From contig JBECKX010000063.1 of NCBI GenBank assembly GCA_040235515.1, positions 1 to 40,983 on the forward strand: a stretch of DNA of 40,983 nucleotides. Direction: 5' to 3'. Under the pieces are notes generated by a model, which saw only the letters and a program-made list of their open reading frames with translations, made no database searches and was not told where the DNA came from. Both the position numbers and the translations under genes were made by a program. Source of the DNA: Candidatus Zixiibacteriota bacterium (GTDB lineage: Bacteria > Zixibacteria > MSB-5A5 > CAIYYT01). Shown one piece after another: positions 1 to 40,983 of this stretch (positions within the stretch are counted from its first letter, which is position 1; each line of letters opens with the position of its first letter).

Positions 1-702
1 GATCAAGAGGCCGTTGGTGGCGACATCATATTGATCCGGGAATTCCAGGAACAGGTCGACCGAATCAGGTTTGTCGCTCGGAAAGTCTTTGCATGGCCAC
101 CAATGGCGCGAACGATGCGGCGTTGCCTTGGTCCAGCAAAGCTGGGTGCCGAATTCAGAGGTATATGTAAGTCCGGCGTTGCCATCGTAGTAAGGCACCC
201 CATGGTAGTGCACCTGCATCTCGACGATCGCGCCGTCCGAGTAACTCGACGGCAGTGTGATGTGCAGAAGATGGTTGTTATGAGTGAAGGTCGCGCTCAC
301 GCCGGCGACGATGACCGAATCGACCGATAGTTCGTTTCTCAGATTGAGATCCACGCTCGACAACGATGCCACCAGTGATTGGATTCGGTAGTCTACGAAG
401 CCGGAAACAGATTGGCCGGAGAAATCGAGGTCGAGGTGGATACCGTAGAAGCGTACGTCAAAATCGGCCTGATTGCCGTCAAGTTTCTCGTTTTGCGGCG
501 CGGACTCCTGCGCTTCACTGGTTAGTTCTGCAGCGTGAGCCTGGAAATATGCACTTCGAACTGCCTTAAACTGTTCGATATCCTCGGGCTTGGCATTGCT
601 CCAATCGAACGCATTGAAATCTGAAGTTGCTGCGTTGCCGATTGCGAAGCCGAGGATAGTGATCATTACGGAGAGTACGATCAGGGCTGGCTTGATTCGC
701 AT
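1..702 (-). CDS. 5'-partial gene (N-terminal 234 codons, continues beyond window start) for a secreted M1-family (gluzincin) peptidase-like protein
   Basis: Hand translation of the minus strand from an ATG at ~702 gives an uninterrupted frame to position 1: MRIKPALIVLSVMITILGFAIGNAATS... (signal peptide) ...DVRFYGIHLDLDFSGQSVSGFVDYRIQSL...EFGTQLCWTKATPHRSRHWWPCKDFPSDKPDSV. The last segment resembles the conserved M1 N-terminal motif (AR.WFPC.D.P..KA). Absent from the ORF track because there is no in-window stop. Confidence 0.5.
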   Translation of the reverse strand, partial: MRIKPALIVLSVMITILGFAIGNAATSDFNAFDWSNAKPEDIEQFKAVRSAYFQAHAAELTSEAQESAPQNEKLDGNQADFDVRFYGIHLDLDFSGQSVSGFVDYRIQSLVASLSSVDLNLRNELSVDSVIVAGVSATFTHNNHLLHITLPSSYSDGAIVEMQVHYHGVPYYDGNAGLTYTSEFGTQLCWTKATPHRSRHWWPCKDFPSDKPDSVDLFLEFPDQYDVATNGLLI

Positions 703-875
703 TATTCATTCACCCCTATCAGCTGCGGGACGTGAAGGTGGGTTGCGCCTGACAGCTTTTGTGAAGAGATCCACAAGATTAACTCAAGGACTATCTAAGT
801 AATCTACACAGGCAATCTACAGCCGATTGGCGGACTCGTCAAGACGCGATTTCGCCTGACACTAGATGACAGTAT

Positions 876-912
876 CCCCCCTTACATTGTCAGGGGATGG
901 GGACAAGGGGGG
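876..912. other. G-rich hairpin, 8-bp perfect stem CCCCCCTT/AAGGGGGG around a loop with GGGG tracts (possible G-quadruplex-capable element)
   Basis: The sequence ccccccttacattgtcaggggatggggacaagggggg is directly visible; the arms are exact reverse complements. Confidence 0.6.
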
Positions 913-916
913 TGGA

Positions 917-985
917 GATGAGAGAATAGAGAGATGAGAATAGAGAGATGAGAATCCAGAGATGAGAATGAAGAGATAAGGGTAA
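917..985. repeat. Tandem direct repeat of about 14 bp (AGAGAGATGAGAAT, 4-5 copies) in the intergenic region upstream of the sigma-54 activator gene
   Basis: Visible as gagatgagagaata gagagatgagaata gagagatgagaatc cagagatgagaatg aagagataag. Confidence 0.8.
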
Positions 986-1086
986 GAACATGAGGGTAAA
1001 GACCAGAGAGTGAAGATACTCTTTGCGAGAGTCCACAATGGTCGAGGAAACCAATAATCGCTTGTTTCCGGCCAGAATAAAATGCT

Positions 1087-4000
1087 ATGTTAGGAGCCGG
1101 GTCTCAGGGGAGGCAGCCCGGGTATTCCCTGCCTCAGAGATCCAGCCAATTCTCCTCGAATGACAAAACTCAGAGGTTTAAGTTGCTCGATCGCCAAAGT
1201 CTCTTGTTCCTTGAACGGATCGGCAAAAACGAGCTTGTCGAAACCTGGCTTGCTCAATGGCCCGGGAGCGCGCGGAGAATAGTTCTGAAGCGCTCCAGCG
1301 CGTCGGGTGGCGATGCGCTTGCAGAAGCCAACTCGCTGCTTAAATCAGTTTTCCACCGCACGCGTGATATCCGGCACAACAATATTCTCAATCCAACCAG
1401 TATGTTGTCAGGCAACGAACCGGTGTCGTTACTGCGCGACTACATTGAGGATGCCGAAGAGCTCACTACTGATCACCTTGCCGATTCTTTGCCGCAGGTG
1501 GTTTACCAGCTCTTTTCGGCGGTGGACTTCATTCATGGGCTTGGCCTCGTCCATACTGACTTGCGCAGCAGCAATTTTCTGGTAACCCGCCGCGGTGGAG
1601 CATGCCGTGTTCTTCTTGCCGACCTCGACTTCATCACGCCCACCGCGACCCACGCACAGGGCGAGATTACCGGAACCATAGGGCATATTGCTCCCGAAGT
1701 GATTACCGAACGGCTGCTGTTACCACAATCAGATTTTTACTCGCTGGGTGTGATGCTCAGTAAGCTGGTGCAGCCGGGAAGGGCGTATGACACCAGCCTG
1801 AGTTTCGCGATCAGCCAGCAGTTGGGTCGTGAGAGCACCCACCTGGTGAGCGCTAAATCGGTCGATGCCCGCTTCGCCGGCCTGGTCCCGCTTATCAATG
1901 CTCTGTTGGAGCCACGCTACCAGGAGCGGCCCCTCTGGCTCGGCAGTCTGATCGAGCAGTACGCGAAGACTTTTGGCTGGGATTTTGAAGCATACAAGCG
2001 TGATGTCTTGTGGTCGCTCGTTAGAACCTCAGCAGCCCGGCTCAGTCGCGACGAGGGCCTCAGGCGGAGCGGATTGGCAGAGGCGGTCGCGAACGATATT
2101 GATATCCTCGGACTCGATCTTGAGTTGTTCCGCGACATCAGAAAGAACTGGCGCAGTGGGAGCGTCACATTGATGCGACTGCTTCGGGAAATTATCGATT
2201 CGGCAACCATCGAGCGCAGCGGCTACAGTTGGCGTGTGCAAGTGCCTGAGCGGAAGGTATTCGGGACTTACGCCCGTTTCGGCCTTTCACCGGAACTCTC
2301 GCAGGCGGTTGCGGGGCGGCAACCGCTAAATCTTCGCGTCAAGGCTGCATTGCGACTCAAGCTTCGCAAGGGCCACTACAAGGCGTTCCTGATCCTTAAG
2401 AGTATCGTTGCTTCACCAGAATTCGCTCAACTCCCGGAGAAAACGCGCTCGGCAGTACATTCAAAGCTTGGATATCTTTGCCTCGCCATTGGCCGCGCTA
2501 ATGAAGGGCGCGACTATCTTCGACAGGCATTGGACTACAAGAAACTGCATCCCTGGAAAGCTGTGCAACTGATCTGCGAAGTCTCCAGCATCCACTCTCA
2601 GGGAAAGAGTCCGACGCAGGCACGCGAGGCAGCGTTGTGGGCTGTGCGGGTTGCACGACAGAGTGGAGACGATCGCTTGCGCCTGAAGGCGCTCAATAAG
2701 CTTATCTGGTCACGCTTCATGATCAGGGGTGGCAGGCGTGTTGCGGCCAGTGCATGGAAGCTCTTTGAGTATGCGGAGCGCAACGGCCACGATTTTGCTT
2801 CAAAGCCGCTGGCCAATTCATTCGCGGCGATCTTGTGGAGCCAGGGAAAGTATCGCGAGGCGGTAAAGTTCCTGACCCATTTTCTGGAGAGCCATCGTTT
2901 TCTGCCGAGCGAGGAGATTCAATTCTCGCTCTACACGAACCTCGGCCTCGCGCTTGGCGATCAGAGCCACTTTGGTGCCGCGATCAGGGCATACAAGCGG
3001 GCATTGGCCGTGCCGCCGGGTGACCATAACTGGGGGCGACAGGTGTTCGCCCATCAAGGGTTGGTCGCATCCTATGTCGCGTCATCCGATTTCCAGCGCG
3101 CCCTGGCGGAAGCTGAGAATGTGTACGACAAGACGCGACGCTGGGGTGACCCGGCAGCCAGGATGATCTACAATTCAAACCTGGGTCAGGTTTACCTGGC
3201 AAAGGGTCAGATCAGGACAGCATTGCGTCACCTGCGCCTGGCTGAGGAAGCGGCTCGCGTAAGTGGTGCGGGGTTTTACCGATCGAGTGCGGTGATGTAC
3301 TTGACGCGTGCCGAACGCTGGGGCGGTGATCTGGTGGCGCTGCGGCGTGACCTGGAGACGCTGAGAGAATTGATCACCAACAGCGTTGACCCGCGTCTCA
3401 AGCTGCACGAAAGACTGCATACGCTCTGGCTCGAAGCCGCTGAATCGGGTGAACTGGATATGGATCGTGCGCGCGAATTGCTCGAGACCGCTGCCGAGAA
3501 GTCGCGTGCGCTTGAGTACTCCGAAGCGCTCTTTCTCATGGCGGAGTTCGGTTATGGGAAGGAAGCATTCAGGCTACGTTCAGTCAGCAAAGCGATCTGG
3601 CGGATTTGTCGAAAGAAGCGGGCGCCACGCTATGCCGGCCTCTACTACCTGATTCGATCGCTCAGTGGCAAAGCGGATGCCGAGCCGCGTTACCGGATCA
3701 ATCAACTCAAGCTCGCGATCGATCAGTTGGGTCGTGCTGAGGCACGTTACCACGCGGCGGTGGCAGCATTGCGTTTGATCCGCGAGTATAAGGAGTTAGG
3801 GAAATTTCCGCGGGCTCAGGGAGTTCTCAACCACGCCAGAATCCTCGCGGAGCCGCTCGACAATGGGTGGCTCAATGCTCAGATCGAGGCTGAGACGGCA
3901 CAACTTCGCGAGATGATCGGACCGGAGGGATCCAACATCGATTTGCTTCGTGAAGTGGGCGACATTCTGACTTCGGTGCACAACTATCGCAAGACGCTTG

Positions 4001-5412
4001 AGATGCTGCTGCGACAGGCAGTAAACCTGACCGGTTCGGAACGTGGTGCAATCGTTTTGACCCACTCCGACGTATCGGCGCTGAAGATCGAAGTAAGTCA
4101 TGCATGCGACGAAGTATCGGAGCGTGACATCCTCACGATTAGTCATAGCACGATCAAGCGGACGCTGGAGGAGCGGCAGGGCTTGATCATACACGACGCG
4201 CAACGAGACGAACTGACGCGGGAGTTCCGCAGTGTCAAGATACATAGTATTGTTTCAATCGCCTGCGTGCCATTGATGACACGCGGCAAGCTGCTCGGTG
4301 CGCTTTATCTCGACCATCGAAGCCTGCCTGCGCTATACGGCAAAGAGAACTATCGGGTCATCGAGGCATTGGCGCAATTCATGGCGGTTGCGATCGATAT
4401 GGCTCGGGGCATTCGCAAGAGCAGCGCCGAACGCACGCACGCGGTGGAGAAGCTCGATAGCATGGGTGCCTCGGTGGGGTTCCTCGCCGTCGACTCGAAA
4501 TCGCGAGGCGTGCTTTCACAGCTACCCAAGGTGGCGGCCTTCGACACGCACGTCCTCCTGCGCGGTGAAAGCGGAACCGGTAAAGGTTTGCTGGCTGAGG
4601 CGATCCACAACCAGAGCAGGCGTTCCGACGGGCCGTTCATCAGCCTGAACTGTTCACACCTCCAGGGGAGCAACGGGCTGGCGGAGTTATTCGGCGTGGC
4701 GCAGAGTGCATTCACCGGTGTTGGTGCGCGCGAAGGGAGGATCGAACGGGCCGACGGTGGCACGTTGTTCCTGGACGAGATTGCCGAACTCCCACCGGAG
4801 ATGCAGGCGGCCCTGCTCGATGTGTTAGACAGTAAGAAGATCACGCGCACTGGATGCACGACGCCGATCAATGTCGATTTCCGGCTGATCTGCGCGACAA
4901 ATGCCGACCTGGTGAAGCTGGCTGAGCGCAAGAAGTTCCGGGAGGACCTTTTCTTCCGGATATCCGCCTTTGTCATTAATGTCCCGCCCTTGCGCCAACG
5001 ACCGGGCGACATAGAGCCACTGGTGCGACACTTGATTTCGATTCTGCCGGGGGGTGGCCCCTCGCTCAGCTACACTTCCCGATTTATCAACGCACTTCAG
5101 AATTATCAATGGCCCGGAAATGTGCGTGAGCTTCGCAACGAGATCGAACGGGTCTTGATTCTACGCGATGGCAATCGTCTTGATATCGATCTGCTCAAGC
5201 CTGATATCGCACGCCACCACGATGGTGATATCGGTGCGGTTTCGCTGGATGAGTTTCTACTGCGGGCGGAACGGGAGCATATCACCGCCGCATTGAAGCG
5301 GACGCGTGGAAACGTCACGGCCGCCGGTCGCATTCTCAAATCTGCCCCATCCACGCTTCGATCCAAGCTGACCAAACTGAAAATTCAGGTTGATGATTTC
5401 AAGCCCAACTAG
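1087..5412 (+). CDS. Very large sigma-54-dependent transcriptional activator with an N-terminal degenerate Ser/Thr protein-kinase-like domain, TPR-like helical repeats, a GAF domain, an AAA+ sigma-54 interaction domain and a Fis-type HTH
   Basis: Kinase-like region: VLKR, catalytic loop HTDLRSSN (HRDLKPEN-like, D and N kept), DLDF in place of DFG, and GTIGHIAPEV (APE). GAF-like segment DILTSVHNYRKT...CVPLMTRGKLLGALYLDH. AAA+ domain: Walker A GESGTGKG, Walker B GTLFLDEIAEL, GAFTGA-like loop AQSAFTGVGA, arginine finger region NVRELRN. C-terminal HTH: EREHITAALKRTRGNVTAAGRILKS. Start codon uncertain (no clear SD at 1087). Confidence 0.85.
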   Translation: MLGAGSQGRQPGYSLPQRSSQFSSNDKTQRFKLLDRQSLLFLERIGKNELVETWLAQWPGSARRIVLKRSSASGGDALAEANSLLKSVFHRTRDIRHNNILNPTSMLSGNEPVSLLRDYIEDAEELTTDHLADSLPQVVYQLFSAVDFIHGLGLVHTDLRSSNFLVTRRGGACRVLLADLDFITPTATHAQGEITGTIGHIAPEVITERLLLPQSDFYSLGVMLSKLVQPGRAYDTSLSFAISQQLGRESTHLVSAKSVDARFAGLVPLINALLEPRYQERPLWLGSLIEQYAKTFGWDFEAYKRDVLWSLVRTSAARLSRDEGLRRSGLAEAVANDIDILGLDLELFRDIRKNWRSGSVTLMRLLREIIDSATIERSGYSWRVQVPERKVFGTYARFGLSPELSQAVAGRQPLNLRVKAALRLKLRKGHYKAFLILKSIVASPEFAQLPEKTRSAVHSKLGYLCLAIGRANEGRDYLRQALDYKKLHPWKAVQLICEVSSIHSQGKSPTQAREAALWAVRVARQSGDDRLRLKALNKLIWSRFMIRGGRRVAASAWKLFEYAERNGHDFASKPLANSFAAILWSQGKYREAVKFLTHFLESHRFLPSEEIQFSLYTNLGLALGDQSHFGAAIRAYKRALAVPPGDHNWGRQVFAHQGLVASYVASSDFQRALAEAENVYDKTRRWGDPAARMIYNSNLGQVYLAKGQIRTALRHLRLAEEAARVSGAGFYRSSAVMYLTRAERWGGDLVALRRDLETLRELITNSVDPRLKLHERLHTLWLEAAESGELDMDRARELLETAAEKSRALEYSEALFLMAEFGYGKEAFRLRSVSKAIWRICRKKRAPRYAGLYYLIRSLSGKADAEPRYRINQLKLAIDQLGRAEARYHAAVAALRLIREYKELGKFPRAQGVLNHARILAEPLDNGWLNAQIEAETAQLREMIGPEGSNIDLLREVGDILTSVHNYRKTLEMLLRQAVNLTGSERGAIVLTHSDVSALKIEVSHACDEVSERDILTISHSTIKRTLEERQGLIIHDAQRDELTREFRSVKIHSIVSIACVPLMTRGKLLGALYLDHRSLPALYGKENYRVIEALAQFMAVAIDMARGIRKSSAERTHAVEKLDSMGASVGFLAVDSKSRGVLSQLPKVAAFDTHVLLRGESGTGKGLLAEAIHNQSRRSDGPFISLNCSHLQGSNGLAELFGVAQSAFTGVGAREGRIERADGGTLFLDEIAELPPEMQAALLDVLDSKKITRTGCTTPINVDFRLICATNADLVKLAERKKFREDLFFRISAFVINVPPLRQRPGDIEPLVRHLISILPGGGPSLSYTSRFINALQNYQWPGNVRELRNEIERVLILRDGNRLDIDLLKPDIARHHDGDIGAVSLDEFLLRAEREHITAALKRTRGNVTAAGRILKSAPSTLRSKLTKLKIQVDDFKPN

Positions 5413-5442
5413 CTGATCACTCACTTCAGGCTTTGCCCCACG

Positions 5443-5479
5443 GCGATTCGTTCATCTGCAGCGAATCGCTTTTTTGTTG
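5443..5479 (+). terminator. Rho-independent terminator after the activator gene
   Basis: Stem gcgattcg...cgaatcgc followed by ttttttgttg, immediately 3' of the stop at 5412. Confidence 0.6.
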
Positions 5480-5733
5480 TCCCACAATCGACTCCGAGAA
5501 TCCACTCCAAACTGACCCACGAAATTTCGCTGATTTCGGCGCGAAGCACGACGCCTGCTTAAGGACATTCCCCGCAGCGTCCTTGTAACTGGTTGTTACG
5601 CTGTGCCTTAGAGGAACGCCCGACAGCGGCACAAGATGTGATTTAGCCCCCTGTGAGACAGACGCGACCCCCGCCGGGCGGTCGCAACAACGGCCACTGC
5701 TGGTGGTCAGGCAAACTCATAGGAGGAGTCACT

Positions 5734-6012
5734 ATGCGCAGAATCTTAAGCTCCGATGCGCGGAAAGCTGAAGCATTCACCATTCGCTCGAGCGTTATTC
5801 GCACCATCTCGATTTTCCTGCTGTGTGCGCTGGCGCTGATTCACTTGAATCTTGTCGATCCGGGACTCCAGCATGTCGCGGCCGAGGATGGTAATCCCCC
5901 CTGCCCCGGCGGATGTCCCGATGATTCACTGCCGCCCCCTTCAGGCTCGATGAGTGATGAACCGACGGAGGTGGTTCCCTGGTATTTCAGCCTATTATTA
6001 CTGGCATTATAG
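5734..6012 (+). CDS. Small hypothetical membrane protein (92 aa, hydrophobic segments at both ends, Pro/Cys-rich middle)
   Basis: ATG is preceded by a strong SD (ataGGAGGAGtcactATG). The track ORF 5653..6012 starts at an upstream GTG, and the internal ATG has the better ribosome-binding site. Sequence: MRRILSS...ISIFLLCALALIHL...PPCPGGCP...WYFSLLLLAL. Confidence 0.35.
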   Translation: MRRILSSDARKAEAFTIRSSVIRTISIFLLCALALIHLNLVDPGLQHVAAEDGNPPCPGGCPDDSLPPPSGSMSDEPTEVVPWYFSLLLLAL

Positions 6013-6068
6013 GCTACAACTCTCTATACTCACATCAAAAGGGGGACTAACCCGTAAGAGAGGATTAG

Positions 6069-6683
6069 ATGTCGAAGTTTGATCATCTGCTCTTGATCCG
6101 AAATCTTCTAAACACCCGCCAGAAGCTTACCGTCGAAGAAATCCAGGAGTTATGCGGGGGGATCACCAAGAGAACCGTTTATCGCTATATCAACTCGCTC
6201 GACAAAGCCGGCGAGCCGGTCTACTACGATGACGAACTGAAGGGGTATCGGCTGGTCGAACGAGTCCAGGAGCCGCTTCATTTCACGCGCTCCGAGGCGT
6301 TGACGATTCTGCTCGCCGGAATGATCACCGAGTTCATGTTGGGGGATGAGTTGATGGCGGGGTTGTCACAGGTGCGTCAGAAACTGGAGCGCTACATCGA
6401 CTACGACGAACAGGAGTGGTTGATGAAGAACCAGGAATTGCTCTCTCGCATTGGCAACAACCGTGAACTCGACACATTCATCGTATTCGCCACGATAGAC
6501 TTCGCCAAGAAAAGTGGGGACAAGCTACTGCTGGACATCACCTTAGACGGGTCCGGCCCTGACCGCGTCACCCTTGAGCAGCCGCGTTTGGAATATGAGG
6601 ATGGCTGGTGGGTGGCCGGGATCAGCGGGACGAAGCACGCTCGTTATCCTTTGACGAGTATTAATGGCGTAAAAATAGCTTGA
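6069..6683 (+). CDS. HTH transcriptional regulator (DeoR/HTH_11-like N-terminus) with a possible WYL-like C-terminal region
   Basis: N-terminus KLTVEEIQELCGGITKRTVYRYINSLDKAGEPVYYDDELKGYRL matches the YafY/PafBC-type HTH. C-terminus ...GWWVAGISGTKHARYPLTSINGVKI is WYL-like. SD agagAGGAttag precedes the ATG. Confidence 0.5.
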   Translation: MSKFDHLLLIRNLLNTRQKLTVEEIQELCGGITKRTVYRYINSLDKAGEPVYYDDELKGYRLVERVQEPLHFTRSEALTILLAGMITEFMLGDELMAGLSQVRQKLERYIDYDEQEWLMKNQELLSRIGNNRELDTFIVFATIDFAKKSGDKLLLDITLDGSGPDRVTLEQPRLEYEDGWWVAGISGTKHARYPLTSINGVKIA

Positions 6684-7872
6684 CAAAATAACACAAATTT
6701 CGTACCTCATGACAGGTTCTGACACCGCACAGGTTATACTTCACGACAGACGAACCGACCAAAATAGGATGGCTAAGGAGCTGCTTGATAGGACAACAGC
6801 AAAGGGTTGGGCGTCAAAAGCAGGGGAGCGCGATTTGACAGGTGCGGTCGACATGGGCCTCTGTGGAAGTGGTGGGGGATAGATTGCTGCCGGGCAGAGT
6901 TAGCTGGATTTGAGTTCTGGTTAGCGAGTGGATTCAGTTATGCGCGGGAGCAGTGGACAAATTAAAAAGGAGAGAGCAGAGCCCGGATCGAGAGAGGGGG
7001 ATGGAAACTCTCGATTTACAGCGGACTAAACTCCCTCCGAGAAGGGATTTAGCAAAAAGACATACATTTGTCAACTAAATTCGCTAACGATTCGCTAATA
7101 TTTTTGGCGGGTAAATCCTCTGATTTTATTGACGTTAGCGGCCGAAAAGCAGGTTGGGGCATCTGTCGGATCACTTTCCACACCACCTGCTGCGAATGTC
7201 CTTAGAGGAGTTCTTTTCAAGGGGAATTGCCGGTGCGGAGGCGTACCGGGGTTCAATCAAACAAACCGATGGAAGTTTTAGAGGGATACTTTCAATCAAA
7301 GCAGGGAATGACTGACGGGGCGTTTCAGCTTATGCTCCGCCTCCTCGGTGGGTAATTTCCGATCTCAGTTGCCCCCCCAGAGCTACCATTACGCCACGCC
7401 TTCCCCTACCCCGCCAGGTTGCGGCAACGTGTCTTGAGTGCGCGCCGTTTCAGCGGCCTGACCCCACTAAACTTTTTTTCAAGATTACCCCCACGGTTTT
7501 TCGCGGATTGGCCACAATTGCGTGACAACTTCTGCGTGACGATATCACCGACCACGCAACCACGGCCGCTGCAATCCTGAACCTGTTCGTCACTATGCAG
7601 CGTAGGGTTTACTTCGACTGGAAGAGCGCCAGCGGCGCGATCACGGGTAACGTGCGACTGTGACTCAAGCCGCACACGTTACTATCAGAACCCCGCGAGA
7701 TATCGGGATGCTGGAGCGAGCACCTCGAGTGAACGGGGTGATTGTTTCGTCAGGGATGTTATCCCAGATTCAGGTCTGAATTCTGGCGAAAGGCCCTACA
7801 ACTGACTTGTGCTGCGCTTTAAAGTAGCTAATTTACTCTACGGCATTCATGGCGCATTCAGGAGGGTCGTTT

Positions 7873-8685
7873 GTGAAGAATCCACGCATTGAAGCATCAG
7901 TCCGGGCTGCGGGGCTACTGGTTCTCTTGCTATACCTGGCAGTTGTAAACGTCGGCTTTTCAAGCGGAGTGGCGAACGCACAGACCACTGGGCTCTCCGG
8001 GGCGCAGGTTATCGTGCCCGGTCCACCCTGGCCTGACTCTATTGCAGTTCCGATTCAGATATCTCTCAACGACACGCTCAAGGCCCTCTCGATCTGGCTG
8101 CGTCCTGAGCTTGACGCCGTGCTGTTTGATGGCATCATTCCGACATCGTTTCAGCCCAATATTGACCAGTTTGAGAACCTGCCGAATGGCTACTGGGGGC
8201 CGACTACGTTTCTGCCAGCGGAGAATGCGCTGGGCTTCCATTGGACCAGCGTGTTGCCGGCCGGTCTGGTTGCGCCTGCCAGCAGCGAGCTGGGTACGCT
8301 CTACTTCCGGGTGATCGATCCCGACATCCCCTTCGGAACTGTGTTAGCGCTGGACACTCTCAATATTCCCAGTACTGCGCCGAGCGCGGTCCAGGTGCTC
8401 GCGAATGGCACCAACACAACCATGAATGCGCCGTTTCAGTGGCGCTTCGATAACATCGTCTTCGGAGCGGCGATCGAGTGTGGGGATGTCAACGCTTCGG
8501 GTGATGTGACGATCACTGATGCGGTTTTCATCGTCAACTACATCTTTGGCGGTGGTCCGGCGCCCTACCATCCCGGGACGGGAGATGTCGACTGCGATGG
8601 CGTGTTTATCATCACCGATGCGGTCTATGTGATAAACTACCTCTTCGGCGGCGGACCGATTCCGTGCGCTGTTTGCGGTGGTTGA
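7873..8685 (+). CDS. Secreted protein with two C-terminal dockerin-type (EF-hand-like Ca-binding) repeats
   Basis: Signal peptide KNPRIEASVRAAGLLVLLLYLAVVNVGFSSGVANAQ. Duplicated motif GDVNASGDVTITDAVFIVNYIFGGGPAP / GDVDCDGVFIITDAVYVINYLFGGGPIP. Probable GTG start at 7873 behind SD caGGAGGGtcgtttGTG (the track ORF begins at an upstream ATG at 7849). Confidence 0.6.
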   Translation: MKNPRIEASVRAAGLLVLLLYLAVVNVGFSSGVANAQTTGLSGAQVIVPGPPWPDSIAVPIQISLNDTLKALSIWLRPELDAVLFDGIIPTSFQPNIDQFENLPNGYWGPTTFLPAENALGFHWTSVLPAGLVAPASSELGTLYFRVIDPDIPFGTVLALDTLNIPSTAPSAVQVLANGTNTTMNAPFQWRFDNIVFGAAIECGDVNASGDVTITDAVFIVNYIFGGGPAPYHPGTGDVDCDGVFIITDAVYVINYLFGGGPIPCAVCGG

Positions 8686-8718
8686 TTCGAGTGCCGGGTT
8701 GCGACGACTCCGATTTTA

Positions 8719-8748
8719 TTGACAAAAAAACCTTTGTTATACTATATT
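8719..8748 (+). promoter_or_regulatory. Candidate sigma-70 promoter (TTGACA-N18-TATATT) for the nfeD-flotillin operon
   Basis: attgacaaaaaaacctttgttatactatattcc lies about 130 nt upstream of the nfeD start. Confidence 0.35.
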
Positions 8749-8879
8749 CCGGTTACTGCGGGACAGACTGGCGCGCCACAGCTTGCGGTTTCCAGGAGGG
8801 GCTTCCGGACGGGCAACTCCGATCCGAATCATCGGACGGGCAGGAGATGGCGGGGAGATTCCACGAAAGGTAAAAATCA

Positions 8880-9389
8880 ATGATAATGTTCGTATCGATC
8901 TTCGGAGCAGGCTTTCTGATCCTGATCCTCAGTTTCATCTTTGGCGCCGATGCCGATCATGACCTGGCAGTCGATGACCTGGATGGTGGTGGACCGGCTA
9001 TCTTGAGTCTCAAGATGATCTCCCTCCTGATGATCGGTTTTGGTGCCGCTGGCTTTGGGGTTCGGGCTACAAGCGACTGGGGGATGCTGGCGGCCTCCCT
9101 CGCCGGGCTGGTTGGTGCTGCGGCGGTCGGCGGCGCGGGCTACGTGATCCTGCGGCTGTTTCATACCAGCCAGGTGACATCAACGATCGGCGACAGTGAC
9201 GTAGTGGGAATGAACGCCAATCTGATCGATGCCATCGCAAGAGATGGTTATGGTCAGGTAGCCTGCATCATACGCGGACGGGAGATCACGTTTTTGGCTC
9301 GCTCGGCGGATGGAGGCGAGATCCCGCGCAATACGCCGATCAAGATCATCGGCAAGACCGGCAATGTTGTAACCGTTGAAAAACTATAG
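8880..9389 (+). CDS. NfeD-family membrane protein (short form: N-terminal TM helices plus C-terminal OB-fold)
   Basis: Hydrophobic N-terminus MIMFVSIFGAGFLILILSFIFG... and C-terminal OB-fold-like ...PIKIIGKTGNVVTVEKL. Lies immediately upstream of the flotillin gene, the classic nfeD-SPFH pairing. Confidence 0.75.
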   Translation: MIMFVSIFGAGFLILILSFIFGADADHDLAVDDLDGGGPAILSLKMISLLMIGFGAAGFGVRATSDWGMLAASLAGLVGAAAVGGAGYVILRLFHTSQVTSTIGDSDVVGMNANLIDAIARDGYGQVACIIRGREITFLARSADGGEIPRNTPIKIIGKTGNVVTVEKL

Positions 9390-9531
9390 AGTCAGATGAG
9401 CTATCTCATGAAAGCGGGAGGACTCTGCCACGAAGCGTGGTGCGTGAGTGGGCTTGCACAACGTTTTGCGCCGAGACACAGCCACTTTGATGAAATTGGC
9501 ACTTACAGGCTAGCTTTGAAAGGATAGTAGA

Positions 9532-11103
9532 GTGTGGAACGTTGATGCACAATGGGTGTGGCCCATAATAATACTGGCGGTAGTTGTCGCCCTGTTCATC
9601 CTGGTCAAGATACTCACGCGCTTTTATGTGCGCGTACCCCCGAACCAGGCAGCATTCTTCTACGGCGCGCGGAGCGGCAGAAAGGCGGTCAAGCCTTCGG
9701 TGCCGGGAGATATGGACGTATCCAACGTTAAGTTCCTGCCGCCCGGCACTGTGGTGGTAACCGGCGGTGGACGAATCCGCAAGCCGATCATTGAGGATGT
9801 TCAGTTCCTCGATCTTACCGAGATTTCCCTGCCACAGATTCGTGTGGAGAACATGCCGAATATCGATGGTGTGCTGGTGACCGTCGAGGCGGTCGCCAAT
9901 ATTCGATTCAAGGAGGATGCTCAGTCATTGCTGGCTGCCGGTTCGCGATTCCTCGGGATGCCGCCGACACAGATTTCGGCGGTGGCCAGAGAGACGCTCG
10001 AAGCCAACCTTCGCGGTGTGGTGGGAACCTTGACGGTAGATCAGTTGATCAAGGACCGTGATGCATTCCGGCAACAGGTGTTGCGAGAGGCGGCAGAGGA
10101 CCTGTCGCGACTTGGAATGCAGATCGACGTATTCAACCCGCAATCGATCACCGATCAGCAAGGCTATATCGAGGCTCTCGGTAAGAAGAGAACCGCCGAA
10201 GTGAAGCGTGATGCGGCGATCGGTGAGGCGGAGGCGCTGGCGGAGGCCAAGAAACGTTCGACCGATGCTGAACGTGCGGCAGAAGTGGTTGCGCAGGAGA
10301 ATGAGCGACTTAAGGCAGAGGCGCAGAAGAATACTTCGGTGGCCAAGCAGCAATATGACGCGGAACTTGCCAAGCAGACCGCGGTGACGGAGCAGGCGGG
10401 TCCGCTTGTATCCGCGCAGGAACGACAGAAGGTAGTCGTAGCTGAAGTGAAGGTCGACGAAGAGCGCGCTCGCGCCCAGATTGGGGTGGAGCAGCAAACG
10501 ATCGAGCGCGAGAAAAAATCACAGGAAGCTTTGATTGTGGTGCCGGCCAAGGCGAAAGCCGATGCGCAGATTCGTGAAGCCGAGGGCTACAAGATAGCCG
10601 AGATTTCCCGCGCTGAAGGTGACAAGGCGGCTATTATCGCGCGCGCGGATGCAGAACAGCATAAGCGCTCAGCTGAGGGTATCGGTCAGGGTGAGGCGAT
10701 TAAGGCGACGGGTCTGGCGGAAGCTGATGTAATTGAGCGCCAGGGACTCGCCAAAGCTGTCTCGGTGTCTGAGCTGGCGAAGGCGTATCAGCAGTTTAAC
10801 GAAGCGGCGCTCACGCTGGAAGTGCTGAAGGTGTTGCCGCAGGTCGTAGAGGCTGCCGGATCGGTGTTCGGAGAGATCGCCAAACCGATGGCGAACATCG
10901 ACAAGCTGGTCGTGGTGGACAGCGGTGATGGTGAGGGTAAAGGCGCCTTACAACGATTCAACAAAACCGGCCCGCTGATGTTCTTCCAGTTGATCGAACA
11001 GGCAAAGGCAGCGGGAATTGATCTGTCTCAGCTGATCAAGAAGCTGGGGATCAAGATTGATGCAGCTGATGATGCCGGACTCGGCGCGGGGGACAGAACT
11101 TAA
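9532..11103 (+). CDS. Flotillin-like SPFH/band-7 family protein
   Basis: N-terminal TM segment, SPFH core, then long Ala/Glu/Lys-rich coiled-coil repeats (EAEALAEAKKRSTDAERAAEVVAQENERLKAEAQK...), the typical flotillin architecture. 523 aa. Confidence 0.9.
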   Translation: MWNVDAQWVWPIIILAVVVALFILVKILTRFYVRVPPNQAAFFYGARSGRKAVKPSVPGDMDVSNVKFLPPGTVVVTGGGRIRKPIIEDVQFLDLTEISLPQIRVENMPNIDGVLVTVEAVANIRFKEDAQSLLAAGSRFLGMPPTQISAVARETLEANLRGVVGTLTVDQLIKDRDAFRQQVLREAAEDLSRLGMQIDVFNPQSITDQQGYIEALGKKRTAEVKRDAAIGEAEALAEAKKRSTDAERAAEVVAQENERLKAEAQKNTSVAKQQYDAELAKQTAVTEQAGPLVSAQERQKVVVAEVKVDEERARAQIGVEQQTIEREKKSQEALIVVPAKAKADAQIREAEGYKIAEISRAEGDKAAIIARADAEQHKRSAEGIGQGEAIKATGLAEADVIERQGLAKAVSVSELAKAYQQFNEAALTLEVLKVLPQVVEAAGSVFGEIAKPMANIDKLVVVDSGDGEGKGALQRFNKTGPLMFFQLIEQAKAAGIDLSQLIKKLGIKIDAADDAGLGAGDRT

Positions 11104-11138
11104 TACTCTGCAGTGCAGGCAGCCTTGTGAACTATCAC

Positions 11139-11176
11139 GGCAGGAAGTCGCATGTGGCTTCCTGCCGTTTCTGTTT
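11139..11176. terminator. Bidirectional rho-independent terminator between the flotillin gene (+) and the convergent DUF1801-like gene (-)
   Basis: ggcaggaag-tcgcatgtgg-cttcctgcc followed by gtttctgttt. Confidence 0.6.
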
Positions 11177-11222
11177 GCCGATTTTGCGCGTGGGTGGTCG
11201 ACCAGTGCAGAGTCACGGGGAC

Positions 11223-11639
11223 TCACTTCCAGAGGGATTTGGCATCCCTGGTCGACTGCTTGATCAGCTTCTTCAGTACAGTGAGATCAATGTCGGCCAG
11301 CTTATTGAGATAGAGACATGACTTGCCGGTCTTGTGCCTTCCCAGGTCCCGGAGAAGCTCCGGATAGCGACTGAACCCCGGCACGATATAGAGCACCAGG
11401 TTCTGTTTGCGGGGTGAAAAACCCACTTGAAAGAAGTCCCCTTCTCTACCGCTTTCATACTTGTAGTGGACTTCGCCGAAGCCGATGATACTCGGCCCCC
11501 ACATCCTCGGCTCCAGCTTCGTGACATCCTTCATAATTTTGAGCAATTGCACGGCATCCGCGCGACGATTCTCGTTCTCGATACCTTGAATGAATTCGTC
11601 GACGCTTGCCCTGGTTGCTCGTGTCTTATTCTCGCTCAT
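11223..11639 (-). CDS. DUF1801 (YdhG-like) domain protein
   Basis: MSENKTRATRASVDEFIQGIENENRRADAVQLLKIMKDVTKLEPRMWGPSIIGFGEVHYKY...FFQVGFSPRKQNLVLYI matches the YdhG-like family pattern. The internal ATG at about 11639 has an SD (AGGAtgatgaaATG) and is preferred over the track start at 11717. Confidence 0.5.
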   Translation of the reverse strand: MSENKTRATRASVDEFIQGIENENRRADAVQLLKIMKDVTKLEPRMWGPSIIGFGEVHYKYESGREGDFFQVGFSPRKQNLVLYIVPGFSRYPELLRDLGRHKTGKSCLYLNKLADIDLTVLKKLIKQSTRDAKSLWK

Positions 11640-11773
11640 TTCATCATCCTCTGTCACGTATACGGCGTGTCGATCTATTGTATCATTGATACGTCCAGAA
11701 TCTGACTTCGTTGTCAACTCCGATTGGCACGCCCTCGGTAACTGAGGGATCTGTTGCCGCGGCTGTTGAGTTG

Positions 11774-12088
11774 CTACCGATCTCGATTTGAGGGGTTGTA
11801 GGCGAATTCCTTCATGCTCATCGATTCAGGCACGGGGTAGACACCGGCTCCCTGGCAGAGCGGACAGGGGTTCTTATCTTCGAGCCGCACGTTGATGTTG
11901 CCGGTGCCCTGACAGGCAGTGCAGTCATTGCCGGCGGCAGTAAACCCGCGTCCGTTGCAGTAAGTGCAGAGATGCGAGTGGTTTGGTGTCAGGCATCGAT
12001 TGTCGACCCAGCCGCGCCCGCCACACTCGGGGCAAGTTTTGGGATTTCCTTCAGGGTCTGGCGTTGGCCAGTCTTCGCTTTCCGACAT
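11774..12088 (-). CDS. Small DnaJ-type zinc-finger protein (four CxxCxGxG-like motifs)
   Basis: CPECGGRG...CTYCNGRG...CTACQGTG...CPLCQGAG. Good SD (gtGAGGAagcATG). Overlaps the 3' end of the upstream endopeptidase gene by about 37 nt, so it is co-transcribed with the hydrogenase genes. Confidence 0.6.
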   Translation of the reverse strand: MSESEDWPTPDPEGNPKTCPECGGRGWVDNRCLTPNHSHLCTYCNGRGFTAAGNDCTACQGTGNINVRLEDKNPCPLCQGAGVYPVPESMSMKEFAYNPSNRDR

Positions 12089-12569
12089 GCTTCCTCACTT
12101 CCAATTGAGTTCTTATCCAATCATCGATTCGCTTGAGCGCAGCCGGAACTGCCGCGGCCACTTGAGGTGTAAGGGTTTCGGAGAGGGTTTCGATATCCCC
12201 TGCTTCGATGGCGAGCACGTCGATCTGCTCACAGATATTCATCCCCAGTTGTTTGCCGAGTTCCACGGCGACAGGCAGACTGATTTGATGGCTGGTGGTC
12301 AAATTTTTCGACGGCGTAAGAACGCCAAGCTCGAAGAAGTGAATCTCTCCCGGTACACCGTTACAGGTGCAGATTGAGTCGACGATCAGTATGCGTCGTC
12401 GATCCCGCATTAGCTCGAGCAGACGAAATCCCGCCAGCGCGGCAAACGCGATTTCCAGTTCGTCGAGGTTGCCCCAGCGTTGCCGCAGGTGGTCGGCAAT
12501 GACGACTCCAACGCGGTCATCGGTAAGCACCTCGTTTCCGAGGCAGAGAACAAGGACCGGGGCGATCAC
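12051..12569 (-). CDS. NiFe-hydrogenase maturation endopeptidase (HycI/HoxM/FrhD family)
   Basis: MIAPVLVLCLGNEVLTDDRVGVVIADHL...ILIVDSI matches the family N-terminus and metal-binding D/H residues. Lies 18 nt downstream of the large-subunit gene. Confidence 0.8.
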   Translation of the reverse strand: MIAPVLVLCLGNEVLTDDRVGVVIADHLRQRWGNLDELEIAFAALAGFRLLELMRDRRRILIVDSICTCNGVPGEIHFFELGVLTPSKNLTTSHQISLPVAVELGKQLGMNICEQIDVLAIEAGDIETLSETLTPQVAAAVPAALKRIDDWIRTQLEVRKHVGKRRLANARP

Positions 12570-12587
12570 AGGTTCGGTTCTCCCGTT

Positions 12588-14072
12588 CTAGCGATTGCGG
12601 TTTACGGTTTTGACGATCTCTCCAGTGTCGGCATCATGGATAATCAATTCCAGCGGCATACCACCTGGGAGCGTGTGCGTGGCACAGCCAAAGCACGGGT
12701 CGTATGCGCGGAACGCCATTTCGATCCGGTTCAGAACGCCGTCGGTGATCTCGGAACCTTTCGTGATCAATCCTTCGGCGGCCTTTTTGATCGACATCGT
12801 AATCGGAGCGTTGTTGTTGGTTGTCCCTACGATGAGGTTTGCTTCAGTCACGATTCCATTTTGATCGGTCTTATAGTGATGCGTCAGTGTGCCACGTGGT
12901 GCCTCCACGATGCCGACACCTTCTCCCACAATGCCGTCGGGCGGATTCAGGATTTCCTCGGAGGTTAGCTCATCATCCTGCGCCTGTTGGCAGGTGGCCT
13001 CGCAGGCAAACATCAATTCGACCACGCGTGCCCAGTGTGTGGCAAGCGTGGAGTGGACCGGGGTTTGGCCGGTTCGGTCACCAGTGAGTGTCTCGTAGAA
13101 ACGTTCGTATTCGGCCTGCGCCAGCGGCGTAGCCATACCATCAGAGACGTTTAAGCGTGAGAGTGGAGAGGCTTTGTATACGCCTGAATCGACACCATCG
13201 ACGAACCCTTTCCAACCAACTTTTTTCAGGAAAGGATACTTGAGATAGGAATAGGGTTCAACGTGCTCGGCCACATAGTCAAGATAGTCCTTCGGCTCAT
13301 AGAGAGCGTGCTCCTTACCATTCGGGTCGGTGACCCGCACGCGTCCATCATAGAAAGTCACTTTGTTGTTCTCATCTACCAGCCCCATGTTATAGGTTCG
13401 GTGCGCATAGGTGTCTGACAGGATAAGATCGACGTATGCCTGGTTGGCCAGGACGATGTCATTCAGCACCTGGATTGTGAACTGACCGAACTCCACCATC
13501 TCCCTGCCGATCTGGATCATTTCCTCCTGCTCCGCCTTACTGATCCGCTTGGTCAGGCCGCCGGGAACCGAGGTTACCGGGTGCACTTTTTTGCCGCCGA
13601 TGATCTCGATTATCCGTTGTCCGCGTGCGCGCTGTGCGATCACTTTCTTGCCTGCATCGACACCAACTTTAGCGATGACGCCCAGGATATTGCGCTCCGC
13701 CTTGGGGGCATCGGGACCGCAGACAAAATCGGGACCACCCAATGCGAAGAAGTGCGTGGTGTGATCGCCCGCATAGAAGGCGTTGTACATCAGCTCGCGC
13801 AGTTTGCGTGCGGCGGAAGGAATGGTAACGCCATAGACCGCATCAGCGGCCTTGGCCGATGCCATATGGTGCGCATCAGGGCAGACGCCGCAGATACGTG
13901 TCGTGATGCGCGCGAGTTCCTCCACAGGTCTTCCCTGACAGAACTTCTCGAAGCCACGCAGTTCGGGGATCTGGAAGTAACAGTTGGCCAGCGTGCCATC
14001 ATCCTCCACAAAGAGGTGAATCTTGCCATGACCCTCGAGTCGGGTGATTGGATCTATGACTACGCTCTTCAT
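12588..14072 (-). CDS. mvhA: NiFe hydrogenase large subunit, MvhA-like (group 3 type)
   Basis: N-terminal RICGVCPDAHH (RxCGxCxxxH) and C-terminal DPCFGCATH (DPCxxCxxH) Ni-Fe ligand motifs, followed by a 28-aa C-terminal extension, the substrate of the endopeptidase. SD GAGGAGGA. 4-nt overlap with the small-subunit gene. Confidence 0.9.
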   Translation of the reverse strand: MKSVVIDPITRLEGHGKIHLFVEDDGTLANCYFQIPELRGFEKFCQGRPVEELARITTRICGVCPDAHHMASAKAADAVYGVTIPSAARKLRELMYNAFYAGDHTTHFFALGGPDFVCGPDAPKAERNILGVIAKVGVDAGKKVIAQRARGQRIIEIIGGKKVHPVTSVPGGLTKRISKAEQEEMIQIGREMVEFGQFTIQVLNDIVLANQAYVDLILSDTYAHRTYNMGLVDENNKVTFYDGRVRVTDPNGKEHALYEPKDYLDYVAEHVEPYSYLKYPFLKKVGWKGFVDGVDSGVYKASPLSRLNVSDGMATPLAQAEYERFYETLTGDRTGQTPVHSTLATHWARVVELMFACEATCQQAQDDELTSEEILNPPDGIVGEGVGIVEAPRGTLTHHYKTDQNGIVTEANLIVGTTNNNAPITMSIKKAAEGLITKGSEITDGVLNRIEMAFRAYDPCFGCATHTLPGGMPLELIIHDADTGEIVKTVNRNR

Positions 14073-15040
14073 CGGTGAGTCCTCCTCAACATTGAGTCAG
14101 CGAGGCTGAAGCGGTAGAAGGTGCCGGTCGGATCGGGGATGCGGCTGATGATCGCCGCGATCTCGCCGGGGTCGGATGAGTCGATGACGCTCGCGAGGGC
14201 CGAGACCATCTTGGCGCCCTGATCACGTACGTTTGAAGGCAGGCCATAGCAGCCGCGACAGGGGATTCCAGCGCTGACGCACTTCGCGCCACAGCCGGCG
14301 CGGGTAGCGGGACCGAGGCATACGAGCCCCTGTTCCATCAGGCAGATATCCGGGTCGGTGACCTGCTGAAAGGGTCGTTTGAAAGACTTGATCTTTTTGA
14401 CATCCTTCTTTCGTTCGCATTCGTCGCAGCAGGTTTTCTCAGTTGCGCCCAGCACCGTACCCTTCGGTGGCAACGGCTTTCCATTCTTGAGGATATCCAC
14501 CACTGCGTCGATTACCGCGGCGATCTGGTTTGATTGCGGTGGGCATCCCGGAACGATGTAGTCGACGTCAACCACCTGCGGCAGGGTGCGCACGGTGTTC
14601 CAGAACTCGGGAATCGTAATGGTTCCCTCTTCCACTTCCACGCTTGTTTGCGGACGCAGGCCGTTGCCGCCGGCGAGCGAGGGGGACTGCGAGTAGACAT
14701 AGTCGAGGATTGACTCTTTGTCATAGAGATTCGCCAGCGCGGGGATGCAGCCCTCCGAGGCACAACTACCGAAGGCCACAAGCACCACCGATTTCTGTCG
14801 CAGCAGTTGAGCGAGTTCGTAGTTTTCGCTGGTGCGAATGGCGCCATTGAAGAGGGTCAGGGTAATTGAGTTATCTTCCATCGCACGGACATCATCATAC
14901 TTGACATCCATCGCACAGGGCCAGAAGACGACATCGAAGAAGTCGGCGACTTCCAGTATCTTGGTTTCGATGTCAAGAATTGCGATATCGCAACCTCCGC
15001 ACGATGCCGCCCAGTAGACCGCGAGTTTAGGCTTCGACAT
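14069..15040 (-). CDS. mvhG: NiFe hydrogenase small subunit, MvhG-like
   Basis: MSKPKLAVYWAASCGGCDIAILD... with the proximal-cluster Cys pattern and later GCPP. Start chosen at the internal ATG with SD GGGAGG (track start 15067). Confidence 0.85.
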   Translation of the reverse strand: MSKPKLAVYWAASCGGCDIAILDIETKILEVADFFDVVFWPCAMDVKYDDVRAMEDNSITLTLFNGAIRTSENYELAQLLRQKSVVLVAFGSCASEGCIPALANLYDKESILDYVYSQSPSLAGGNGLRPQTSVEVEEGTITIPEFWNTVRTLPQVVDVDYIVPGCPPQSNQIAAVIDAVVDILKNGKPLPPKGTVLGATEKTCCDECERKKDVKKIKSFKRPFQQVTDPDICLMEQGLVCLGPATRAGCGAKCVSAGIPCRGCYGLPSNVRDQGAKMVSALASVIDSSDPGEIAAIISRIPDPTGTFYRFSLADSMLRRTHR

Positions 15041-15503
15041 GGTGTACCTCCCTTGCTTCCGGCTCAAACTTGTAGTCGCGCAATTGCAGGGGGCCCAGCG
15101 CTCGAATCTGTTCGGTAAACTCCGTTACCACCTCCTGGAAGCGGGCACCCTCGGATGCCGACACCCACTCGAGGCGAACGCGTTTGGGATCGATGCCGAA
15201 GTCGGCTACGATTTTCTGGGTCAGAGGCATTCTGCGCATACACTTGTAGTTACCCTCGATGTAATGGCAATCCCCCGGGTGGCAACCACAGACCAGGACG
15301 CCGTCGGCGCCTTTGCTGAAGGCATCCAGGATAAACCCGGGGTCGACCCGTCCGGAGCACATCACCCTGATCGCCATCATGTTCGGGGGGTATTGCAGTC
15401 TGGCCGTTCCTGCAAGATCGGCGCCCGTGTAGGAACACCAGTTGCAGAGAAAGCCAATGATCTTGGGCTCGAATTTCGATTCGGATTTTGCTTCTCCGCT
15501 CAT
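15027..15503 (-). CDS. mvhD: MvhD-like (methyl-viologen-reducing hydrogenase delta) [2Fe-2S] subunit
   Basis: IGFLCNWCSYTGADLAG...IRVMCSGRVDPGFILDAF..GADGVLVCGCHPGDCHY is the MvhD/FlpD signature. Start overlaps the stop of the upstream gene (ATGA). Confidence 0.85.
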   Translation of the reverse strand: MSGEAKSESKFEPKIIGFLCNWCSYTGADLAGTARLQYPPNMMAIRVMCSGRVDPGFILDAFSKGADGVLVCGCHPGDCHYIEGNYKCMRRMPLTQKIVADFGIDPKRVRLEWVSASEGARFQEVVTEFTEQIRALGPLQLRDYKFEPEAREVHHVEA

Positions 15504-17281
15504 GCCAGCATTCCCTCGATTTGAGTGTAGATTTGTTCGTCGGTAAAATGCCTACCGGTGATAGCACCCGCAGGACATGCGGCAACACAGGTGCCACAAG
15601 CTTTGCAGAGTGCCGAATTGACGACGCTGATGCACTTTTCATCATTGAATTCGATTGCATGGTAGGGACAGAGATCATTGCAGATACGACAGCCCGAGCA
15701 GTACTCCTCCTGGATCTCGGCGTAGGTTGCATCCATCATAATTTCACCCTTGCAGAGCAACTTCATCGCCTGAGCAGCGGCAGCGCCACCCTGTGCGACG
15801 GTGTCGGGAATATCCTTTGCGCCCTGGCAGGTACCGGCAAGGAATACTCCTTCGGTGGCGGTTTGAACCGGCCCCAATTTGGGGTGTTGTTCGATGAACC
15901 AGCCATCGGCGCCGGTGGAGATATTGAGCTTTCGCGCCATCTCTTTGGCGTCCGCCCTCGCCTCCAGAGCTGTACAGAGCACGACCATATCCACCGGGAC
16001 TTCGCGGTAACGGCCGATCAGCGTATCCTCGCATTTGATGATCAAATGCCCCTCGTGCTTCTTCTTGTTGCTTGCGGGGACGACTTCGGCGCCTTTCCCG
16101 CGGATGACGTTGCCGCCCTCATCCAGAATCCGCTGGTAGAATTCTTCATACCCTTTGCCGAAGGAGCGCATATCGATGTAGAACTGGTAGACATCCGCTC
16201 CGGTTTTCTCTTTGATAAGATGCGCAAACTTCAACGCATACATGCAACAGACGCGGCTGCAATACTTGTGATGGTCGTCATCGCGACTGCCGACGCAGTG
16301 GAGGATGCCGATGCGTCCGGGAGTCTCACCATTTTCCATCAGAATCTTGCCACCGGTGGAGCCTGCGGCATTGTTCATTCGCTCGAACTCGATCGATGAG
16401 ATCACGTTGGGGAGTGCACCGTAGCCGTATTGTTTGAGCGGAGTTGGGTCGAAGTCAGCAAATCCGGTAGCCATGACAATCGCGCCGACCTCGAACTCCT
16501 CGGTGCTATCCTTCTGTTCGTAGTCGATACACTCCTTTGGGCAGACTTCGGCACAAATCCCGCAGTTGTCGGTCTGGAAATGGATACAGTGCTCGGTATT
16601 GATGTAAGGCACGTTTGGTACGGCCTGGCGGAATGGCATTGTGATCGCCGAGTTCGGACCGAGCTGCAGTTCGCGCAGGTTCACCTTCTTGCCGTCCTGA
16701 TCTTCCAGTCGAATGTGGCCTGTCGGACAGACGGAGGCGCAGGAACCGCACAGAATACAGTCGTCCGAAACCTCGTGAAATGGTGTCGTGACATTGCGCG
16801 CCCCGCCGCGGCTGGCGAATGTGAGAGCACTGGCACCAACGATTTCTTCACAAACCCGGACGCACAATCCGCACAGAATGCAGGAATCCTCTCCGGTTCC
16901 CCAGCGCGGTTCTTCGATACCAAGTTTGCCGGCAAGGTTCCGGAGGACCGGCAGCTCGGCGCAGCGACTCATCAGCAATTCGAGATTCGTGCGGCGAGCG
17001 TTCAAGACACGCGGTGTATCGGTGAGAATCTGCAGACCATCCCAGGCGGGATAGTTGCACGAAGTTACCACCTTCGACCACCCCTTACCGTCGCGAGCTT
17101 CTACCACGCAAACTCTGCAGGCGGCATAGGGGGTGGTGAAGGGAAAGTAGCAGAGAGTTGGAATCTCTATACCGAGAGCTTGAGCAGCCTGCAAGACATA
17201 GGAGCCATCCTCTACTTCGATTTTCTGACCATCGATCTCAATGGTCACGAGAGCTTGTTTATCGCCGTTTTGACTCTTCAT
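15500..17281 (-). CDS. Fusion protein: NuoG/FdhA-type N-terminal 2Fe-2S plus 4Fe-4S ferredoxin module fused to the C-terminal half of HdrA
   Basis: N-terminus VTIEIDGQKIEVEDGSYVLQAAQALGIEIPTLCY...CRVCVV (NuoG-like 2Fe-2S). Several CxxCxxCxxxCP motifs follow, then HdrA-specific ...HCVGSRDDDHHKYCSRVCCMYALKFAHL... and a C-terminal 2x[4Fe-4S] (CSGCRICNDLCP, CKACGTCVAACP). SD AGGAGGAG. Confidence 0.8.
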   Translation of the reverse strand: MKSQNGDKQALVTIEIDGQKIEVEDGSYVLQAAQALGIEIPTLCYFPFTTPYAACRVCVVEARDGKGWSKVVTSCNYPAWDGLQILTDTPRVLNARRTNLELLMSRCAELPVLRNLAGKLGIEEPRWGTGEDSCILCGLCVRVCEEIVGASALTFASRGGARNVTTPFHEVSDDCILCGSCASVCPTGHIRLEDQDGKKVNLRELQLGPNSAITMPFRQAVPNVPYINTEHCIHFQTDNCGICAEVCPKECIDYEQKDSTEEFEVGAIVMATGFADFDPTPLKQYGYGALPNVISSIEFERMNNAAGSTGGKILMENGETPGRIGILHCVGSRDDDHHKYCSRVCCMYALKFAHLIKEKTGADVYQFYIDMRSFGKGYEEFYQRILDEGGNVIRGKGAEVVPASNKKKHEGHLIIKCEDTLIGRYREVPVDMVVLCTALEARADAKEMARKLNISTGADGWFIEQHPKLGPVQTATEGVFLAGTCQGAKDIPDTVAQGGAAAAQAMKLLCKGEIMMDATYAEIQEEYCSGCRICNDLCPYHAIEFNDEKCISVVNSALCKACGTCVAACPAGAITGRHFTDEQIYTQIEGMLA

Positions 17282-17289
17282 GACTCCTC

Positions 17290-19305
17290 CTAGACCGCCG
17301 CCGGGGTTTTCTTACCGGCGCCTGATTGCCACAACTTGCGTGCCTTCTCCTGTAGTGCATCACCGGAGCCGCGCTTGACCCGCTTGATCGAGTCGAAGCG
17401 ACAGATCTGGAAACAGGCGCCGCACTGGATGCAGTCATCCTGCTTGATATAGTGCAGCTGCTTCGGTTCACCGATGATAGCGTTCGTGGGGCACGGTTTG
17501 ACACAGGCGTGGCAGCCGGTGCACGACTCATCGATTGCGTGAGAGACCAATTCCTTGCACACCCCGGCGGGACAGGTTTTGTCCACGACGTGGGCGATAT
17601 ATTCCTGTCTGAAGTAGCGAATCGTCGACAGCACCGGATTGGGTGCGCTCCCACCCAGCTGACAGAGGCTGGTATCGATGATCCCCTGCGACAACAGTTC
17701 GAGTTGTTCGATGTCGGCCAGGGTACCGTGGCCTGCAGAAATCTTGTTGAGGATTTCGAGCATAACCGCAATTCCCTCGCGACACGGGATGCACTTGCCA
17801 CAGCTTTCCTCCTGCAGGAAGCTGAGGAAGTAGCGCGCGACATCGACCATGCAGGAATCTTCATCCATGACGATCATGCCGCCTGACCCCATCATCGAGC
17901 CCGCCCTCGTGAGTTCATCGAAATCGACGGGCAGGTCAAGCAGGCTGCGGGCTTCTTCCTCCTCGCGGATATCCCCGTGCGCGACCAGTGAATCGTGGAT
18001 GTCGCGCTGACTGGTTTCGACGATCAGCGTACCGCCGGAGGGTCCGCCGGTCTGGACCGCTTTAAACCGCTTGTTTCCCGGGACGCCACCACCGATGTCA
18101 TAGAGGATTTCGCGCAGTGTAATTCCCATCGGTACTTCCACCAGGCCGGTGTTGTTTATCTTTCCGGTCAGCGCAAAGACCTTCGTACCCTTTGAGTGTT
18201 CCGTCCCGATCGAAGCAAACCAGTCGGCCCCGTGCTCGATGATCAGCGGGACATTCGCCCAGGTCTCGACATTATTGAGGTTCGAAGGTTTGTCCCAGAG
18301 CCCCTGCTCCACTGTGTGAATATACTTGGCGCGCGGCTCTCCCACTTTGCCCTCGAGTGACGCCATAAGTGCCGTGGACTCACCGCAGACGAAGGCACCG
18401 CCGCCACGCGAGATTTCGATATCAAATGAAAACCCGCTGCCGAGGATGTTATCACCCAGGAGCCCACACTCGTAACAATCAGCGAGTGCCTTGTTGAGGG
18501 TCTTGACGGCGAGAGGGTATTCGTTGCGCACGTAGACAAAGCCCTCGCTTCCGCCAATGGCATAGGCGCCGATGATCATGCCCTCTATGACCGCGTGCGG
18601 ATTGCCCTCGAGCAGGGAACGATCCATGAACGCGCCGGGATCGCCCTCGTCGGCGTTGCAGATGATGTATTTCGGAGTGCCGGGGGCTTTGCGACAACTG
18701 GCCCATTTTCTCCCCGTGAGGAATCCACCACCTCCTCGTCCCCGCAGGCCGGAACGCTTGACCTCCTCGATGATCTGTTCCGGTTGCATCGTGGTCAGCG
18801 CCTTGACGACAGATTCGTAGCCGCCGAGGCGTATGTAATCATCGATCGAGAAGGGGTCCATGTAACCGTTCTTCTCAAAGATAAGGCGCTTCTGTTTCTT
18901 GTAGAATGGTATCTCCACTTCCTGCTGGATGATCTCAGCAGTAGCAGGATCACGATAAAGGAGTTTCTTCACCGTGTGTCCGCCAATGATTGTCTGATCC
19001 CAGATCAGTTTGACATCCGCCGGCTTTACCCGCTGGTAGAAGATTCCACTCGGACGGATGACCACCAGTGGGCCTCGTTCGCAGAAGCCATGACAGCCGG
19101 TGGCTTTGAGTTCGACTTCCTTCGCCATGCCTTCTTTCGCGATCACTTCCTTGAACGCACGGTAAACCGGTTTACAGCCGCAGGCGCGGCAGCCGGTGCC
19201 GGCACAAACTGTGATGGTTGTTTTGTTGGGATCGAAGTTCGTTGTCAGCAGATTCCGCCAAGCCTCAAGCTCCCGGGGAGAGCCGATTCTGAGTGACTTG
19301 TTCAT
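17290..19305 (-). CDS. NuoF-like NADH-binding flavoprotein of the HydB/HndC type, with an extra N-terminal thioredoxin-like 2Fe-2S domain and a C-terminal 2x[4Fe-4S] ferredoxin
   Basis: N-terminus CAGTGCRACGC...CHGFCERGPLVVI. Core GGYESVVKAL...RGRGGGGFLTGRKW (FMN/NADH site) and ESCGKCIPCREG (cluster N3 motif). C-terminus CTGCHACVKPCP and CIQCGACFQICR. Confidence 0.9.
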   Translation of the reverse strand: MNKSLRIGSPRELEAWRNLLTTNFDPNKTTITVCAGTGCRACGCKPVYRAFKEVIAKEGMAKEVELKATGCHGFCERGPLVVIRPSGIFYQRVKPADVKLIWDQTIIGGHTVKKLLYRDPATAEIIQQEVEIPFYKKQKRLIFEKNGYMDPFSIDDYIRLGGYESVVKALTTMQPEQIIEEVKRSGLRGRGGGGFLTGRKWASCRKAPGTPKYIICNADEGDPGAFMDRSLLEGNPHAVIEGMIIGAYAIGGSEGFVYVRNEYPLAVKTLNKALADCYECGLLGDNILGSGFSFDIEISRGGGAFVCGESTALMASLEGKVGEPRAKYIHTVEQGLWDKPSNLNNVETWANVPLIIEHGADWFASIGTEHSKGTKVFALTGKINNTGLVEVPMGITLREILYDIGGGVPGNKRFKAVQTGGPSGGTLIVETSQRDIHDSLVAHGDIREEEEARSLLDLPVDFDELTRAGSMMGSGGMIVMDEDSCMVDVARYFLSFLQEESCGKCIPCREGIAVMLEILNKISAGHGTLADIEQLELLSQGIIDTSLCQLGGSAPNPVLSTIRYFRQEYIAHVVDKTCPAGVCKELVSHAIDESCTGCHACVKPCPTNAIIGEPKQLHYIKQDDCIQCGACFQICRFDSIKRVKRGSGDALQEKARKLWQSGAGKKTPAAV

Positions 19306-19856
19306 AGCTCGTCCTCCTCGTCCGCCTTGAGGTTCCCGGCACGGATATCAGATAGCATCTTGTCGGTTTTGGAGACGGTCATATTGCCATAGTAGACGTC
19401 GTTCGCCGTTACGAGGGGACCAAGCGCACAGGCCCCGAGGCAATTGACGGTCTCGAGGCTTACTTGGCCATCAGGCGTTGTCTCGCCGGCGTTGATACCG
19501 AGTTCGCGTTCGAGTTTGTCGACGATTACTGAAGCCTGGCGCACATGGCACGCGGTCCCGGTGCAGACGCAGACGTGGTTCTTCCCCTTTGGTTTCAGGC
19601 TGAACGCCCGGTAAAAGGTAGCCACTCCATAAATCTGCGCCATTGGCAGATTCATCTCCTCCGACACCTGTCGCAATGCGGCTTCCGGCAAGTAGCGATA
19701 GTGACGCTGGACGTCCTGCAGTATCATGATCAGGGCGGTCGGTTTGGCGCTGTAACGCTTTACGATGCTTTTCACGATAGCCGGCAGGTCGTAGTACTCG
19801 TCCTCTTCATGGCCTGCTGCCTTCGCGGCCACTGGAGTTGTCTTTGTCATTGCCAT
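19302..19856 (-). CDS. NuoE/HydC-like thioredoxin-type [2Fe-2S] subunit
   Basis: ...HVCVCTGTACHVRQ...VNCLGACALGPLV (CxxxxC...CxxxC). True start taken at the ATG (MAMTKTT...) that overlaps the stop of the upstream gene (TGATG) and has SD GGAGGTGG. The 5' part of the track ORF (to 20051) is Arg/Pro-rich alternate-frame junk. Confidence 0.85.
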   Translation of the reverse strand: MAMTKTTPVAAKAAGHEEDEYYDLPAIVKSIVKRYSAKPTALIMILQDVQRHYRYLPEAALRQVSEEMNLPMAQIYGVATFYRAFSLKPKGKNHVCVCTGTACHVRQASVIVDKLERELGINAGETTPDGQVSLETVNCLGACALGPLVTANDVYYGNMTVSKTDKMLSDIRAGNLKADEEDEL

Positions 19857-20818
19857 CAGCTGCCCACCTCCTCGGGAGTAAGTCGTCCTTCCGGCATCGG
19901 CTGAGCCTGAGTCAAGAGCGAGAGGTCTTTCTCCCTTGCCAGTTTCTTTCTGCTGAGGATATCGAACATGCCTCCCTCGCGGAGGACTCTGTCGCCCAGC
20001 ATCAAACGACGCCTTACCGGGGTTGGATGACTGGGACAGGCCTCGTAGCAAGCGCCGCAGCTATTGCAGATTGTCGGGTCGACATAACGCGCCTTCTTCC
20101 TGACGGTGACTTTGAAGTTTCCGATATACCCATCAACCTTCTCCACTTCAGCCCAGGTCATCAGTTTGATGTTCGGATGCTTACCCGCCGACACCATCTT
20201 CGGTGTCAGGATACAGGCGGCGCAATCGAGGGTGGGGAATGTCTTGTCGAATTGCGCCATATGACCACCGATAGAGGCTTCGCGTTCCACCAGTATCACC
20301 TCAAAGCCGGCATCGGCCATTTGCAGTGCGGATTCTATCCCGGCAATTCCGCCCCCGACAACCATCACTCGTTTGGTGATCGGTACGCGACGCATTTCGA
20401 GTGGTTCATGCAGACGCACTCGCGCAACCGCTGCCCGCACCAACGCGATCGCTTTTGCGGTCGCCATTTTCGGGTCAAGGGTAACCCAGCTTACCTGTTC
20501 GCGGATGTTTGCCATCTCGAAGAGGTAGCGATTCAGGTTTGCATGCTCCACGGCGGTCCGGAAGGTTGGCTCATGCATCAGGGGGCTGCACGCGGCAACG
20601 ACCACGCGATTCAGTTTCTGTTCCTTAATGTCCTTCTGGATTAGCTCCTGTCCGGGATCTGAGCACATGAAGCGGTAGTGGCGGGCAACGACGACATCGG
20701 GAAGATTCGATGCCATCTCAGCCACCCTTGCGACATCCACGGTCTTGGCGATGTTGGTGCCACAGTGGCAGACATAAACTCCCACTCGGACCCCACTCTC
20801 ATTCGCTGAGTTGGTCAT
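19856..20818 (-). CDS. hdrA: N-terminal half of HdrA: Cys-cluster N-domain, FAD-binding Rossmann fold and the first 4Fe-4S of the inserted ferredoxin
   Basis: VGVYVCHCGTNIA...VVVAACSP; GxGxxG fold KRVMVVGGGIAGIESALQMADAGFEVILVE; LDCAACILTPK; ICNSCGACYEACP. The protein then terminates. The start overlaps the hdrB stop (ATGA). Confidence 0.8.
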   Translation of the reverse strand: MTNSANESGVRVGVYVCHCGTNIAKTVDVARVAEMASNLPDVVVARHYRFMCSDPGQELIQKDIKEQKLNRVVVAACSPLMHEPTFRTAVEHANLNRYLFEMANIREQVSWVTLDPKMATAKAIALVRAAVARVRLHEPLEMRRVPITKRVMVVGGGIAGIESALQMADAGFEVILVEREASIGGHMAQFDKTFPTLDCAACILTPKMVSAGKHPNIKLMTWAEVEKVDGYIGNFKVTVRKKARYVDPTICNSCGACYEACPSHPTPVRRRLMLGDRVLREGGMFDILSRKKLAREKDLSLLTQAQPMPEGRLTPEEVGS

Positions 20819-21696
20819 ACGTTAGCCACCTCCCCCCGCAGTTTGGCGGAGCGAACCGGAATCAGCAGTCTATCCATTCCCAGTTCCTTTTCCTTTAATC
20901 CCAATGCCAGCCCTACCAGGTGTGTGAAGTAGAGGATCGGGATGTTAAACTTCTGCCCGTAGCGGGCATTGATCTTGTCCTGGTAGCCTTCGAGGTTGAT
21001 CTGGCAGAGAGGACATGCGGTCGCGATCATTTCGGCGTCGTTGTCAGCAGCTGCCTGGAGCAGACCGTTGCAGAGCCTGAGCCCGATCTCCTCATCTGTG
21101 GTCATGAGCATCCCACCACAGCAGCGCACTTTCGGCGGATAATGCACAACCTCAGCTCCGAGAGCTTCAAACAGTTGATCCATGGTTACCGGCTCATCGA
21201 CATCATCGAAGTAACCGTGAGGTCTGACGATCTGGCAGCCATAGTAAGGCGCGACTTTGATACCGGTCAGCGGATTGGTTACGGCTTCCTTTAATGCCTC
21301 AAGACCGAAGTCATTGACGATAATGTCGAGAGGATGTCGCACAGTGACCATGTGATCGTAGCGGAGTTCGGCGGCTGAGAGGGCGGCGTTTATCTTCTCC
21401 CGCTCTTGCGGGTCCCAGGCGATATGACGGTTGGTCTTTTTCAGGATTGTGTAACAACTGCTGCAAGGTGCGCAGATATCCATTCCCATATCCTGCGCCA
21501 GCGCCAGGTTCCGGGCGCTGATGGCGTAGCCGACAATTTTCTTTGCCGACATGTACATCGTCGCGCCGCAGCAATTCCAGTCTTCGATTTCGGTGAGTCC
21601 CAGCCCTAGCTGTTTGAAGACGGCACGTACCGAGATATCATAGGGGCTGCCGGTGTGCTCGAGGCTGCATCCGGGATAGTAGGCGTAGTCAGTCAT
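20815..21696 (-). CDS. hdrB: HdrB-like subunit (two CCG domains)
   Basis: MTDYAYYPGCSLEHTG...WNCCGAT... and a second YYGCQIVRPH...CCGG (CCG cysteine-rich domains). TAATG overlap with hdrC. Confidence 0.9.
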   Translation of the reverse strand: MTDYAYYPGCSLEHTGSPYDISVRAVFKQLGLGLTEIEDWNCCGATMYMSAKKIVGYAISARNLALAQDMGMDICAPCSSCYTILKKTNRHIAWDPQEREKINAALSAAELRYDHMVTVRHPLDIIVNDFGLEALKEAVTNPLTGIKVAPYYGCQIVRPHGYFDDVDEPVTMDQLFEALGAEVVHYPPKVRCCGGMLMTTDEEIGLRLCNGLLQAAADNDAEMIATACPLCQINLEGYQDKINARYGQKFNIPILYFTHLVGLALGLKEKELGMDRLLIPVRSAKLRGEVANV

Positions 21697-22283
21697 TAGT
21701 GCTCTCCAAACTCATTAGCTTTTTTGATTATCGCCTGGACCTGCCTGACGCGTTTGATGCGCTGCGGCAGCAACCCCATGCGTTCGCGCCGCATCAGCTT
21801 CAAGCCGTAACCGGCGTTCTTGAAGAGCTTGGTAAACCCGGAGCGCATGAAGTACTTCACCCCGAGTCCAAGCTCGTAGTTGCGGCCATACTTGTAGATG
21901 TTATCAAGGAACGTCGAGGAGAGCCGATGCACGGGGAAGTTGCGCGGATAGATCCTGCGCTGCATCGCGATTCGTTTGAGGGCATACATCGTATCGGTTA
22001 CCCTGATGTTTTGCGGACAGCGTACCGTGCAGGAGTAGCAGGAGGCACACACCCAGATTGAGCGACTTCTCAGTATCTCCTCGATCCGCCCTGCCCTGAA
22101 CATCGCCACCGTCTGGCGCGGGGTCAGATCCATGAAGTCGGACACCGGACAGGTACCAGTGCAGGTGCCGCACTGGAGGCATTTTTTGATCCTGTAACCG
22201 TCGGGGAATGAGTCTACCTGCTCCCAGAAGGCTTCTTGCAGTTCAGCCTCGGAGGGAGAAACCATAGTCAGGGTATCTGCCAT
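21696..22283 (-). CDS. hdrC: HdrC-like 2x[4Fe-4S] subunit
   Basis: CLQCGTCTGTCP and CASCYSCTVRCP. Confidence 0.85.
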   Translation of the reverse strand: MADTLTMVSPSEAELQEAFWEQVDSFPDGYRIKKCLQCGTCTGTCPVSDFMDLTPRQTVAMFRAGRIEEILRSRSIWVCASCYSCTVRCPQNIRVTDTMYALKRIAMQRRIYPRNFPVHRLSSTFLDNIYKYGRNYELGLGVKYFMRSGFTKLFKNAGYGLKLMRRERMGLLPQRIKRVRQVQAIIKKANEFGEH

Positions 22284-22554
22284 TTTGCCCTCACAAGTCG
22301 TGGATTGGGTCTTTTTCGGGATTGGCTGCGACTCTTGAGAGACAACTGAGGGATGATTCCTCAGTGCCGCATGCCCGGATGTCGCAGCTTTTCAAAGAAG
22401 TTGTGCAACGGTGTCGTTGGATTTTCATTGAGAATATCGACACAAAATACCACTGTCAAGATATTTTTTTCACAAAGTCTATAGAAAATTGTGCAGAATC
22501 GCGCTATTGATGCTCTTTCAGTGCAGCATGTTATGACTATTGTGCTCCCTATTA

Positions 22555-22570
22555 TGTGATTTTATTCACA
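22555..22570. promoter_or_regulatory. Perfect CRP-family palindrome TGTGA-N6-TCACA in the only sizeable gap of the hyp-hdr-mvh block, about 270 nt upstream of hdrC
   Basis: tgtgattttattcaca is read directly; the surrounding region is AT-rich, promoter-like DNA. Confidence 0.45.
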
Positions 22571-22657
22571 ATAGTAATGAAAACTTATCATTTCACTCCA
22601 CTATTAGCGCGTTGTTTCGAAGTGAAGCGATTTGGGCGTTGGGATCGGAATGATGCC

Positions 22658-23722
22658 CTAACAGATGCGTGGGAGTTGTTCGCCGACAGGGAGATCGACG
22701 AAGCGTTCGGTTCCGAAACGAGTGCGCAAGGTCACAACAGCGCGGTCGCAACTCTCGACGCTGGCGAGGAGTGAGGCATTTTCCCCGAGCGGATGCCTGC
22801 GCATTTGTTCCAATGCGGTGTCGGCAAATTCGGGGGAGACAGCGACAACCATTACCCCTTCATTCGCGACGTGAAGCGGGTCAAATCCAAGCAATTCGCA
22901 GGCGGCAGCCACCGGAGGTGCGATCGGGATCGCTGCTTCAGATATCCGAATCGCAACCTGGGAGGAGGCGGCGAATTCATTCAGAATAGCGGCGATGCCG
23001 CCACGCGTGGCATCTCGCATGGCGTGGATCCCGGCACCGTAGGTCGTCACCAGTGAATTGACGAGCGGGAGGAGTGATGCGGTATCGGATGCGATCGGAG
23101 TTTGGAGCCCGAGGTCCTCGCGCTGGGCGATAATCGCGATGCCATGGCTGGCGATGTTACCACTCACAAGAATCTTGTCCCCTGCCCTGAGCCCCGCGGC
23201 GGAGAAGCAGTAATCATGTTCGATCAGGCCGATTCCCGCCGTGTTAATGAAAATCCTGTCAGCCTTCCCACGATCGACGACCTTCGTGTCCCCAGTGACT
23301 ATGACCACATTTGAGTTTGCGGCTGCGCGACTCATGCTGTGGATGATTCGTTCGAGATCAGAAACCGCCAGCCCCTCTTCAATGATCAAACCTGCGCTGA
23401 GGTATAGCGGCCGGGCACCGCACATACAGAGGTCGTTGATTGTACCGTTGACAGCCAGCTCACCGATATCGCCGCCGGGGAAGAAAATCGGATCGACGAC
23501 ATAGGAATCTGTGGTAAAGGCCAGTCGTGTACCGGCAAGCGTCAAGCGGGCTTGATCCTCCAGAGGTCGCAGCAATTCATTGTCAAAATACTTCAGAAAG
23601 AGTGATTGAATCAGCTCGCCGGTCAGCTTGCCGCCTGAGCCGTGCGCGAGTTGAATGGTTGCATGCCCCGACAATGGGGCGGGACAACTTAACTGGAAGC
23701 TCTTATTCTTCTCTTCACCCAT
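22658..23722 (-). CDS. hypE: HypE, hydrogenase maturation (AIR-synthase-like, carbamoyl dehydratase)
   Basis: Ends with the invariant ...LPRIC C-terminus; PurM-like body. Start taken at the internal ATG (MGEEKNK...), 8 nt into hypD. Confidence 0.9.
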
Positions 23723-24827
23723 TGAAGGCCCACTTCGGTTCCAAGAACTGTTTGTATTTGAAGTAGGCAGCGCACGCACCCTCCGATGATACCATCGTCG
23801 CACCAAGAGGGTGGGCGGGTGTACAACCGGCGCCAAAGGCAGGACAATCGCTTGGTTTTATGCGCCCCTGAAGAACCAGCCCGCTCAAGCAGTCGGCAGG
23901 CTCATCTACGGAGTTGCTGGAGAGCTCAAACTGCTTCTCGGCATCGAATTGCTCATACTCTGTGCGGATCCCAAGGCCGCTGTGAGGAATCTCACCCAAC
24001 CCTCGCCACCTGCGCGAGACCACCCGAAATACCTTCGTAACCGCTTCCTGCGCCGACCGATTCCCCTGACGAGTAACTACGCGGCTGTAACGATTATCAA
24101 CTGTCGCTTTCCCGGTTTCCAGCTGCTTCACTACAGCCAGAATCCCTGCCAGGAGATCGAGGGGTTCGAAGCCGGTAACAACTATCGGCACATTGTAGTG
24201 TGCGGCGATTGGCTCATACGATTCCCAGCCCATCACGGCGCAAACATGTCCAGCCGCGAGATACCCCTGAACACGGTTTGAATCCGAGCTAAGCAGGGCT
24301 GACATTGCCGGAGGCACAAGCACATGAGCCGGCAGCAGAGAGAAGTTCGTGATCCCTTCGCGCTGTGCCTGCAGGACTGCCATTGCAGTCGTTGGGGCGG
24401 TAGTCTCAAACCCCACTGAGAAGAAGACGACTTTCTGCTCCCGATTCTCACGGGCGATGCGGACGGCGTCGAGGGGAGAGAGGACGACTCGTATGTCTGC
24501 ACCTCTCGATTTTGCAGTTAGCAGATCGATCTCCGAACCAGGAACTCTGAGCATATCACCGAAGGAGGTGAATATGACGCCGGGAAGCGCCGCGATTGCG
24601 ATCGCTTTATCGATCATTTCGAGCGGTGTGACACAGACCGGGCATCCGGGACCATGCACGAGTTCGACGCTACCGGCCAGCAATTGATCGATACCGTTGC
24701 GTACGATCGAGTGGGTTTGACCACCACAGACTTCCATAATGACCCACTCCCTGGTCGCACTGCGGCGGATCTCATCCACCAGTGATTTTGCCAGTTCGGC
24801 ATCGCGGAACTCTTCCAGATACTTCAC
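23715..24827 (-). CDS. hypD: HypD, Fe-S scaffold for Fe(CN)2CO assembly
   Basis: [18 protein letters not shown] and FETTAP motifs. 370 aa. Confidence 0.9.
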
Positions 24828-24836
24828 GGCACAACC

Positions 24837-25082
24837 TTACTCTTCCTGCTCGCTCGTCGCCAACGCATACTCACGCCAGAGAGCCAGAGTCTCTTGTGCC
24901 TCGACCTCATCGAGCACGCTGATGGCAAAGCCTGCGTGCACGAGCAGGTATTGACCAGGCACTGCGTCGGGGAGATACTCAAGACACGCTTTCTGGATGC
25001 TGCCGGAGAAATCCACCCGACCCATCTTAAGCCCATGTTCTTCTACTATCTCTATCAGTTTTCCCGGTATTGCCAGGCACAT
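24837..25082 (-). CDS. hypC: HypC/HupF chaperone
   Basis: The conserved N-terminus MCLAIPGKLIEI (essential Cys2) begins at the internal ATG. SD GGAGGAG immediately upstream; the track ORF start (25106) adds 8 unlikely residues. Confidence 0.9.
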   Translation of the reverse strand: MCLAIPGKLIEIVEEHGLKMGRVDFSGSIQKACLEYLPDAVPGQYLLVHAGFAISVLDEVEAQETLALWREYALATSEQEE

Positions 25083-25098
25083 AGTCTCCTCCTTCGGG

Positions 25099-27417
25099 CT
25101 ACACACCCCGGGTCCGCGTTGTTTTGTTTGCGGCGATCAGTGCCTGACCCAATGCAAGTCCGCCATCATTTGTTGGCACTTCCGAATGCACCAGCACCTG
25201 ATAACCACGTGAGCGTAATTGAGCCAGCAGATGCTCGGTAAACAGTTCGTTCTGAAAGACACCGCCACTAAGCGCGATGCATCGTATGCCGGTCTTTTCG
25301 ACGGCCAGTTGTGCGACAGCGGCGAAGAGGTCAGCCAGTTGGAGGTGAAACCAGAATGCCAGCCGTTCTGCCGGAATACCGCTGAGCAGATGGTCCAGCA
25401 GTTCGCGGACGATTGGAATAAAGTCGATCTCCCCGGCGGTTGGAGTAGCGGACGTTGCTGCGGGGAGCGCACCACCCCCGTTGTTCCGAAACCGCAGTGC
25501 TGCCTGTTCCAGGTTGATAGCGGCCTGGGCTTCGAAGCTTGAGTGCAGACCAAATCCTAAGATAGCAGAGATGCCATCGAAGAGTCTGCCACAACTCGAA
25601 GTGAGTGGACGCGCACCGCGCCGCAAAAGGAATTGCTGTATAGTCCTCTTCTCTTCCGCCTTTATCGGCCCGAGCACATCCTGATGCAGAGAGTGGGCAT
25701 CCTCGACTCCTGCGGCTGAGAGGTAACTGATGACCATTTTCCAGGGGTGTTTGATTGCGGACTCGCCACCCGGCATCACGACAGGTTGCAACCAGGCGAA
25801 GCGCTCAAAGTCGCAAGTGTCACCGATCAGCACCTCACCGCCCCAGATCGTCGCATCGCTTCCGTACCCTGTCCCATCCAGAATAATACCCACCGCCGGA
25901 TGGTCGCAGTGATGCTCCGCCAGAACGGAGGCAAGGTGAGCATGATGGTGCTGCACCCGCATCACCGGAAGCACGGCCTGCGCCAGCGCCCAGCGCGTTG
26001 AGAGATAGTCGGGGTGCAAGTCGCAGGCGATCAGCTCCGGTTCAAACTGATGTGTCTTTCTCAGGTGCTCGATGGATTCTTCGAAGAACTGCAGCGCTTT
26101 CGGGTTGTCGAGGTCACCAATGTGTTGCGAGAAGAAGAAGCGATTTCCGCGCAGGTAGCCAATCGTGTTCTTCAGTTCGGCTCCACAGGCAAGAATAGAT
26201 TGTTGATGTTTGCGAATCAGGCGCACCGGCGAGGGAACGAAGCCACGCGCCCGACGCATGACTGATAGCCTCCCGGCGGTACTCATGACGACCGAATCAT
26301 CGCAGCGCTGCAGGATGTCGCGGTCATGGAGCAGGAACGCATCGGCAACATCACCCAGCCGGGAGATAGCCTCCTCGTTGCCGATCGCGATCGGCTCATC
26401 CGAGAGGTTTGCGCTGGTCATTACCAGGGCAATGAAATTGTCCTTAAGCAGCAGATGGTGAAGGGGCGTGTAGGGCAGCATCACTCCATAGCGAGTATTG
26501 TCAAATGCCACCGATTCAGCGATAACGGCATTGTCCTTTCGCCTGAGCAGCATGATCGGCGCGACGGGCGACAGTAACCACTTCAAATCGCCCTCTGACA
26601 CATCGCAAATCTGGTGCACCACCGACAGGTCGGCAACCATGATCGCCAGCGGCTTCTCCGCCCGCAGTTTGCGCTGTCGCAGGCGTAGTACGGCGGCGGC
26701 GTTGGTGGCATCAACTGCCAGGTGGAATCCACCGAGGCCGCGAATCGCCACGATCCGCCCAGCCCTCAGATAAGCGACAGTCTCAGCCAGCGGGTCGAGA
26801 TCAGGTTGAATCGCTCCATCGGTGTACCACGATAGCCGTGGTCCACACGCCGGACACGCCACCGGCTGCGCATGATAGCGGCGGTCCGCGACATTCTCAT
26901 ACTCGGCGCGGCAGATTTCGCACATCTGAAACGCGCTCATCGAAGTGTTCGAACGATCATACGGGACATTATCGACAATCGTGTAGCGTGGACCGCAATT
27001 CGTGCAGTTAGTGAAGGGGTAACGATAACGCCTGTCTGTCGGGTCGAACATCTCGCGCAGACAGTCGGCACAGACGGCGATATCTGCTGAGATCAACGTT
27101 GATACGGCACCGCTGCTGATGCTAGTTGTGATTGAGAAATCGGCATCACCCTTGAGTGGGAGCGAGGTGAGTGTGCTGGTATCGATTTTCGCTAGTGGAG
27201 GCAGTTCTGAGTGGAGCCGTCGACAAAACGACTCAATCTGCGGCACCGCGCCTTCCACCTCGATCAGGACACCTGCAGAGTTGTTGCAGACAAATCCGCT
27301 CAAGTGGAGTGAGGATGCCAACCGGTGAACGAAGGGTCGAAAGCCTACGCCCTGTACGACGCCATCGAGCACCAGCTGTCGCCGAACGCGCATTTCTTTG
27401 TCGTGGAGGGTCACCAT
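25099..27417 (-). CDS. hypF: HypF carbamoyltransferase
   Basis: Acylphosphatase domain VQGVGFRPFVHRLA, two Zn-finger CxxC pairs (CADCLREM...CTNCGPRYTI; CEICRAEY...CPACGPR), then YrdC-like and Kae1-like domains. 772 aa. Confidence 0.9.
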   Translation of the reverse strand: MVTLHDKEMRVRRQLVLDGVVQGVGFRPFVHRLASSLHLSGFVCNNSAGVLIEVEGAVPQIESFCRRLHSELPPLAKIDTSTLTSLPLKGDADFSITTSISSGAVSTLISADIAVCADCLREMFDPTDRRYRYPFTNCTNCGPRYTIVDNVPYDRSNTSMSAFQMCEICRAEYENVADRRYHAQPVACPACGPRLSWYTDGAIQPDLDPLAETVAYLRAGRIVAIRGLGGFHLAVDATNAAAVLRLRQRKLRAEKPLAIMVADLSVVHQICDVSEGDLKWLLSPVAPIMLLRRKDNAVIAESVAFDNTRYGVMLPYTPLHHLLLKDNFIALVMTSANLSDEPIAIGNEEAISRLGDVADAFLLHDRDILQRCDDSVVMSTAGRLSVMRRARGFVPSPVRLIRKHQQSILACGAELKNTIGYLRGNRFFFSQHIGDLDNPKALQFFEESIEHLRKTHQFEPELIACDLHPDYLSTRWALAQAVLPVMRVQHHHAHLASVLAEHHCDHPAVGIILDGTGYGSDATIWGGEVLIGDTCDFERFAWLQPVVMPGGESAIKHPWKMVISYLSAAGVEDAHSLHQDVLGPIKAEEKRTIQQFLLRRGARPLTSSCGRLFDGISAILGFGLHSSFEAQAAINLEQAALRFRNNGGGALPAATSATPTAGEIDFIPIVRELLDHLLSGIPAERLAFWFHLQLADLFAAVAQLAVEKTGIRCIALSGGVFQNELFTEHLLAQLRSRGYQVLVHSEVPTNDGGLALGQALIAANKTTRTRGV

Positions 27418-27438
27418 CAGAAATCAATCCCGGTTCGG

Positions 27439-28119
27439 CTAGCTGCCCAGCCGCTGCAGTTGCTTCTGCTCAACTGCGTTCCTGAGCCAGCCATACCAAT
27501 CCTCCAACCCGACGCCTGATCTGCAGGATAGCGTGAGGAAAGTCAGGTTTCCGTTAATCTGCCGAGCGTTCCTGACGGCGGTGTCGAGATCAAAGTCACA
27601 CAGTTCGAGCATATCGATTTTGTTGATAACCATGACGGATGAGCGTCGAAACATGCCGGGGTACTTGAGTGGCTTATCGTCCCCCTCGGTAGTACTCATC
27701 AAGACTACCTTGAGGTCCTCCCCGAGGTCATAGCTTGATGGACACACCAGGTTGCCGACATTCTCGATGAAGAGCAGTTCTATCTCTTCCAGATCGAGTT
27801 GATCTACAGATTTCGCTACCATCCTTGCATCGAGATGACACGCCCCTCCGGTCGTAATCGGTCGCACCATTCTGGCTCCCGCCCTGCGCAGTCGATCAGC
27901 GTCGTTCTCCGTCTGCACATCGCCGGCAATCATCGCCAGCTTGATTTCCTCTCCCAGCGCGCTGATGGTCCGTTCCAGCAGGCTGGTTTTGCCCGAACCG
28001 GGTGAACTGACCAGATTGATGCAAAAGATCCCCAAACGGGCAAAACGCTCCCGCAGGTCTGCGGCGAGGCGGTCGTTCTCTGACAGGACTTTTTCCGCAA
28101 CGGTCACTTTCCGAGTCAT
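27439..28119 (-). CDS. hypB: HypB Ni-binding GTPase
   Basis: P-loop SSPGSGKTSLLERTI and the CxxC...C region ahead of the G-domain. 4-nt overlap with hypA. Confidence 0.9.
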   Translation of the reverse strand: MTRKVTVAEKVLSENDRLAADLRERFARLGIFCINLVSSPGSGKTSLLERTISALGEEIKLAMIAGDVQTENDADRLRRAGARMVRPITTGGACHLDARMVAKSVDQLDLEEIELLFIENVGNLVCPSSYDLGEDLKVVLMSTTEGDDKPLKYPGMFRRSSVMVINKIDMLELCDFDLDTAVRNARQINGNLTFLTLSCRSGVGLEDWYGWLRNAVEQKQLQRLGS

Positions 28120-28517
28120 TTGGCCCTCGCCTTCTGTTCCGGGGGATTACATGTAGTGGTCCGGGTTGGATCGTCATCGATCTCAAGATACGCGATCTCC
28201 AGTTCATTGCCCGCGAGCAGCGTGACCGAGTAGCAGTTACATTCCGGGCACTGGAATAGAAAGCGCTCCGAGACGATGAACTCGATTGCACAGGAGTCAC
28301 AGCGGCATTTGATTGGGATAGATTCGATTCGCAGGGTGGTTTCCTCGAGCGGAGTTTCGCGCGCAGAGACTTCGAATCCGAACTGCAGCGCTTCAGGGAC
28401 GACATCAGTGAGCTCACCGATGCGCAGCACGACCGTCTGAACCTGCCCATAAGCATGTTCCTCGATTTGACGAAGAACATGTTCCATGATTGTCTGTGCG
28501 ATGGCAAGTTCATGCAT
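28116..28517 (-). CDS. hypA: HypA Ni metallochaperone
   Basis: Conserved MHE N-terminus (MHELAIAQTIMEHV) at an internal ATG with SD GAGGA. C-terminal Zn site CRCDSC...CPECNC. Confidence 0.9.
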   Translation of the reverse strand: MHELAIAQTIMEHVLRQIEEHAYGQVQTVVLRIGELTDVVPEALQFGFEVSARETPLEETTLRIESIPIKCRCDSCAIEFIVSERFLFQCPECNCYSVTLLAGNELEIAYLEIDDDPTRTTTCNPPEQKARAK

Positions 28518-28797
28518 AGTAGCTATCCTCACTCCCTGCTGGTCGGTATAGCGTTGCTCGTCCCGCCACCGCCAATAAAGGGATCAGGAATATTAAAAGC
28601 TACTGTTTTATCTAAGTTTTGCAGGCGTGTGGAGAGTGGCCCCCGTTAGATCGCTCCCCCTCGGCTGCTCCTCTTTCGATCCGGGCAATTGTATCTTGGC
28701 TAAGCGCCGGTTCAACTATATCTTAGCGGGAAGCAGCGGGCTGACAAAGCTCCCGCCGAAAACGACAGAATGGCAACCGGATTGACCAACAGGTATA

Positions 28798-31629
28798 ATG
28801 ACTGAATCAGCAGACCACAACGACGCTACGCGCCAGGTGCAGGTACTGAAGCCCGGCAGCAGAATCGGCCGCTATGAGCTGGTACGCCGGTTGGGCGCCG
28901 GCGGGATGGGTGAGGTTTATCTGGCCCAGGATACTCTGCTGCGCCGCCAGGTTGCGTTGAAATTCCTGATGCCCCACCTGGTAGCTGATGCATCCTTCAA
29001 GGAGCGCTTCCTGCGTGAGGCGCGCTCCGCTGCAGCCTTAAACCATCCGAACATCGTCACCATTTACGAAGTTGGCGATCACGACGGTTATTCATTCATC
29101 GCCATGGAATTCATTGAAGGTTCGCCCCTGAGCGAGTTGGTGGGGGGTGGCGGAGTCGAGCCGGCGCAGATCGTTGGGATCGTGCTGCAGATTTGTGCGG
29201 GACTGGAAGCGGCCCATCGTGCGGGGCTGGTTCATCGCGATATCAAACCTGCCAACATCCTCCTGGGCAGTGACAACCGGGTTCGCATTCTCGATTTTGG
29301 ACTCGCCAAAAGCAACAGTGACCAGCAACTGACCCAGCAAGGTATGGCGATCGGTACGGTTCAATATATGTCGCCGGAGCAGGCGCAGAGTAAGGAGCTC
29401 GATCGGCGCAGCGACCTCTTTTCGCTTGGGGTGGTGATCTATGAATTGCTCGCGGGCAAATCGCCATTCCGAAAGGACCAGCCGATGTCAACGATGTATG
29501 CCATCATCAATGAGGAGCCTCCTCGACTTGCTCTCAAGGAGCAATCGCAGAGTGACTTCTGGCAAAGCATCCTCGACCGGCTCCTCGCAAAGAATGTTGC
29601 CGATAGATTCGATTCGGCGGCAAGCCTGTCCGATGCCGTGTCGGTTGCGTCTGGTCCCTCTACGACCTCCCTTACCGCGATCCCCGCTCAGGCTCCGCGA
29701 ACACGTGCGCTGGCGGTGCTTTACCTGAGAAACATGGGACAGCCGGATGATGAGTTCATCGGCTACGGCATTACGGAGGATCTGATAGTTGATCTATCGC
29801 GAATCGGATCATTGCGTGTCGCCCCCATGCGGTCGATCCTGCGCTTTAAGGATTCCGATGCGGACCTCAAGGAGATCGCGGAGCAGCTTGATGTCTCGAT
29901 GGTGCTGGATGGCTCGATCATGCGTATGGGAGATCACATCAGAGTGTCCGCAAACCTGGTGGAGATTCAAAGCAATCAATCACTCTGGGCGGAGCGCTGG
30001 GAGGAGTCGTTTACGCGGCTGCCGCAGATCAAGACTGCGCTCGCGGAGGGTGTCAGCGCGGCGTTGCAGGTAACTCATTCACAGGTGGAAGTGCTGCGTG
30101 TGGGTGCGCCGGACGCACAGGATCACACCGCGTACGAGCAGTATCTGCGAGCCAAGTATCTGTTCGAACATAAGCAGGATAGTTCCGATGTCGACATTGC
30201 CATGGGGCTTTACAAGGAAGCGCTGCGGCGTGAGGGCGGATTGATTGCGGCACAAGCCGGTTTGGCGGAGATTCTCTCGTATCAGGGTCAGTATCCGCAG
30301 GCACTGCAGATGCTGCAGCAGTCGGTTCAGGATGCCGAGGAACACGAGTTGAAACCGGAGCAAGCCGCGATTCGCCGCCTGCTGGCGGAAACGTATCGCA
30401 AGATGTCACGCTGGGAGGAGGCGTGGGAGCAGGCCGAGGCCGCAAAATCGATTTATGAATCGCTCAATGATCTCGCCGGTGAATCAGAAACACTATCAAC
30501 GATGATTTCGATCCTTCAGCCACAATCCCGTTACGATGAGATACTTGAATTGTTCGACCGCCTGCTGGAGATAGCGCGGGAGCAGGATGACAAGGAAAAG
30601 ACCGCCGATGCTTTGAAAACGATGGGCGTCGTTTATGCGCGGCGAGGTGAATATGACAACGCGCTATCGCTCTATGAGGAGTCGATGCAGATGGCGGTTG
30701 CAAAGAAGAACCTCGCACTGCAGGCCGCCTGTCTTTCAAACATTGGAAATGTAGAGTTCTTTCGAAGGGACCATGAGGCAGCGGCCGAGTATTATCGCAA
30801 GTCCCGAGATCTGTACGACAAGATTGGTGACAAAGCCGGCTCTACCCGTCAGCTCCTCAACGAGGGAACGATCCACTACATCCGTGCCGATTATGCGAAG
30901 GCGGCGGAGCGGTTCAAGGAGGCAGTTGACGATTTCGAGAGGGTCGACAACAAGAGTTCATTGTCGCTCGCGCTCCTCAACCTGAGCCAGACCAAGCTTC
31001 AACTGGGCGAGATCGAGAGTGCTTCCAGAGCGGCCCGCAGAGCGCTGGAGCTTGGTACGGAGATTCGCAGACCGCTGGTTGAGTGCGATGGCCACCTGCG
31101 CCTCGGCGATATCGCACTATTACAGGGCGACCTTGCCTCCGCCGAGGAGTCCTATGAACAGGCGCTTGCAATCGCTGAGGATCACAGTTTCACGCGCAAT
31201 GCAGCCTACATCCACCTAGCGATGGCAGACCTGTTTTACCTCAAGAATAACTTCACAAGCTCCGCGAGTGCGGCCAGGAATGCCAAGCGGGCTGCCAAGG
31301 AAGTTGACGAGAAGTCGATCATGCAGATGGCAACCGCGTACGGTGCGGCGGCTTCCTGTCGCAAGGGGCTGGTCAATGCCGCCCTGCGTGAATTGAGGGG
31401 GGTGGTTCAGGAATTCGGGCAGCAACCGGACCGGGCGATGGAGATTCGCGCAAAATCCTTGCTCGCGGACGCACTGATATTTTGCGGTGGTACCGAGGAA
31501 CGAGAGAGCGAAGGGCATGAGTTGTTCGCCGAGATTACTGCTCTGGCAGAACGGCTGAACCTGAAGCTCGAGTCCAGGCGACTGCAGGATCGATTAGACC
31601 CGGACAATCGACAACCCGATCCGGAGTAG
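28798..31629 (+). CDS. Hanks-type Ser/Thr protein kinase with a TolB-N-like/CadC-type linker domain and C-terminal TPR repeats
   Basis: LGAGGMGEVY, VALK, HRDIKPANILL, DFGLAK and GTVQYMSPEQ are all canonical. Then ALAVLYLRNMGQPDDEFIGYGITEDLIVDLSRIGSLRV (the motif seen N-terminal to TPRs in many bacterial signalling proteins), followed by about 500 aa of TPR-like repeats. Confidence 0.9.
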   Translation: MTESADHNDATRQVQVLKPGSRIGRYELVRRLGAGGMGEVYLAQDTLLRRQVALKFLMPHLVADASFKERFLREARSAAALNHPNIVTIYEVGDHDGYSFIAMEFIEGSPLSELVGGGGVEPAQIVGIVLQICAGLEAAHRAGLVHRDIKPANILLGSDNRVRILDFGLAKSNSDQQLTQQGMAIGTVQYMSPEQAQSKELDRRSDLFSLGVVIYELLAGKSPFRKDQPMSTMYAIINEEPPRLALKEQSQSDFWQSILDRLLAKNVADRFDSAASLSDAVSVASGPSTTSLTAIPAQAPRTRALAVLYLRNMGQPDDEFIGYGITEDLIVDLSRIGSLRVAPMRSILRFKDSDADLKEIAEQLDVSMVLDGSIMRMGDHIRVSANLVEIQSNQSLWAERWEESFTRLPQIKTALAEGVSAALQVTHSQVEVLRVGAPDAQDHTAYEQYLRAKYLFEHKQDSSDVDIAMGLYKEALRREGGLIAAQAGLAEILSYQGQYPQALQMLQQSVQDAEEHELKPEQAAIRRLLAETYRKMSRWEEAWEQAEAAKSIYESLNDLAGESETLSTMISILQPQSRYDEILELFDRLLEIAREQDDKEKTADALKTMGVVYARRGEYDNALSLYEESMQMAVAKKNLALQAACLSNIGNVEFFRRDHEAAAEYYRKSRDLYDKIGDKAGSTRQLLNEGTIHYIRADYAKAAERFKEAVDDFERVDNKSSLSLALLNLSQTKLQLGEIESASRAARRALELGTEIRRPLVECDGHLRLGDIALLQGDLASAEESYEQALAIAEDHSFTRNAAYIHLAMADLFYLKNNFTSSASAARNAKRAAKEVDEKSIMQMATAYGAAASCRKGLVNAALRELRGVVQEFGQQPDRAMEIRAKSLLADALIFCGGTEERESEGHELFAEITALAERLNLKLESRRLQDRLDPDNRQPDPE

Positions 31630-31631
31630 TC

Positions 31632-32636
31632 TTACTCTTTCAGGAAGTATAACTGCCAGAGGTCACGTGCGCTGCGTGACAGCACCGGGCTCAGTGCGAG
31701 TTTTCCGGTCGTCCCGATGCTTTCCTCGAGGTATTGCAACTCTTCAAACCGCTCCTTGACCTGCGGATCGACACCAACCTTGATACCCGCTTCCCGCATC
31801 AAGAGAATCCCTTTGGCTTGCAGCGAGAGTTCGAGTTGAATTCGCAGCAGACAGAGCATGTCGGCGATTGCCTCCCCCGCGAAGCGTGATTTCAGCGACT
31901 CCAGGTACTTACCGACCTTGGAATCCGAAATCTCCCCTGAGAGAATAGATTCCAGCATCTCCGCATCGGCATCGAGTCCGACCCCCAACCAGTTCCTGGT
32001 GGTCGCTTCGCTGCGCTGGAATACGATAATGACGCCGAGGGGTGCAAGTATCAAAATCAGAATCGTGGTGACAAGCGGCGTGAAAGGAAAATGATTGTAG
32101 GCTGAATGCAGCAGATAGGTTAGCAAAATGCCGGGCAGGTACGCTGCCACGTGGCTGCTGCCCAGGCGATCGGCCAGCGTCTTGGCAGCAATCGCAAAAA
32201 TAGCGGTCGCCCCGCCATGCATTACGGCAGTGCCGAACCCCCTGATCGCAAAGAGCACCGGATTCGTTTCTTGCAGTGCCACCAGGTAGTAGAGGTTTTC
32301 CACCAGGGCGAATCCGGCACCGACTGCAAAGCCGTGGATGGCGGCATCAACCGAGAAACCGATTCGCTTGCGGGTGATCAGAAAGATGATGAAGAGCGCT
32401 TTAAAGGATTCCTCGACCGCAGGGGCGACATAACGCGAGAAATCTGTTTGGTCCAGAGCTAGCAATTTCAGGAGTTGGCTGTTGACCAGGAGGCAAATCA
32501 GCGCGACCCCTACTCCGGCGAGGATCGAACGGATGACGCTGCTCAAGCGGACCAGTTTGAAACTGTCGAGATAAATCAAGCCTAGCAGAAAGACAATGAC
32601 GGGAGCTATTGAGAGAAATGCGTTGAGTACGATCAC
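31632..32636 (-). CDS. PrsW-family intramembrane metalloprotease-like protein
   Basis: Polytopic membrane protein with EESFK (EExxK), ...AIHGF..., MHGG and HSAYNHF (HxxxN) motifs in successive TM helices, as in the B. subtilis anti-sigma-W site-1 protease PrsW. C-terminal soluble domain of about 130 aa. Start overlaps the upstream stop (ATGA). Confidence 0.55.
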   Translation of the reverse strand: MIVLNAFLSIAPVIVFLLGLIYLDSFKLVRLSSVIRSILAGVGVALICLLVNSQLLKLLALDQTDFSRYVAPAVEESFKALFIIFLITRKRIGFSVDAAIHGFAVGAGFALVENLYYLVALQETNPVLFAIRGFGTAVMHGGATAIFAIAAKTLADRLGSSHVAAYLPGILLTYLLHSAYNHFPFTPLVTTILILILAPLGVIIVFQRSEATTRNWLGVGLDADAEMLESILSGEISDSKVGKYLESLKSRFAGEAIADMLCLLRIQLELSLQAKGILLMREAGIKVGVDPQVKERFEELQYLEESIGTTGKLALSPVLSRSARDLWQLYFLKE

Positions 32637-35587
32637 AAGATCTTGAGAGATAACATGAATTCTGTTTGGCGGCGCTCATTGATTTCCGCAGCTACCGCGT
32701 AGCCGGCGGACAATGTCAGGTCTTGATGTGACAACATTATAAGTTTCACATCGATTTGTCCACCTAAATTCAGATATCGTCTACGAAGATCTTTTACGTC
32801 GAAGTTGGTTGCAAGCCCACCGCTGAAGAATGATATCCTTGCCCAGGACGCGTAGAAGCTCGGAATACCCAACTGCCGGAAGCGGATCGCGGGCAGGTTG
32901 AGTTCCAGCAGGGAGCTGACAAAGGTTGTCCCCCCTGCCTGGTTGAGTTCCAGTCCGGGAAAGCTGTAATACATGCGATAACGTTTTGTTGCTCCATGAT
33001 CGACCCAGTTGTTGCCGAACCCTCCGAAATAGAAATTGGCCAGCGGTTCGATTCTCGCGGTCGGTGATCCCCCGATCGCGTTGCGCAACCAGACCGAAGT
33101 GTGCGGTACCGGCAGCTCCATGCCGAGATCCAGCGTTGAGTAGACCCTCGGGAAGAATTTCTTGTTCACGTACTTGGAGTTTCCAACCAACTGGCACGCG
33201 ATTCCGCGCTCATAGTCGACCGCGCCTATCGATGCCCTTCTGTTGCTATAGTTGACATGTGCCCCGCCGGAAAGGAACCGGTCAAATGAAGTCGTGATGT
33301 TCTGGTAGGCGGGCAGTTTCTCCAGACCGCCATACGCGGCGAGGTCAAAGCCATAGCCGGATGCCTTCGGCCCATCCATGTAGAGAGTTCCGCTGTAGCG
33401 CACGCTGCCGGAATAGCCCTTGCGACTGGTCTTGGTGGGCCCGAACAGGTCATAGAAATCCGCGGCGTTGTAACGGGCTGCAAAACTCCAGCTCAAGTGG
33501 CTGTAGTCGAACGCACCGTGCCAGCGCTCATCGGTCGGTATCCTCACATTGGGGGAATATGATGCGGTGAAGTTGAACTCGTGCAGCAGCAATGGATCTG
33601 AGAGATTGAGCTGCATTCCATAGGCGACATGATCCCCATAGCCTTCAACGACCGGATATGTCGATGCGACACCGACGCTCTTGAAGGCGTTATAGTCGCC
33701 ATCATAAACCGTGATCGAATCCAGGTTGATATCGGCGGGAGAGCCGGCAAGCCAGTCGGTCACGACGGGATGTTTCTCTACGATCGCCTGTCCGAGGTAG
33801 TTGACGGCATTAACATCTGTCAGGGGCCGCGCATTGAACTTCACCGGCGTGAACCCGTTCGGCCTGAATTCGAAGGCGATCAGCGAGTCGGCGGTGTATG
33901 GCAGTTGCCGGAACAAACCCGACTCGCAGTTCGATAAGATCTCCATCGAATCGAGATCAGAATCATAGCGCCAGATGTTGGAAACGCCGGTGTAGTAGCT
34001 GGATCCAAGCAGGTAGCGACCATCGCCCGAGTAAACGAAGTTGGCGGGACTGCTATTTTCGAAGTCGAACAATATCGTGTAAGTCGTATCACCGGCCATC
34101 AGCCCGGCGATCTCCATCTGAATCAATGTCTGACGACCACTGATCTCCGAGAGCGCACCGGCCAGTTTCGTTCCGTCGCGATTGACGTCGATGTCGTAGA
34201 TGTCGCGGCCATAAGGCCAGGAATAGATCTGGTTCCACCTGTCGTATGGGTAAGGTATTCTCACCAGGGTAGAGATTCCGGCAGCGTGCCTTACGCCCCA
34301 GAGGGAGGAGTCCGCTTCGCAGAAAGCGAGATCGCCGATTCTGGCATCCTTTTGCAGAAGTCGCGTTTCACCGGTTTGCAGGTCGACGACATTGAGGTCA
34401 CGCCATTCGTTGTTATCGGAGGTATAGAAGAGCTGGTCGCGCTGACGATCGTAGACGACCGATCCAACGAAGAACATTGCCGCACCCTTGACATCGCAGA
34501 CCTGTCGCATTTTTCCGGTATCAACATTGATTGCCGCGATGTGCGAAGTACGCCCCGGATAGTTCACCGCCACATAGATTTCCCGTCGCCGTTCGTCAAA
34601 ACACGCCCTGGAGATCGAACCGAGTTCCTGAGCCGTGATCTGAGCCAGTTCGGTCGTTGGATACTCGCGGATCAAACTCAGGTTTTCCTGCTGGAACACG
34701 TGCTCCCATTTGATCCAGTCGTTCCAGGCTTCACCGAGGCCGACCCCGAAGATGCGCTTAAAGTCCGAGGCAAAGTAGCTGTTCGATTCCTGGCGGCGTG
34801 CCATCCACTGTAGCAGTTTTTCCGGGCCATATTCGAGCGCCACGTAGCTCACGAAGCGTGTGCCATAAAGATAGGCATTGACGGTCTGCTGGAAGTCAAC
34901 CTTCGTTCCCTCTGTCTCAAGTCCGACCAGATCGTAGATCGGTGCATCGTTTAGCACGCGTGTACGAAAGACCATTTCATCGTAGGGTCCCAGTACGCGA
35001 CCCAGGCCGCCAGCCATCCAGGTCTCCATGAAGACAGCGGTTCCTTCGTGGAACCACCTCGGAGCTGACCGCCTTGGGACGGTCAGGTGACTGTAGAGCA
35101 TGGTCAGGGGTTGGTCGGAGTCCTCGCGGATTTTGCCCATGAAGATGGTTCTGAAGAAGTTGTCGCTACCGTCGGCTCTGTCGCTTGCGACGATGTGCAG
35201 AAGCTCGTGGTTCATGGTAGCGTTCATGCGCTCGTTCGCGGGTGCGTTTTCGTAGACGTAGCTGAACGGCGCAATTGCTACCGAGATATGATTGCGAGGA
35301 GCCGAGCTGGCACCGGCGTTGCCATAGTCTCCCATGTCGTGGAGAAGGACAGTGATCTTTTCTTTGGACTTGTAGTTGAACAGCTTCTGGTGAAGCGCCA
35401 GTGAGTTCTCGAAGCAGCGCGCGGTGTAAGGAACCAGGTATTTATTGATTTCGCCGTAGTAGATCAGGTTCAGATTCTTCGTTTCGAACGAACTGAGCTG
35501 AGCACTGGCTGAGCCGATGAAGAGAGTGACGATGAGCAGTGTCGTATGAATCAATGGCAGACACTGTCGGAGCTTCCGAATTTGCAC
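32633..35587 (-). CDS. Large exported protein: N-terminal gluzincin (M1-like HExxH...WxxEG) domain, central beta-propeller-like repeats, beta-strand-rich Omp85-like C-terminal region
   Basis: Signal peptide LLIVTLFIGSASAQ. MNHELLHIVAS...RWFHEGTAVFME (compare HExxH...WLNEG in the M1/LTA4H family). Repeated YxxDxxxxxL-type propeller blades (TSDNNEWRDLNVVDLQTGE, GRDIYDIDVNRDGTKLAG). C-terminal 300 aa with an alternating hydrophobic pattern and NFYFGGFGNN, reminiscent of BamA/TamA barrels. Confidence 0.55.
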   Translation of the reverse strand: MQIRKLRQCLPLIHTTLLIVTLFIGSASAQLSSFETKNLNLIYYGEINKYLVPYTARCFENSLALHQKLFNYKSKEKITVLLHDMGDYGNAGASSAPRNHISVAIAPFSYVYENAPANERMNATMNHELLHIVASDRADGSDNFFRTIFMGKIREDSDQPLTMLYSHLTVPRRSAPRWFHEGTAVFMETWMAGGLGRVLGPYDEMVFRTRVLNDAPIYDLVGLETEGTKVDFQQTVNAYLYGTRFVSYVALEYGPEKLLQWMARRQESNSYFASDFKRIFGVGLGEAWNDWIKWEHVFQQENLSLIREYPTTELAQITAQELGSISRACFDERRREIYVAVNYPGRTSHIAAINVDTGKMRQVCDVKGAAMFFVGSVVYDRQRDQLFYTSDNNEWRDLNVVDLQTGETRLLQKDARIGDLAFCEADSSLWGVRHAAGISTLVRIPYPYDRWNQIYSWPYGRDIYDIDVNRDGTKLAGALSEISGRQTLIQMEIAGLMAGDTTYTILFDFENSSPANFVYSGDGRYLLGSSYYTGVSNIWRYDSDLDSMEILSNCESGLFRQLPYTADSLIAFEFRPNGFTPVKFNARPLTDVNAVNYLGQAIVEKHPVVTDWLAGSPADINLDSITVYDGDYNAFKSVGVASTYPVVEGYGDHVAYGMQLNLSDPLLLHEFNFTASYSPNVRIPTDERWHGAFDYSHLSWSFAARYNAADFYDLFGPTKTSRKGYSGSVRYSGTLYMDGPKASGYGFDLAAYGGLEKLPAYQNITTSFDRFLSGGAHVNYSNRRASIGAVDYERGIACQLVGNSKYVNKKFFPRVYSTLDLGMELPVPHTSVWLRNAIGGSPTARIEPLANFYFGGFGNNWVDHGATKRYRMYYSFPGLELNQAGGTTFVSSLLELNLPAIRFRQLGIPSFYASWARISFFSGGLATNFDVKDLRRRYLNLGGQIDVKLIMLSHQDLTLSAGYAVAAEINERRQTEFMLSLKIL

Positions 35588-35747
35588 GACGCCTCGAATT
35601 TGCAGGAGGTTAGAATAGGTAGTTTTGCTGCGGCCAGGTTACACAGACGAAAGCTTCCGCCATATCAGGCAGAAGCCTCCGCAGCCATGCAACGTTTCAA
35701 AAACAGGGTCCCGTTTGGGGACCCTGTCTGAGACTGAAAGGGCTGCT

Positions 35748-37331
35748 TTACCTGGCCTTGTAGTCCGGATCCGCCGCGTAGCGGGAGAACTCAACCAGCG
35801 CGCCTGAAGTCAGGCGAGCGAATTCCTGGCTCTTGATGGCAGAACGCACGCCGTCGTTAGCCATAGCGCGTGCCAGTTCCGGTTTTGCCATGATTCGAGC
35901 GAAGTCGGGTGAGTTGAGAGCTGCGGCGAACTGAGGATTGCCGATCGCACGAGCGAAGTTCTCATTGGCGAGGACCTTCAGGAAGTGATCACTCGTAACG
36001 CCACTCAGATTGCGGCGGAACTCATCGCTGCCGGCCAGTTTGATTGCGGTCGGATTGGCCATTGCGCGACGGAAGTCGGCGTTCTTGGCAGCCTGCATGA
36101 AGGTCGGCATCACCGAGAGTCTCTGGAATTCGGGGCTCGCGAGAGCCTTGGCAACCTCCGGCTGGGCCGCAGCGCGACGGAAGTCGGCGTTCTTGGCGGC
36201 TTGATGGAAGGTTGGCTCCATCGACAGGCGTCTGAAATCAGGATCCTGCATCATTTTCATGATTTGCGGCTGTACCGCCAGGCGGGCGAATTCCTCGTTG
36301 CCGAGCAGCTTCGCCACTTCCGGGGCGGCAGAGGCACGCGCGAAATCGGGCGACTGCATCAGCCGAGCGAACTCCGGCTTTACCGTGGCGCGCTTGAACT
36401 CATCGCTGGTCAGCAGCTTCTTGAGTCCCGGATCTTGTGCGAGGCGACTGAACTCGGGTGAGGCCAGCGCTTTGGCAATATCGGGCGATGCTGAAAGGCG
36501 AGCGAATTCCTCACCCGTGAGCAACTTGGCAAGTTCCGGCTCGGCGAAGGCGCGGCTCAGTTCCGGCGAGAACAGCACCTTGGCGATTTCCGGCTGCGCG
36601 GTCGCACGGGCGAACTCAGGTGACTGGAGCATCTTCGCGAAACCTTCATTGGCGCTGGCGCGATGGAATTCTTCTCCGGCGATCAGAGCGTAGACACCTT
36701 CCTGGGCGGCAAAGCGATTGAATTCCGCACTCTTCATGGCCTGCACAACCAGCGGGTCGGCGAAGGCGCGATTCAGATCAGCATTGCCGAACACAGTGGC
36801 GATCGCGGGGCTCGCGGCATTGCGGCTGAACTCGGCGTTCGTAATCGCCGCCAGAACTGCCGGATCGGCTGAAGCGCGCGCGAGATCCTGATCCATGATC
36901 GAGCTACGGAAATGGTCCGCGGTGACACCGCTCATGTAGCGGTTGAAGTCGCCGCTCGCAAACACTTTGGCGAGTTCGGGATCGGCCATCAAACGGCTGA
37001 ACTCTTCGCTCGCGATTGCCTTCCGCACTTCCGGGTCAGCCATCGCACGCTGGAATTCCTGGCTTGCAATGATGCTGCGGAAGTTATCGTCCTCGAGCAG
37101 GGCGATAATCTGGTCATCCTGGAACAGTTCCTGAATCTCGGTGTCACCCAGTGTGACATCATCCTCTTTGATCTGTTCCGTCCGGTACTTCTTCGCGGCA
37201 CCGATCGTGCCCTGTGCATCCTCTTCAGAAGGTGGATAACCGCTGAATACCACAATCGCGACCACCACGATCACGGCGATGATTCCACCAAAAATGAGTT
37301 TTGAGCTGCCTGCCATATCAACCTCCTCCAA
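35748..37331 (-). CDS. Membrane-anchored (single N-terminal TM) protein consisting almost entirely of about 22 tandem 19-aa repeats of the consensus SPEFARxxAxPExAKxLxx
   Basis: TM segment LIFGGIIAVIVVVAIVVFSG followed by repeats, for example SPEFARATAQPEIAKVLF / SPELSRAFAEPELAKLLTG / EEFARLSASPDIAKALA / SPEFSRLAQDPGLKKLLT / SDEFKRATVKPEFARLMQ / SPDFARASAAPEVAKLLG ... The many overlapping plus-strand ORFs in the track here are repeat artefacts. Confidence 0.7.
   Translation of the reverse strand: MEEVDMAGSSKLIFGGIIAVIVVVAIVVFSGYPPSEEDAQGTIGAAKKYRTEQIKEDDVTLGDTEIQELFQDDQIIALLEDDNFRSIIASQEFQRAMADPEVRKAIASEEFSRLMADPELAKVFASGDFNRYMSGVTADHFRSSIMDQDLARASADPAVLAAITNAEFSRNAASPAIATVFGNADLNRAFADPLVVQAMKSAEFNRFAAQEGVYALIAGEEFHRASANEGFAKMLQSPEFARATAQPEIAKVLFSPELSRAFAEPELAKLLTGEEFARLSASPDIAKALASPEFSRLAQDPGLKKLLTSDEFKRATVKPEFARLMQSPDFARASAAPEVAKLLGNEEFARLAVQPQIMKMMQDPDFRRLSMEPTFHQAAKNADFRRAAAQPEVAKALASPEFQRLSVMPTFMQAAKNADFRRAMANPTAIKLAGSDEFRRNLSGVTSDHFLKVLANENFARAIGNPQFAAALNSPDFARIMAKPELARAMANDGVRSAIKSQEFARLTSGALVEFSRYAADPDYKAR
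35834..37109. repeat. Intragenic tandem repeat array with a period of about 57 bp (coding repeats of the previous CDS)
   Basis: Periodicity seen in the translated protein and in the recurring gcgcgngaattc/ggcga-like nucleotide strings. Confidence 0.6.
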
Positions 37332-37483
37332 TGTGTGGTTTATGGATTTCTGTTATCTATTCTGCGTTTTGTTTGATCGAATTACTCGTGGGGAGCCAAA
37401 AGGTTGGTCGGAATTTTCGGAAGATTTCAAGTTCCTGATCCGCCTCCGGCGATCTGCCGCTGCCCCGCCTCACTACGTCTCGT

Positions 37484-38311
37484 CTACTCTACCGCGATCT
37501 CCTTCGTCTCGGTCATACCGTTACATGTCAGGGAGACTTTCAGTTTCGACTCGGAAAGCGCCCCGTTCACTTCCAGGATGACATAGATGCTTCCGGGCGC
37601 CGTGAAACGGACCCGCGCCGCACCCGCTTGCCAATCGACTTCGGCAATCCCTGAGCTTTTTCCCGAATCGCCATTGACAACGGCCTTCATCCTGAGGTTG
37701 TGATCCGCCGTGGTGACGGTTGCCTCACAGCCGGCGGTCTGGCTGGAAACCAGGCAGACTACGGCGCCATCTTCCCTGAACGTCGTGAACTCCGCTGATC
37801 CCTTACCCGCAGAGAGTCGGGTCGCGTCGCCGCTGCTCTCTTTTTGTTCGGCAGCGCGCATCAGCAGGGTCCCGACGATCTTGTTGATCTGTCGGGGGTC
37901 AGACTGGTGATCCGGTTCCAGGACAGAAATTGCGACAACAAAGAGCAGAGCCGCGAGGGAAACTCCCGCGGCGAATGCATACGATGGTCTGGTCGTGAAA
38001 CTGCGCGAGACCGCAGATGCAATCCGCGACCAGAGACCTTCTGACTTTTTCGTGGCGGGCAATGCCCTCCGGGCAATTGCAGCCATGATTGACTCTTTCA
38101 GTTCCGCCGGAGGGTCGACCGAGTCGATCTCCCTGATCGATTCGGCGAGCCCGACCATTTCGGAGAAGCGGGCGCGGGCATCAGGCGAGTTCTCGATGAG
38201 TTTCATCAGCGCCTCCGACTCGGCAGCTGAGTTGACACCATCGATCTCTCGCTGGATCAATTCATCGAGCCTGGGGTTGTTCGACTCACTACTCATGCTG
38301 CACCGATGCAA
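37484..38311 (-). CDS. Membrane anti-sigma factor (N-terminal anti-sigma domain, single TM, extracytoplasmic C-terminal domain)
   Basis: N-terminus ...LDELIQREIDGVNSAAESEALMKLIENSPDARARFSEMVGL is RskA/RsiW-like. TM segment SYAFAAGVSLAALLFVVAISV. Start overlaps the 3' end of the ECF sigma gene (alternative ATG at about 38296). Confidence 0.6.
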   Translation of the reverse strand: MHRCSMSSESNNPRLDELIQREIDGVNSAAESEALMKLIENSPDARARFSEMVGLAESIREIDSVDPPAELKESIMAAIARRALPATKKSEGLWSRIASAVSRSFTTRPSYAFAAGVSLAALLFVVAISVLEPDHQSDPRQINKIVGTLLMRAAEQKESSGDATRLSAGKGSAEFTTFREDGAVVCLVSSQTAGCEATVTTADHNLRMKAVVNGDSGKSSGIAEVDWQAGAARVRFTAPGSIYVILEVNGALSESKLKVSLTCNGMTETKEIAVE

Positions 38312-38843
38312 TTCCTGCTTTCTTCAGCAGCGGAACGAGTTGTTGCCGCGCGGAATAGAGCCTTGATTTTACTGTTTTCTCCGGGATTCGGAGAATATCG
38401 GCCATCTCCCGATATGAGAGATCATGAAAATGTCTCAGGATGATTGCCGTTCGCTGCTCGGCCGGGAGTTGCTGCAGGGCTGAGTGGATTTTCGCGCTAT
38501 TCTCGGATTCCTGGAGCAGTTCTTCGGGGTTCTTCACCTCCGGTTGGTCCGGAAGCTCCACCTCCCGCAGCCGCTTCGCTCTGCTGATATGAGTGAGTGC
38601 CTCGTTCATCACAATGCGGTAAATCCAGCTGAAGAACTTGAATTCGGGGTTGAAGTTACGAAGATTCTCATAGGCTTTCACAAAGGTCTGCTGTGTAATG
38701 TCCGCCGCCTCGTCGCGACTACCAACTATCCGGTAGGCTGCGTTGAAGAGTGTGCGTTCGTAGCGATCAACCAGGACCGCGAATTCCTGCCAGTCCCCTC
38801 TCAGACATTGTTCTACTATCTTCGCGTCTGATAAAGTCGACAT
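38289..38843 (-). CDS. ECF (sigma-70 family group IV) sigma factor
   Basis: Region 2: DEAADITQQTFVKAYENLRNFNPEFKFFSWIYRIVMNE. Region 4: LPAEQRTAIILRHFHDLSYREMADILRIPEKTVKSRLYSARQQL. The internal ATG (MSTLSDAKIVEQCLRGD) is preferred to the GTG track start at 38939. Confidence 0.85.
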   Translation of the reverse strand: MSTLSDAKIVEQCLRGDWQEFAVLVDRYERTLFNAAYRIVGSRDEAADITQQTFVKAYENLRNFNPEFKFFSWIYRIVMNEALTHISRAKRLREVELPDQPEVKNPEELLQESENSAKIHSALQQLPAEQRTAIILRHFHDLSYREMADILRIPEKTVKSRLYSARQQLVPLLKKAGIASVQHE

Positions 38844-39117
38844 AATTACTGCTGAACGGCCAGAAGGTTGGTGAGAAACTGGCCGCTTCAGCCAAGTTTT
38901 TCTCCAACGTTCAGCACAAACCTCCCAAACTGAGCCCACTTGAGATAGTTCTGTGCCCCCTAGATTTTCCAGAGACTATTAAATCATTGTAGTTGGTCGT
39001 GTTGGTTGCTCGGATGGGGAAGATAGAGTGACTAACCGTAAATCACAAGCATTTTTGTAGAGCTATGAAGTCGACGAAGCGGGAGTGGAGCCGAAACCGC
39101 GTCAACCGGTAACGGGC

Positions 39118-39408
39118 TCAGTCGCGGATTATCTGGAATATCCGGTCCAGGCCTGAGAATTTGAATACGGTCTGAATGTGGCCGCTCAAATTCTTCAGTT
39201 TGACCGTCTTGCCGGACTGATCGAGCCGCTTGTAGGTTGCAACCAGCACCCCCAGCCCGGCGCTGGAGATATAGTCGAGGTCCGCCAGATCGAAGGTGAT
39301 GGAGCAGTCGACAGGCGCAAGAAATTCGGTCGCTTTTTTTACCTGCGATGCGTCAAAACGGCCCGACAGGGCAATGGTATCATCGGAAATGCGGCTAATC
39401 TCAAACAC
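39118..39408 (-). CDS. STAS-domain anti-sigma-factor antagonist (SpoIIAA/RsbV-like)
   Basis: ...LDYISSAGLGVLVATYKRL.. contains the conserved phosphorylatable Ser in DYISSAG context. 96 aa. Confidence 0.8.
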   Translation of the reverse strand: MFEISRISDDTIALSGRFDASQVKKATEFLAPVDCSITFDLADLDYISSAGLGVLVATYKRLDQSGKTVKLKNLSGHIQTVFKFSGLDRIFQIIRD

Positions 39409-39485
39409 AGGAACGCTCCAATCCTATCACGCTAAACTCTGCATTAGAGAAACCTGAAAGTGCTGTCACGATGCAATTCAATGGC

Positions 39486-39905
39486 TCAGCCACCGGTACT
39501 GTTCAAGTTCTTAATCAAAGTCACACTGCTATTTCTGTCTTTATACTCATACTCAATCTGATCCATCATCGTCTTGACGAGGTGAATTCCCAGTCCTCCG
39601 GCGCGGCGTTCACTGAGCGGCATGTTGATATCGACGGCCGCTGCCTCGGTAGGGTCGAATCTGTCAACGTCGAAGTCGGTCAGCCGTATCCGCAGGATAT
39701 CCGCGCGGTGATCCAGCTCAATTCTGATGTCGTTGCTGCTGCTGTCGTTGTACTTAACCATATTCACGAAGATCTCCTCGACTGCAAGCTGCATCATGCC
39801 GACTATCTCGGGATCGATCTTGCCGCCACCGACAGAACTATCGAGAAAATCCACGATCTGTTCAAGCGCTTCTATCGATTTGGGGAAACTTCGCGAAATT
39901 GGCAT
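39486..39905 (-). CDS. RsbW/SpoIIAB-like anti-sigma factor Ser-protein kinase (GHKL ATPase)
   Basis: 139 aa. HATPase-like ...VEEIFVNMVKYN...RIRLTDFDVDRFDP...GGLGIHLVKTMMDQIEYEY. Confidence 0.7.
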   Translation of the reverse strand: MPISRSFPKSIEALEQIVDFLDSSVGGGKIDPEIVGMMQLAVEEIFVNMVKYNDSSSNDIRIELDHRADILRIRLTDFDVDRFDPTEAAAVDINMPLSERRAGGLGIHLVKTMMDQIEYEYKDRNSSVTLIKNLNSTGG

Positions 39906-40333
39906 ATTGCTCAGCGCAGGTGAAAAATCTTCCGAATTCCTGGGATAGTGATTTGTCCAACTTGATACCCTCGCTGCCGCAATTTGTCAATTTAATTTTG
40001 AATTCGACGCATCAGGGCGAAGCTAAATCGCGAAGCTCGTTGCTAAGTTATCGCGGGCAAAGAACAGTTCCGAGTAGAGCCATGCTGATCACGCTTGCAG
40101 TCGGTCTTGTTTATGGAAGCGCGCCGGCCGAAACAGCGGGCGTGTTTGGCCAGGAGAAAATTGTCTATCTGCGCACTATGGACCAATCAGTTGAGGCGTC
40201 TTAAGGACGAGTTCGCTTCGCCGCCGAAGGGAGATATCCAGAGCAGTGGTAGCTCGCGATTCAAGCGTGGTTAGAGGCATTAGTTCGCGGGGATGGCGTT
40301 GGGTGAGTCAATTCAGAGTTGTCGGAATTGGCA

Positions 40334-40983
40334 TCAGGCCGGAGAGTAACTCTCCCGGAGCTGTTCGATTTCGGTGTTGACTTCGTTGGTCAGAGTGAAG
40401 TAAAAGGTTGCGCCTTCGTCGACCTGACTGGTAGCCCAGACGCGGCCGCCGTGTCTCTGTATGATCCTCTGGACCGTTGCCAGGCCAACTCCGATCCCTT
40501 TGAATTCGTGGGCGCCGTGCAGGCGTTGAAATGCCTTGAAGAGCTTCCCCGCATACTTCATGTCAAAACCGGCGCCGTTGTCTTTGACGAAGTAGGTCGT
40601 CTCACCCTCGATCGTCGTCGCTCCGAATGAGATCGTTGCGATCTCACGTTTCTCAGAATACTTCCAGGCATTTCCGAGGAGATTGGTCAGGGCGGCACGC
40701 AGCAACTGCCTGTCTCCCCACACTTCGAGTCCCGGCGTGATGCTCCAGTTGACCAGTCGTTGAGGTTCGGCCAACTGCAGTTCGTTTCTGACAGATTCCG
40801 CCAGCTCGCTCAGGTTGACCTTCTCACGATTCATCTCATTCCGGGTAATTCTGGAGAGGTAGAGAAGACTGTCGATCAGGTCCCCCATCCTGGTTGTGGC
40901 AGAACAGATTCGCTCCAGATAGTTCGCGCTCTGCTCATCAATCTGCGGACCAAGTTCTTCCTGCAGTGCCTGACTGAATCCAT
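40334..40983 (-). CDS. Sensor histidine kinase, 3'-portion (HATPase_c); N-terminal part lies beyond the window end
   Basis: The reading frame stays open upstream of the track's first Met to the window edge (...GFSQALQEELGPQIDEQSANYLERICSATTRMGDLIDSL...). N-box LLGNAWKYSE, G1 VKDNGAGFD, G2 GIGVGLATVQRII. Confidence 0.8.
   Translation of the reverse strand, partial: GFSQALQEELGPQIDEQSANYLERICSATTRMGDLIDSLLYLSRITRNEMNREKVNLSELAESVRNELQLAEPQRLVNWSITPGLEVWGDRQLLRAALTNLLGNAWKYSEKREIATISFGATTIEGETTYFVKDNGAGFDMKYAGKLFKAFQRLHGAHEFKGIGVGLATVQRIIQRHGGRVWATSQVDEGATFYFTLTNEVNTEIEQLRESYSPA

Follow-up and report, generated by a model that had tools for sequence, protein, structure and literature searches.

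Among described regulators, NifA, NorR and FhlA share with the protein analysed here the order of a GAF domain, an AAA+ domain (Sigma54_activat) and an HTH_8 domain, and proteins of the PknK/MalT type resemble it in design, with kinase domain and TPR sensor array joined to a DNA-binding output. In RRNPP peptide signalling (Rap, NprR, PlcR, PrgX, AimR), a TPR regulator lies beside a small gene for a pro-peptide with a signal peptide, and the output of the receptors is a simple HTH or a phosphatase; to our knowledge, such systems are found only in Firmicutes and their phages. The sigma-54-contacting Phe of the GAFTGA motif has been described as essential (PMC7057263, PMC3162934), and TyrR, DhaR, HupR and VpsR have lost the motif by deletion or decay (PMC3162934).

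We analysed a 40,983-nt stretch of Candidatus Zixiibacteriota DNA (the window). The long gene at 1087-5412 is real and encodes a fusion of kinase-like, TPR, GAF and sigma-54-type activator parts. As in NifA, NorR and FhlA, its ATPase motifs are intact and its presumed target promoter is adjacent and -24/-12-like. It differs from them in about 900 extra N-terminal residues (kinase fold and TPR), in an L1 motif reading SAFTGV (xVATGV in the family), in a promoter without the -12 C, and in a proposed regulon of peptide and WYL regulator genes instead of nif, nor and hyc genes. Among NCBIfam models, nifA (TIGR01817) matches best, with 278 bits over residues 953-1366, a score far under the nifA cut-off of 528.85. 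The likeness to PknK/MalT extends to a weak Pfam TPR_MalT match and to relatives named PknK by NCBI (P0015), whereas the output consists of a sigma-54-type AAA+ engine and a Fis-type HTH rather than a LuxR-type HTH, and there is no AAA_16/NOD domain.

The activator gene and its domains

The open reading frame runs through 1,441 codons without interruption. Its true start is most likely TTG 1183, not ATG 1087. The public gene call (P0001, 1,409 aa) begins at TTG 1183, and the 58%-identical L084 orthologue starts at the equivalent TTG with the same GAGGTTT ribosome-binding site in front; 5 codons before that TTG its frame is closed by a stop. The 1,441 aa of the first-pass annotation therefore stand for the reading frame, while the protein itself is probably 1,409 aa long. 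ATG 1087, the first of the frame, falls within the -10-like hexamer of a promoter-like block, TTGTTT-N18-TATGTT (TTGTTT at 1062-1067, 18-nt spacer, TATGTT at 1086-1091). The block is kept in the L084 orthologue, the upstream flanking DNA is not, and it may work as a sigma-70-type promoter of the activator gene.

1062..1091, + strand: candidate sigma-70-type promoter of the activator gene (block conserved with the L084 orthologue)
1183..5412, + strand: activator gene, 1,409 aa from TTG 1183, open from 1087 (ORF, domains, start-codon comparison)
1183..1947, + strand: protein-kinase-fold domain (Pfam, AF2 model, Foldseek against PDB kinases, family conservation)
1948..3918, + strand: post-kinase helical/winged-helix-like segment, then TPR-like helical-repeat region (AF2, Pfam TPR_12, TPR_MalT)
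3982..4398, + strand: GAF domain (Pfam GAF_2 E 3.6e-13, GAF E 2.4e-11)
4495..5223, + strand: AAA+ sigma-54-interaction domain and lid (Pfam Sigma54_activat, AAA_lid_14)
4705..4722, + strand: L1-loop motif SAFTGV replacing GAFTGA (direct reading of the translation)
5266..5376, + strand: C-terminal Fis-type HTH (HTH_8), presumed enhancer-binding domain (Pfam)

Pfam HMMs confirmed the domain order proposed earlier and supported the reading of a sigma-54-type activator with an unusual input. In the numbering of the 1,441-aa frame, matches were obtained for Pkinase (93-235, E 4e-16, 59.6 bits against a cut-off of 31.7), TPR_12 (577-642, nt 2815-3012, 38 bits against 30.1), GAF/GAF_2 (966-1104), Sigma54_activat (1137-1297, E 1.8e-52), AAA_lid_14 (1303-1379) and HTH_8 (1394-1430, E 3.9e-7, 30.1 bits against 22). 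AF2 secondary structure for residues 255-410 shows the helical/winged-helix-like linker, which reaches to about nt 2412; the TPR-like repeats placed after it come from the Pfam matches. Of the "about 600 aa" of TPR claimed earlier, only one match in this protein is above the Pfam threshold; relatives match several TPR families, among them TPR_MalT. All quoted motifs were found in the translation: HTDLRSSN, LADLDF, the single-Gly RIGKNELVETW, Walker A GESGTGK, Walker B DE and SAFTGV. In the AAA+ domain sensor I, the Arg fingers and sensor II are likewise intact. The protein has no transmembrane segment (maximum Kyte-Doolittle 1.49).

A fusion artefact of two ORFs, a worry raised with the first annotation in the form of a missed in-frame stop, is excluded by full-length collinear homologues.

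The kinase-fold domain

The earlier reading depended on a kinase-like N-terminus, and both the Pkinase match and structure prediction find one. The AF2 model of residues 33-442 (pLDDT 92.3, pTM 0.92) contains a full kinase N-lobe, which lies outside the Pfam match, and resembles the solved kinases Fyn, CaMKII, FGFR2 and Src (Foldseek E about 3e-11, target TM 0.70-0.77).

By convention, a pseudokinase has lost the beta3 Lys, the HRD Asp or the DFG Asp. All three are present here (K36, D126 of HTDLRSSN and D147 of D-L-D; 1,409-aa numbering), as are N131 and an APE at 170-172. Across an alignment of 109 family members the beta3 Lys is kept in 102/103, the HRD Asp and the DFG Asp each in 109/109 and the Asn in 107/109. 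The departures from a canonical kinase are the D-L-D in place of DFG and the degenerate glycine loop, replaced here by RIGKNELVETW and without glycine across the family, whose catalytic Lys, HxD Asp, Asn and DxD hardly vary. Since these catalytic residues persist although the glycine loop is lost, the domain would be an atypical kinase and not a dead one. Of the two options offered earlier, the pseudokinase is thus not supported and the atypical kinase, with the motif variants as described, is the one favoured. Such conservation argues for a catalytic or nucleotide-dependent role; the domain may transfer phosphate or do no more than bind nucleotide. Activity may nevertheless be weakened in the sub-lineage of the window because the catalytic-loop Lys is altered, to R in the window protein and to Q in L084.

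A family with an altered L1 loop

The whole architecture recurs in about 210 clusters at 50% identity (representatives collected at E<=1e-30, nearly all of 1,350-1,420 aa) from Zixibacteria and Ignavibacteria MAGs. A second group, not related to this family, is built as Pkinase, AAA_16, TPR, GAF, Sigma54, HTH_8 and includes P0005, P0096 and P0041 ("sigma 54-interacting transcriptional regulator", Gemmatimonadetes). Kinase-like inputs to sigma-54 activators are accordingly less rare than the first-pass annotation held. The second group shares the fusion with the window protein but keeps canonical motifs (glycine loop, HRDLKPSN, DLG/DFG triplet, GAFTGA) and has a STAND-type AAA_16 NTPase between kinase and TPR that the window family lacks; N-terminal similarity between the two is weak (E 1e-4 to 1e-10).

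Walker A/B, sensor I/II and the Arg fingers are conserved across the family. The deviation of SAFTGV from GAFTGA was confirmed, and most members go further, with the consensus x-[V/A]-A-T-G-V in a region one residue shorter than in canonical EBPs. Among the 109 members the Phe position holds A in 94, F in 8, V in 5 and Y in 2, so that Phe is missing in about 90% (99/109); T is found in 100/109, G in 89/109 and V in 101/109. The window protein and its closest relative, L084, both retain Phe and Thr. The family majority, without Phe, resembles TyrR, DhaR, HupR and VpsR in being off GAFTGA, but it has a strongly conserved new motif and a conserved -24/-12-like promoter adjoining the gene, and the window protein itself retains F, T and G.

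Genes downstream of the activator

5734..6012, + strand: small secreted acidic peptide gene, 92 aa (identical public gene call P0276)
6069..6683, + strand: wHTH-WYL regulator gene, 204 aa (Pfam HTH_11, AF2, Foldseek, PADLOC)

The order of activator, small ORF and HTH gene of about 205 aa is found in the window and in L001-L003, L005-L008, L011-L013, L015-L017 and L084, and in 14 loci the HTH gene follows the activator gene at a distance of 500-600 bp. Beyond this three-gene unit the neighbours are unrelated at the loci inspected.

The 92-aa product has a signal peptide (Kyte-Doolittle 2.11 for the N-terminal hydrophobic segment), an A-E-D-G-N-P-P junction, an acidic Pro/Gly-rich stretch free of Lys and Arg, and, as its most distinctive part, a hydrophobic tail at the C-terminus (VPWYFSLLLLAL). 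This layout is common to 15 loci, and the ribosome-binding site and ATG are conserved. No match was found in Pfam or NCBIfam. The likeness to RRNPP systems, a cytoplasmic TPR regulator adjoining a small signal-peptide gene, is a resemblance and not evidence of peptide processing, re-import or binding.

The 204-aa regulator combines a winged HTH (HTH_11/PafC-type), a three-helix linker and an Sm-like WYL-type beta-barrel (AF2 pLDDT 88). Pfam matched HTH_11 here and HTH_PafC in 6/14 members, the PADLOC WYL model matched at E 3.5e-16, and the top Foldseek matches were PafBC, DriD, CapW and BrxR, with Hfq for the barrel. Kinship with these four regulators is thus backed by fold and by model matches; the partner differs in being only 204 aa long, without a WCX domain and without a Pfam WYL (PF13280) match, and in sitting in a signalling module rather than among DNA-damage or defence genes.

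Intergenic elements and a probable -24/-12-like promoter

5426..5443, + strand: candidate upstream activating sequence CAGGCTTTGCCCCACGG (conserved with L084 and L085)
5442..5480, + strand: intrinsic-terminator-like hairpin (11-bp stem) and T-run (pattern match)
5514..5529, + strand: second candidate enhancer/operator GACCCACGAAATTTCG (conserved with L084 and L085)
5627..5642, + strand: -24/-12-like promoter element CGGCACAAGATGTGAT, GG-N10-GA (conservation, position, held-out test)

Directly after the activator stop codon lies CAGGCTTTGCCCCACGG, tentatively an upstream activating sequence; in other loci 2-3 phased TT[G/T/A][C/A]C[A/C/G]C repeats occupy its position. The hairpin behind it might end the activator transcript and part two transcription units, but a pattern match alone is weak evidence, with fewer terminator-like sites in the region than in shuffled controls. 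The second block, GACCCACGAAATTTCG, which includes a 10-nt palindrome (CGAAATTTCG), lies about 100 nt ahead of the promoter element; kept in L084/L085 amid otherwise diverged intergenic DNA, it is a candidate enhancer or operator.

The promoter element (consensus YGGCAY-N5-TTG[A/T], about 200 nt past the activator stop) lies in a block, 5626-5661, that is 100% conserved with L084 and L085 between flanks of about 50% identity. It stands 186-215 nt after the stop codon in 12/14 loci, mostly 37-56 nt before the peptide gene start (92 nt in the window). The regular expression GGCA[CT]N6TG matched 11/14 loci of the discovery set (1.0 expected) and 15 of 25 held-out metagenome loci, with 18 matches against 1.7 expected (P 3e-13). 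In this element the -24 half is complete (TGGCAC/T) and the -12 half retains its TTG, with a spacing exactly that of sigma-54 promoters; it lies on the coding strand at a fixed position. At the -12 C position, about 30 loci have A in ~17, T in ~11 and C in 2-3; the window reads GA, and its site scores only 6.3 bits on the canonical sigma-54 promoter PWM. From position and conservation, it is probably the sigma-54-type promoter of the downstream operon and thereby the target of the activator. No rpoN gene was found among the loci of the analysis, the window included. Canonical GAFTGA EBPs are present in Zixibacteria contigs (L002, L011, L012), and sigma-54 is therefore probably in use in the lineage.

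Alternative explanations

It is rather unlikely, in our estimate, that the family has left the sigma-54 system and now works with a holoenzyme of the sigma-70 type, as a repressor or in an architectural role, with YGGCAY-N5-TTGW serving as an operator or another kind of promoter. The x-V/A-A-T-G-V loop with its lost Phe, the L1 region one residue short and the -12 C missing in ~90% of elements favour such an exit, as does the classing of EBP homologues with a defective GAFTGA as sigma-54-independent by Francke et al. (PMC3162934). However, the -24 half and the -12 TTG persist at exact spacing, strand and position, and the window protein and L084 keep Phe and Thr. The strong conservation of the altered loop and of all ATPase motifs suggests, moreover, a retained, altered contact and not decay.

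Quite improbable is a sigma-54 promoter fired by another, canonical EBP, the large protein being mainly a signalling scaffold of Ser/Thr-kinase or STAND-like type, with the WYL regulator or some other target as its possible phosphorylation substrate, or else an anti-activator. Canonical response-regulator EBPs do adjoin the module in L002, L011 and L012, and the kinase residues are conserved family-wide; yet such a neighbour occurs in 3 of about 15 loci only and is absent from the window, the one gene constantly found next to the promoter is the large one, its stop codon at a fixed distance, and the large protein brings its own HTH_8 for DNA binding as well as a complete AAA+ engine.

The window also holds Mvh-type hydrogenase, HdrABC-like, NuoEF-like and hyp genes and a Pkinase-TPR protein. 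The model of the first-pass annotation, in which Ser/Thr-phosphorylation signalling by the canonical STK at 28798-31629 is coupled to sigma-54 transcription of this hydrogenase/hyp island, has co-location within 40 kb as its only support and is highly improbable: the regions upstream of hdrC, hypA and nfeD hold no canonical or family-type -24/-12 site (best scores 3.5-6.7 bits), the one strong canonical match (15596-15581, - strand) falls within coding sequence and does not outscore other chance matches in the window, L084 and L001-L003 have entirely different neighbours without hydrogenase genes, and neither island nor STK accompanies the activator at any other locus inspected for gene neighbourhood.

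Proposed mechanism

Most likely, then, the activator switches on the peptide and regulator genes downstream and not the hydrogenase genes. We lean, by a little, towards a single-polypeptide EBP-type activator that drives this adjacent operon from the -24/-12-like promoter. It would be a cytoplasmic signal integrator in which kinase fold, TPR-like array and GAF are attached to an AAA+ ATPase and a Fis-type HTH. By analogy with the GAF domains of NifA/NorR/FhlA and the TPRs of MalT/PknK, the input modules may restrain AAA+ ring assembly or ATPase activity until a signal arrives. The activator would then bind just past its own stop codon, about 100 nt ahead of the promoter, or at both places, and loop to RNA polymerase at the 5627-5642 element, where ATP hydrolysis and the SAFTGV loop, with Phe and Thr retained, would open the promoter.

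Points for this model are the domains and kinase fold, family size and collinearity, the conserved catalytic residues of the kinase-like domain, intact ATPase motifs, synteny, the conserved promoter element at a fixed position, the terminator-like hairpin and the canonical EBPs of Zixibacteria contigs; points against it are the missing -12 C with the low PWM score, the L1 Phe lost in ~90% of the family, the lack of an rpoN among the loci analysed and enhancer sites suggested by conservation only. In 3 loci, the neighbouring canonical response-regulator EBP could serve the promoter instead.

By homology and gene order, the activator is no one-off chimera but a member of a large unstudied Zixibacteria/Ignavibacteria family, and activator, promoter, peptide gene and WYL regulator gene make up a conserved module of this uncharacterised family. 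Its output would be the small secreted acidic peptide and the wHTH-WYL regulator, which would pass the signal on to further genes.

Architecture of the activator gene and its family

The open reading frame at 1087..5412 (+) is a single, uninterrupted frame, and all motifs quoted for it in the first-pass annotation are present in its translation. The HMM check for Pkinase, TPR, GAF, Sigma54_activat and HTH_8 matched every domain in Pfam and in the expected order, and collinear homologues over the full length exclude that the gene is an artefactual fusion of two ORFs.

Pfam matches of the activator (residues of the 1,441-aa ORF)
93-235: Pkinase (E 4e-16)
577-642: TPR_12, two stretches (38 bits; cut-off 30.1)
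966-1104: GAF/GAF_2 (GAF_2 50.3 bits, cut-off 28.6; GAF 44.7 bits, cut-off 22.4)
1137-1297: Sigma54_activat (E 1.8e-52)
between Sigma54_activat and HTH_8: AAA_lid_14
1394-1430: HTH_8, Fis-type C-terminal DNA-binding HTH (30.1 bits; cut-off 22)

The putative TPR array would extend over about 500 aa, and relatives match several TPR families. No transmembrane segment was found in the activator protein. Its top NCBIfam match is nifA, with 278 bits against a cut-off of 529, and we therefore describe the protein as an enhancer-binding protein (EBP) without a named subfamily.

The public gene call for this protein (P0001) places the start at TTG 1183, which gives 1,409 aa. The closest orthologue, found at the related locus L084 and 58% identical over its full length, starts at the equivalent TTG with the same GAGGTTT ribosome-binding site, and an in-frame stop lies five codons 5′ of that start. 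At the same time, ATG 1087 is located inside a promoter-like block (TTGTTT, 18 nt, TATGTT) conserved with L084. For these reasons the start was taken as 1183.

With the N-terminal 950 residues as the query, a word-indexed search returned a handful of relatives only. An exhaustive HMMER search, run with a profile built from the N-terminal 912 residues of three sequences, gave representatives of 210 clusters (50% identity) at E<=1e-30; almost all have 1,350-1,420 aa and match over their entire length. Fifteen clear members were identified in GTDB species genomes, all of them MAGs of Candidatus Zixiibacteriota or Ignavibacteria/Ignavibacteriales. The window protein is a divergent member, its N-terminal part being about 19-25% identical to most others. 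Two copies of the family gene are present on separate contigs (L010 and L016) of the Zixibacteria MAG RS_7_36, which shows that paralogous modules can occur together.

A second, distinct group (P0005, P0041, P0096) has Pkinase, AAA_16, TPR, GAF, Sigma54 and HTH_8 domains in this order, with canonical kinase motifs and GAFTGA; one protein of this group, from a Gemmatimonadetes MAG, is annotated as a sigma-54-interacting regulator. Because of this second group the kinase-EBP fusion as such is not unique, and the architecture, initially thought to be rare, is shared in full by the 210 clusters. Our literature search found no paper on kinase-EBP fusions, on the window family or on the AAA_16 group; the myxobacterial kinome study of Perez et al. 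2008 reportedly mentions kinase-EBP fusions. In these phyla the architecture is widespread, which makes the gene taken by itself a less unusual find than it had seemed at first reading.

The N-terminal domain has a predicted protein-kinase fold

Since the Pfam kinase match is limited to the C-lobe, residues 33-442 were modelled. The AF2 model, built on an 84-sequence family alignment (pLDDT 92.3, pTM 0.92), contains a five-strand N-lobe, an alphaC helix and a C-lobe. Foldseek against the PDB retrieved protein kinases only (Fyn, CaMKII, FGFR2, Lck, Src), with E about 1e-10 and a target TM of 0.70-0.77. At the level of the predicted structure, a bilobal protein-kinase fold of the activator N-terminus is established. 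The catalytic residues of the window protein are VLK36, HTD126 and D147-L-D (1,409-aa numbering), and conservation of the kinase motifs was counted over 109 aligned full-length family members.

Conservation of kinase motifs in the family
beta3 Lys: 102/103
His and Asp of HxD: 109/109
catalytic-loop Lys: 102/109
catalytic-loop Asn: 107/109
first Asp of the DFG equivalent: 109/109
third residue of the DFG-equivalent triplet: acidic throughout (D 96, E 13)

Further motifs of the domain kept family-wide are G-T-P-x-H-I-A-P-E, D-x-Y-S-x-G and R-P. The GxGxxG glycine-rich loop is missing; the window protein reads RIGKNELVETW, and the conserved family sequence L-S-E-N-x-L-x-Q-S-W contains no Gly. No alphaC Glu is clearly conserved in the family alignment. 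Loss of Lys, HRD Asp or DFG Asp is the usual criterion for a pseudokinase. The alignment check showed that all three are kept, each in at least 102 of the 103-109 members scored, so on this criterion the domain is not the pseudokinase that had been suspected. Judged by its conservation, it looks like an atypical kinase fold strongly selected for a nucleotide-dependent function. The window protein keeps the catalytic-loop Asn and the APE motif; its catalytic-loop Lys is replaced by Arg, a residue known at this position in Src-type tyrosine kinases, and that of the L084 orthologue by Gln, so catalysis may be relaxed in this sub-lineage.

The AAA+ engine is intact and the L1 loop is altered

The defining features of EBPs are GAFTGA and GG-N10-GC promoters; both are regarded as near-invariant and serve as filters in genome annotation. 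In the window protein, Walker A (GESGTGK), Walker B (DE), sensor I (TN), both Arg fingers and sensor II (GNVRE) are intact, and they are conserved family-wide. Its L1 loop reads SAFTGV, which keeps A, F, T and G of GAFTGA and has Ser for the first Gly and Val for the last Ala; the loop of the L084 orthologue reads RAFTGV. These two proteins belong to an aromatic minority. The family consensus is x-[V/A]-A-T-G-V, with the Phe position occupied by Ala in 94, Phe in 8, Val in 5 and Tyr in 2 members (n=109), and with conserved Thr (100/109), Gly (89/109) and Val (101/109). The L1 loop region is one residue shorter in the family than in canonical EBPs.

The L1 Phe is described as essential throughout and as only rarely replaced by Tyr (PMC7057263), and EBP homologues with a defective GAFTGA have been classed as sigma-54-independent (PMC3162934). 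Canonical GAFTGA EBPs were found in the same Zixibacteria contigs (L002, L011 and L012), indicating that the L1 change is family-specific and not a lineage-wide drift; they also lend indirect support to sigma-54 in the lineage. Neither the window nor the fetched family loci contained an RpoN box. Because Phe and Thr are kept, the window protein is, as far as its sequence indicates, one of the family members for which a normal contact with sigma-54 is most likely.

Canonical response-regulator EBPs with GAFTGA adjoin the module in L002 (9903-12313), in L011 (about 16169, +) and, upstream of the module, in L012. L002 additionally has a histidine kinase and, at 12461-12476, a canonical GG-N10-GC site (TGGCTAAGAATCTGCT) 5′ of the adjacent efflux operon.

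The activator gene belongs to a conserved three-gene module

The activator gene, a small ORF and a ~205-aa HTH_11 gene follow each other on the same strand, with the start of the HTH gene 500-600 bp past the activator stop codon.

Genes of the module in the window
1183-5412 (+): activator gene
5734-6012 (+): small secreted-peptide gene, 92 aa, identical to the public gene call
6069-6683 (+): winged HTH-WYL regulator gene ("partner")

The trio was counted in the window and in 14 loci with sufficient downstream sequence and an intact frame (L001-L003, L005-L008, L011-L013, L015-L017 and L084), and its anatomy is conserved. L005 is part of the Zixibacteria chromosome CP070756.1. Wherever the neighbourhood was inspected, the genes outside the trio were unrelated between loci; those of L084 are radical-SAM, peptidase and cysS genes, without a hydrogenase.

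A small ORF bearing a signal peptide was found 3′ of the TPR-containing regulator in 15 loci. The small proteins are built alike. Their signal peptide leads into an A-(D/E)-G-G-x-P-P junction; the acidic segment that follows is rich in Pro and Gly and mostly devoid of Lys and Arg, and a hydrophobic tail of 12-14 residues forms the C-terminus.

For the C-terminal domain of the partner, sequence searches (PDB profile search, Pfam) gave HTH matches only, with no Pfam WYL match, and the domain was resolved by structure prediction and fold search. The AF2 model, for which database homologues were used (pLDDT 88), predicts a winged HTH joined through three long helices to a five-strand barrel. The HTH-WYL regulators PafBC, DriD, CapW and BrxR were the best Foldseek matches of the model; the barrel, at residues 153-203, matches their WYL domains and also Hfq. 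The N-terminal winged HTH matches HTH_11 in 14/14 members and HTH_PafC in 6/14, and the WYL model of PADLOC matches residues 3-119 (E 3.5e-16). The WCX domain is absent, as the protein ends before it, and the nearest sequence outgroup are YafY-type HTH-WYL-WCX proteins. A defence-system reading was rejected: the PADLOC matches are only generic, for RtcR-type AAA+, kinase and WYL parts.

The ~1.1 kb past the WYL-regulator gene (6684-7848) contain no convincing ORF or Rfam match, and an Rfam scan of the whole window gave zero matches. A dockerin-domain protein gene comes next (7849-8685); the L003 module likewise has dockerin proteins just downstream.

A -24/-12-like element precedes the small ORF

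Sigma-54 sites were scored with an approximate weight matrix. In L001 the locus-wide top score (15.2 bits, TGGCATACATTTTGCT) was obtained just 5′ of the small ORF, and the top site of L002 (11.0 bits) is likewise located there. The equivalent site in the window scores only 6.3 bits, because GA replaces GC at -13/-12. All 14 aligned loci have a -24/-12-like element, which in 12/14 lies 186-215 nt past the activator stop codon; the two loci outside this range have a broken reading frame. The distance from the element to the start of the small ORF is mostly 37-56 nt, and 92 nt in the window.

A reduced pattern, GGCA[CT]-N6-TG, was present in 11/14 loci of this discovery set vs. 1.0 expected. As the pattern had been picked after seeing the data, further loci were fetched for the identical test. 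For this we used 33 metagenome loci retrieved via the partner protein, 25 of which were usable and non-duplicate. Results showed the pattern in 15/25 loci, with 18 matches vs. 1.7 expected (Poisson P 3e-13), clustering 320-391 nt 5′ of the partner gene.

The window element is located at 5627-5642 (YGGCAY-N5-TTG). It is part of a block, GCGGCACAAGATGTGA(T/C)TTAG-CCCCTGTGAGACAG (5626-5661), that is perfectly conserved between the window and the loci L084 and L085, the surrounding intergenic DNA being about half-diverged. At -12, ~28/30 loci have A or T, with A in the window, and 2-3 have C, including L001 (L1 DVATGV) and L002 (L1 GTASNA). No correlation was seen between Phe in L1 and C at -12; the window and L084 have F, yet A at -12.

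Other candidate elements around the activator gene

Further candidate elements were noted on both sides of the gene.

Candidate DNA elements in the window
812-856: block 5′ of the activator gene, conserved with L084 (CAATCTAC..CGATTG..CGTCAAGA..CGATTTCG)
915-977: four-copy 14-bp tandem repeat (GAGAATAGAGAGAT, 90% matches), ~200 nt 5′ of the activator gene
5426-5443: conserved block, candidate enhancer/operator site
5442-5470: terminator-like hairpin 3′ of the activator gene
5514-5529: conserved block with palindrome CGAAATTTCG, candidate enhancer/operator site
5520-5538: conserved block 3′ of the activator gene

The ATTTCG core of the 812-856 block reappears in the 5520-5538 block, and its occurrence on both sides of the gene hints at a shared operator and possible autoregulation of the activator. 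L084 lacks the 14-bp tandem repeat in its orthologous upstream region. Phased TTnCCA-type repeats directly past the stop codon were seen by eye in many other loci, without reaching significance. A single shared enhancer consensus was rejected, as TTKMCAC was enriched only ~4-fold and present in only 2 loci.

The hydrogenase island and other genes of the window

Neither canonical nor family-type -24/-12 sites were found upstream of hdrC, hypA, nfeD, the band-7 gene, the dockerin gene or the activator gene.

Other features of the window
12588-28513 (-): redox island with NiFe hydrogenase large and small subunits, MvhD/FlpD, 2Fe-2S/4Fe-4S protein, NuoF-like, NuoE-like, HdrA-like flavoprotein, HdrB (CCG) and HdrC-like, then HypE, HypD, HypF and HypB
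15581-15596 (-): canonical-looking sigma-54 site (TGGCACCTGTGTTGCC, 12.6 bits) inside the 3′ end of an Fe-S/2Fe-2S gene
19200-19215 (+): CGGCACAAACTGTGAT, 13/16 positions of the module promoter element, antisense within the NuoF-like gene
28798-31629: STK, a canonical Pkinase-TPR protein
31632-32636: PrsW-family intramembrane protease gene
32633-35587 (-): 983-aa ORF with zero Pfam matches, adjoining the protease gene
35748-37331 (-): 526-aa STI1/HOP DP-like-repeat protein, near the contig end
38289-38939 (-): ECF-type sigma factor gene, near the contig end
40334-40888: truncated HATPase_c protein

The layout of the redox island resembles electron-bifurcating Mvh/Hdr systems. The site at 15581-15596 (-) lies ~80 nt 5′ of the genes for an mvhD-like protein (FlpD) and for the small subunit of the hydrogenase. 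It is intragenic, and its score is within the chance range, being the same as for other sites in the window that presumably arose by chance. With no site upstream of the genes scanned, a hydrogenase regulon was rejected. The promoter-like match at 19200-19215 (+) is probably due to chance.

A model for the module and its alternatives

In the simplest reading, the activator would control the operon at its own 3′ end through the -24/-12-like promoter. Such control would explain why the promoter lies in a fixed geometry to the stop codon, why the three genes are inherited together, and why the large protein carries both a DNA-binding HTH and a complete ATPase. We infer that the promoter depends on sigma-54, that the activator binds enhancer DNA and that its ATPase is controlled by the kinase, TPR and GAF modules. 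Taken as a whole, this sigma-54-type model of adjacent-operon control is one that we favour with moderate confidence.

The main doubt is that the classical recognition system is altered in both of its halves, as most members have lost the L1 Phe and most promoters lack the -12 C; this leaves two serious alternatives. One is a modified yet sigma-54-type mechanism, perhaps with co-adapted partners. The remodelled L1 (xVATGV) may have co-evolved with -12 TTGA/TTGT promoters in place of TTGC, and a dedicated RpoN paralogue could be involved in the circuit; RpoN paralogues with cognate activators exist in Cereibacter sphaeroides. The other is that the family has left sigma-54, for which the same two losses speak; we regard it as rather unlikely. 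That a different EBP fires the promoter is clearly improbable. Highly improbable is the earlier proposal that the activator drives the hydrogenase island: its one argument is proximity on a contig, no -24/-12 sites lie 5′ of hdrC, hypA or nfeD, and the island is missing at the other inspected loci. The suggested coupling to the STK at 28798-31629 fares no better, being likewise a matter of proximity on one contig, with that kinase absent from the other inspected loci.

Adjacent-operon control may include a peptide autoinduction loop, in which the C-terminal tail of the activator-induced secreted peptide would be the signal perceived by the TPR array. As in RRNPP systems, the family has a TPR-containing regulator and an adjoining gene for a putative secreted pro-peptide, a resemblance in gene arrangement; no conserved Opp-type transporter gene was found beside the module at the inspected loci. 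The joint reading, a self-contained variant sigma-54 circuit with a co-evolved loop and -12 base plus RRNPP-like autoinduction, is speculative and, in our estimate, quite unlikely. If autoinduction is true, RRNPP-like logic would operate in Gram-negative FCB bacteria, with the kinase-fold domain as an extra input.

What is new is an EBP-type AAA+ activator with an atypical kinase-fold and TPR input, an unusual conserved L1, and a conserved non-canonical promoter and regulon. The result also corrects a tempting, unsupported link of the activator to the neighbouring hydrogenase genes. The family keeps all ATPase motifs yet has a different conserved L1, and the -24 half of its promoter is perfect and the -12 half altered, a family-level pattern that should surprise sigma-54 specialists. 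If sigma-54 polymerase is activated, the family would be a natural experiment on the cooperation of the L1 loop with the -12 fork junction and on the need for GAFTGA; if sigma-54 is not used, a large family would have left the sigma-54 system in a structured way. In both cases, the module of three genes provides a concrete, testable regulon, a secreted peptide and a WYL regulator, for protein-kinase-fold input in poorly known phyla.

Follow-up and report, generated by a model that had tools for sequence, protein, structure and literature searches.

Introduction

Group 3c [NiFe]-hydrogenases, such as the MvhADG-HdrABC complex of hydrogenotrophic methanogens (PDB 5ODC), have all been found to oxidise H2 in cells where they have been biochemically characterised (PMC11216029), and the ferredoxin domain inserted in HdrA is considered the point where low-potential electrons leave the bifurcating FAD (PMC9012536, PMC13518236). 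The Bfu family includes the NiFe-ABCSL (HydABCSL) hydrogenase of Acetomicrobium mobile (PDB 7T2R) and WorABCSL (PDB 9MQX) (Schut et al., 2022, PMC9304861), and the same work proposes two bifurcation sites in series for the class II benzoyl-CoA reductase Bam(BC)DEFGHI, termed Bam-Bfu.

Here we analyse a 40,983-nt stretch of a Candidatus Zixiibacteriota contig (JBECKX010000063.1; hereafter the window), in which a minus-strand block of hydrogenase genes had originally been predicted to form a self-contained island that builds and matures its own enzyme. We consider it likely that the block comprises two adjacent, co-directional native chromosomal units. The first (hypABFCDE) is an intact [NiFe]-centre assembly set, and the second (hdrC-hdrB-hdrA(N)-bfuC-bfuB-[bfuA::hdrA(C)]-mvhD-mvhG-mvhA-protease-zinc finger), most likely transcribed from a separate promoter of sigma-70 type within the 374-nt gap between them, would encode an Mvh-Hdr-Bfu hydrogenase complex.

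Results

Gene content of the block

Seventeen intact genes occupy positions 11774-28517 (Table 1), and their content, strand and order match the original prediction. Spacers are as tiny or negative as had been claimed, ranging from -38 to +21 nt throughout, with the sole exception of the hypE/hdrC gap, which is indeed AT-rich (42.5% GC, against 55.8% for the window) and measures 374 nt instead of the 375 bp first given. The hypB and hypA genes overlap by 4 nt, and an alternative GTG start for hypA is found at 28532. An ORF overlapping hypC (24824-25036) has no family match, and the 24837-25082 ORF was taken as hypC. Each of the six Hyp proteins scores above its NCBIfam equivalog cut-off across the full length, so that no hyp gene is visibly pseudogenised, a concern that the original prediction had raised.

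Table 1. Features of the block in order of transcription, with window positions and supporting matches.
Feature	Position	Strand	Evidence
hypA, nickel metallochaperone	28116-28517	-	Pfam HypA 108 bits; TIGR00100 92.7 bits (cut-off 88.1)
hypB, nickel-insertion GTPase	27439-28119	-	TIGR00073 276.5 bits (cut-off 121.2)
hypF, carbamoyltransferase	25099-27417	-	five of five Pfam domains; TIGR00143 812.5 bits (cut-off 466.1)
hypC, chaperone, N-terminus MCLAIPG	24837-25082	-	TIGR00074 73.8 bits (cut-off 48)
hypD	23715-24827	-	Pfam HypD 503 bits; TIGR00075 478.6 bits (cut-off 192.8)
hypE, C-terminus PRIC	22658-23722	-	TIGR02124 450.9 bits (cut-off 251.6)
AT-rich intergenic region hypE/hdrC, with promoter and structured putative 5' leader	22284-22657	-	374 nt
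Sigma-70-like promoter: TTGTGAAAAAAATATC upstream tract, TTGACA, 17-nt spacer, TATTCT	22431-22475	-	score 10/12
hdrC-like, 2x[4Fe-4S]	21696-22283	-	Pfam Fer4_8, Fer4_17; TIGR03290 77 bits (below cut-off 160)
hdrB-like, two CCG domains	20815-21696	-	Pfam CCG, two stretches; TIGR03288 198 bits (below cut-off 345)
hdrA(N), N-terminal half of hdrA	19856-20818	-	HdrA2 model positions 1-256 of 777, 387.6 bits
bfuC, NuoE/HoxE-like thioredoxin-like [2Fe-2S] subunit	19302-19856	-	Pfam 2Fe-2S_thioredx 173 bits
bfuB, NuoF-like FMN/NAD(H) subunit	17290-19305	-	Pfam domains; PDB 7t2r_B 761 bits
BfuA-like::HdrA(C) fusion, NuoG/HoxU-like N-terminus	15500-17281	-	Pfam Fer2_4, Fer4; HdrA2 positions 262-640, 437.6 bits
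mvhD, [2Fe-2S] connector	15027-15503	-	Pfam FlpD 191 bits; HdrA2 model positions 641-774
mvhG, [NiFe]-hydrogenase small subunit	14069-15040	-	VhuG model 219.9 bits (below cut-off 450)
mvhA, [NiFe]-hydrogenase large subunit	12588-14072	-	VhuA model 393 bits (below cut-off); RICGVCPDAHH and DPCFGCATH
Hydrogenase maturation endopeptidase	12051-12569	-	TIGR00072 93.2 bits (cut-off 47.45)
CxxCxGxG protein, 104 aa, four motifs (DnaJ-type zinc finger)	11774-12088	-	Pfam DnaJ_CXXCXGXG 33.5 bits

Two probable native units

The comparison with the flanks that had been suggested as a check for horizontal transfer gives a block indistinguishable from its surroundings. The tetranucleotide correlation between block and flanks (r=0.916) is matched by that between the left and right flanks (0.902), block and flanks have GC contents of 56.3% and 55.5%, and they do not differ in GC3. 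Searches for tRNA genes and bounding repeats at the block and for mobility genes in its flanks found none. Furthermore, no hyp genes stand ahead of the redox cluster in its closest relatives, where it lies downstream of a GTP cyclohydrolase I gene (L001) or of a divergent TetR gene (L002, a Zixibacteria MAG), or has no hyp genes within 5 kb (L086, a closed 4.3-Mb contig). In other relatives the hyp genes follow the redox cluster, in other orders.

Across the 18 kb scanned (11000-29000), the promoter in the gap scores highest among sigma-70-like sites, and its -35 element, A-tract (20 of 21 positions identical) and -10 element are conserved upstream of hdrC in L002. Since this conservation persists behind an unrelated upstream gene, the redox cluster most likely has its own promoter, contrary to the reading of the block as one unit. 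No terminator is predicted after hypE, and read-through from hypE into the redox cluster is possible.

The original prediction further placed the block next to a sigma-54 activator and two Ser/Thr kinases, from which regulated expression was proposed. Only one kinase gene, an STK-TPR gene (28798-31629) divergent from hypA, adjoins the block; the activator and the other kinase are a single 1441-aa protein encoded on the plus strand (1087-5412), 6.4 kb away and separated by five ORFs. A scan for the sigma-54 motif (TGGCAC-N5-TTGCW, up to two mismatches) yielded 19 matches against 20.8 expected, none of them within the gap or ahead of hypA, and gives no support to such control. A single 16.7-kb operon or island, possibly acquired horizontally and governed by the neighbouring activator and kinases, is accordingly an improbable account of the block. 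The co-orientation and tight spacing of all 17 genes, the negative terminator prediction, the divergent STK-TPR gene and the presence of a PAS-sigma-54 activator next to hypB in two relatives (L081, L082) speak in its favour, but it must contend with the conserved promoter in the gap, the native composition and lack of mobility hallmarks, the absence of upstream hyp genes in the three closest relatives, and an activator that is distant, on the opposite strand and without a matching motif in either upstream region. What stands of the build-and-mature proposal is the co-location and shared orientation of a complete hyp set, a dedicated endopeptidase with a matching MvhA extension and a cytoplasmic Hdr/Mvh/Nuo-like hydrogenase, but not their union in a single island.

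A Bfu-type module splits HdrA

The original prediction overlooked the split in HdrA and the nature of the genes described as Nuo-like, which form the Bfu-type module that interrupts HdrA. In succession, hdrA(N), the fusion protein and MvhD cover the HdrA2 model (Table 1). [quoted passage not shown] HdrA(N) contains the N-terminal cluster domain, the first part of the FAD domain and the first cysteine motif (CNSCGACYEACP), followed by a tail of ~55 aa, and motif 1 is conserved at its C-terminus in 23 of 25 split loci. Residues ~204-593 of the fusion provide the C-terminal half, with the second cysteine motif (C232, C240, C243 and C247, invariant across 15 fusion proteins), the remaining FAD domain and the ferredoxin domain at the C-terminus, and match HdrA (5odc_A residues 245-650, 360 bits). 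The first ~200 residues are BfuA-like, with [2Fe-2S] and 2x[4Fe-4S] sites and no His-ligated cluster motif, and match WorA/BfuA (9mqx_A residues 5-191); the HoxU and FeFe-A6 models align with residues 11-106. We infer that the HdrA halves re-associate, rebuilding the ferredoxin domain in trans, and an alternative pairing of the cysteine motifs is possible.

In BfuB, an N-terminal [2Fe-2S] and a C-terminal 2x[4Fe-4S] domain flank a NuoF-like FMN/NAD(H) core. Its scores are highest against the B subunit of the bifurcating NiFe-ABCSL/HydABCSL enzyme (7t2r_B, 761 bits) and WorB (9mqx_B, 744), followed by NuoF (2fug_1, 376) and HoxF (5xf9_A, 231), and BfuC matches both the HoxE (150 bits) and NuoE (131 bits) models below their cut-offs. 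By sequence similarity and by the extra Fe-S domains of BfuB, the NuoE/NuoF homologues between the HdrA halves are of Bfu type. MvhA scores 394.6 bits against MvhA (5odc_F), 374 against 7t2r_D and 311 against HoxH (5xf9_D). These values bear on the notion of a Hox-type (group 3d) NAD-reducing bidirectional hydrogenase (HoxEFUYH) with recruited Hdr subunits, which we deem extremely unlikely: the partial HoxE and HoxU (118 bits) matches that suggest it lie under cut-offs of 224 and 333, the precomputed Pfam 'HoxH' label on the large subunits of relatives is opposed by the greater proximity to MvhA, the NuoF-like protein is far nearer BfuB than HoxF, and the locus carries MvhD and a small subunit closest to VhuG.

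Among the 80 species-representative loci retrieved, about 35 show the nine-gene order. Their labels span many bacterial phyla as well as two archaeal lineages and include Zixibacteria, Ignavibacteria, Calditrichaeota, Armatimonadetes, Acidobacteriota, Aminicenantes, Chloroflexi, Planctomycetes, Verrucomicrobiota and Thermoplasmata. More than 120 protein clusters carry the BfuA domain in covalent fusion with HdrA(C), and four loci (L023, L024, L026, L034) have HdrA(N) fused to BfuC. In other relatives, such as L060 with its otherwise syntenic cluster, an NfnB/GltD-like NAD(P)H module occupies the same HdrA site. Unsplit hdrCBA-mvhDGA clusters occur in Dehalococcoidia and Krumholzibacteriota, and split and unsplit forms of HdrA interleave in a crude NJ tree. 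The existence of such stand-alone relatives for each module would be compatible with a chance operon of two independent enzymes, one a classical MvhADG-HdrABC and the other a NuoEF-type NADH dehydrogenase or diaphorase. Nonetheless, HdrA as two unrelated fragments would be non-functional, and the fusions on both sides of the insertion, together with an insertion point and gene order kept across loci labelled with many phyla, make this very unlikely.

Hydrogenase subunits and maturation

Exactly 28 residues follow DPCFGCATH in MvhA (TLPGG...NRNR), bearing out the C-terminal extension first reported. The likely start of mvhG is an ATG at 15040, with a TTG at 15067, and the alignments of relatives begin at residue 9-10. 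The HdrB-like protein has both C...CC...CxxC cysteine sets. HdrB, HdrC, MvhA and MvhG all score under their NCBIfam equivalog cut-offs. The protease, previously assigned to the HycI type, is a hydrogenase maturation protease but not a HycI equivalog, since only the general superfamily model (TIGR00072) is passed and the HycI equivalog scores 32 bits against a cut-off of 119. The CxxCxGxG gene shares 38 nt with the protease gene and belongs to a family with 63 homologues. It directly follows the protease gene in L001, L002, L009, L081-L085 and L086 (30% identity), and in the closest clade it does so wherever downstream sequence is present. The co-translated product probably assists maturation or assembly as a clade-specific helper.

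Discussion

The second unit most likely encodes a single cytoplasmic complex in which an Mvh-type (group 3c-like) [NiFe]-hydrogenase, an HdrABC-type flavin bifurcation module and a Bfu-type (HydBC/NuoEF-like) NAD(H)/ferredoxin module would link H2, a disulfide, NAD(H) and ferredoxin. The electron path can be proposed from homology. In the H2-oxidising direction, H2 would be oxidised at MvhA and electrons would pass through MvhG and MvhD to the FAD of HdrA. On the high-potential branch HdrB would reduce a disulfide, and on the low-potential branch electrons would move from the rebuilt HdrA ferredoxin domain directly to BfuA and on to the BfuBC core, with its FMN, NAD(H) site and ferredoxin-binding 2x[4Fe-4S] domain, for the reduction of NAD+ and/or ferredoxin. 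The overall reaction may run in reverse. During maturation, the Hyp proteins would insert nickel before the protease cuts off the 28-aa MvhA tail. Against this reading, NAD+ and the disulfide are both more positive than H2, and a thermodynamic reason for two bifurcating modules is not evident.

The same complex might instead serve H2 evolution, with BfuBC confurcating NADH and reduced ferredoxin from fermentation through BfuA/HdrA to MvhAGD, and with HdrBC in an auxiliary or regulatory role. The Bfu module is most similar to those of reversible NADH/ferredoxin-dependent hydrogenases, and variant loci retain a sensory [FeFe]-hydrogenase-like/PHP/HATPase set of the sort that accompanies fermentative HydABC operons. 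Metagenome studies of Ignavibacteria have likewise proposed re-oxidation of NADH and ferredoxin through this 'group 3c' enzyme (PMC7509429). This role is possible, but we favour it less than H2 oxidation, the direction seen in cells for all characterised group 3c enzymes; the retention of both HdrB CCG cysteine sets favours a functional disulfide-reducing branch, and a simple confurcating hydrogenase such as NiFe-ABCSL needs no Hdr.

Searchable literature yielded no description of a split-HdrA Mvh-Hdr-Bfu hydrogenase, and a widespread Mvh/Hdr hydrogenase with a Bfu module splitting HdrA is apparently undescribed. With the methanogen MvhADG-HdrABC complex the locus shares the HdrC, HdrB, HdrA, MvhD, MvhG and MvhA subunits, intact CCG domains, a large-subunit C-terminal extension and the best PDB matches for the large subunit (MvhA, 394.6 bits) and the C-terminal half of the fusion (HdrA, 360 bits), and the order hdrCBA-mvhDGA-protease is found in its unsplit bacterial relatives. 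It differs in sequences that fall below all methanogen equivalog cut-offs, in an HdrA made of two polypeptides divided within the inserted ferredoxin domain, and in the three-part Bfu module at the split. Given the position of this module, the low-potential branch probably leads via FMN to NAD(H)/ferredoxin and not to free ferredoxin or a polyferredoxin. The Zixibacteria genome RBG-1, which is related to the organism of the window, was reported to lack CoM/CoB biosynthesis (PMC3903129).

With the Bfu family the locus has in common the BfuB domains (761 and 744 bits), a NuoE-like BfuC and, as in NiFe-ABCSL, a [NiFe]-hydrogenase in the same operon; its BfuA-like domain has no His-ligated cluster motif, and WorA similarly lacks the A3 cluster. 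Here, however, BfuA is no separate subunit but a 200-aa domain joined to one half of HdrA, and the hydrogenase connects through MvhD and HdrA instead of directly to BfuA. No 'Hdr-Mvh-Bfu' type appears among the types named in the accessible text of the Bfu classification (PMC9304861). Bam-Bfu (PMC9304861) also unites an HdrA-type module, an MvhD-like subunit and BfuABC (BamGHI), and is the only described complex found to do so. Its catalytic partner is a tungsten benzoyl-CoA reductase and not a hydrogenase, and it has an HdrD-like subunit in place of HdrBC. We know of no report of its HdrA homologue, BamE, being split by or fused to Bfu genes.

Lastly, in the HdrA paralogues of ANME-1 the same structural position also carries a pyridine-nucleotide-linked module (Chadwick et al., 2022, PMC9012536), and the NfnB/GltD-like insertion of L060 places a similar arrangement inside a bacterial hdrCBA-mvhDGA cluster. 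In ANME-1, an NfnB/GltD-like domain interrupts the inserted ferredoxin domain within a single polypeptide, whereas in the locus analysed here two whole genes and a fused domain have been inserted and the hdrA gene itself is split.

A HdrA divided between two genes and joined to a Bfu module

The redox genes of the block are transcribed in the order hdrC, hdrB, the gene for the N-terminal half of HdrA (HdrA(N)), NuoE-like bfuC, NuoF-like bfuB, a fusion gene joining a BfuA-like domain to the C-terminal half of HdrA (HdrA(C)), mvhD, mvhG and mvhA, followed by a maturation endopeptidase gene and the gene for a small protein with CxxCxGxG motifs. All segments of HdrA are present, but on two genes instead of in a single polypeptide, and positions 641-774 of the HdrA2 model are matched by MvhD. 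Alignment with unsplit bacterial HdrA places the break inside the inserted ferredoxin domain, past its first Cys motif and ahead of the second: HdrA(N) ends in ARYVDPTICNSCGACYEACP...LMLG and a tail of ~55 aa, and the fusion takes up HdrA again at LQLGPNSAITMPFRQAVP, with motif 2 formed by C232-x7-C240-x2-C243-x3-C247. A sequencing or assembly artefact, or a pseudogene, is ruled out as the origin of the split by the intact motifs kept in dozens of genomes; at the end of HdrA(N), 23 of 25 split loci retain motif 1, and the other two look frameshifted.

Residues 10-198 of the fusion comprise Fer2_4 and two CxxCxxCxxxC motifs, a [2Fe-2S] plus 2x[4Fe-4S] domain that matches the N-termini of HoxU, NuoG and [FeFe]-hydrogenases and, among PDB entries, 9mqx_A (WorA) residues 5-191 (E=1.5e-35). 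In the WorABCSL enzyme, WorA is the short BfuA; the BfuA-like part described here is a fused domain and not a subunit of its own. It carries the [2Fe-2S] A1 and [4Fe-4S] A2/A4 motifs of a BfuA N-terminus; the His-ligated A3 motif was not seen in the fusion sequence. The motif CILCGSCASVCPTGHI, which precedes motif 2, has a 'CPTG' signature that, in the light of BfuA and NuoG sequences, we take to be probably of BfuA type. Its position 41 residues past the first BfuA motif makes it most likely that CILCGSCASVCPTGHI belongs to BfuA clusters A2/A4, and this assignment leaves motif 1 of HdrA(N) as the in-trans partner of motif 2. We infer that these two motifs pair in trans.

BfuB combines 2Fe-2S_thioredx (aa 27-102), Complex1_51K, SLBB, NADH_4Fe-4S and two Fer4 domains (aa 593-643), and aligns end to end with 7t2r_B, the B subunit of the bifurcating NiFe-ABCSL, at 761 bits, against 376 for Thermus NuoF and 231 for HoxF (5xf9_A). 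The NuoF-like protein is of the Bfu type, with extra N-terminal [2Fe-2S] and C-terminal 2x[4Fe-4S] domains. BfuC matches Pfam 2Fe-2S_thioredx at 173 bits, and its gene overlaps bfuB by 4 nt. Among PDB entries, MvhA scores 394.6 bits against MvhA, 374 against the NiFe-ABCSL large subunit (7t2r_D) and 311 against HoxH. A Hox-type (group 3d) enzyme is unlikely on these HoxF and HoxH scores, as compared with BfuB and MvhA, and on HoxE and HoxU, which stay below their cut-offs (150 vs 224 and 118 vs 333 bits). Of the features of group 3c, those present include an MvhD subunit (FlpD, 191 bits), encoded between the fusion gene and mvhG, and linkage to HdrABC genes, with hdrC and hdrB in the cluster. 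HdrB shows Pfam CCG in two stretches with its cysteine sets, and HdrC is a Fer4 dicluster protein with 2x[4Fe-4S]; both stay short of their equivalogs (198 bits vs a cut-off of 345, and 77 vs 160). In NCBIfam, the large hydrogenase subunit matches VhuA best (393 bits) and the small one VhuG (220 bits), neither reaching its cut-off (800 and 450). Since most redox subunits fall below cut-offs trained on methanogens, the family names describe architecture and not substrate; a related Zixibacteria genome was reported to lack CoM/CoB biosynthesis (PMC3903129).

Distribution and variants of the split cluster

Among GTDB species representatives, a scan recovered 595 relatives, and all window proteins were mapped onto the best 80 loci. 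The fusion itself is found in >120 cluster representatives (63-74% identity, ~585 aa). The order hdrC-hdrB-hdrA(N)-nuoE-nuoF-fusion-mvhD-mvhG-mvhA(-protease) occurs in ~35 of the best 80 of 595 loci, under organism labels that are those deposited with the MAGs, some of them doubtful: Ignavibacteria, Zixibacteria/GN15, Calditrichaeota, Armatimonadetes, Acidobacteriota/Bryobacterales, Aminicenantes, Chloroflexi, Planctomycetaceae and Verrucomicrobiota, together with two archaeal MAGs (a Thermoplasmata MAG and an unclassified archaeon). The rest of the best 80 loci have the canonical, unsplit hdrCBA-mvhDGA-protease arrangement, e.g., in Dehalococcoidia and Krumholzibacteriota. Four loci (L023, L024, L026, L034) have HdrA(N) and the NuoE-like subunit joined in a single reading frame, which, with the fusion of the BfuA-like domain to HdrA(C), provides Rosetta-stone evidence for one assembly of the Bfu module with both HdrA halves.

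Several variants of the arrangement were observed. In one, ~4.5 kb between hdrA(N) and nuoE (L011 3437-7346; also L008, L012-L015, L017-L019, L027, L070 and L080) encode a [FeFe]-hydrogenase-like protein (Fe_hyd_lg_C plus a putative Fe-S domain), a PHP-domain protein and a HATPase_c protein, which look like a sensory and regulatory set carried with the Bfu module. In Desulfobacterales and 'delta proteobacterium' MAGs (L022, L025, L026, L042), an hdrA(N)-nuoE-nuoF-fusion-mvhD cassette lacks mvhG and mvhA, and more hdrA-like genes and hdrCB come after it, which shows reuse of the cassette with partners that are not a hydrogenase. In a Bacteroidota locus (L060, 7763-11173), HdrA is one protein of 1136 aa whose residues 294-689 form an NfnB/GltD-like Fer4_20+Pyr_redox_2 module, placed where the HdrA of the window is divided, in a cluster otherwise syntenic (hdrCB-hdrA-mvhDGA-hyp); judged by spacing, L065, L066, L075 and L076 share this arrangement. 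The insertion parallels ANME-1 HdrA, in which the inserted ferredoxin domain is interrupted by an NfnB-like part (PMC9012536). In a neighbor-joining tree of the HdrA C-half, a method too crude for counting origins and in which some 'unsplit' labels reflect contig truncation, split and unsplit forms interleave. The two archaeal split sequences (L034, L043) are nested among bacterial ones in this tree, suggesting inter-domain transfer of the cluster.

Organization and expression of the block

Within 11774-28517, the ORF map and profile searches recovered the 17 co-oriented minus-strand genes in the content and order of the original prediction, with hypA, hypB, hypF, hypC, hypD and hypE preceding a 374-nt gap and the redox genes. 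Spacers range from -38 to +21 nt, the hypE-hdrC gap being the sole exception. The MCLAIPG ORF was taken as hypC; an ORF overlapping it (24824-25036) has no family match. A DUF1801 gene (11223-11717) was rejected as a member of the unit, as it is not kept beside the cluster in relatives. Coordinates are collected in the table below.

Table. Features located in the window (forward-strand positions).
Feature	Position	Strand	Description
Kinase-like/enhancer-binding fusion	1087-5412	+	1441-aa Pkinase-TPR-GAF-AAA-HTH protein, unusual: TPR, GAF, sigma-54-interaction AAA+, Fis-type HTH
Dockerin protein	7849-8685		278 aa, dockerin type I domain
ORF	8880-9389	+	169 aa, no Pfam match at E<=1e-4
CxxCxGxG (zinc-finger) protein	11774-12088	-	104 aa, four motifs; family P0122-P0185
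BfuA-like::HdrA(C) fusion	15500-17281	-	593 aa; residues 204-591 = HdrA2 model 262-640
HdrA(N)	19856-20818	-	320 aa; NCBIfam HdrA2 model (777 positions) 1-256
Putative hdrC 5' leader	22284-22425	-	142 nt; fold -38.6 kcal/mol, z = -2.1 vs shuffles
Sigma-70-like promoter	22459-22431	-	TTGACA, 17 nt, TATTCT; strongest site in 18 kb scanned (11000-29000)
hypC	24837-25082	-	MCLAIPG ORF, from translation
ORF	32633-35587	-	984 aa, no Pfam match at E<=1e-4
ORF	37484-38311	-	275 aa, no Pfam match at E<=1e-4

The six Hyp proteins (HypA, B, C, D, E and F) all exceed NCBIfam equivalog or subfamily cut-offs over the full profile length and hence show no sign of pseudogenisation. Translation of the large subunit gives the N- and C-terminal nickel-binding motifs RICGVCPDAHH and DPCFGCATH, the latter followed by an extension of exactly 28 residues, as predicted, so that both a specific endopeptidase and a large subunit extended after DPCxxCxxH accompany the Hyp system. 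The endopeptidase passes the general hydrogenase-protease model TIGR00072 (93 bits, cut-off 47) and lies below the NCBIfam HycI, HybD and FrhD equivalogs, and its earlier designation as HycI-type is not upheld. The co-location of hyp and hydrogenase genes with a maturation protease is ordinary.

Homologues of the CxxCxGxG protein number 63 (at least 54% identity, ~102 aa) and make up a narrow family, with conservation of the four motifs and of a ninth Cys. In every context examined, its gene directly follows, and often overlaps, the protease gene of the same cluster type, frequently with hypA-hypB coming next; L086, too, has a copy behind its protease gene, with 30% identity. This constant place suggests a link of the protein to hydrogenase maturation or assembly. 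An AlphaFold2 model from a 19-sequence alignment had a mean pLDDT of 57.6, too low for a fold search. The JGI name 'RecJ-like exonuclease' borne by several members is an apparent annotation error, these being ~100-aa zinc-finger proteins encoded in all cases beside a hydrogenase protease.

The hypE-hdrC gap has a GC content of 42.5%, vs 55.8% for the window, and contains the sigma-70-like promoter, whose -35, -10 and upstream A-tract are common to the window and to L002, a Zixibacteria MAG (TTGTGAAAAAAAT[A/C]TCTTGAC ... GATA[T/A]TCT). Upstream of hdrC, conservation is found with L002 only and not with L001, L004 or L009. In the closest relatives, the gene in this position is unrelated to hyp: a GTP cyclohydrolase I gene in L001, a divergent TetR gene in L002 and a secreted peptidase gene in L086, a closed 4.3-Mb contig. 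Because the promoter is kept in L002 and the upstream genes of relatives are unrelated, we read the block as two probable units, hyp and redox; no terminator is predicted after hypE, and read-through from that gene is therefore possible. The putative hdrC leader contains a long imperfect hairpin (GCUGCGAC...GUCGCAGC) and is missing from L002. No Rfam match reached the gathering threshold anywhere in the window, and the gap thus holds no known riboswitch or leader.

The original prediction also took the position of the block beside a sigma-54 activator and two Ser/Thr kinases to suggest regulated expression. A scan for TGGCAC-N5-TTGCW gave 19 matches vs 20.8 expected; neither the gap nor the region upstream of hypA contains one. 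The sigma-54 activator constitutes the C-terminal region of the kinase-like fusion, and 6.4 kb with five ORFs separate the fusion gene from the block. The sole adjacent kinase gene encodes an STK-TPR protein and is divergent from hypA. Regulation of the suggested kind may still occur. In two relatives (L081 6432-7037 and 8341-9744; L082 likewise), a PAS-sigma-54 activator is encoded divergently beside hypB, and an IS110-family transposase gene is found between the zinc-finger gene and hypA-hypB.

The view of the block as a single, self-contained island, possibly acquired by horizontal transfer, is not supported. Tetranucleotide correlation is 0.916 between block and flanks and 0.902 between the flanks themselves, and GC and GC3 are equal in block and flanks; composition gives no hint of foreign origin. 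Searches for island boundaries found no tRNA and no bounding repeats, the sole repeat families being Cys-motif codons and short chance matches, and no mobility genes were found among the flanking ORFs. Protein identity with the closest relatives is 70-86%, falling to 46-47% for the protease and to 64-66% for the zinc-finger protein. Linked hyp genes, where relatives have them, lie downstream of the cluster and in other orders, which, together with the unrelated genes upstream of hdrC in L001, L002 and L086, argues against a conserved hyp-plus-hydrogenase unit.

Proposed function and relation to known systems

In methanogen structures, the inserted ferredoxin domain is the low-potential exit from the bifurcating FAD (PMC9012536, PMC13518236), and two further reports describe a BfuBC core with an NAD(H) site and a ferredoxin-binding domain (PMC9304861, PMC12318220). 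The BfuA-like domain lies exactly at this exit, which points to a specific wiring through BfuA into the BfuBC core. From the gene architecture, domain composition, conserved ligands and fusions observed here, a ferredoxin domain assembled in trans can be proposed, and with it a putative electron path, direction and stoichiometry, in which low-potential electrons would pass via BfuA into BfuBC. We favour an H2-oxidising enzyme that would reduce a disulfide at HdrB and NAD+/ferredoxin at the Bfu site. A serious alternative is a confurcating, H2-evolving role, in which NADH and reduced ferredoxin would yield H2. Beyond the favoured H2-oxidising direction, it is conceivable, if somewhat doubtful, that the cluster represents an unrecognised and widespread 'Mvh-Hdr-Bfu' class of hydrogenases, in which two bifurcating devices of different mechanism, the FAD of HdrA and the FMN/Fe-S site of Bfu, would be hard-wired in series through a ferredoxin domain built in trans from two polypeptides, with one enzyme coupling H2/H+, thiol/disulfide, NAD+/NADH and ferredoxin.

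Papers on Zixibacteria and Ignavibacteria refer to 'MvhADG/HdrABC with its maturation system' and do not mention the NuoEF insertion (PMC3903129, PMC7509429), and a full-text literature search found no description of an Mvh cluster in which NuoEF/Bfu genes divide HdrA, though an earlier mention is possible. MAG studies routinely label such clusters as ordinary 'MvhADG/HdrABC group 3c hydrogenase', and this label is used to infer H2-driven reduction of ferredoxin and heterodisulfide in Zixibacteria, Ignavibacteria and other mostly uncultured lineages. If the Bfu module belongs to the enzyme, NAD(H) would be a substrate, the inferred electron carriers would change, and the energy balance drawn up for these abundant anaerobes of sediments and the subsurface would have to be revised. 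As the junction is defined at a single Fe-S domain, the low-potential electron exit from HdrA becomes directly testable by structure. The parts consulted of a survey of the Bfu family include Bam-Bfu, which pairs Bfu with HdrA, and no Hdr-Mvh-Bfu type (PMC9304861); if the proposed assembly is correct, it would unite HdrA-type with Bfu-type bifurcation in a single machine, as the second such case in nature, the Bam complex being the first.

Follow-up and report, generated by a model that had tools for sequence, protein, structure and literature searches.

Does a hdrA gene that lies in two pieces, with NuoE- and NuoF-like genes between them, represent a broken gene or part of an unusual redox enzyme, and which way would electrons run through such an enzyme? 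The question is raised by a ten-gene operon on the minus strand (22283..12051) of the window, by which we mean the whole 40,983-nucleotide contig of a Candidatus Zixiibacteriota bacterium that was analyzed. The operon encodes a hydrogenase/heterodisulfide-reductase complex. An earlier note, made from the letters of the DNA alone, had described the split gene and proposed an unusual, possibly new H2/NADH/ferredoxin/disulfide-coupled bifurcating or confurcating enzyme.

Results

Operon structure

The open reading frames and coordinates given in the earlier note were found again (Table 1). The gene order is hdrC, hdrB, hdrA-N, bfuC (nuoE-like), bfuB (nuoF/hydB-like), a fusion of a bfuA domain to hdrA-C, mvhD, mvhG, mvhA and a maturation protease gene. 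The junctions are, in the same order, TAATG, ATGA, TGATG (in which the hdrA-N stop is overlapped by the ATG of the NuoE-like gene), ATGA, an 8-nt gap, ATGA, a 14-nt overlap, ATGA and an 18-nt gap; the run of overlapping stops and starts from hdrC to mvhA, including the 8-nt gap, is as it had been described. A GGAGG-like (Shine-Dalgarno-like) site is located 5 to 10 nt upstream of every start in the operon, and the ATG at 15040 is most likely the start of mvhG. That the genes form a real, co-translated operon is supported by the recurrence of their order in many phyla at 50-77% protein identity, including on a 4.34-Mb contig. Pfam and NCBIfam scans identified the expected domains in both hdrA halves, the NuoE-like and NuoF-like proteins and MvhD.

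Table 1. Features of the operon and its surroundings, with positions in the window.
Feature	Position	Strand	Basis and description
hypE, hypD, hypC, hypF, hypB ([NiFe] maturation)	22658..28119	-	Pfam AIRS/AIRS_C, HypD, HupF_HypC, HypF domains, cobW/HypB; directly upstream of the operon
Sigma-70-like promoter match	22431..22459	-	about 150 nt upstream of hdrC; 10/12 consensus positions; consensus match only
hdrC, 195 aa, 2x[4Fe-4S] heterodisulfide reductase subunit	21696..22283	-	Pfam Fer4_8/Fer4_17; two CxxCxxCxxxC motifs
hdrB, 293 aa, by homology the disulfide-reducing catalytic subunit, two CCG domains	20815..21696	-	Pfam CCG, two stretches, E 5e-25
hdrA-N, 320 aa	19856..20818	-	N-terminal [4Fe-4S] domain, first segment of FAD domain, Cys motif 1 of inserted ferredoxin, 58-aa tail
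bfuC (nuoE/hydC-like), 184 aa, [2Fe-2S] subunit	19302..19856	-	Pfam 2Fe-2S_thioredx, E 1.5e-51
bfuB (nuoF/hydB-like), 671 aa, FMN/NAD(H) subunit	17290..19305	-	Pfam Complex1_51K, SLBB, NADH_4Fe-4S
BfuA-type N-domain of fusion, residues 1-203	16673..17281	-	[2Fe-2S] A1 and two [4Fe-4S] (A2, A4); no His-ligated A3
HdrA-C part of fusion, residues 204-593	15500..16672	-	second half of inserted ferredoxin domain, second FAD segment, C-terminal 2x[4Fe-4S] ferredoxin domain
mvhD, 158 aa, [2Fe-2S] adaptor	15027..15503	-	Pfam FlpD, E 6.5e-57; NCBIfam VhuD match
mvhG, 323 aa, [NiFe] hydrogenase small subunit	14069..15040	-	Pfam Oxidored_q6; NCBIfam VhuG, E 4e-65
mvhA, 494 aa, [NiFe] hydrogenase large subunit, Mvh/Vhu (group 3c) type	12588..14072	-	NCBIfam VhuA, 1e-117
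HycI-type hydrogenase maturation endopeptidase	12051..12569	-	Pfam HycI

HdrA is encoded in two halves

The presence of hdrA in two genes with the NuoE- and NuoF-like genes between them was evident from the open reading frames, the Pfam domains and alignments to the solved HdrA chain 5ODC_A. HdrA-N aligned to 5ODC_A residues 5-258 (E 1e-103) and carries, as had been noted, the N-terminal Cys domain, GxGxxG and one CxxCxxCxxxCP motif (C251-P262) ahead of the tail and the stop. The remaining half had been assigned to the gene at 15500..17281, and residues 174-592 of its 593-aa product indeed aligned to 5ODC_A 245-650 (E 1e-106). The FAD segment of HdrA-C bears the cysteines of the [4Fe-4S] cluster HA4 and a lysine matching MtHdrA K409, and C232/240/243/247, C329/341/345/346, K351, C528-538 and C559-569 are invariant in an alignment of 20 orthologues. 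The NCBIfam HdrA2 profile was covered by hdrA-N (1-256), the fusion (262-640, residues 204-591) and MvhD (641-774). The two halves tile the HdrA/HdrA2 profile with neither gap nor overlap and keep all cofactor motifs, in agreement with an HdrA built from two polypeptides. Judged from these alignments, hdrA represents a clean fission within the inserted ferredoxin domain and not a broken gene.

We consider it very improbable that the split comes from gene breakage, misassembly or pseudogene decay, or that Bfu and Hdr/Mvh are independent enzymes sharing an operon; beyond the unusual layout, nothing in favour of this was found. Because a complete NuoE-like protein (Pfam 1-144 of 145) is encoded directly 3' of hdrA-N, no indel rejoins the halves and no frameshift could restore a canonical hdrA. 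Dozens of assemblies made independently, from different phyla and in part with contigs of Mb scale, show the identical split site and gene order. Across these relatives HdrA-N is 56-75% identical, and all four cysteines of motif 1 are kept in 26 of 26 split HdrA-N orthologues, the trailing proline being replaced in one (L028); the tail past this motif is conserved within the window's clade. Independent enzymes are excluded by the covalent fusion of BfuA to HdrA-C.

The inserted module is of the Bfu type

BfuC has its best solved relatives in HydC (7P5H_C), WorC (9MQX_C) and NiFe-Bfu C (7T2R_C), at about 1e-39. BfuB matched NiFe-Bfu B (7T2R_B, 1e-227), 9MQX_B (2e-222) and 8A6T_B (5e-216), and 7P5H_B aligned to its residues 26-641 in one stretch; by Pfam, it begins with a Trx-like 2Fe-2S_thioredx [2Fe-2S] domain and ends with two Fer4 domains (2x[4Fe-4S]). 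The fusion had been said to open with a NuoG/FdhA-type 2Fe-2S domain. This domain is present (Fer2_4, residues 10-89), but it belongs to a full type-2 BfuA N-domain that adds two 4Fe-4S clusters (Fer4_7, 2x[4Fe-4S] dicluster, 133-188) and has no His-ligated cluster. Fusion residues 12-198 are colinear with WorA (9MQX_A 5-191), both Cys motifs of the BfuA part match HydA1 (8A6T_A 144-223), and C44/55/58/75, C134/137/140/144 and C175/178/181/185 are invariant in the alignment mentioned above. The two Cys motifs that precede the HdrA homology match the dicluster of HydA1/WorA and are therefore part of BfuA rather than of HdrA. An alternative phmmer alignment places the second of these BfuA motifs on HdrA motif 1, so the pairing of motifs rests on parsimony. 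Its domains and motifs identify the inserted module as a true core of the Bfu/HydABC type. The earlier proposal of a wired-in NAD(H) flavoprotein module is borne out by its covalent fusion to HdrA-C, and in some lineages also to HdrA-N via BfuC.

Distribution and variation in relatives

A synteny search identified the layout in many other genomes. It recurs in 38 of the 82 loci fetched, from Ignavibacteria, Zixibacteria, Calditrichaeota, Acidobacteriota, Aminicenantes, Anaerolineae, Desulfobacterales, Planctomycetes, Verrucomicrobiota and archaea; these host lineages are mostly predicted fermenters. Among the 38 loci, the fusion gene is adjoined by nuoF in 34, mvhD in 31, hdrA-N in 28, mvhG in 21 and mvhA in 19, and loci without adjoining partner genes are mostly cut by contig ends. 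The architecture comprises more than 120 clusters at 90% identity and is conserved across many uncultivated phyla. A HycI-type protease gene occupies the same place in L001, L003, L004, L010 and L011.

Five loci encode an HdrA-N::BfuC fusion, and one protein (P0131) is a BfuA::HdrA-C::MvhD fusion. Another (P0135) is unsplit, with motif 1, BfuA and HdrA-C following one another in a single chain; it adjoins AFOR/Fer4_11 genes resembling BamB/BamC. In eight relatives, a HATPase_c / sensory [FeFe]-hydrogenase-like / PHP / HATPase_c set lies between hdrA-N and nuoE; such sets presumably accompany hydABC operons. Many relatives have mvhD and no mvhGA, and since several lack mvhGA adjoining the module, H2 cannot be a universal donor.

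Discussion

In our judgement, the chances are about even that the products of the locus form a single soluble, multi-subunit redox complex of HdrBC, a two-chain HdrA, BfuABC and MvhDGA with two electron-bifurcation sites, in which low-potential electrons go from HdrA to BfuABC. The cofactor motifs of HdrA, the bifurcating-type BfuB and BfuC, HdrB and HdrC, and the Mvh-type [NiFe] hydrogenase are all intact, and the gene order and gene fusions seen in the relatives, like the overlapping junctions, also speak for this reading. By homology, the inserted ferredoxin domain would assemble in trans from Cys motif 1 of HdrA-N and the linker and motif 2 of the fusion, which would set the outer BfuA cluster (A4) beside the low-potential exit clusters of HdrA. 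MvhAG would oxidise H2 and MvhD would pass the electrons to the HdrA FAD for bifurcation there; the high-potential electron would travel through HdrC and HdrB to a disulfide, and the low-potential one, instead of reducing free ferredoxin, through the grafted BfuA wire to the FMN/Fe-S site of BfuBC, where NAD+ and ferredoxin would be reduced. Electrons may also be able to run backwards along the entire chain. In class II benzoyl-CoA reductase, low-potential electrons leave the HdrA-like subunit through its inserted ferredoxin domain and donors enter via the C-terminal ferredoxin domain and an MvhD-like adaptor (10.64898/2026.04.10.717634), while A4 is the route of electron exchange between type-2 BfuA domains and partner modules (PMC9304861; PMC12318220).

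The path from H2 through the HdrA FAD to BfuABC is the least certain part of this explanation, and its direction is a proposal. The covalent link between BfuA and HdrA-C does not prove it, an AF2 monomer model was of low quality (mean pLDDT 57), and NADH plus reduced ferredoxin as net products would be more dissipative than the canonical Mvh-Hdr reaction. Against it also stands that BamI, the BfuA homologue of class II benzoyl-CoA reductase, feeds the C-terminal ferredoxin domain, the input side (10.64898/2026.04.10.717634).

The complex closest in subunits is MvhAGD-HdrABC of hydrogenotrophic methanogens (5ODC, 8RVU, 9SW2): HdrC, HdrB, HdrA, MvhD, MvhG and MvhA are all present and colinear, with cluster and FAD motifs kept and E-values against the solved chains of 1e-42 to 1e-117. 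HdrB matched the methanogen chains 8RVU_b and 5ODC_B over its full length (1e-48 to 1e-42), and retains both C-x(n)-CC-x(n)-C-xx-C motifs; HdrC matched the NCBIfam models CoB_CoM_SS_C and HdrC with scores below the curated cut-offs. In contrast to the methanogen complex, HdrA consists of two polypeptides, with the BfuA domain and the bfuC and bfuB genes placed at the inserted ferredoxin domain, NCBIfam scores are far under equivalog cut-offs, and the host is a non-methanogen, so that CoM-S-S-CoB cannot be assumed as the disulfide.

The module itself resembles type-2 WorABCSL (9MQX) and NiFe-HydABCSL (7T2R) of the Bfu (HydABC) family in its BfuB (N-terminal Trx-like [2Fe-2S], FMN/NADH site, NuoF-type cluster, C-terminal 2x[4Fe-4S]), its BfuC [2Fe-2S] and the A1, A2 and A4 clusters of its BfuA N-domain, as in WorA. 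However, BfuA is here fused into HdrA instead of being a free subunit, and a second bifurcating enzyme, HdrABC-Mvh, would take the role of the third-substrate module; the text of the Bfu family survey names no class with such a fusion and module. MvhA is nearly as close to the large subunit of NiFe-Bfu (7T2R_D, 8e-111) as to MvhA (5ODC_F, 5e-117; 9SW2_F, 3e-111). This similarity, the fermentative lifestyle predicted for most host lineages and the sensory hydrogenase sets of the eight relatives are in line with a complex that, like NiFe-HydABCSL, would work mainly as a confurcating [NiFe] hydrogenase linked to NADH and ferredoxin and would evolve or take up H2 in fermentation, with HdrA chiefly a wire between Mvh and Bfu, and HdrBC a side branch or redox-regulatory valve. 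We find this rather improbable: the HdrA bifurcation hallmarks and both HdrB non-cubane cluster motifs are strictly conserved, which speaks for active use of disulfide chemistry and FAD bifurcation, and the group 3c enzymes characterised biochemically all oxidise H2 (PMC11216029).

The closest characterised analogue of the complex as a whole is class II benzoyl-CoA reductase, BamBCDEFGHI (Bam-Bfu). Among characterised complexes, it alone couples an HdrA-type bifurcating flavoprotein (BamE) with a module of the HydBC/Bfu type (BamGHI), by way of the MvhD-like adaptor BamF and the HdrBC/HdrD-like BamD. Compared with it, the window lacks the AOR-type tungsten subunit (BamB/BamC) and adds a [NiFe] hydrogenase, and its HdrA is split, whereas BamE is a fused HdrA dimer. 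By analogy, BfuABC could be a confurcating input, with NADH and reduced ferredoxin oxidised at BfuBC and mid-potential electrons passed via BfuA to the HdrA FAD, alongside H2 via Mvh or in its place; bifurcation at the FAD would then serve HdrBC (disulfide) and a very low-potential acceptor. Experiments showed that BamGHI accepts electrons from NADH plus reduced ferredoxin and feeds the HdrA-like BamE (10.64898/2026.04.10.717634), unsplit P0135 has its BamB/BamC-like neighbours, and in the many relatives with mvhD and without mvhGA the Bfu module is the only obvious donor. Nevertheless, we regard this input role as unlikely. BfuA is joined at the inserted ferredoxin domain, the output side in Hdr and the reductase (10.64898/2026.04.10.717634), and the operon encodes no BamB-type low-potential enzyme. 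If ferredoxin were the low-potential acceptor, it would only cycle, leaving NADH plus disulfide as the net reaction, for which no bifurcation would be needed.

Two further systems are related. HdrL, the HdrA/glutamate-synthase-type fusion of Desulfobacterium autotrophicum and relatives, also has a pyridine-nucleotide-linked module at the inserted ferredoxin domain of HdrA, followed by mvhD (L060), but its insert is a GltD/NfnB-like Fer4_20 plus Pyr_redox_2 in a single chain, in place of a BfuA domain with separate BfuBC. FlxABCD-HdrABC of Desulfovibrio likewise couples an NADH-linked module with an MvhD-like subunit to HdrABC, with bifurcation proposed; it differs, as generally described, in its NAD(H) flavoprotein FlxA in place of a NuoF/HydB-type BfuB, its intact HdrA and the lack of a hydrogenase.

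The enzyme had been called unusual and possibly new. No description of a split HdrA with a Bfu module in the break was found in the literature searched, yet the layout is not rare, and the pairing of a HydBC/Bfu module with an HdrA module was known before from class II benzoyl-CoA reductase. If the proposed path from H2 through HdrA to BfuABC is true, disulfide reduction would pay for using H2, possibly at low pressure, to form both NADH and reduced ferredoxin.

Operon layout and gene content

The operon consists of ten ORFs on the minus strand, running from 22283 to 12051 (table). The junctions are, in order, TAATG, ATGA, TGATG, ATGA, an 8-nt gap, ATGA, a 14-nt overlap, ATGA and an 18-nt gap, and a GGAGG-like site lies 5–10 nt ahead of every start. 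The coordinates and junctions in an earlier note on this locus, which had described hdrA as split into two genes around a NADH module, were all correct. A sigma-70-like sequence matching the consensus at 10 of 12 positions is located ~150 nt ahead of hdrC. HdrB matched the methanogen protein over its full length, with both CCG motifs complete. No Rfam family and no tRNA was detected in the window.

Features of the window and of relative loci (handles L014 to L079); residue positions refer to the protein named
Feature	Found in	Position	Strand	Content
ORF 1, HdrC	window		(-)	2x[4Fe-4S] (Pfam)
ORF 2, HdrB	window		(-)	two CCG domains (Pfam)
ORF 3, HdrA-N	window	19856..20818	(-)	320 aa; FAD Rossmann start and one Fer4 motif (Pfam)
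m1	HdrA-N	C251-C261		end of HdrA-N
HdrA-N tail	window	19856-20029		residues 263-320, 58 aa; no counterpart in canonical HdrA
ORF 4, BfuC	window	19302..19856	(-)	NuoE-like 2Fe-2S_thioredx protein (Pfam)
ORF 5, BfuB	window	17290..19305	(-)	NuoF-like, 671 aa; N-terminal 2Fe-2S_thioredx, Complex1_51K, SLBB, NADH_4Fe-4S, two C-terminal Fer4 (Pfam)
ORF 6, BfuA::HdrA-C	window	15500..17281	(-)	593 aa; Fer2_4, dicluster Fer4, weak Pyr_redox_2 C-terminal part, C-terminal dicluster (Pfam)
mA	BfuA::HdrA-C	C134-C144		
mB	BfuA::HdrA-C	C175-C185		
mC	BfuA::HdrA-C	C232/240/243/247		
ORF 7, MvhD (FlpD)	window		(-)	Pfam
ORF 8, [NiFe] small subunit	window		(-)	Pfam
ORF 9, [NiFe] large subunit	window		(-)	Pfam
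ORF 10, HycI-type protease	window		(-)	Pfam
hypB, hypF, hypC, hypD, hypE	window	22658-28119	(-)	directly upstream of the operon, same strand
ORF of possible hypA size	window	27896-28513		no Pfam match
Signalling protein, 1441 aa	window	1087-5412	(+)	Ser/Thr-kinase, TPR, GAF, sigma-54 AAA+ activator, HTH_8
Signalling protein, 943 aa	window	28798-31629	(+)	Ser/Thr-kinase and TPR domains
3.6-kb gene set	L014	1669-5134		also in L009, L012, L015, L016, L018, L030, L073
NuoF/HydB-like subunit, ~1050 aa	L019	4796-7957		split-HdrA locus
NuoF/HydB-like subunit, ~1050 aa	L024	4785-7955		split-HdrA locus
NuoF/HydB-like subunit, ~1050 aa	L028	4522-7641		split-HdrA locus
HdrA-C with partial BfuA	L031	7560-9497		BfuA dicluster part only (match to residues 99-168)
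HdrL-type HdrA, ~1140 aa	L060	5736-9170		also in L065, L068, L080
HdrL-type HdrA, ~1140 aa	L079	2828-6256		
HdrL-type HdrA, ~1140 aa	L058	3840-7220		

HdrA is divided between two chains

HdrA-N aligned over residues 5–258 with the solved HdrA 5ODC_A (E 1e-103) and carries the N-terminal four-Cys [4Fe-4S] domain and the FAD-binding GxGxxG motif, with Pfam matches to FAD/NAD Rossmann domains at residues 150–190. Residues 174–592 of the fusion protein BfuA::HdrA-C matched 5ODC_A 245–650 (E 1e-106). The 777-position NCBIfam HdrA2 profile, which models a HdrA::MvhD fusion, was tiled cleanly by HdrA-N (1–256), fusion residues 204–591 (262–640) and MvhD (641–774). Both Cys motifs of the inserted ferredoxin domain are present, one on each chain, as are those of the C-terminal 2x[4Fe-4S] domain (fusion residues 528–538 and 559–569). 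In the 5ODC alignment, the fusion-protein residues C329, C341, C345, C346 and K351 correspond to C386, C399, C403 and C404 (the HA4 cluster) and K409 of MtHdrA, respectively, and these residues, together with all its cluster-motif cysteines, were invariant in 20 orthologues of 63–74% identity. We take K409 to be the flavin-proximal lysine of the methanogen enzyme described with 5ODC. A flavin-proximal lysine is a hallmark of the Hdr-type bifurcating FAD according to a preprint on class II benzoyl-CoA reductase (BCRII; 10.64898/2026.04.10.717634). With the profile tiled and the cofactor residues kept, the proposal that two polypeptides make up one HdrA held, including the assignment of the C-terminal half to ORF 6.

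According to a preprint citing 5ODH, the FAD domain consists of two segments in HdrA (residues 145–236 and 315–567), which flank the inserted ferredoxin domain. The fission therefore falls inside the inserted ferredoxin domain, and since each chain holds one FAD-domain segment, HdrA-N and the fusion protein must assemble closely. HdrA is encoded here by two genes 2.6 kb apart instead of as a single polypeptide, and the NCBIfam HdrA/HdrA2 scores of 388 and 438 bits are about one third of the cut-offs of 1100–1400, which places the protein outside the canonical HdrA equivalogs. When the fusion protein was modelled as a monomer with AF2 from a 20-sequence alignment, the mean pLDDT was 57 and only the BfuA N-domain was confident. 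A neighbour-joining tree of HdrA-C, built to see whether the split arose once and carrying no support values, did not separate split from unsplit or HdrL-type sequences, which were intermixed.

Cysteine motifs around the break

Four CxxCxxCxxxC-type motifs (m1, mA, mB and mC) flank the break. Fusion residues 12–198 matched residues 5–191 of WorA (9MQX_A) as a whole, and mA and mB were colinear with the BfuA-type dicluster of HydA1 (8A6T_A 144–223) and of WorA, while the linker and mC aligned to the second inserted-domain motif of HdrA. In 26 of 26 extracted split HdrA-N orthologues all four Cys of m1 were kept, and only L028 has another residue in place of the trailing Pro. The most parsimonious assignment is that BfuA comprises the [2Fe-2S] domain, mA and mB, and the inserted ferredoxin of HdrA would then be assembled in trans from m1 on the first chain and the linker with mC on the second. 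The HdrA alignment obtained with phmmer can also extend over mB; we therefore infer this motif pairing and do not regard it as demonstrated.

The order of elements in the relative protein P0135 (JGI sample 3300042731, 20.8-kb contig) is FAD N-segment, m1, a 35-aa acidic linker, Fer2_4, mA, mB, linker, mC and HdrA-C, all in a single chain, which supports an insertion of BfuA into HdrA. P0135 has neither the N-terminal Cys domain nor the C-terminal ferredoxin domain.

The 58-aa tail of HdrA-N is conserved in the clade of the window, with a motif similar to DLTxLTGAQPMPE, and is shorter or different in more distant split HdrA-N orthologues. It may serve for docking onto BfuC or BfuA.

The inserted module and the hydrogenase

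The NuoF-like protein matched the B subunit of NiFe-HydABCSL (7T2R_B) at 1e-227 and also those of WorABCSL (9MQX_B; PMC12318220) and HydABC (8A6T_B, 7Q4V_B), as well as NfnABC, whereas matches to true NuoF were far poorer (1e-111 or weaker). Residues 26–641 aligned in one stretch with T. maritima HydB (7P5H_B). Inspection by eye revealed N-terminal CxxxxC...CxxxC, CxxCxxC...C, CPxxxC and two CxxCxxCxxxC motifs; the FMN/NAD(H) site and the NuoF-type [4Fe-4S] cluster motif are present, as are an extra N-terminal Trx-like [2Fe-2S] domain and an extra C-terminal 2x[4Fe-4S] domain. In the survey of the Bfu family (HydABC-type bifurcating enzymes; PMC9304861), these two extra domains separate bifurcating BfuB from non-bifurcating NuoF/HoxF. 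The NuoE-like protein matched HydC, WorC and the NiFe-Bfu C subunit and has the [2Fe-2S] motif of BfuC. In its N-domain, the BfuA part resembles WorA, a type-2 member, in having A1, A2 and A4 but no His-ligated A3. In the terms of the survey, such a type-2 BfuA exchanges electrons with its partner module through A4 (PMC9304861). These matches identify the insert as a Bfu core and not as a complex-I fragment.

The hydrogenase large subunit was closest to 5ODC_F (5e-117, Mvh/Vhu type), with the NiFe-Bfu large subunit a close second match, and VhuA, VhuG and VhuD were the best NCBIfam models for the large and small subunits and MvhD. The assignment to group 3c (Mvh/Vhu) rests on these closest chains and models together with MvhD and the adjacency of hdrABC. 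The locus thus carries the sequence hallmarks of both the Bfu family and the Mvh-type hydrogenases. That MvhA is almost as similar to the NiFe-Bfu large subunit as to the Mvh type would fit a NADH/ferredoxin-linked hydrogenase in which HdrA is used as a wire; such an enzyme leaves the strict conservation of HdrB and of the FAD hallmarks unexplained, and we consider it improbable.

Conservation and variants

When the fusion protein was used in a word-indexed search, over 120 clusters (90% identity level) were recovered, all of 579–604 aa, 97–100% query coverage and 63–74% identity. In a library with clusters at the 50% level, the match begins at query residues 7–13 in 14 of the best 150 representatives, which therefore include the BfuA part. 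In a scan of one genome per GTDB species, the best 80 loci among the matches listed were kept. ORF and blastp annotation of all loci fetched identified the fusion in 38 of 82, with adjacent genes for the NuoF-like (34) and NuoE-like (29) proteins, HdrA-N (28), MvhD (31), MvhG (21), MvhA (19) and HdrB (20); most of the missing neighbours are due to contig ends. The fusion-bearing genomes, all MAGs, belong to Ignavibacteria, Zixibacteria/GN15, Calditrichaeota, Armatimonadetes, Bryobacterales/Terriglobia, Aminicenantes, Anaerolineae, Desulfobacterales, Myxococcales, Planctomycetaceae, Verrucomicrobiota and Thermoplasmata or other archaea. The earlier note had called for a synteny search of this kind; its observation is confirmed and its interpretation is supported in substance, with the bifurcating or confurcating chemistry of H2, NADH, ferredoxin and a disulfide still putative.

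Four locus variants were distinguished, the first being that of the window; on a 4.34-Mb contig (L001) the order of the ten genes is identical. In the second, a 3.6-kb set (HATPase_c, [FeFe]-hydrogenase-like sensor, PHP, HATPase_c) lies between hdrA-N and nuoE. It was seen in eight relatives, where the [FeFe]-hydrogenase-like protein consists of Fe_hyd_lg_C and a FeS domain, PHP is a phosphoesterase and DRTGG-like proteins are sometimes present. The set presumably resembles the putative H2-sensing regulatory sets beside hydABC operons, and these hydABC-style genes would likewise suit a hydrogenase with HdrA as a wire. The third variant, found in five loci (archaea, Myxococcales, Planctomycetaceae and Desulfobacterales), has an HdrA-N::BfuC fusion. 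The fourth, common in Desulfobacterales and Anaerolineae, has mvhD without mvhGA, and an HdrL-like gene and hdrCB often follow. Further fusions were seen: P0131 is BfuA::HdrA-C::MvhD, and in P0124 and P0128 a second HdrA-like unit is joined to BfuA::HdrA-C. That neighbouring genes were fused independently is good evidence that their products form one complex. The neighbour-gene fusions and the clade-conserved HdrA-N tail rule out a pseudogene or an assembly error; a frameshift was rejected because the DNA directly after hdrA-N encodes a full-length NuoE-like protein.

The L019 NuoF/HydB-like subunit ends, by Pfam, in a GltD-like Fer4_20 plus Pyr_redox_2 part in place of the 2x[4Fe-4S] ferredoxin-binding end. 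On a Fidelibacterota chromosome (L031, CP070787.1), mvhDGA follow an HdrA-C with a partial BfuA, and nuoE/nuoF were not detected upstream; this locus may be an intermediate or a reduced form. In-frame TGA codons were observed in hdrA (L036, L052, L057, L025, L029), mvhA (L040, L041) and mvhD (L036, L052). Since they coincide exactly with cysteines of the window (HdrA-N C202, MvhA C64, MvhD C74), these relatives probably use selenocysteine there, the window using Cys throughout.

Comparison with known systems

Class II benzoyl-CoA reductase (Bam) is marked by BamB, a tungsten subunit of the AOR family, together with BamC. Neither the operon genes nor the larger ORFs scanned nearby contain an AFOR domain, and without an AOR subunit the locus is not Bam. 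HdrL has a GltD/NfnB-like Fer4_20 plus Pyr_redox_2 unit inserted in HdrA, which Pfam detected in the positive control L060 but in neither half of the window HdrA; without this insert the locus is not HdrL either. The HdrL insert sits at the same inserted-ferredoxin site as the BfuA graft, which suggests that pyridine-nucleotide modules have been plugged in at this position repeatedly.

The Bfu survey lists a wide range of partner modules, Bam-Bfu with its HdrA-type module among them, and its available text and supplementary text contain no Hdr/Mvh class or entries (PMC9304861). BCRII has been presented as a previously unreported case of two distinct bifurcation (FBEB) modules in one complex (BCRII preprint, 2026). 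The nearest mention is in the Desulfotignum phosphitoxidans genome paper, which refers to nuoEFG-mvhD-hdrA clusters without analysis; likewise, the Desulfobacterium autotrophicum genome paper mentions Hdr domains over colocalised genes without analysis. The literature searched contained no description of a split HdrA with a grafted BfuA, although an earlier one is possible.

Possible electron flow

What is firm is that the locus encodes a single, physically linked assembly with two bifurcation modules, namely the HdrA FAD and the FMN/Fe-S site of BfuBC; it is equally firm that the inserted ferredoxin domain of HdrA is the graft point. In BCRII the inserted ferredoxin domain is the low-potential exit, which its authors state mirrors HdrA (BCRII preprint), and our preferred H2-driven model, about as likely as not, is based on this. 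MvhAG would oxidise H2 and MvhD would carry the electrons to the FAD. The high-potential electron would pass through HdrC and HdrB to a disulfide, and the low-potential one through the inserted ferredoxin domain and BfuA (A4, A2, A1) to BfuBC, where NAD+ and ferredoxin would be reduced. For every 4 H2 oxidised, the products would be 2 reduced disulfides, 1 NADH and 2 reduced ferredoxins. This would be more dissipative than the canonical enzyme, but should still run at low H2 pressure with both reduced carriers gained. A bolder and less likely reading is a hydrogenase-linked 'tandem bifurcation' machine, whose two sites would be hard-wired in series via the ferredoxin domain built from two chains.

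Alternatively, Bfu could be a confurcating input, as in BCRII. This is attractive for the variants lacking mvhGA and for P0135, which is encoded beside AFOR/Fer4_11 genes; in the window it would be energetically pointless if ferredoxin were both donor and acceptor, and we regard such a role as unlikely. Fer4_11 and AFOR (BamC/BamB-like) genes immediately precede the P0135 gene and a second HdrA-like gene follows it, a neighbourhood that hints at a Bam-like tungsten enzyme using the same BfuA graft.

Taken together, the locus represents a widespread, conserved and apparently uncharacterised variant in which a hydrogenase is combined with two bifurcation systems that are each known. It points to a second family, far more widespread than BCRII, with the same two module types, here with a hydrogenase. 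The fission and fusion points (the split after motif 1, the BfuA graft, HdrA-N::BfuC and HdrA-C::MvhD) mark the module boundaries of HdrA and provide a concrete, testable wiring diagram, and the compact operons of ~10 kb with adjacent hyp genes are suited to heterologous expression and cryo-EM. The locus also ties NAD(H) directly to bacterial Mvh/Hdr systems. If the tandem reading is true, a wide variety of bacteria and archaea that are not methanogens could use disulfide reduction to obtain both NADH and reduced ferredoxin from trace H2, or could run the reaction backwards; a physiological role would emerge for the group 3c hydrogenases that are widespread in bacteria, and the inserted ferredoxin domain of HdrA would be a general plug-in socket for partner modules.

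Follow-up and report, generated by a model that had tools for sequence, protein, structure and literature searches.

A conserved seven-gene locus with an ECF sigma factor, envelope proteins, and a PrsW-family protease in many bacterial phyla

Introduction

What connects an ECF sigma factor and its membrane anti-sigma factor with the repeat protein, the large exported protein, and the PrsW-family protease that are encoded beside them? This question is raised by a locus of Candidatus Zixiibacteriota bacterium that lies at positions 31632-39905 of the window (the whole stretch of DNA that was analysed, 40,983 nucleotides). It has been reported that PrsW performs the site-1 cleavage of RsiW (PMC3482391). 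The initial annotation of the window had read the five genes as a block for envelope signalling by regulated proteolysis. We have found that seven genes, including those of an RsbW-like kinase and a STAS-domain antagonist, are one conserved unit that is common to many bacterial phyla.

Literature searches returned no account of a cluster of RsbW, STAS, ECF sigma, anti-sigma, repeat protein, 984-aa protein, and PrsW. The main text of the ECF reclassification paper also does not mention PrsW, STAS, or RsbW. The seven-gene ECF-sigma envelope protease module is apparently undescribed so far.

Gene content of the locus

All seven genes are located on the minus strand between 31632 and 39905. The ORF positions and the family assignments were re-derived, and the gene list and placement of the initial annotation were right aside from small corrections. 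The features are listed below in 5' to 3' order on the minus strand.

39486..39905, minus strand: RsbW-like serine kinase / anti-sigma factor, 139 aa; HATPase_c_2 65.8 bits
39118..39408, minus strand: STAS-domain anti-sigma antagonist, 96 aa; STAS_2 49.3 bits; TIGR00377 56.5 bits (cutoff 53.45)
38845..38872, minus strand: predicted ECF-type promoter 1; -35 ACCAAC 38872-38867, -10 AGTAAT 38850-38845; 18.8 bits
38289..38843, minus strand: ECF sigma factor, 184 aa from the corrected start; Sigma70_r2, Sigma70_r4_2, TIGR02937
37484..38296, minus strand: single-pass anti-sigma factor, 270 aa; N-terminal anti-sigma domain; membrane helix at about 106-126
37381..37408, minus strand: predicted ECF-type promoter 2, before the repeat gene; ACCAAC 37408-37403, AGTAAT 37386-37381; 20.4 bits
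35748..37316, minus strand: membrane-anchored repeat protein, 522 aa; short basic N-terminus, helix 7-27, GTIG module, repeats
35699..35729, minus strand: strong hairpin with a U-run, immediately 3' of the repeat gene; terminator or attenuator ahead of the 984-aa gene
32633..35587, minus strand: 984-aa exported protein; signal peptide, zinc-peptidase, TolB-like propeller, beta-barrel
31632..32636, minus strand: PrsW-family intramembrane protease, 334 aa; PF13367 68.6 bits; cytoplasmic C-terminal extension

The overlap of the anti-sigma and sigma genes that had been noted earlier is borne out (8 nt). The junction between the 984-aa gene and the PrsW gene had been given as ATGA; the actual overlap is GTGA, a GTG start over a TGA stop. 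The order of RsbW before STAS, which is the reverse of the usual one, is genuine and is also kept by the relatives. As noted earlier, a PP2C phosphatase is absent among the larger ORFs of the window, and no linked PP2C phosphatase was found among the window ORFs scanned. A GAF-SpoIIE gene is located about 7 kb away in a single locus (L001). None of the seven proteins matches known anti-phage defence systems (PADLOC). The Rfam and tRNA scans found nothing.

Gene order among related loci

We compared 82 related loci, which represent about ten phyla. The analysis covered the 80 closest loci out of at least 583, and the synteny fractions hold for that sample only. The order RsbW, STAS, ECF sigma, anti-sigma, repeat protein, 984-aa protein, and PrsW is largely kept among the 82 loci. 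The syntenic loci come from Zixibacteria, KSB1, Ignavibacteria, Bacteroidota (Balneolales and Rhodothermales), Calditrichia, Eisenbacteria, Krumholzibacteria, Fibrobacteres, and Acidobacteriota. PrsW is found immediately 3' of the 984-aa gene in 68 of 74 loci, and the repeat gene precedes the 984-aa gene in 63 of 65. Of 51 loci, 43 have the sigma gene upstream on the same strand, 47 have STAS, and 43 have RsbW. Four loci (L066, L067, L075, and L077) have kept the repeat gene, the 984-aa gene, and PrsW without a nearby sigma or promoter, thus this trio can function without an adjacent sigma.

Loss of synteny in relatives had been proposed earlier as a test of the locus. The test was run on the relatives, and the idea survives because the gene order is kept across phyla. 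The synteny of the proposed five-gene block is therefore kept, but RsbW and STAS are also part of the conserved module. Genes for Ser/Thr kinase-TPR proteins are located nearby in only about one fifth of the loci, and some neighbours are incidental.

The ECF sigma factor and its two promoters

The sigma factor is, judged from its sequence, an ECF (group 4) sigma-70 factor that has regions 2 and 4 only and scores above the family threshold (Sigma70_r2 59.2 bits, Sigma70_r4_2 62 bits, and TIGR02937 110.5 bits with a cutoff of 42.9). Among the specific models SigW scores highest, below its cutoff. Assignment as a SigW orthologue was rejected, with scores under the equivalog cutoffs for both PRK09641 (121.9 against 209) and TIGR02948 (107.7 against 243).

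The sigma gene had been given a start at 38939 (216 aa). We have corrected the start to ATG 38843 (184 aa), since the longer ORF contains a conserved promoter. A dyad of CAAC-N17-GTA directly precedes the sigma start in 42 of 50 loci, and the promoter consensus ACCAACTTT-N13-TGTAyTTATG abuts the sigma start in the same fraction (42/50). The start codon is exactly 3 nt past GTA in 33 of the 42 loci, as is ATG 38843 in promoter 1. The sigma mRNA is thus predicted from sequence to be leaderless and autoregulated, with the -10 element very close to ATG. The site in the window has the AAC-N16/17-(C/T)GT form of the putative autoregulatory promoters of ECF sigma factors.

A position weight matrix (PWM) was built from the pre-sigma sites of the related loci. 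The PWM has exactly two matches of ACCAAC-N17-GTA in the whole 41-kb window, at 38872 and 37408. There are 77 matches of at least 18 bits on both strands of 1.2 Mb of related loci: 41 are located before the sigma gene, 36 before the repeat gene, and none elsewhere. The 36 pre-repeat matches are independent of the PWM training set and consist of 30 loci with the site at the position seen in the window and six matches at 1.7-2.4 kb upstream of the 984-aa gene. A search for an ECF-type promoter upstream of both the sigma and repeat genes had been suggested earlier. One copy was found before the repeat gene; the sigma copy lies inside the longer ORF, before 38843. A scan with the sigma-70 consensus was uninformative.

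The hairpin after the repeat gene folds with -26.2 kcal/mol (z-score -5.4), and 0 of 200 shuffles fold as well. A strict perfect-stem rule finds comparable T-tailed hairpins at this spacer in 32 of 66 loci. No conserved promoter was found upstream of the 984-aa gene by a dyad and k-mer search. The 984-aa and PrsW genes are probable targets of the sigma factor, since they have the same orientation and are located downstream of a sigma-type promoter. Their dependence on sigma is uncertain because the hairpin may terminate transcription.

The anti-sigma factor and the repeat protein

The anti-sigma gene starts at ATG 38296. Its NCBIfam anti-sigma match is weak (33 bits, cutoff 100). Conservation among 28 orthologues is limited to the N-terminal region, the membrane helix, and a juxtamembrane GT motif (G142-T143, 37873-37865), and the periplasmic domain is unconserved apart from that motif. 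The HxxxCxxC zinc motif of RsiW is missing from the N-terminal 80 residues of the window sequence. No FecR-type domain was detected in the window using Pfam.

The repeat gene had been described as encoding 527 aa with a period of 19 aa. Its most likely start is ATG 37316 after the ribosome-binding site GGAGGAGG, which gives 522 aa, and the actual period is 18 aa with a half-unit of 9 aa. The BLOSUM autocorrelation has peaks at lags of 18, 36, and 54 and weaker peaks at 9 and 27. The GTIG sequence of the conserved N-terminal module is found at residues 36-39. The array starts at residue 85 and acquires about 23 units of 18 aa (9+9), where 23 units are stackable with the consensus SpEFaRaxAxPevakalx. 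The repeat exists at the protein level only since Tandem Repeats Finder found no repeat in the DNA of the gene.

Because of the fast divergence of the array, only 11 relatives were recovered by a word-index homology search that used the repeat protein; the orthologues were therefore collected from syntenic loci. The sole invariant residues among 31 orthologues are P29, G36, Q48, and D53, and the nearly invariant residues are I38, G39, Y44, L56, and Q66. All of these residues belong to the N-terminal module. The length of the array is variable, with ORFs of about 100 to about 750 aa.

The repeat protein was said earlier not to correspond obviously to a named family, and we also identified no robust match. 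The STI1/HOP DP domain (PF17830) was rejected: it reaches 55 bits by the summing of many weak repeat matches, none of them individually significant (0 significant stretches). It matches 12 of 31 orthologues, and unrelated families (Med31, Ribos_L4_asso_C, and others) also match. The STI1/HOP DP likeness is compositional or periodic only. A PDB match to the factor V B-domain was also rejected as a chance likeness between 9-aa repeats.

In 14 of 71 loci, which belong to several phyla, a single polypeptide contains both the anti-sigma domain and the repeat protein. These fusions run from the anti-sigma domain through the membrane helix and the GTIG module to the repeats, and a separate anti-sigma is missing from their loci. 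One such fusion (L072) matches both the anti-sigma (E 4e-8) and the repeat protein (E 7e-31) of the window by BLASTP. Both proteins also exhibit a G-T-[I/L/M] motif at 10-15 aa past the membrane helix. The motif is found in 23 of 28 split anti-sigmas (0.17 expected by chance), 41 of 46 split repeat proteins (0.07 expected by chance), and 13 of 14 fusions. The sigma and anti-sigma are thus tied to the downstream genes by much more than adjacency, given the recurrence of the promoter before the repeat gene and the fusions of the anti-sigma domain with the repeat protein. We prefer to read the repeat protein as a periplasmic arm of the anti-sigma, or a paralogous partner to it, and not as an envelope protein in its own right.

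The 984-aa exported protein

The 984-aa protein starts with a signal peptide (residues 1-29, cleavage ASA|Q). Its zinc-peptidase domain spans residues of about 30-310, its six-bladed TolB-like propeller about 320-586, and its beta-barrel about 628-984. The HExxH and WFHEGTAVFME motifs reported earlier are both present. The former is HELLH at residues 127-131 (35209-35195), and the downstream glutamate of the zinc site is E181. H127, E128, H131, and E181 are invariant among 46 sequences. In the structural model, these residues are located on helices 117-136 and 177-191, after a beta-sheet subdomain. The domain is a putative clan MA gluzincin by sequence and model, with a conserved HExxH helix and a conserved downstream Glu on a second helix. 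An AlphaFold2 model of the isolated N-terminal domain was too poor to use (pLDDT 58).

PF13485 (Peptidase_MA_2) matches 11 of 25 orthologues (best E 2.7e-5) and the window sequence (E 0.013), all below the gathering score, and Peptidase_M1 matches 3 of 25. The fold searches were saturated by propeller matches, and fold similarity to the TolB-like six-bladed propeller was found. PF19143 (Omp85_2) has sub-threshold matches in 18 of 28 orthologues (best E 6e-4) and no match in the window sequence. The Omp85 barrel family PF01103 does not match the 984-aa protein. Pfam matched no POTRA domain, and in the model the propeller is joined to the barrel by just a linker of about 40 aa. No family in Pfam and NCBIfam covers the 984-aa protein. 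PDB sequence searches with the whole protein, the family profile, and the N-terminal and C-terminal domains found no real relatives. The family is highly conserved, with proteins of about 980 aa that share 45-58% identity across phyla. One orthologue is named 'TolB family protein' in UniRef.

PrsW and the RsbW/STAS pair

The earlier assignment to the PrsW family is well founded, with PF13367 matching residues 33-199 at 68.6 bits (gathering score 23.5). The expected motifs align among 67 orthologues: EExxK (E75, E76, and K79), H140, and HxxxN (H177 and N181). These six residues are kept in at least 90% of the orthologues, and E113 and N114 are also conserved. The FxxxH spacing is inexact, with the F located six residues before H140 (in RGFGTAxMHG). 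The B. subtilis PrsW equivalog NF033739 was rejected (36.7 bits, cutoff 225).

PrsW also acquires a conserved, subfamily-specific cytoplasmic extension of about 130 aa (about 205-334). This C-terminal domain has no Pfam or PDB relative and matches 521 cluster representatives; among the 150 matches listed, it is C-terminal in full-length proteins of about 335 aa. PDB sequence searches with PrsW and its tail found no real relatives. PrsW proteins fused to cytoplasmic domains have been interpreted as signalling peptidases (PMC3482391). By analogy with B. subtilis, PrsW may cut the anti-sigma here. No Pfam domain of a site-2 protease (RasP/RseP) was found among the window ORFs scanned and the called genes of L001-L004. 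A site-2 protease need not be linked to the locus.

The NCBIfam matches of RsbW are weak. The RsbW-like kinase has kept the N-box E..N and GGLG among 41 orthologues, and its G1 box is degenerate. The STAS motif DYISSAGLGVL, with a candidate phosphorylated serine, is kept in 38 orthologues. The HATPase_c_2 kinase and the single-domain STAS protein with a conserved putative phosphoserine suggest a partner-switching pair.

Discussion

The best explanation for the locus, to which we give about an even chance, is a regulated-proteolysis envelope signalling module around an autoregulated ECF sigma factor. This explanation is supported by the synteny, the two promoters, the fusions, the shared GT motif, the intact catalytic residues, and the PrsW precedent. 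Weighing against it are the missing HxxxCxxC motif and the largely unconserved periplasmic domain of the anti-sigma, the rejected match to the Bacillus PrsW equivalog, the hairpin, and the four loci that have the trio with neither sigma nor promoter nearby. The envelope-signalling reading of the initial annotation is right in linking the sigma pair to the downstream genes, as the recurring promoter and the fusions exhibit, but its five-gene block did not take in RsbW and STAS, and the repeat protein fits better as an arm or partner of the anti-sigma.

In the signalling module, sigma would be held at the inner membrane by the single-pass anti-sigma. The periplasmic arm of the anti-sigma would be a proline-punctuated array of 9/18-aa helical repeats, which is fused to the anti-sigma in some lineages and here is a separate protein, with its own anchor and the same G-T-[I/L/M] motif. 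Free sigma would transcribe its own leaderless mRNA together with the anti-sigma gene, and would transcribe the repeat gene from the second promoter copy. Read-through of the attenuating hairpin would then yield the outer-membrane-anchored 984-aa zinc protease and PrsW. Release of sigma would occur by regulated proteolysis. The 984-aa protease, hung from the outer membrane by its Omp85-like barrel, may attack or sense the repeat arm, and PrsW may cut at or near the shared juxtamembrane motif in a site-1 role as for RsiW in Bacillus. An unlinked site-2 protease would complete the release. The RsbW/STAS pair may act as a cytoplasmic input, directly on sigma or on the cytoplasmic tail of PrsW. 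Who cuts whom, the signal, how the protease domain is oriented, and what RsbW acts on are inferred.

A bolder form of this module is put forward tentatively, as rather improbable. It would be a trans-envelope proteolytic relay, widespread in the FCB group and Acidobacteriota, in which a periplasm-spanning antenna of proline-punctuated 9-mers is carried by or paired with the anti-sigma. The Omp85-anchored zinc protease would read or cut the antenna and thereby license the PrsW cut at the GT motif, and RsbW/STAS would also gate sigma from the cytoplasm, which would put one ECF sigma under two controls. The state of the outer membrane would reach the cytoplasm by a new route.

The 984-aa protein and PrsW could be mere effectors because both are located behind a sigma-type promoter. 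The sigma pair would then sense by its own means, and the repeat protein, the 984-aa protease, and PrsW would be its stress regulon. They would form an envelope quality-control or remodelling set in which the repeat protein, with its short STI1-like helices, serves as a periplasmic holdase and the anti-sigma is a target of neither protease, analogous to the induction of periplasmic proteases and chaperones by sigma-E. We regard this as unlikely. The sigma-type promoter before the three genes and the trio without adjacent sigma in the four loci named above are consistent with it, as are the weak, recurrent likeness of the repeat protein to the STI1/HOP DP (12/31) and ubiquilin (4/31) domains and the hairpin, which suggests an excess of repeat protein over the enzymes. 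However, a mere chaperone does not readily account for the anti-sigma fusions (14 of 71 loci) or for the GT motif common to both proteins, and general chaperones do not usually have a fast-evolving array in ORFs that range from about 100 to about 750 aa.

A small chance is given to processing and export that resemble a two-partner system. The repeat protein would be a cargo whose conserved N-terminal module serves recognition, PrsW would free it from the inner membrane, and the Omp85-like barrel would move it to the surface. The propeller and protease domains would dock and trim the cargo, and the sigma pair would only regulate production. The barrel has a likeness to Omp85, a superfamily whose members translocate and insert proteins (PMC4104836), but the match is sub-threshold and missing for the sequence of the window itself, no POTRA was found by Pfam, and in the model just a short linker separates propeller and barrel. 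A conserved N-terminal module with a hypervariable array is often found in secreted or surface proteins, the cargo gene adjoins the barrel gene with the attenuator in between, and a role for PrsW in export, as a releasing peptidase, has been put forward in other work (PMC3482391). However, export leaves the fusion of cargo to a cytoplasmic anti-sigma domain unexplained, and the TolB-like propeller is typical of periplasmic proteins. Chance adjacency of unrelated neighbours in one genome, which has only its prior probability and the incidental Ser/Thr kinase-TPR neighbours (about one fifth of loci) in its favour, is already refuted by the cross-phylum order, the promoter at two cluster positions, the start/stop overlaps, and the gene fusions, and its chance is negligible.

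If the signalling module is true, a large set of little-studied bacteria with two membranes (Zixibacteria, KSB1, Ignavibacteria, Balneolales, Rhodothermales, Calditrichia, Eisenbacteria, and Acidobacteriota) would have in it a major pathway for envelope stress or surface signalling. The sigma-E and Fec paradigms may not apply to these bacteria. The module would give the first functional context for the family of about 980 aa with zinc peptidase, TolB-like propeller, and Omp85-like barrel, and would place PrsW in regulated proteolysis outside Firmicutes. It would also provide a defined promoter, a sigma mRNA predicted to be leaderless and autoregulated, and a motif that is a candidate for cleavage, all open to direct tests. 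One ECF sigma may possibly be controlled by both a membrane anti-sigma and a partner switch.

Comparison with known systems

The sigma-W/RsiW/PrsW/RasP system of B. subtilis also consists of an ECF sigma, a single-pass anti-sigma, and PrsW with its catalytic motifs. The sigma-W promoter is TGAAAC-N16-CGTA, and the promoter here has the same general form (CCAAC-N17-GTA). In contrast to sigma-W, prsW here is linked to the sigma locus downstream of a sigma-type promoter. Unlike RsiW, the anti-sigma here lacks the zinc motif, and a long repeat array is either part of it or a partner to it. The cytoplasmic domain of PrsW, the outer-membrane protease, the RsbW/STAS pair, and the second membrane are additional to what B. 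subtilis has.

E. coli sigma-E is freed by the proteolysis of a single-pass anti-sigma (RseA, with DegS and RseP), and its regulon includes periplasmic proteases near the outer membrane. The logic proposed here, an envelope stress sigma released by proteolysis, is similar to that of E. coli sigma-E with BepA. However, PrsW and a clan-MA peptidase are found here whereas DegS and an M48 peptidase are found there; nothing here corresponds to RseB, and nothing in E. coli corresponds to the repeat arm.

The FecA/FecR/FecI system (reviewed in PMC9249621) also co-encodes an outer-membrane barrel, an ECF sigma, and an inner-membrane anti-sigma whose periplasmic part is long. The barrel here is Omp85-like with protease and propeller domains, not a TonB-dependent transducer with a signalling domain, and the locus has neither TonB-box logic nor a FecR-type domain (Pfam). 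The Bordetella btr system (BtrS and BtrU/BtrW/BtrV) also combines an ECF sigma with an RsbW-like kinase and a STAS antagonist, has the kinase gene before the antagonist gene, and exhibits a partner switch that acts on an envelope process and not on a classical group-3 sigma (PMC7498569). In contrast, the locus here acquires neither a linked PP2C nor a type III secretion counterpart, and btr is without PrsW, the repeat protein, and the Omp85 protease.

The uncharacterised WD40-Omp85 subfamily has a TolB-like propeller N-terminal to an Omp85-type barrel (Heinz & Lithgow, 2014; PMC4104836). The 984-aa protein exhibits the same propeller-then-barrel architecture, a likeness drawn from that description. 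The 984-aa family adds an N-terminal zinc-peptidase domain that is not described in PMC4104836. The 'Metallo' Omp85 subfamily of the same paper uses a different domain (PF00149).

Gene content of the cluster

The seven cluster genes lie on the minus strand from 39905 to 31632. The gene list of the initial annotation was borne out by Pfam and NCBIfam, which assigned families to its members, weakly for the anti-sigma, with no robust family for the repeat protein and with none for the 984-aa protein. The genes and sites of the cluster are listed below, where PWM denotes the weight matrix of the sigma-type promoter.

Genes and sites of the cluster, in order of transcription
RsbW-like kinase, minus strand: HATPase_c_2 (Pfam), 65.8 bits
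STAS antagonist, minus strand: STAS_2, 49.3 bits; TIGR00377, 56.5 bits
38872-38867 (ACCAAC) and 38850-38845 (AGTAAT), minus strand: promoter 1, before ATG 38843; PWM 18.8 bits
Start ATG 38843, minus strand: ECF sigma, 184 aa; regions 2 and 4; TIGR02937, 110.5 bits; SigW is the best specific model, under its cutoff
Start ATG 38296, minus strand: anti-sigma, 8-nt overlap with the sigma gene; weak match to NF052375, 33 bits against a cutoff of 100
37408-37381, minus strand: promoter 2, in the spacer between the anti-sigma and repeat genes; PWM 20.4 bits
Most likely start ATG 37316, minus strand: repeat gene, preceded by GGAGGAGG
35729-35699, minus strand: hairpin and U-run 3' of the repeat gene; -26.2 kcal/mol, z-score -5.4
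984-aa protein, minus strand: stop codon overlapping the PrsW start
PrsW-family protease, minus strand: PF13367, 68.6 bits

The overlap that couples the 984-aa gene to PrsW was present as annotated, and its sequence is GTGA rather than ATGA. The GC content is uniform over the window.

Conservation of the cluster

More than 4,600 relatives of the 984-aa protein were found, with 52-58% identity. Nearly all of them are named 'hypothetical' and none bears a Pfam domain; one UniRef relative carries the name 'TolB family protein'. An orthologue is also encoded in a Gracilimonas MAG. A scan of one genome per species identified at least 583 carriers. The closest 80 of these carriers and four loci from long contigs make up the sample of loci, and the proportions reported here hold for that sample only. 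The closest 80 belong to Zixibacteria, KSB1, Ignavibacteria, Bacteroidota (Balneolales, Rhodothermales, and Cytophagia-labelled), Calditrichia, Eisenbacteria, Krumholzibacteria, Fibrobacteres, Cloacimonadota, Marinimicrobia, and Acidobacteriota.

Synteny was counted by tblastn of the window proteins against the related loci. The gene block that had been noticed in the window largely retains its order: in 68 of 74 loci PrsW directly follows the 984-aa gene in the same orientation, and the repeat gene lies upstream of the 984-aa gene in 63 of 65. The sigma gene is upstream in 43/51 loci, while STAS and RsbW are found in the locus in 47/51 and 43/51, respectively. The complete order of RsbW, STAS, and sigma is found upstream in 31/51 loci. 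The seven genes form one unit. Rearranged copies occur in Acidobacteriota, where sigma and anti-sigma are placed after PrsW (L035 and L044) or where RsbW/STAS and/or PrsW are relocated or inverted (L075, L077, and L084).

Sigma-type promoters and the hairpin after the repeat gene

A dyad search of the 260 nt before the sigma gene identified CAAC-N17-GTA in 42 of 50 loci; shuffled sequence gave fewer than one. The consensus of the promoter before sigma is ACCAACTTT-N13-TGTAyTTATG. The sigma start codon lies exactly 3 nt past GTA in 33 of the 42 loci. This gap is too short for a leader or a ribosome-binding site, which predicts a leaderless sigma mRNA.

The weight matrix built from these sites has only two matches on both strands of the 41-kb window, at 38872 and 37408. 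These precede the sigma and repeat genes, the two genes before which the initial annotation had proposed to look for ECF -35/-10 elements, and both are of the CAAC-N17-GTA type. The 1.2 Mb of related loci contain 77 matches of at least 18 bits, all on the operon strand: 41 abut the sigma start codon, 36 precede the repeat gene, at a distance of 1.7-2.4 kb before the 984-aa gene, and none lies elsewhere. The matrix was trained without the 36 sites before the repeat gene. We infer that the sigma recognises the CAAC-N17-GTA motif, in which case it would activate both its own gene and the repeat gene. At one related locus, L001, a site of full strength (25.9 bits) abuts an ATG at ~7080, the expected position of the sigma gene. 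No gene is called at L001:6752-7465 and tblastn with the window sigma was empty there; the sigma of this locus may be divergent or degraded.

Perfect 11-12 bp stems with T-tails occupy the same spacer as the window hairpin in 32/66 loci, and their sequence is not conserved. No conserved promoter before the 984-aa gene was found across the related loci. Attenuated read-through at the hairpin is likely, which would yield more of the repeat protein than of the two proteases; termination could also be complete. Several of the hairpins, in L008, L013, L027, L028, L037, L045, and L064, have stems of the GAGATG...CATCTC type in common, although these loci belong to different lineages. Such hairpins could represent a conserved RNA element and not a generic terminator.

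The repeat protein and its tie to the anti-sigma

The repeat protein contains a tandem array, as had been annotated with about 22 copies of 19 aa. The period was found to be 18 aa with a half-unit of 9 aa, and 23 stacked units gave the consensus SpEFaRaxAxPevakalx. The repeat is not visible at the DNA level. The orthologues are alike in their N-terminal part only, which begins with a short basic stretch, followed by a 19-24-aa hydrophobic helix, PP or PW, and a module around GTIGAAKKY...Q...DV.L; P29, G36, Q48, and D53 are invariant. The array varies among orthologues in sequence and length. In one related locus (L003:8288-9811) it consists of ~12 near-identical 36-aa copies (FKVEQFRTI..DD.LR..LADPAVARL), a pattern that points to recent expansion and fast turnover.

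The anti-sigma domain and the repeat protein are fused into one ORF, with the anti-sigma domain at its start, in 14 of 71 loci, and none of the 14 has a separate anti-sigma gene.

Loci with fused anti-sigma and repeat protein
Balneolales: L041, L051, L056, L058, L072
Rhodothermaceae: L074
Acidobacteriota: L083
Further loci: L011, L021, L024, L047, L049, L057, L059

In the fused L072 protein, residues 4-62 match the window anti-sigma with E 4e-8 and residues 129-534 match the window repeat protein with E 7e-31. Three architectures were identified. The split architecture of the window has two promoter copies. The second has a fused gene behind sigma in one operon. The third, in Balneolales, has rsbW, stas, and sigma as one unit and a promoter before the fused gene; in L058 the STAS gene overlaps the sigma gene.

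The periplasmic domain of the split anti-sigma is unconserved apart from a G-T-[I/L/M] motif 10-15 residues past the membrane helix, which is common to the repeat protein. This motif is found in 23/28 split anti-sigmas (chance expectation 0.17), 41/46 split repeat proteins (0.07), and 13/14 fusions. In the window it corresponds to G142-T143 of the anti-sigma and G36-T37 of the repeat protein.

The 984-aa protein

With the full-length 984-aa query, no family of Pfam or NCBIfam matched at E <= 0.01; the hits obtained with its N-domain and with orthologues were sub-threshold. The exported protein with a zinc site, a propeller, and a C-terminal barrel that had been read from the sequence agrees with an AlphaFold2 model (46 input sequences; pLDDT 86.8, pTM 0.85) and with invariant residues.

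Modelled domains of the 984-aa protein
N-terminus: signal helix, cleavage between ASA and Q; Q30 nearly invariant
Residues 31-306: alpha/beta and helical domain
Residues ~320-586: six-bladed propeller
Residues ~628-984: barrel of long strands

H127, E128, H131, and E181 are invariant in the family and lie on consecutive helices as in gluzincins. Below threshold, Peptidase_MA_2 matches 11/25 orthologues (best E 2.7e-5), Peptidase_M1 matches 3/25, and Omp85_2 matches the barrel of 18/28 (best E 6e-4). A long invariant loop between strands 11 and 12 of the modelled barrel appears to be placed like Omp85 loop 6. No POTRA domain was found in the protein. Among described architectures, the nearest is that of the 'WD40-Omp85' subfamily, which is uncharacterised and, unlike the 984-aa protein, has no peptidase domain (PMC4104836). 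We infer that the peptidase and the propeller face the periplasm.

PrsW, RsbW, and STAS

The PrsW assignment withstood motif alignment, in which E75, E76, K79, E113, N114, H140, H177, and N181 were conserved among 67 orthologues. PrsW also has a C-terminal extension of ~130 aa, conserved to the same degree as the protease core, and no Pfam or PDB relatives of this extension were found. The extension matches 521 cluster representatives, and among the 150 matches listed it is C-terminal in full-length (~335-aa) proteins. A signalling-peptidase role has been proposed for PrsW proteins that carry additional cytoplasmic domains (PMC3482391).

The serine motif of STAS and the N-box and G2 box of the kinase are conserved, and the kinase G1 box is degenerate. 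No PP2C phosphatase was found among the window ORFs scanned, in agreement with the initial annotation. The order of RsbW then STAS and the co-transcription with sigma in Balneolales are reminiscent of partner-switching sigma operons. The Bordetella btr locus, where an ECF sigma is encoded with an RsbW/STAS-type pair that controls secretion and not the sigma, is a precedent for an ECF sigma beside such a pair (PMC7498569).

Interpretation of the cluster

The best supported interpretation is an ECF sigma/anti-sigma switch in which the repeat array is a periplasmic arm and the two linked proteases are involved in release. The predicted outer-membrane protease (984-aa protein) would act on the repeat array, and PrsW would act at the juxtamembrane motif common to the anti-sigma and the repeat protein. 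The proteases and the repeat protein could instead be regulon output of the sigma only, as the promoter placement and the existence of loci without a nearby sigma would allow; this is rather unlikely, since the fusions and the common GT motif favour a proteolytic switch over pure output. A two-partner-like export pathway would suit the Omp85-like barrel but is quite improbable; it leaves the fusion to a cytoplasmic anti-sigma domain unexplained.

In the best supported interpretation the cluster is a variant of a known theme, in which PrsW takes part in the regulated proteolysis of an ECF anti-sigma. No description of the cluster was found in the literature searched. Its undescribed parts are the putative Omp85-anchored peptidase, the proposed anti-sigma repeat arm, the tail of PrsW, the partner switch linked to the cluster, and the predicted leaderless autoregulated sigma.

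Other genes of the window

The remainder of the window contains hydrogenase genes, which appear unrelated to the cluster, and also several regulators.

Other features of the window
1087-5412, plus strand: 1441-aa protein with Ser/Thr kinase, TPR, GAF, sigma-54 activator AAA+, and Fis-type HTH
7849-8685, plus strand: 278-aa protein with a dockerin type I domain
9532-11103, plus strand: 523-aa SPFH/Band 7 family protein
12051-28513, minus strand: NiFe hydrogenase large and small subunits with NuoF-like, Fe-S, and heterodisulfide-reductase-like subunits; maturation genes HypB, HypD, HypE-like, HypF, and HycI protease
28798-31629, plus strand: 943-aa Ser/Thr kinase with a long TPR region, convergent with PrsW
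~39990-39955: TTGACA-N17-TATCAA, in the 430-nt spacer before the RsbW gene
40334-40888, minus strand: C-terminal HATPase_c portion of a histidine kinase, immediately 5' of the co-oriented RsbW gene

The TTGACA-N17-TATCAA sequence is a possible housekeeping promoter for rsbW-stas. The architecture at 1087-5412, in which a eukaryotic-type kinase is joined to a sigma-54 enhancer-binding protein, is unusual. About one-fifth of the related loci have similar kinase-TPR genes near the cluster, L003 with three consecutive ones, and either a functional link or mere abundance of paralogues would account for them. Band 7 and dockerin/FG-GAP genes also lie near the cluster copy of L001.
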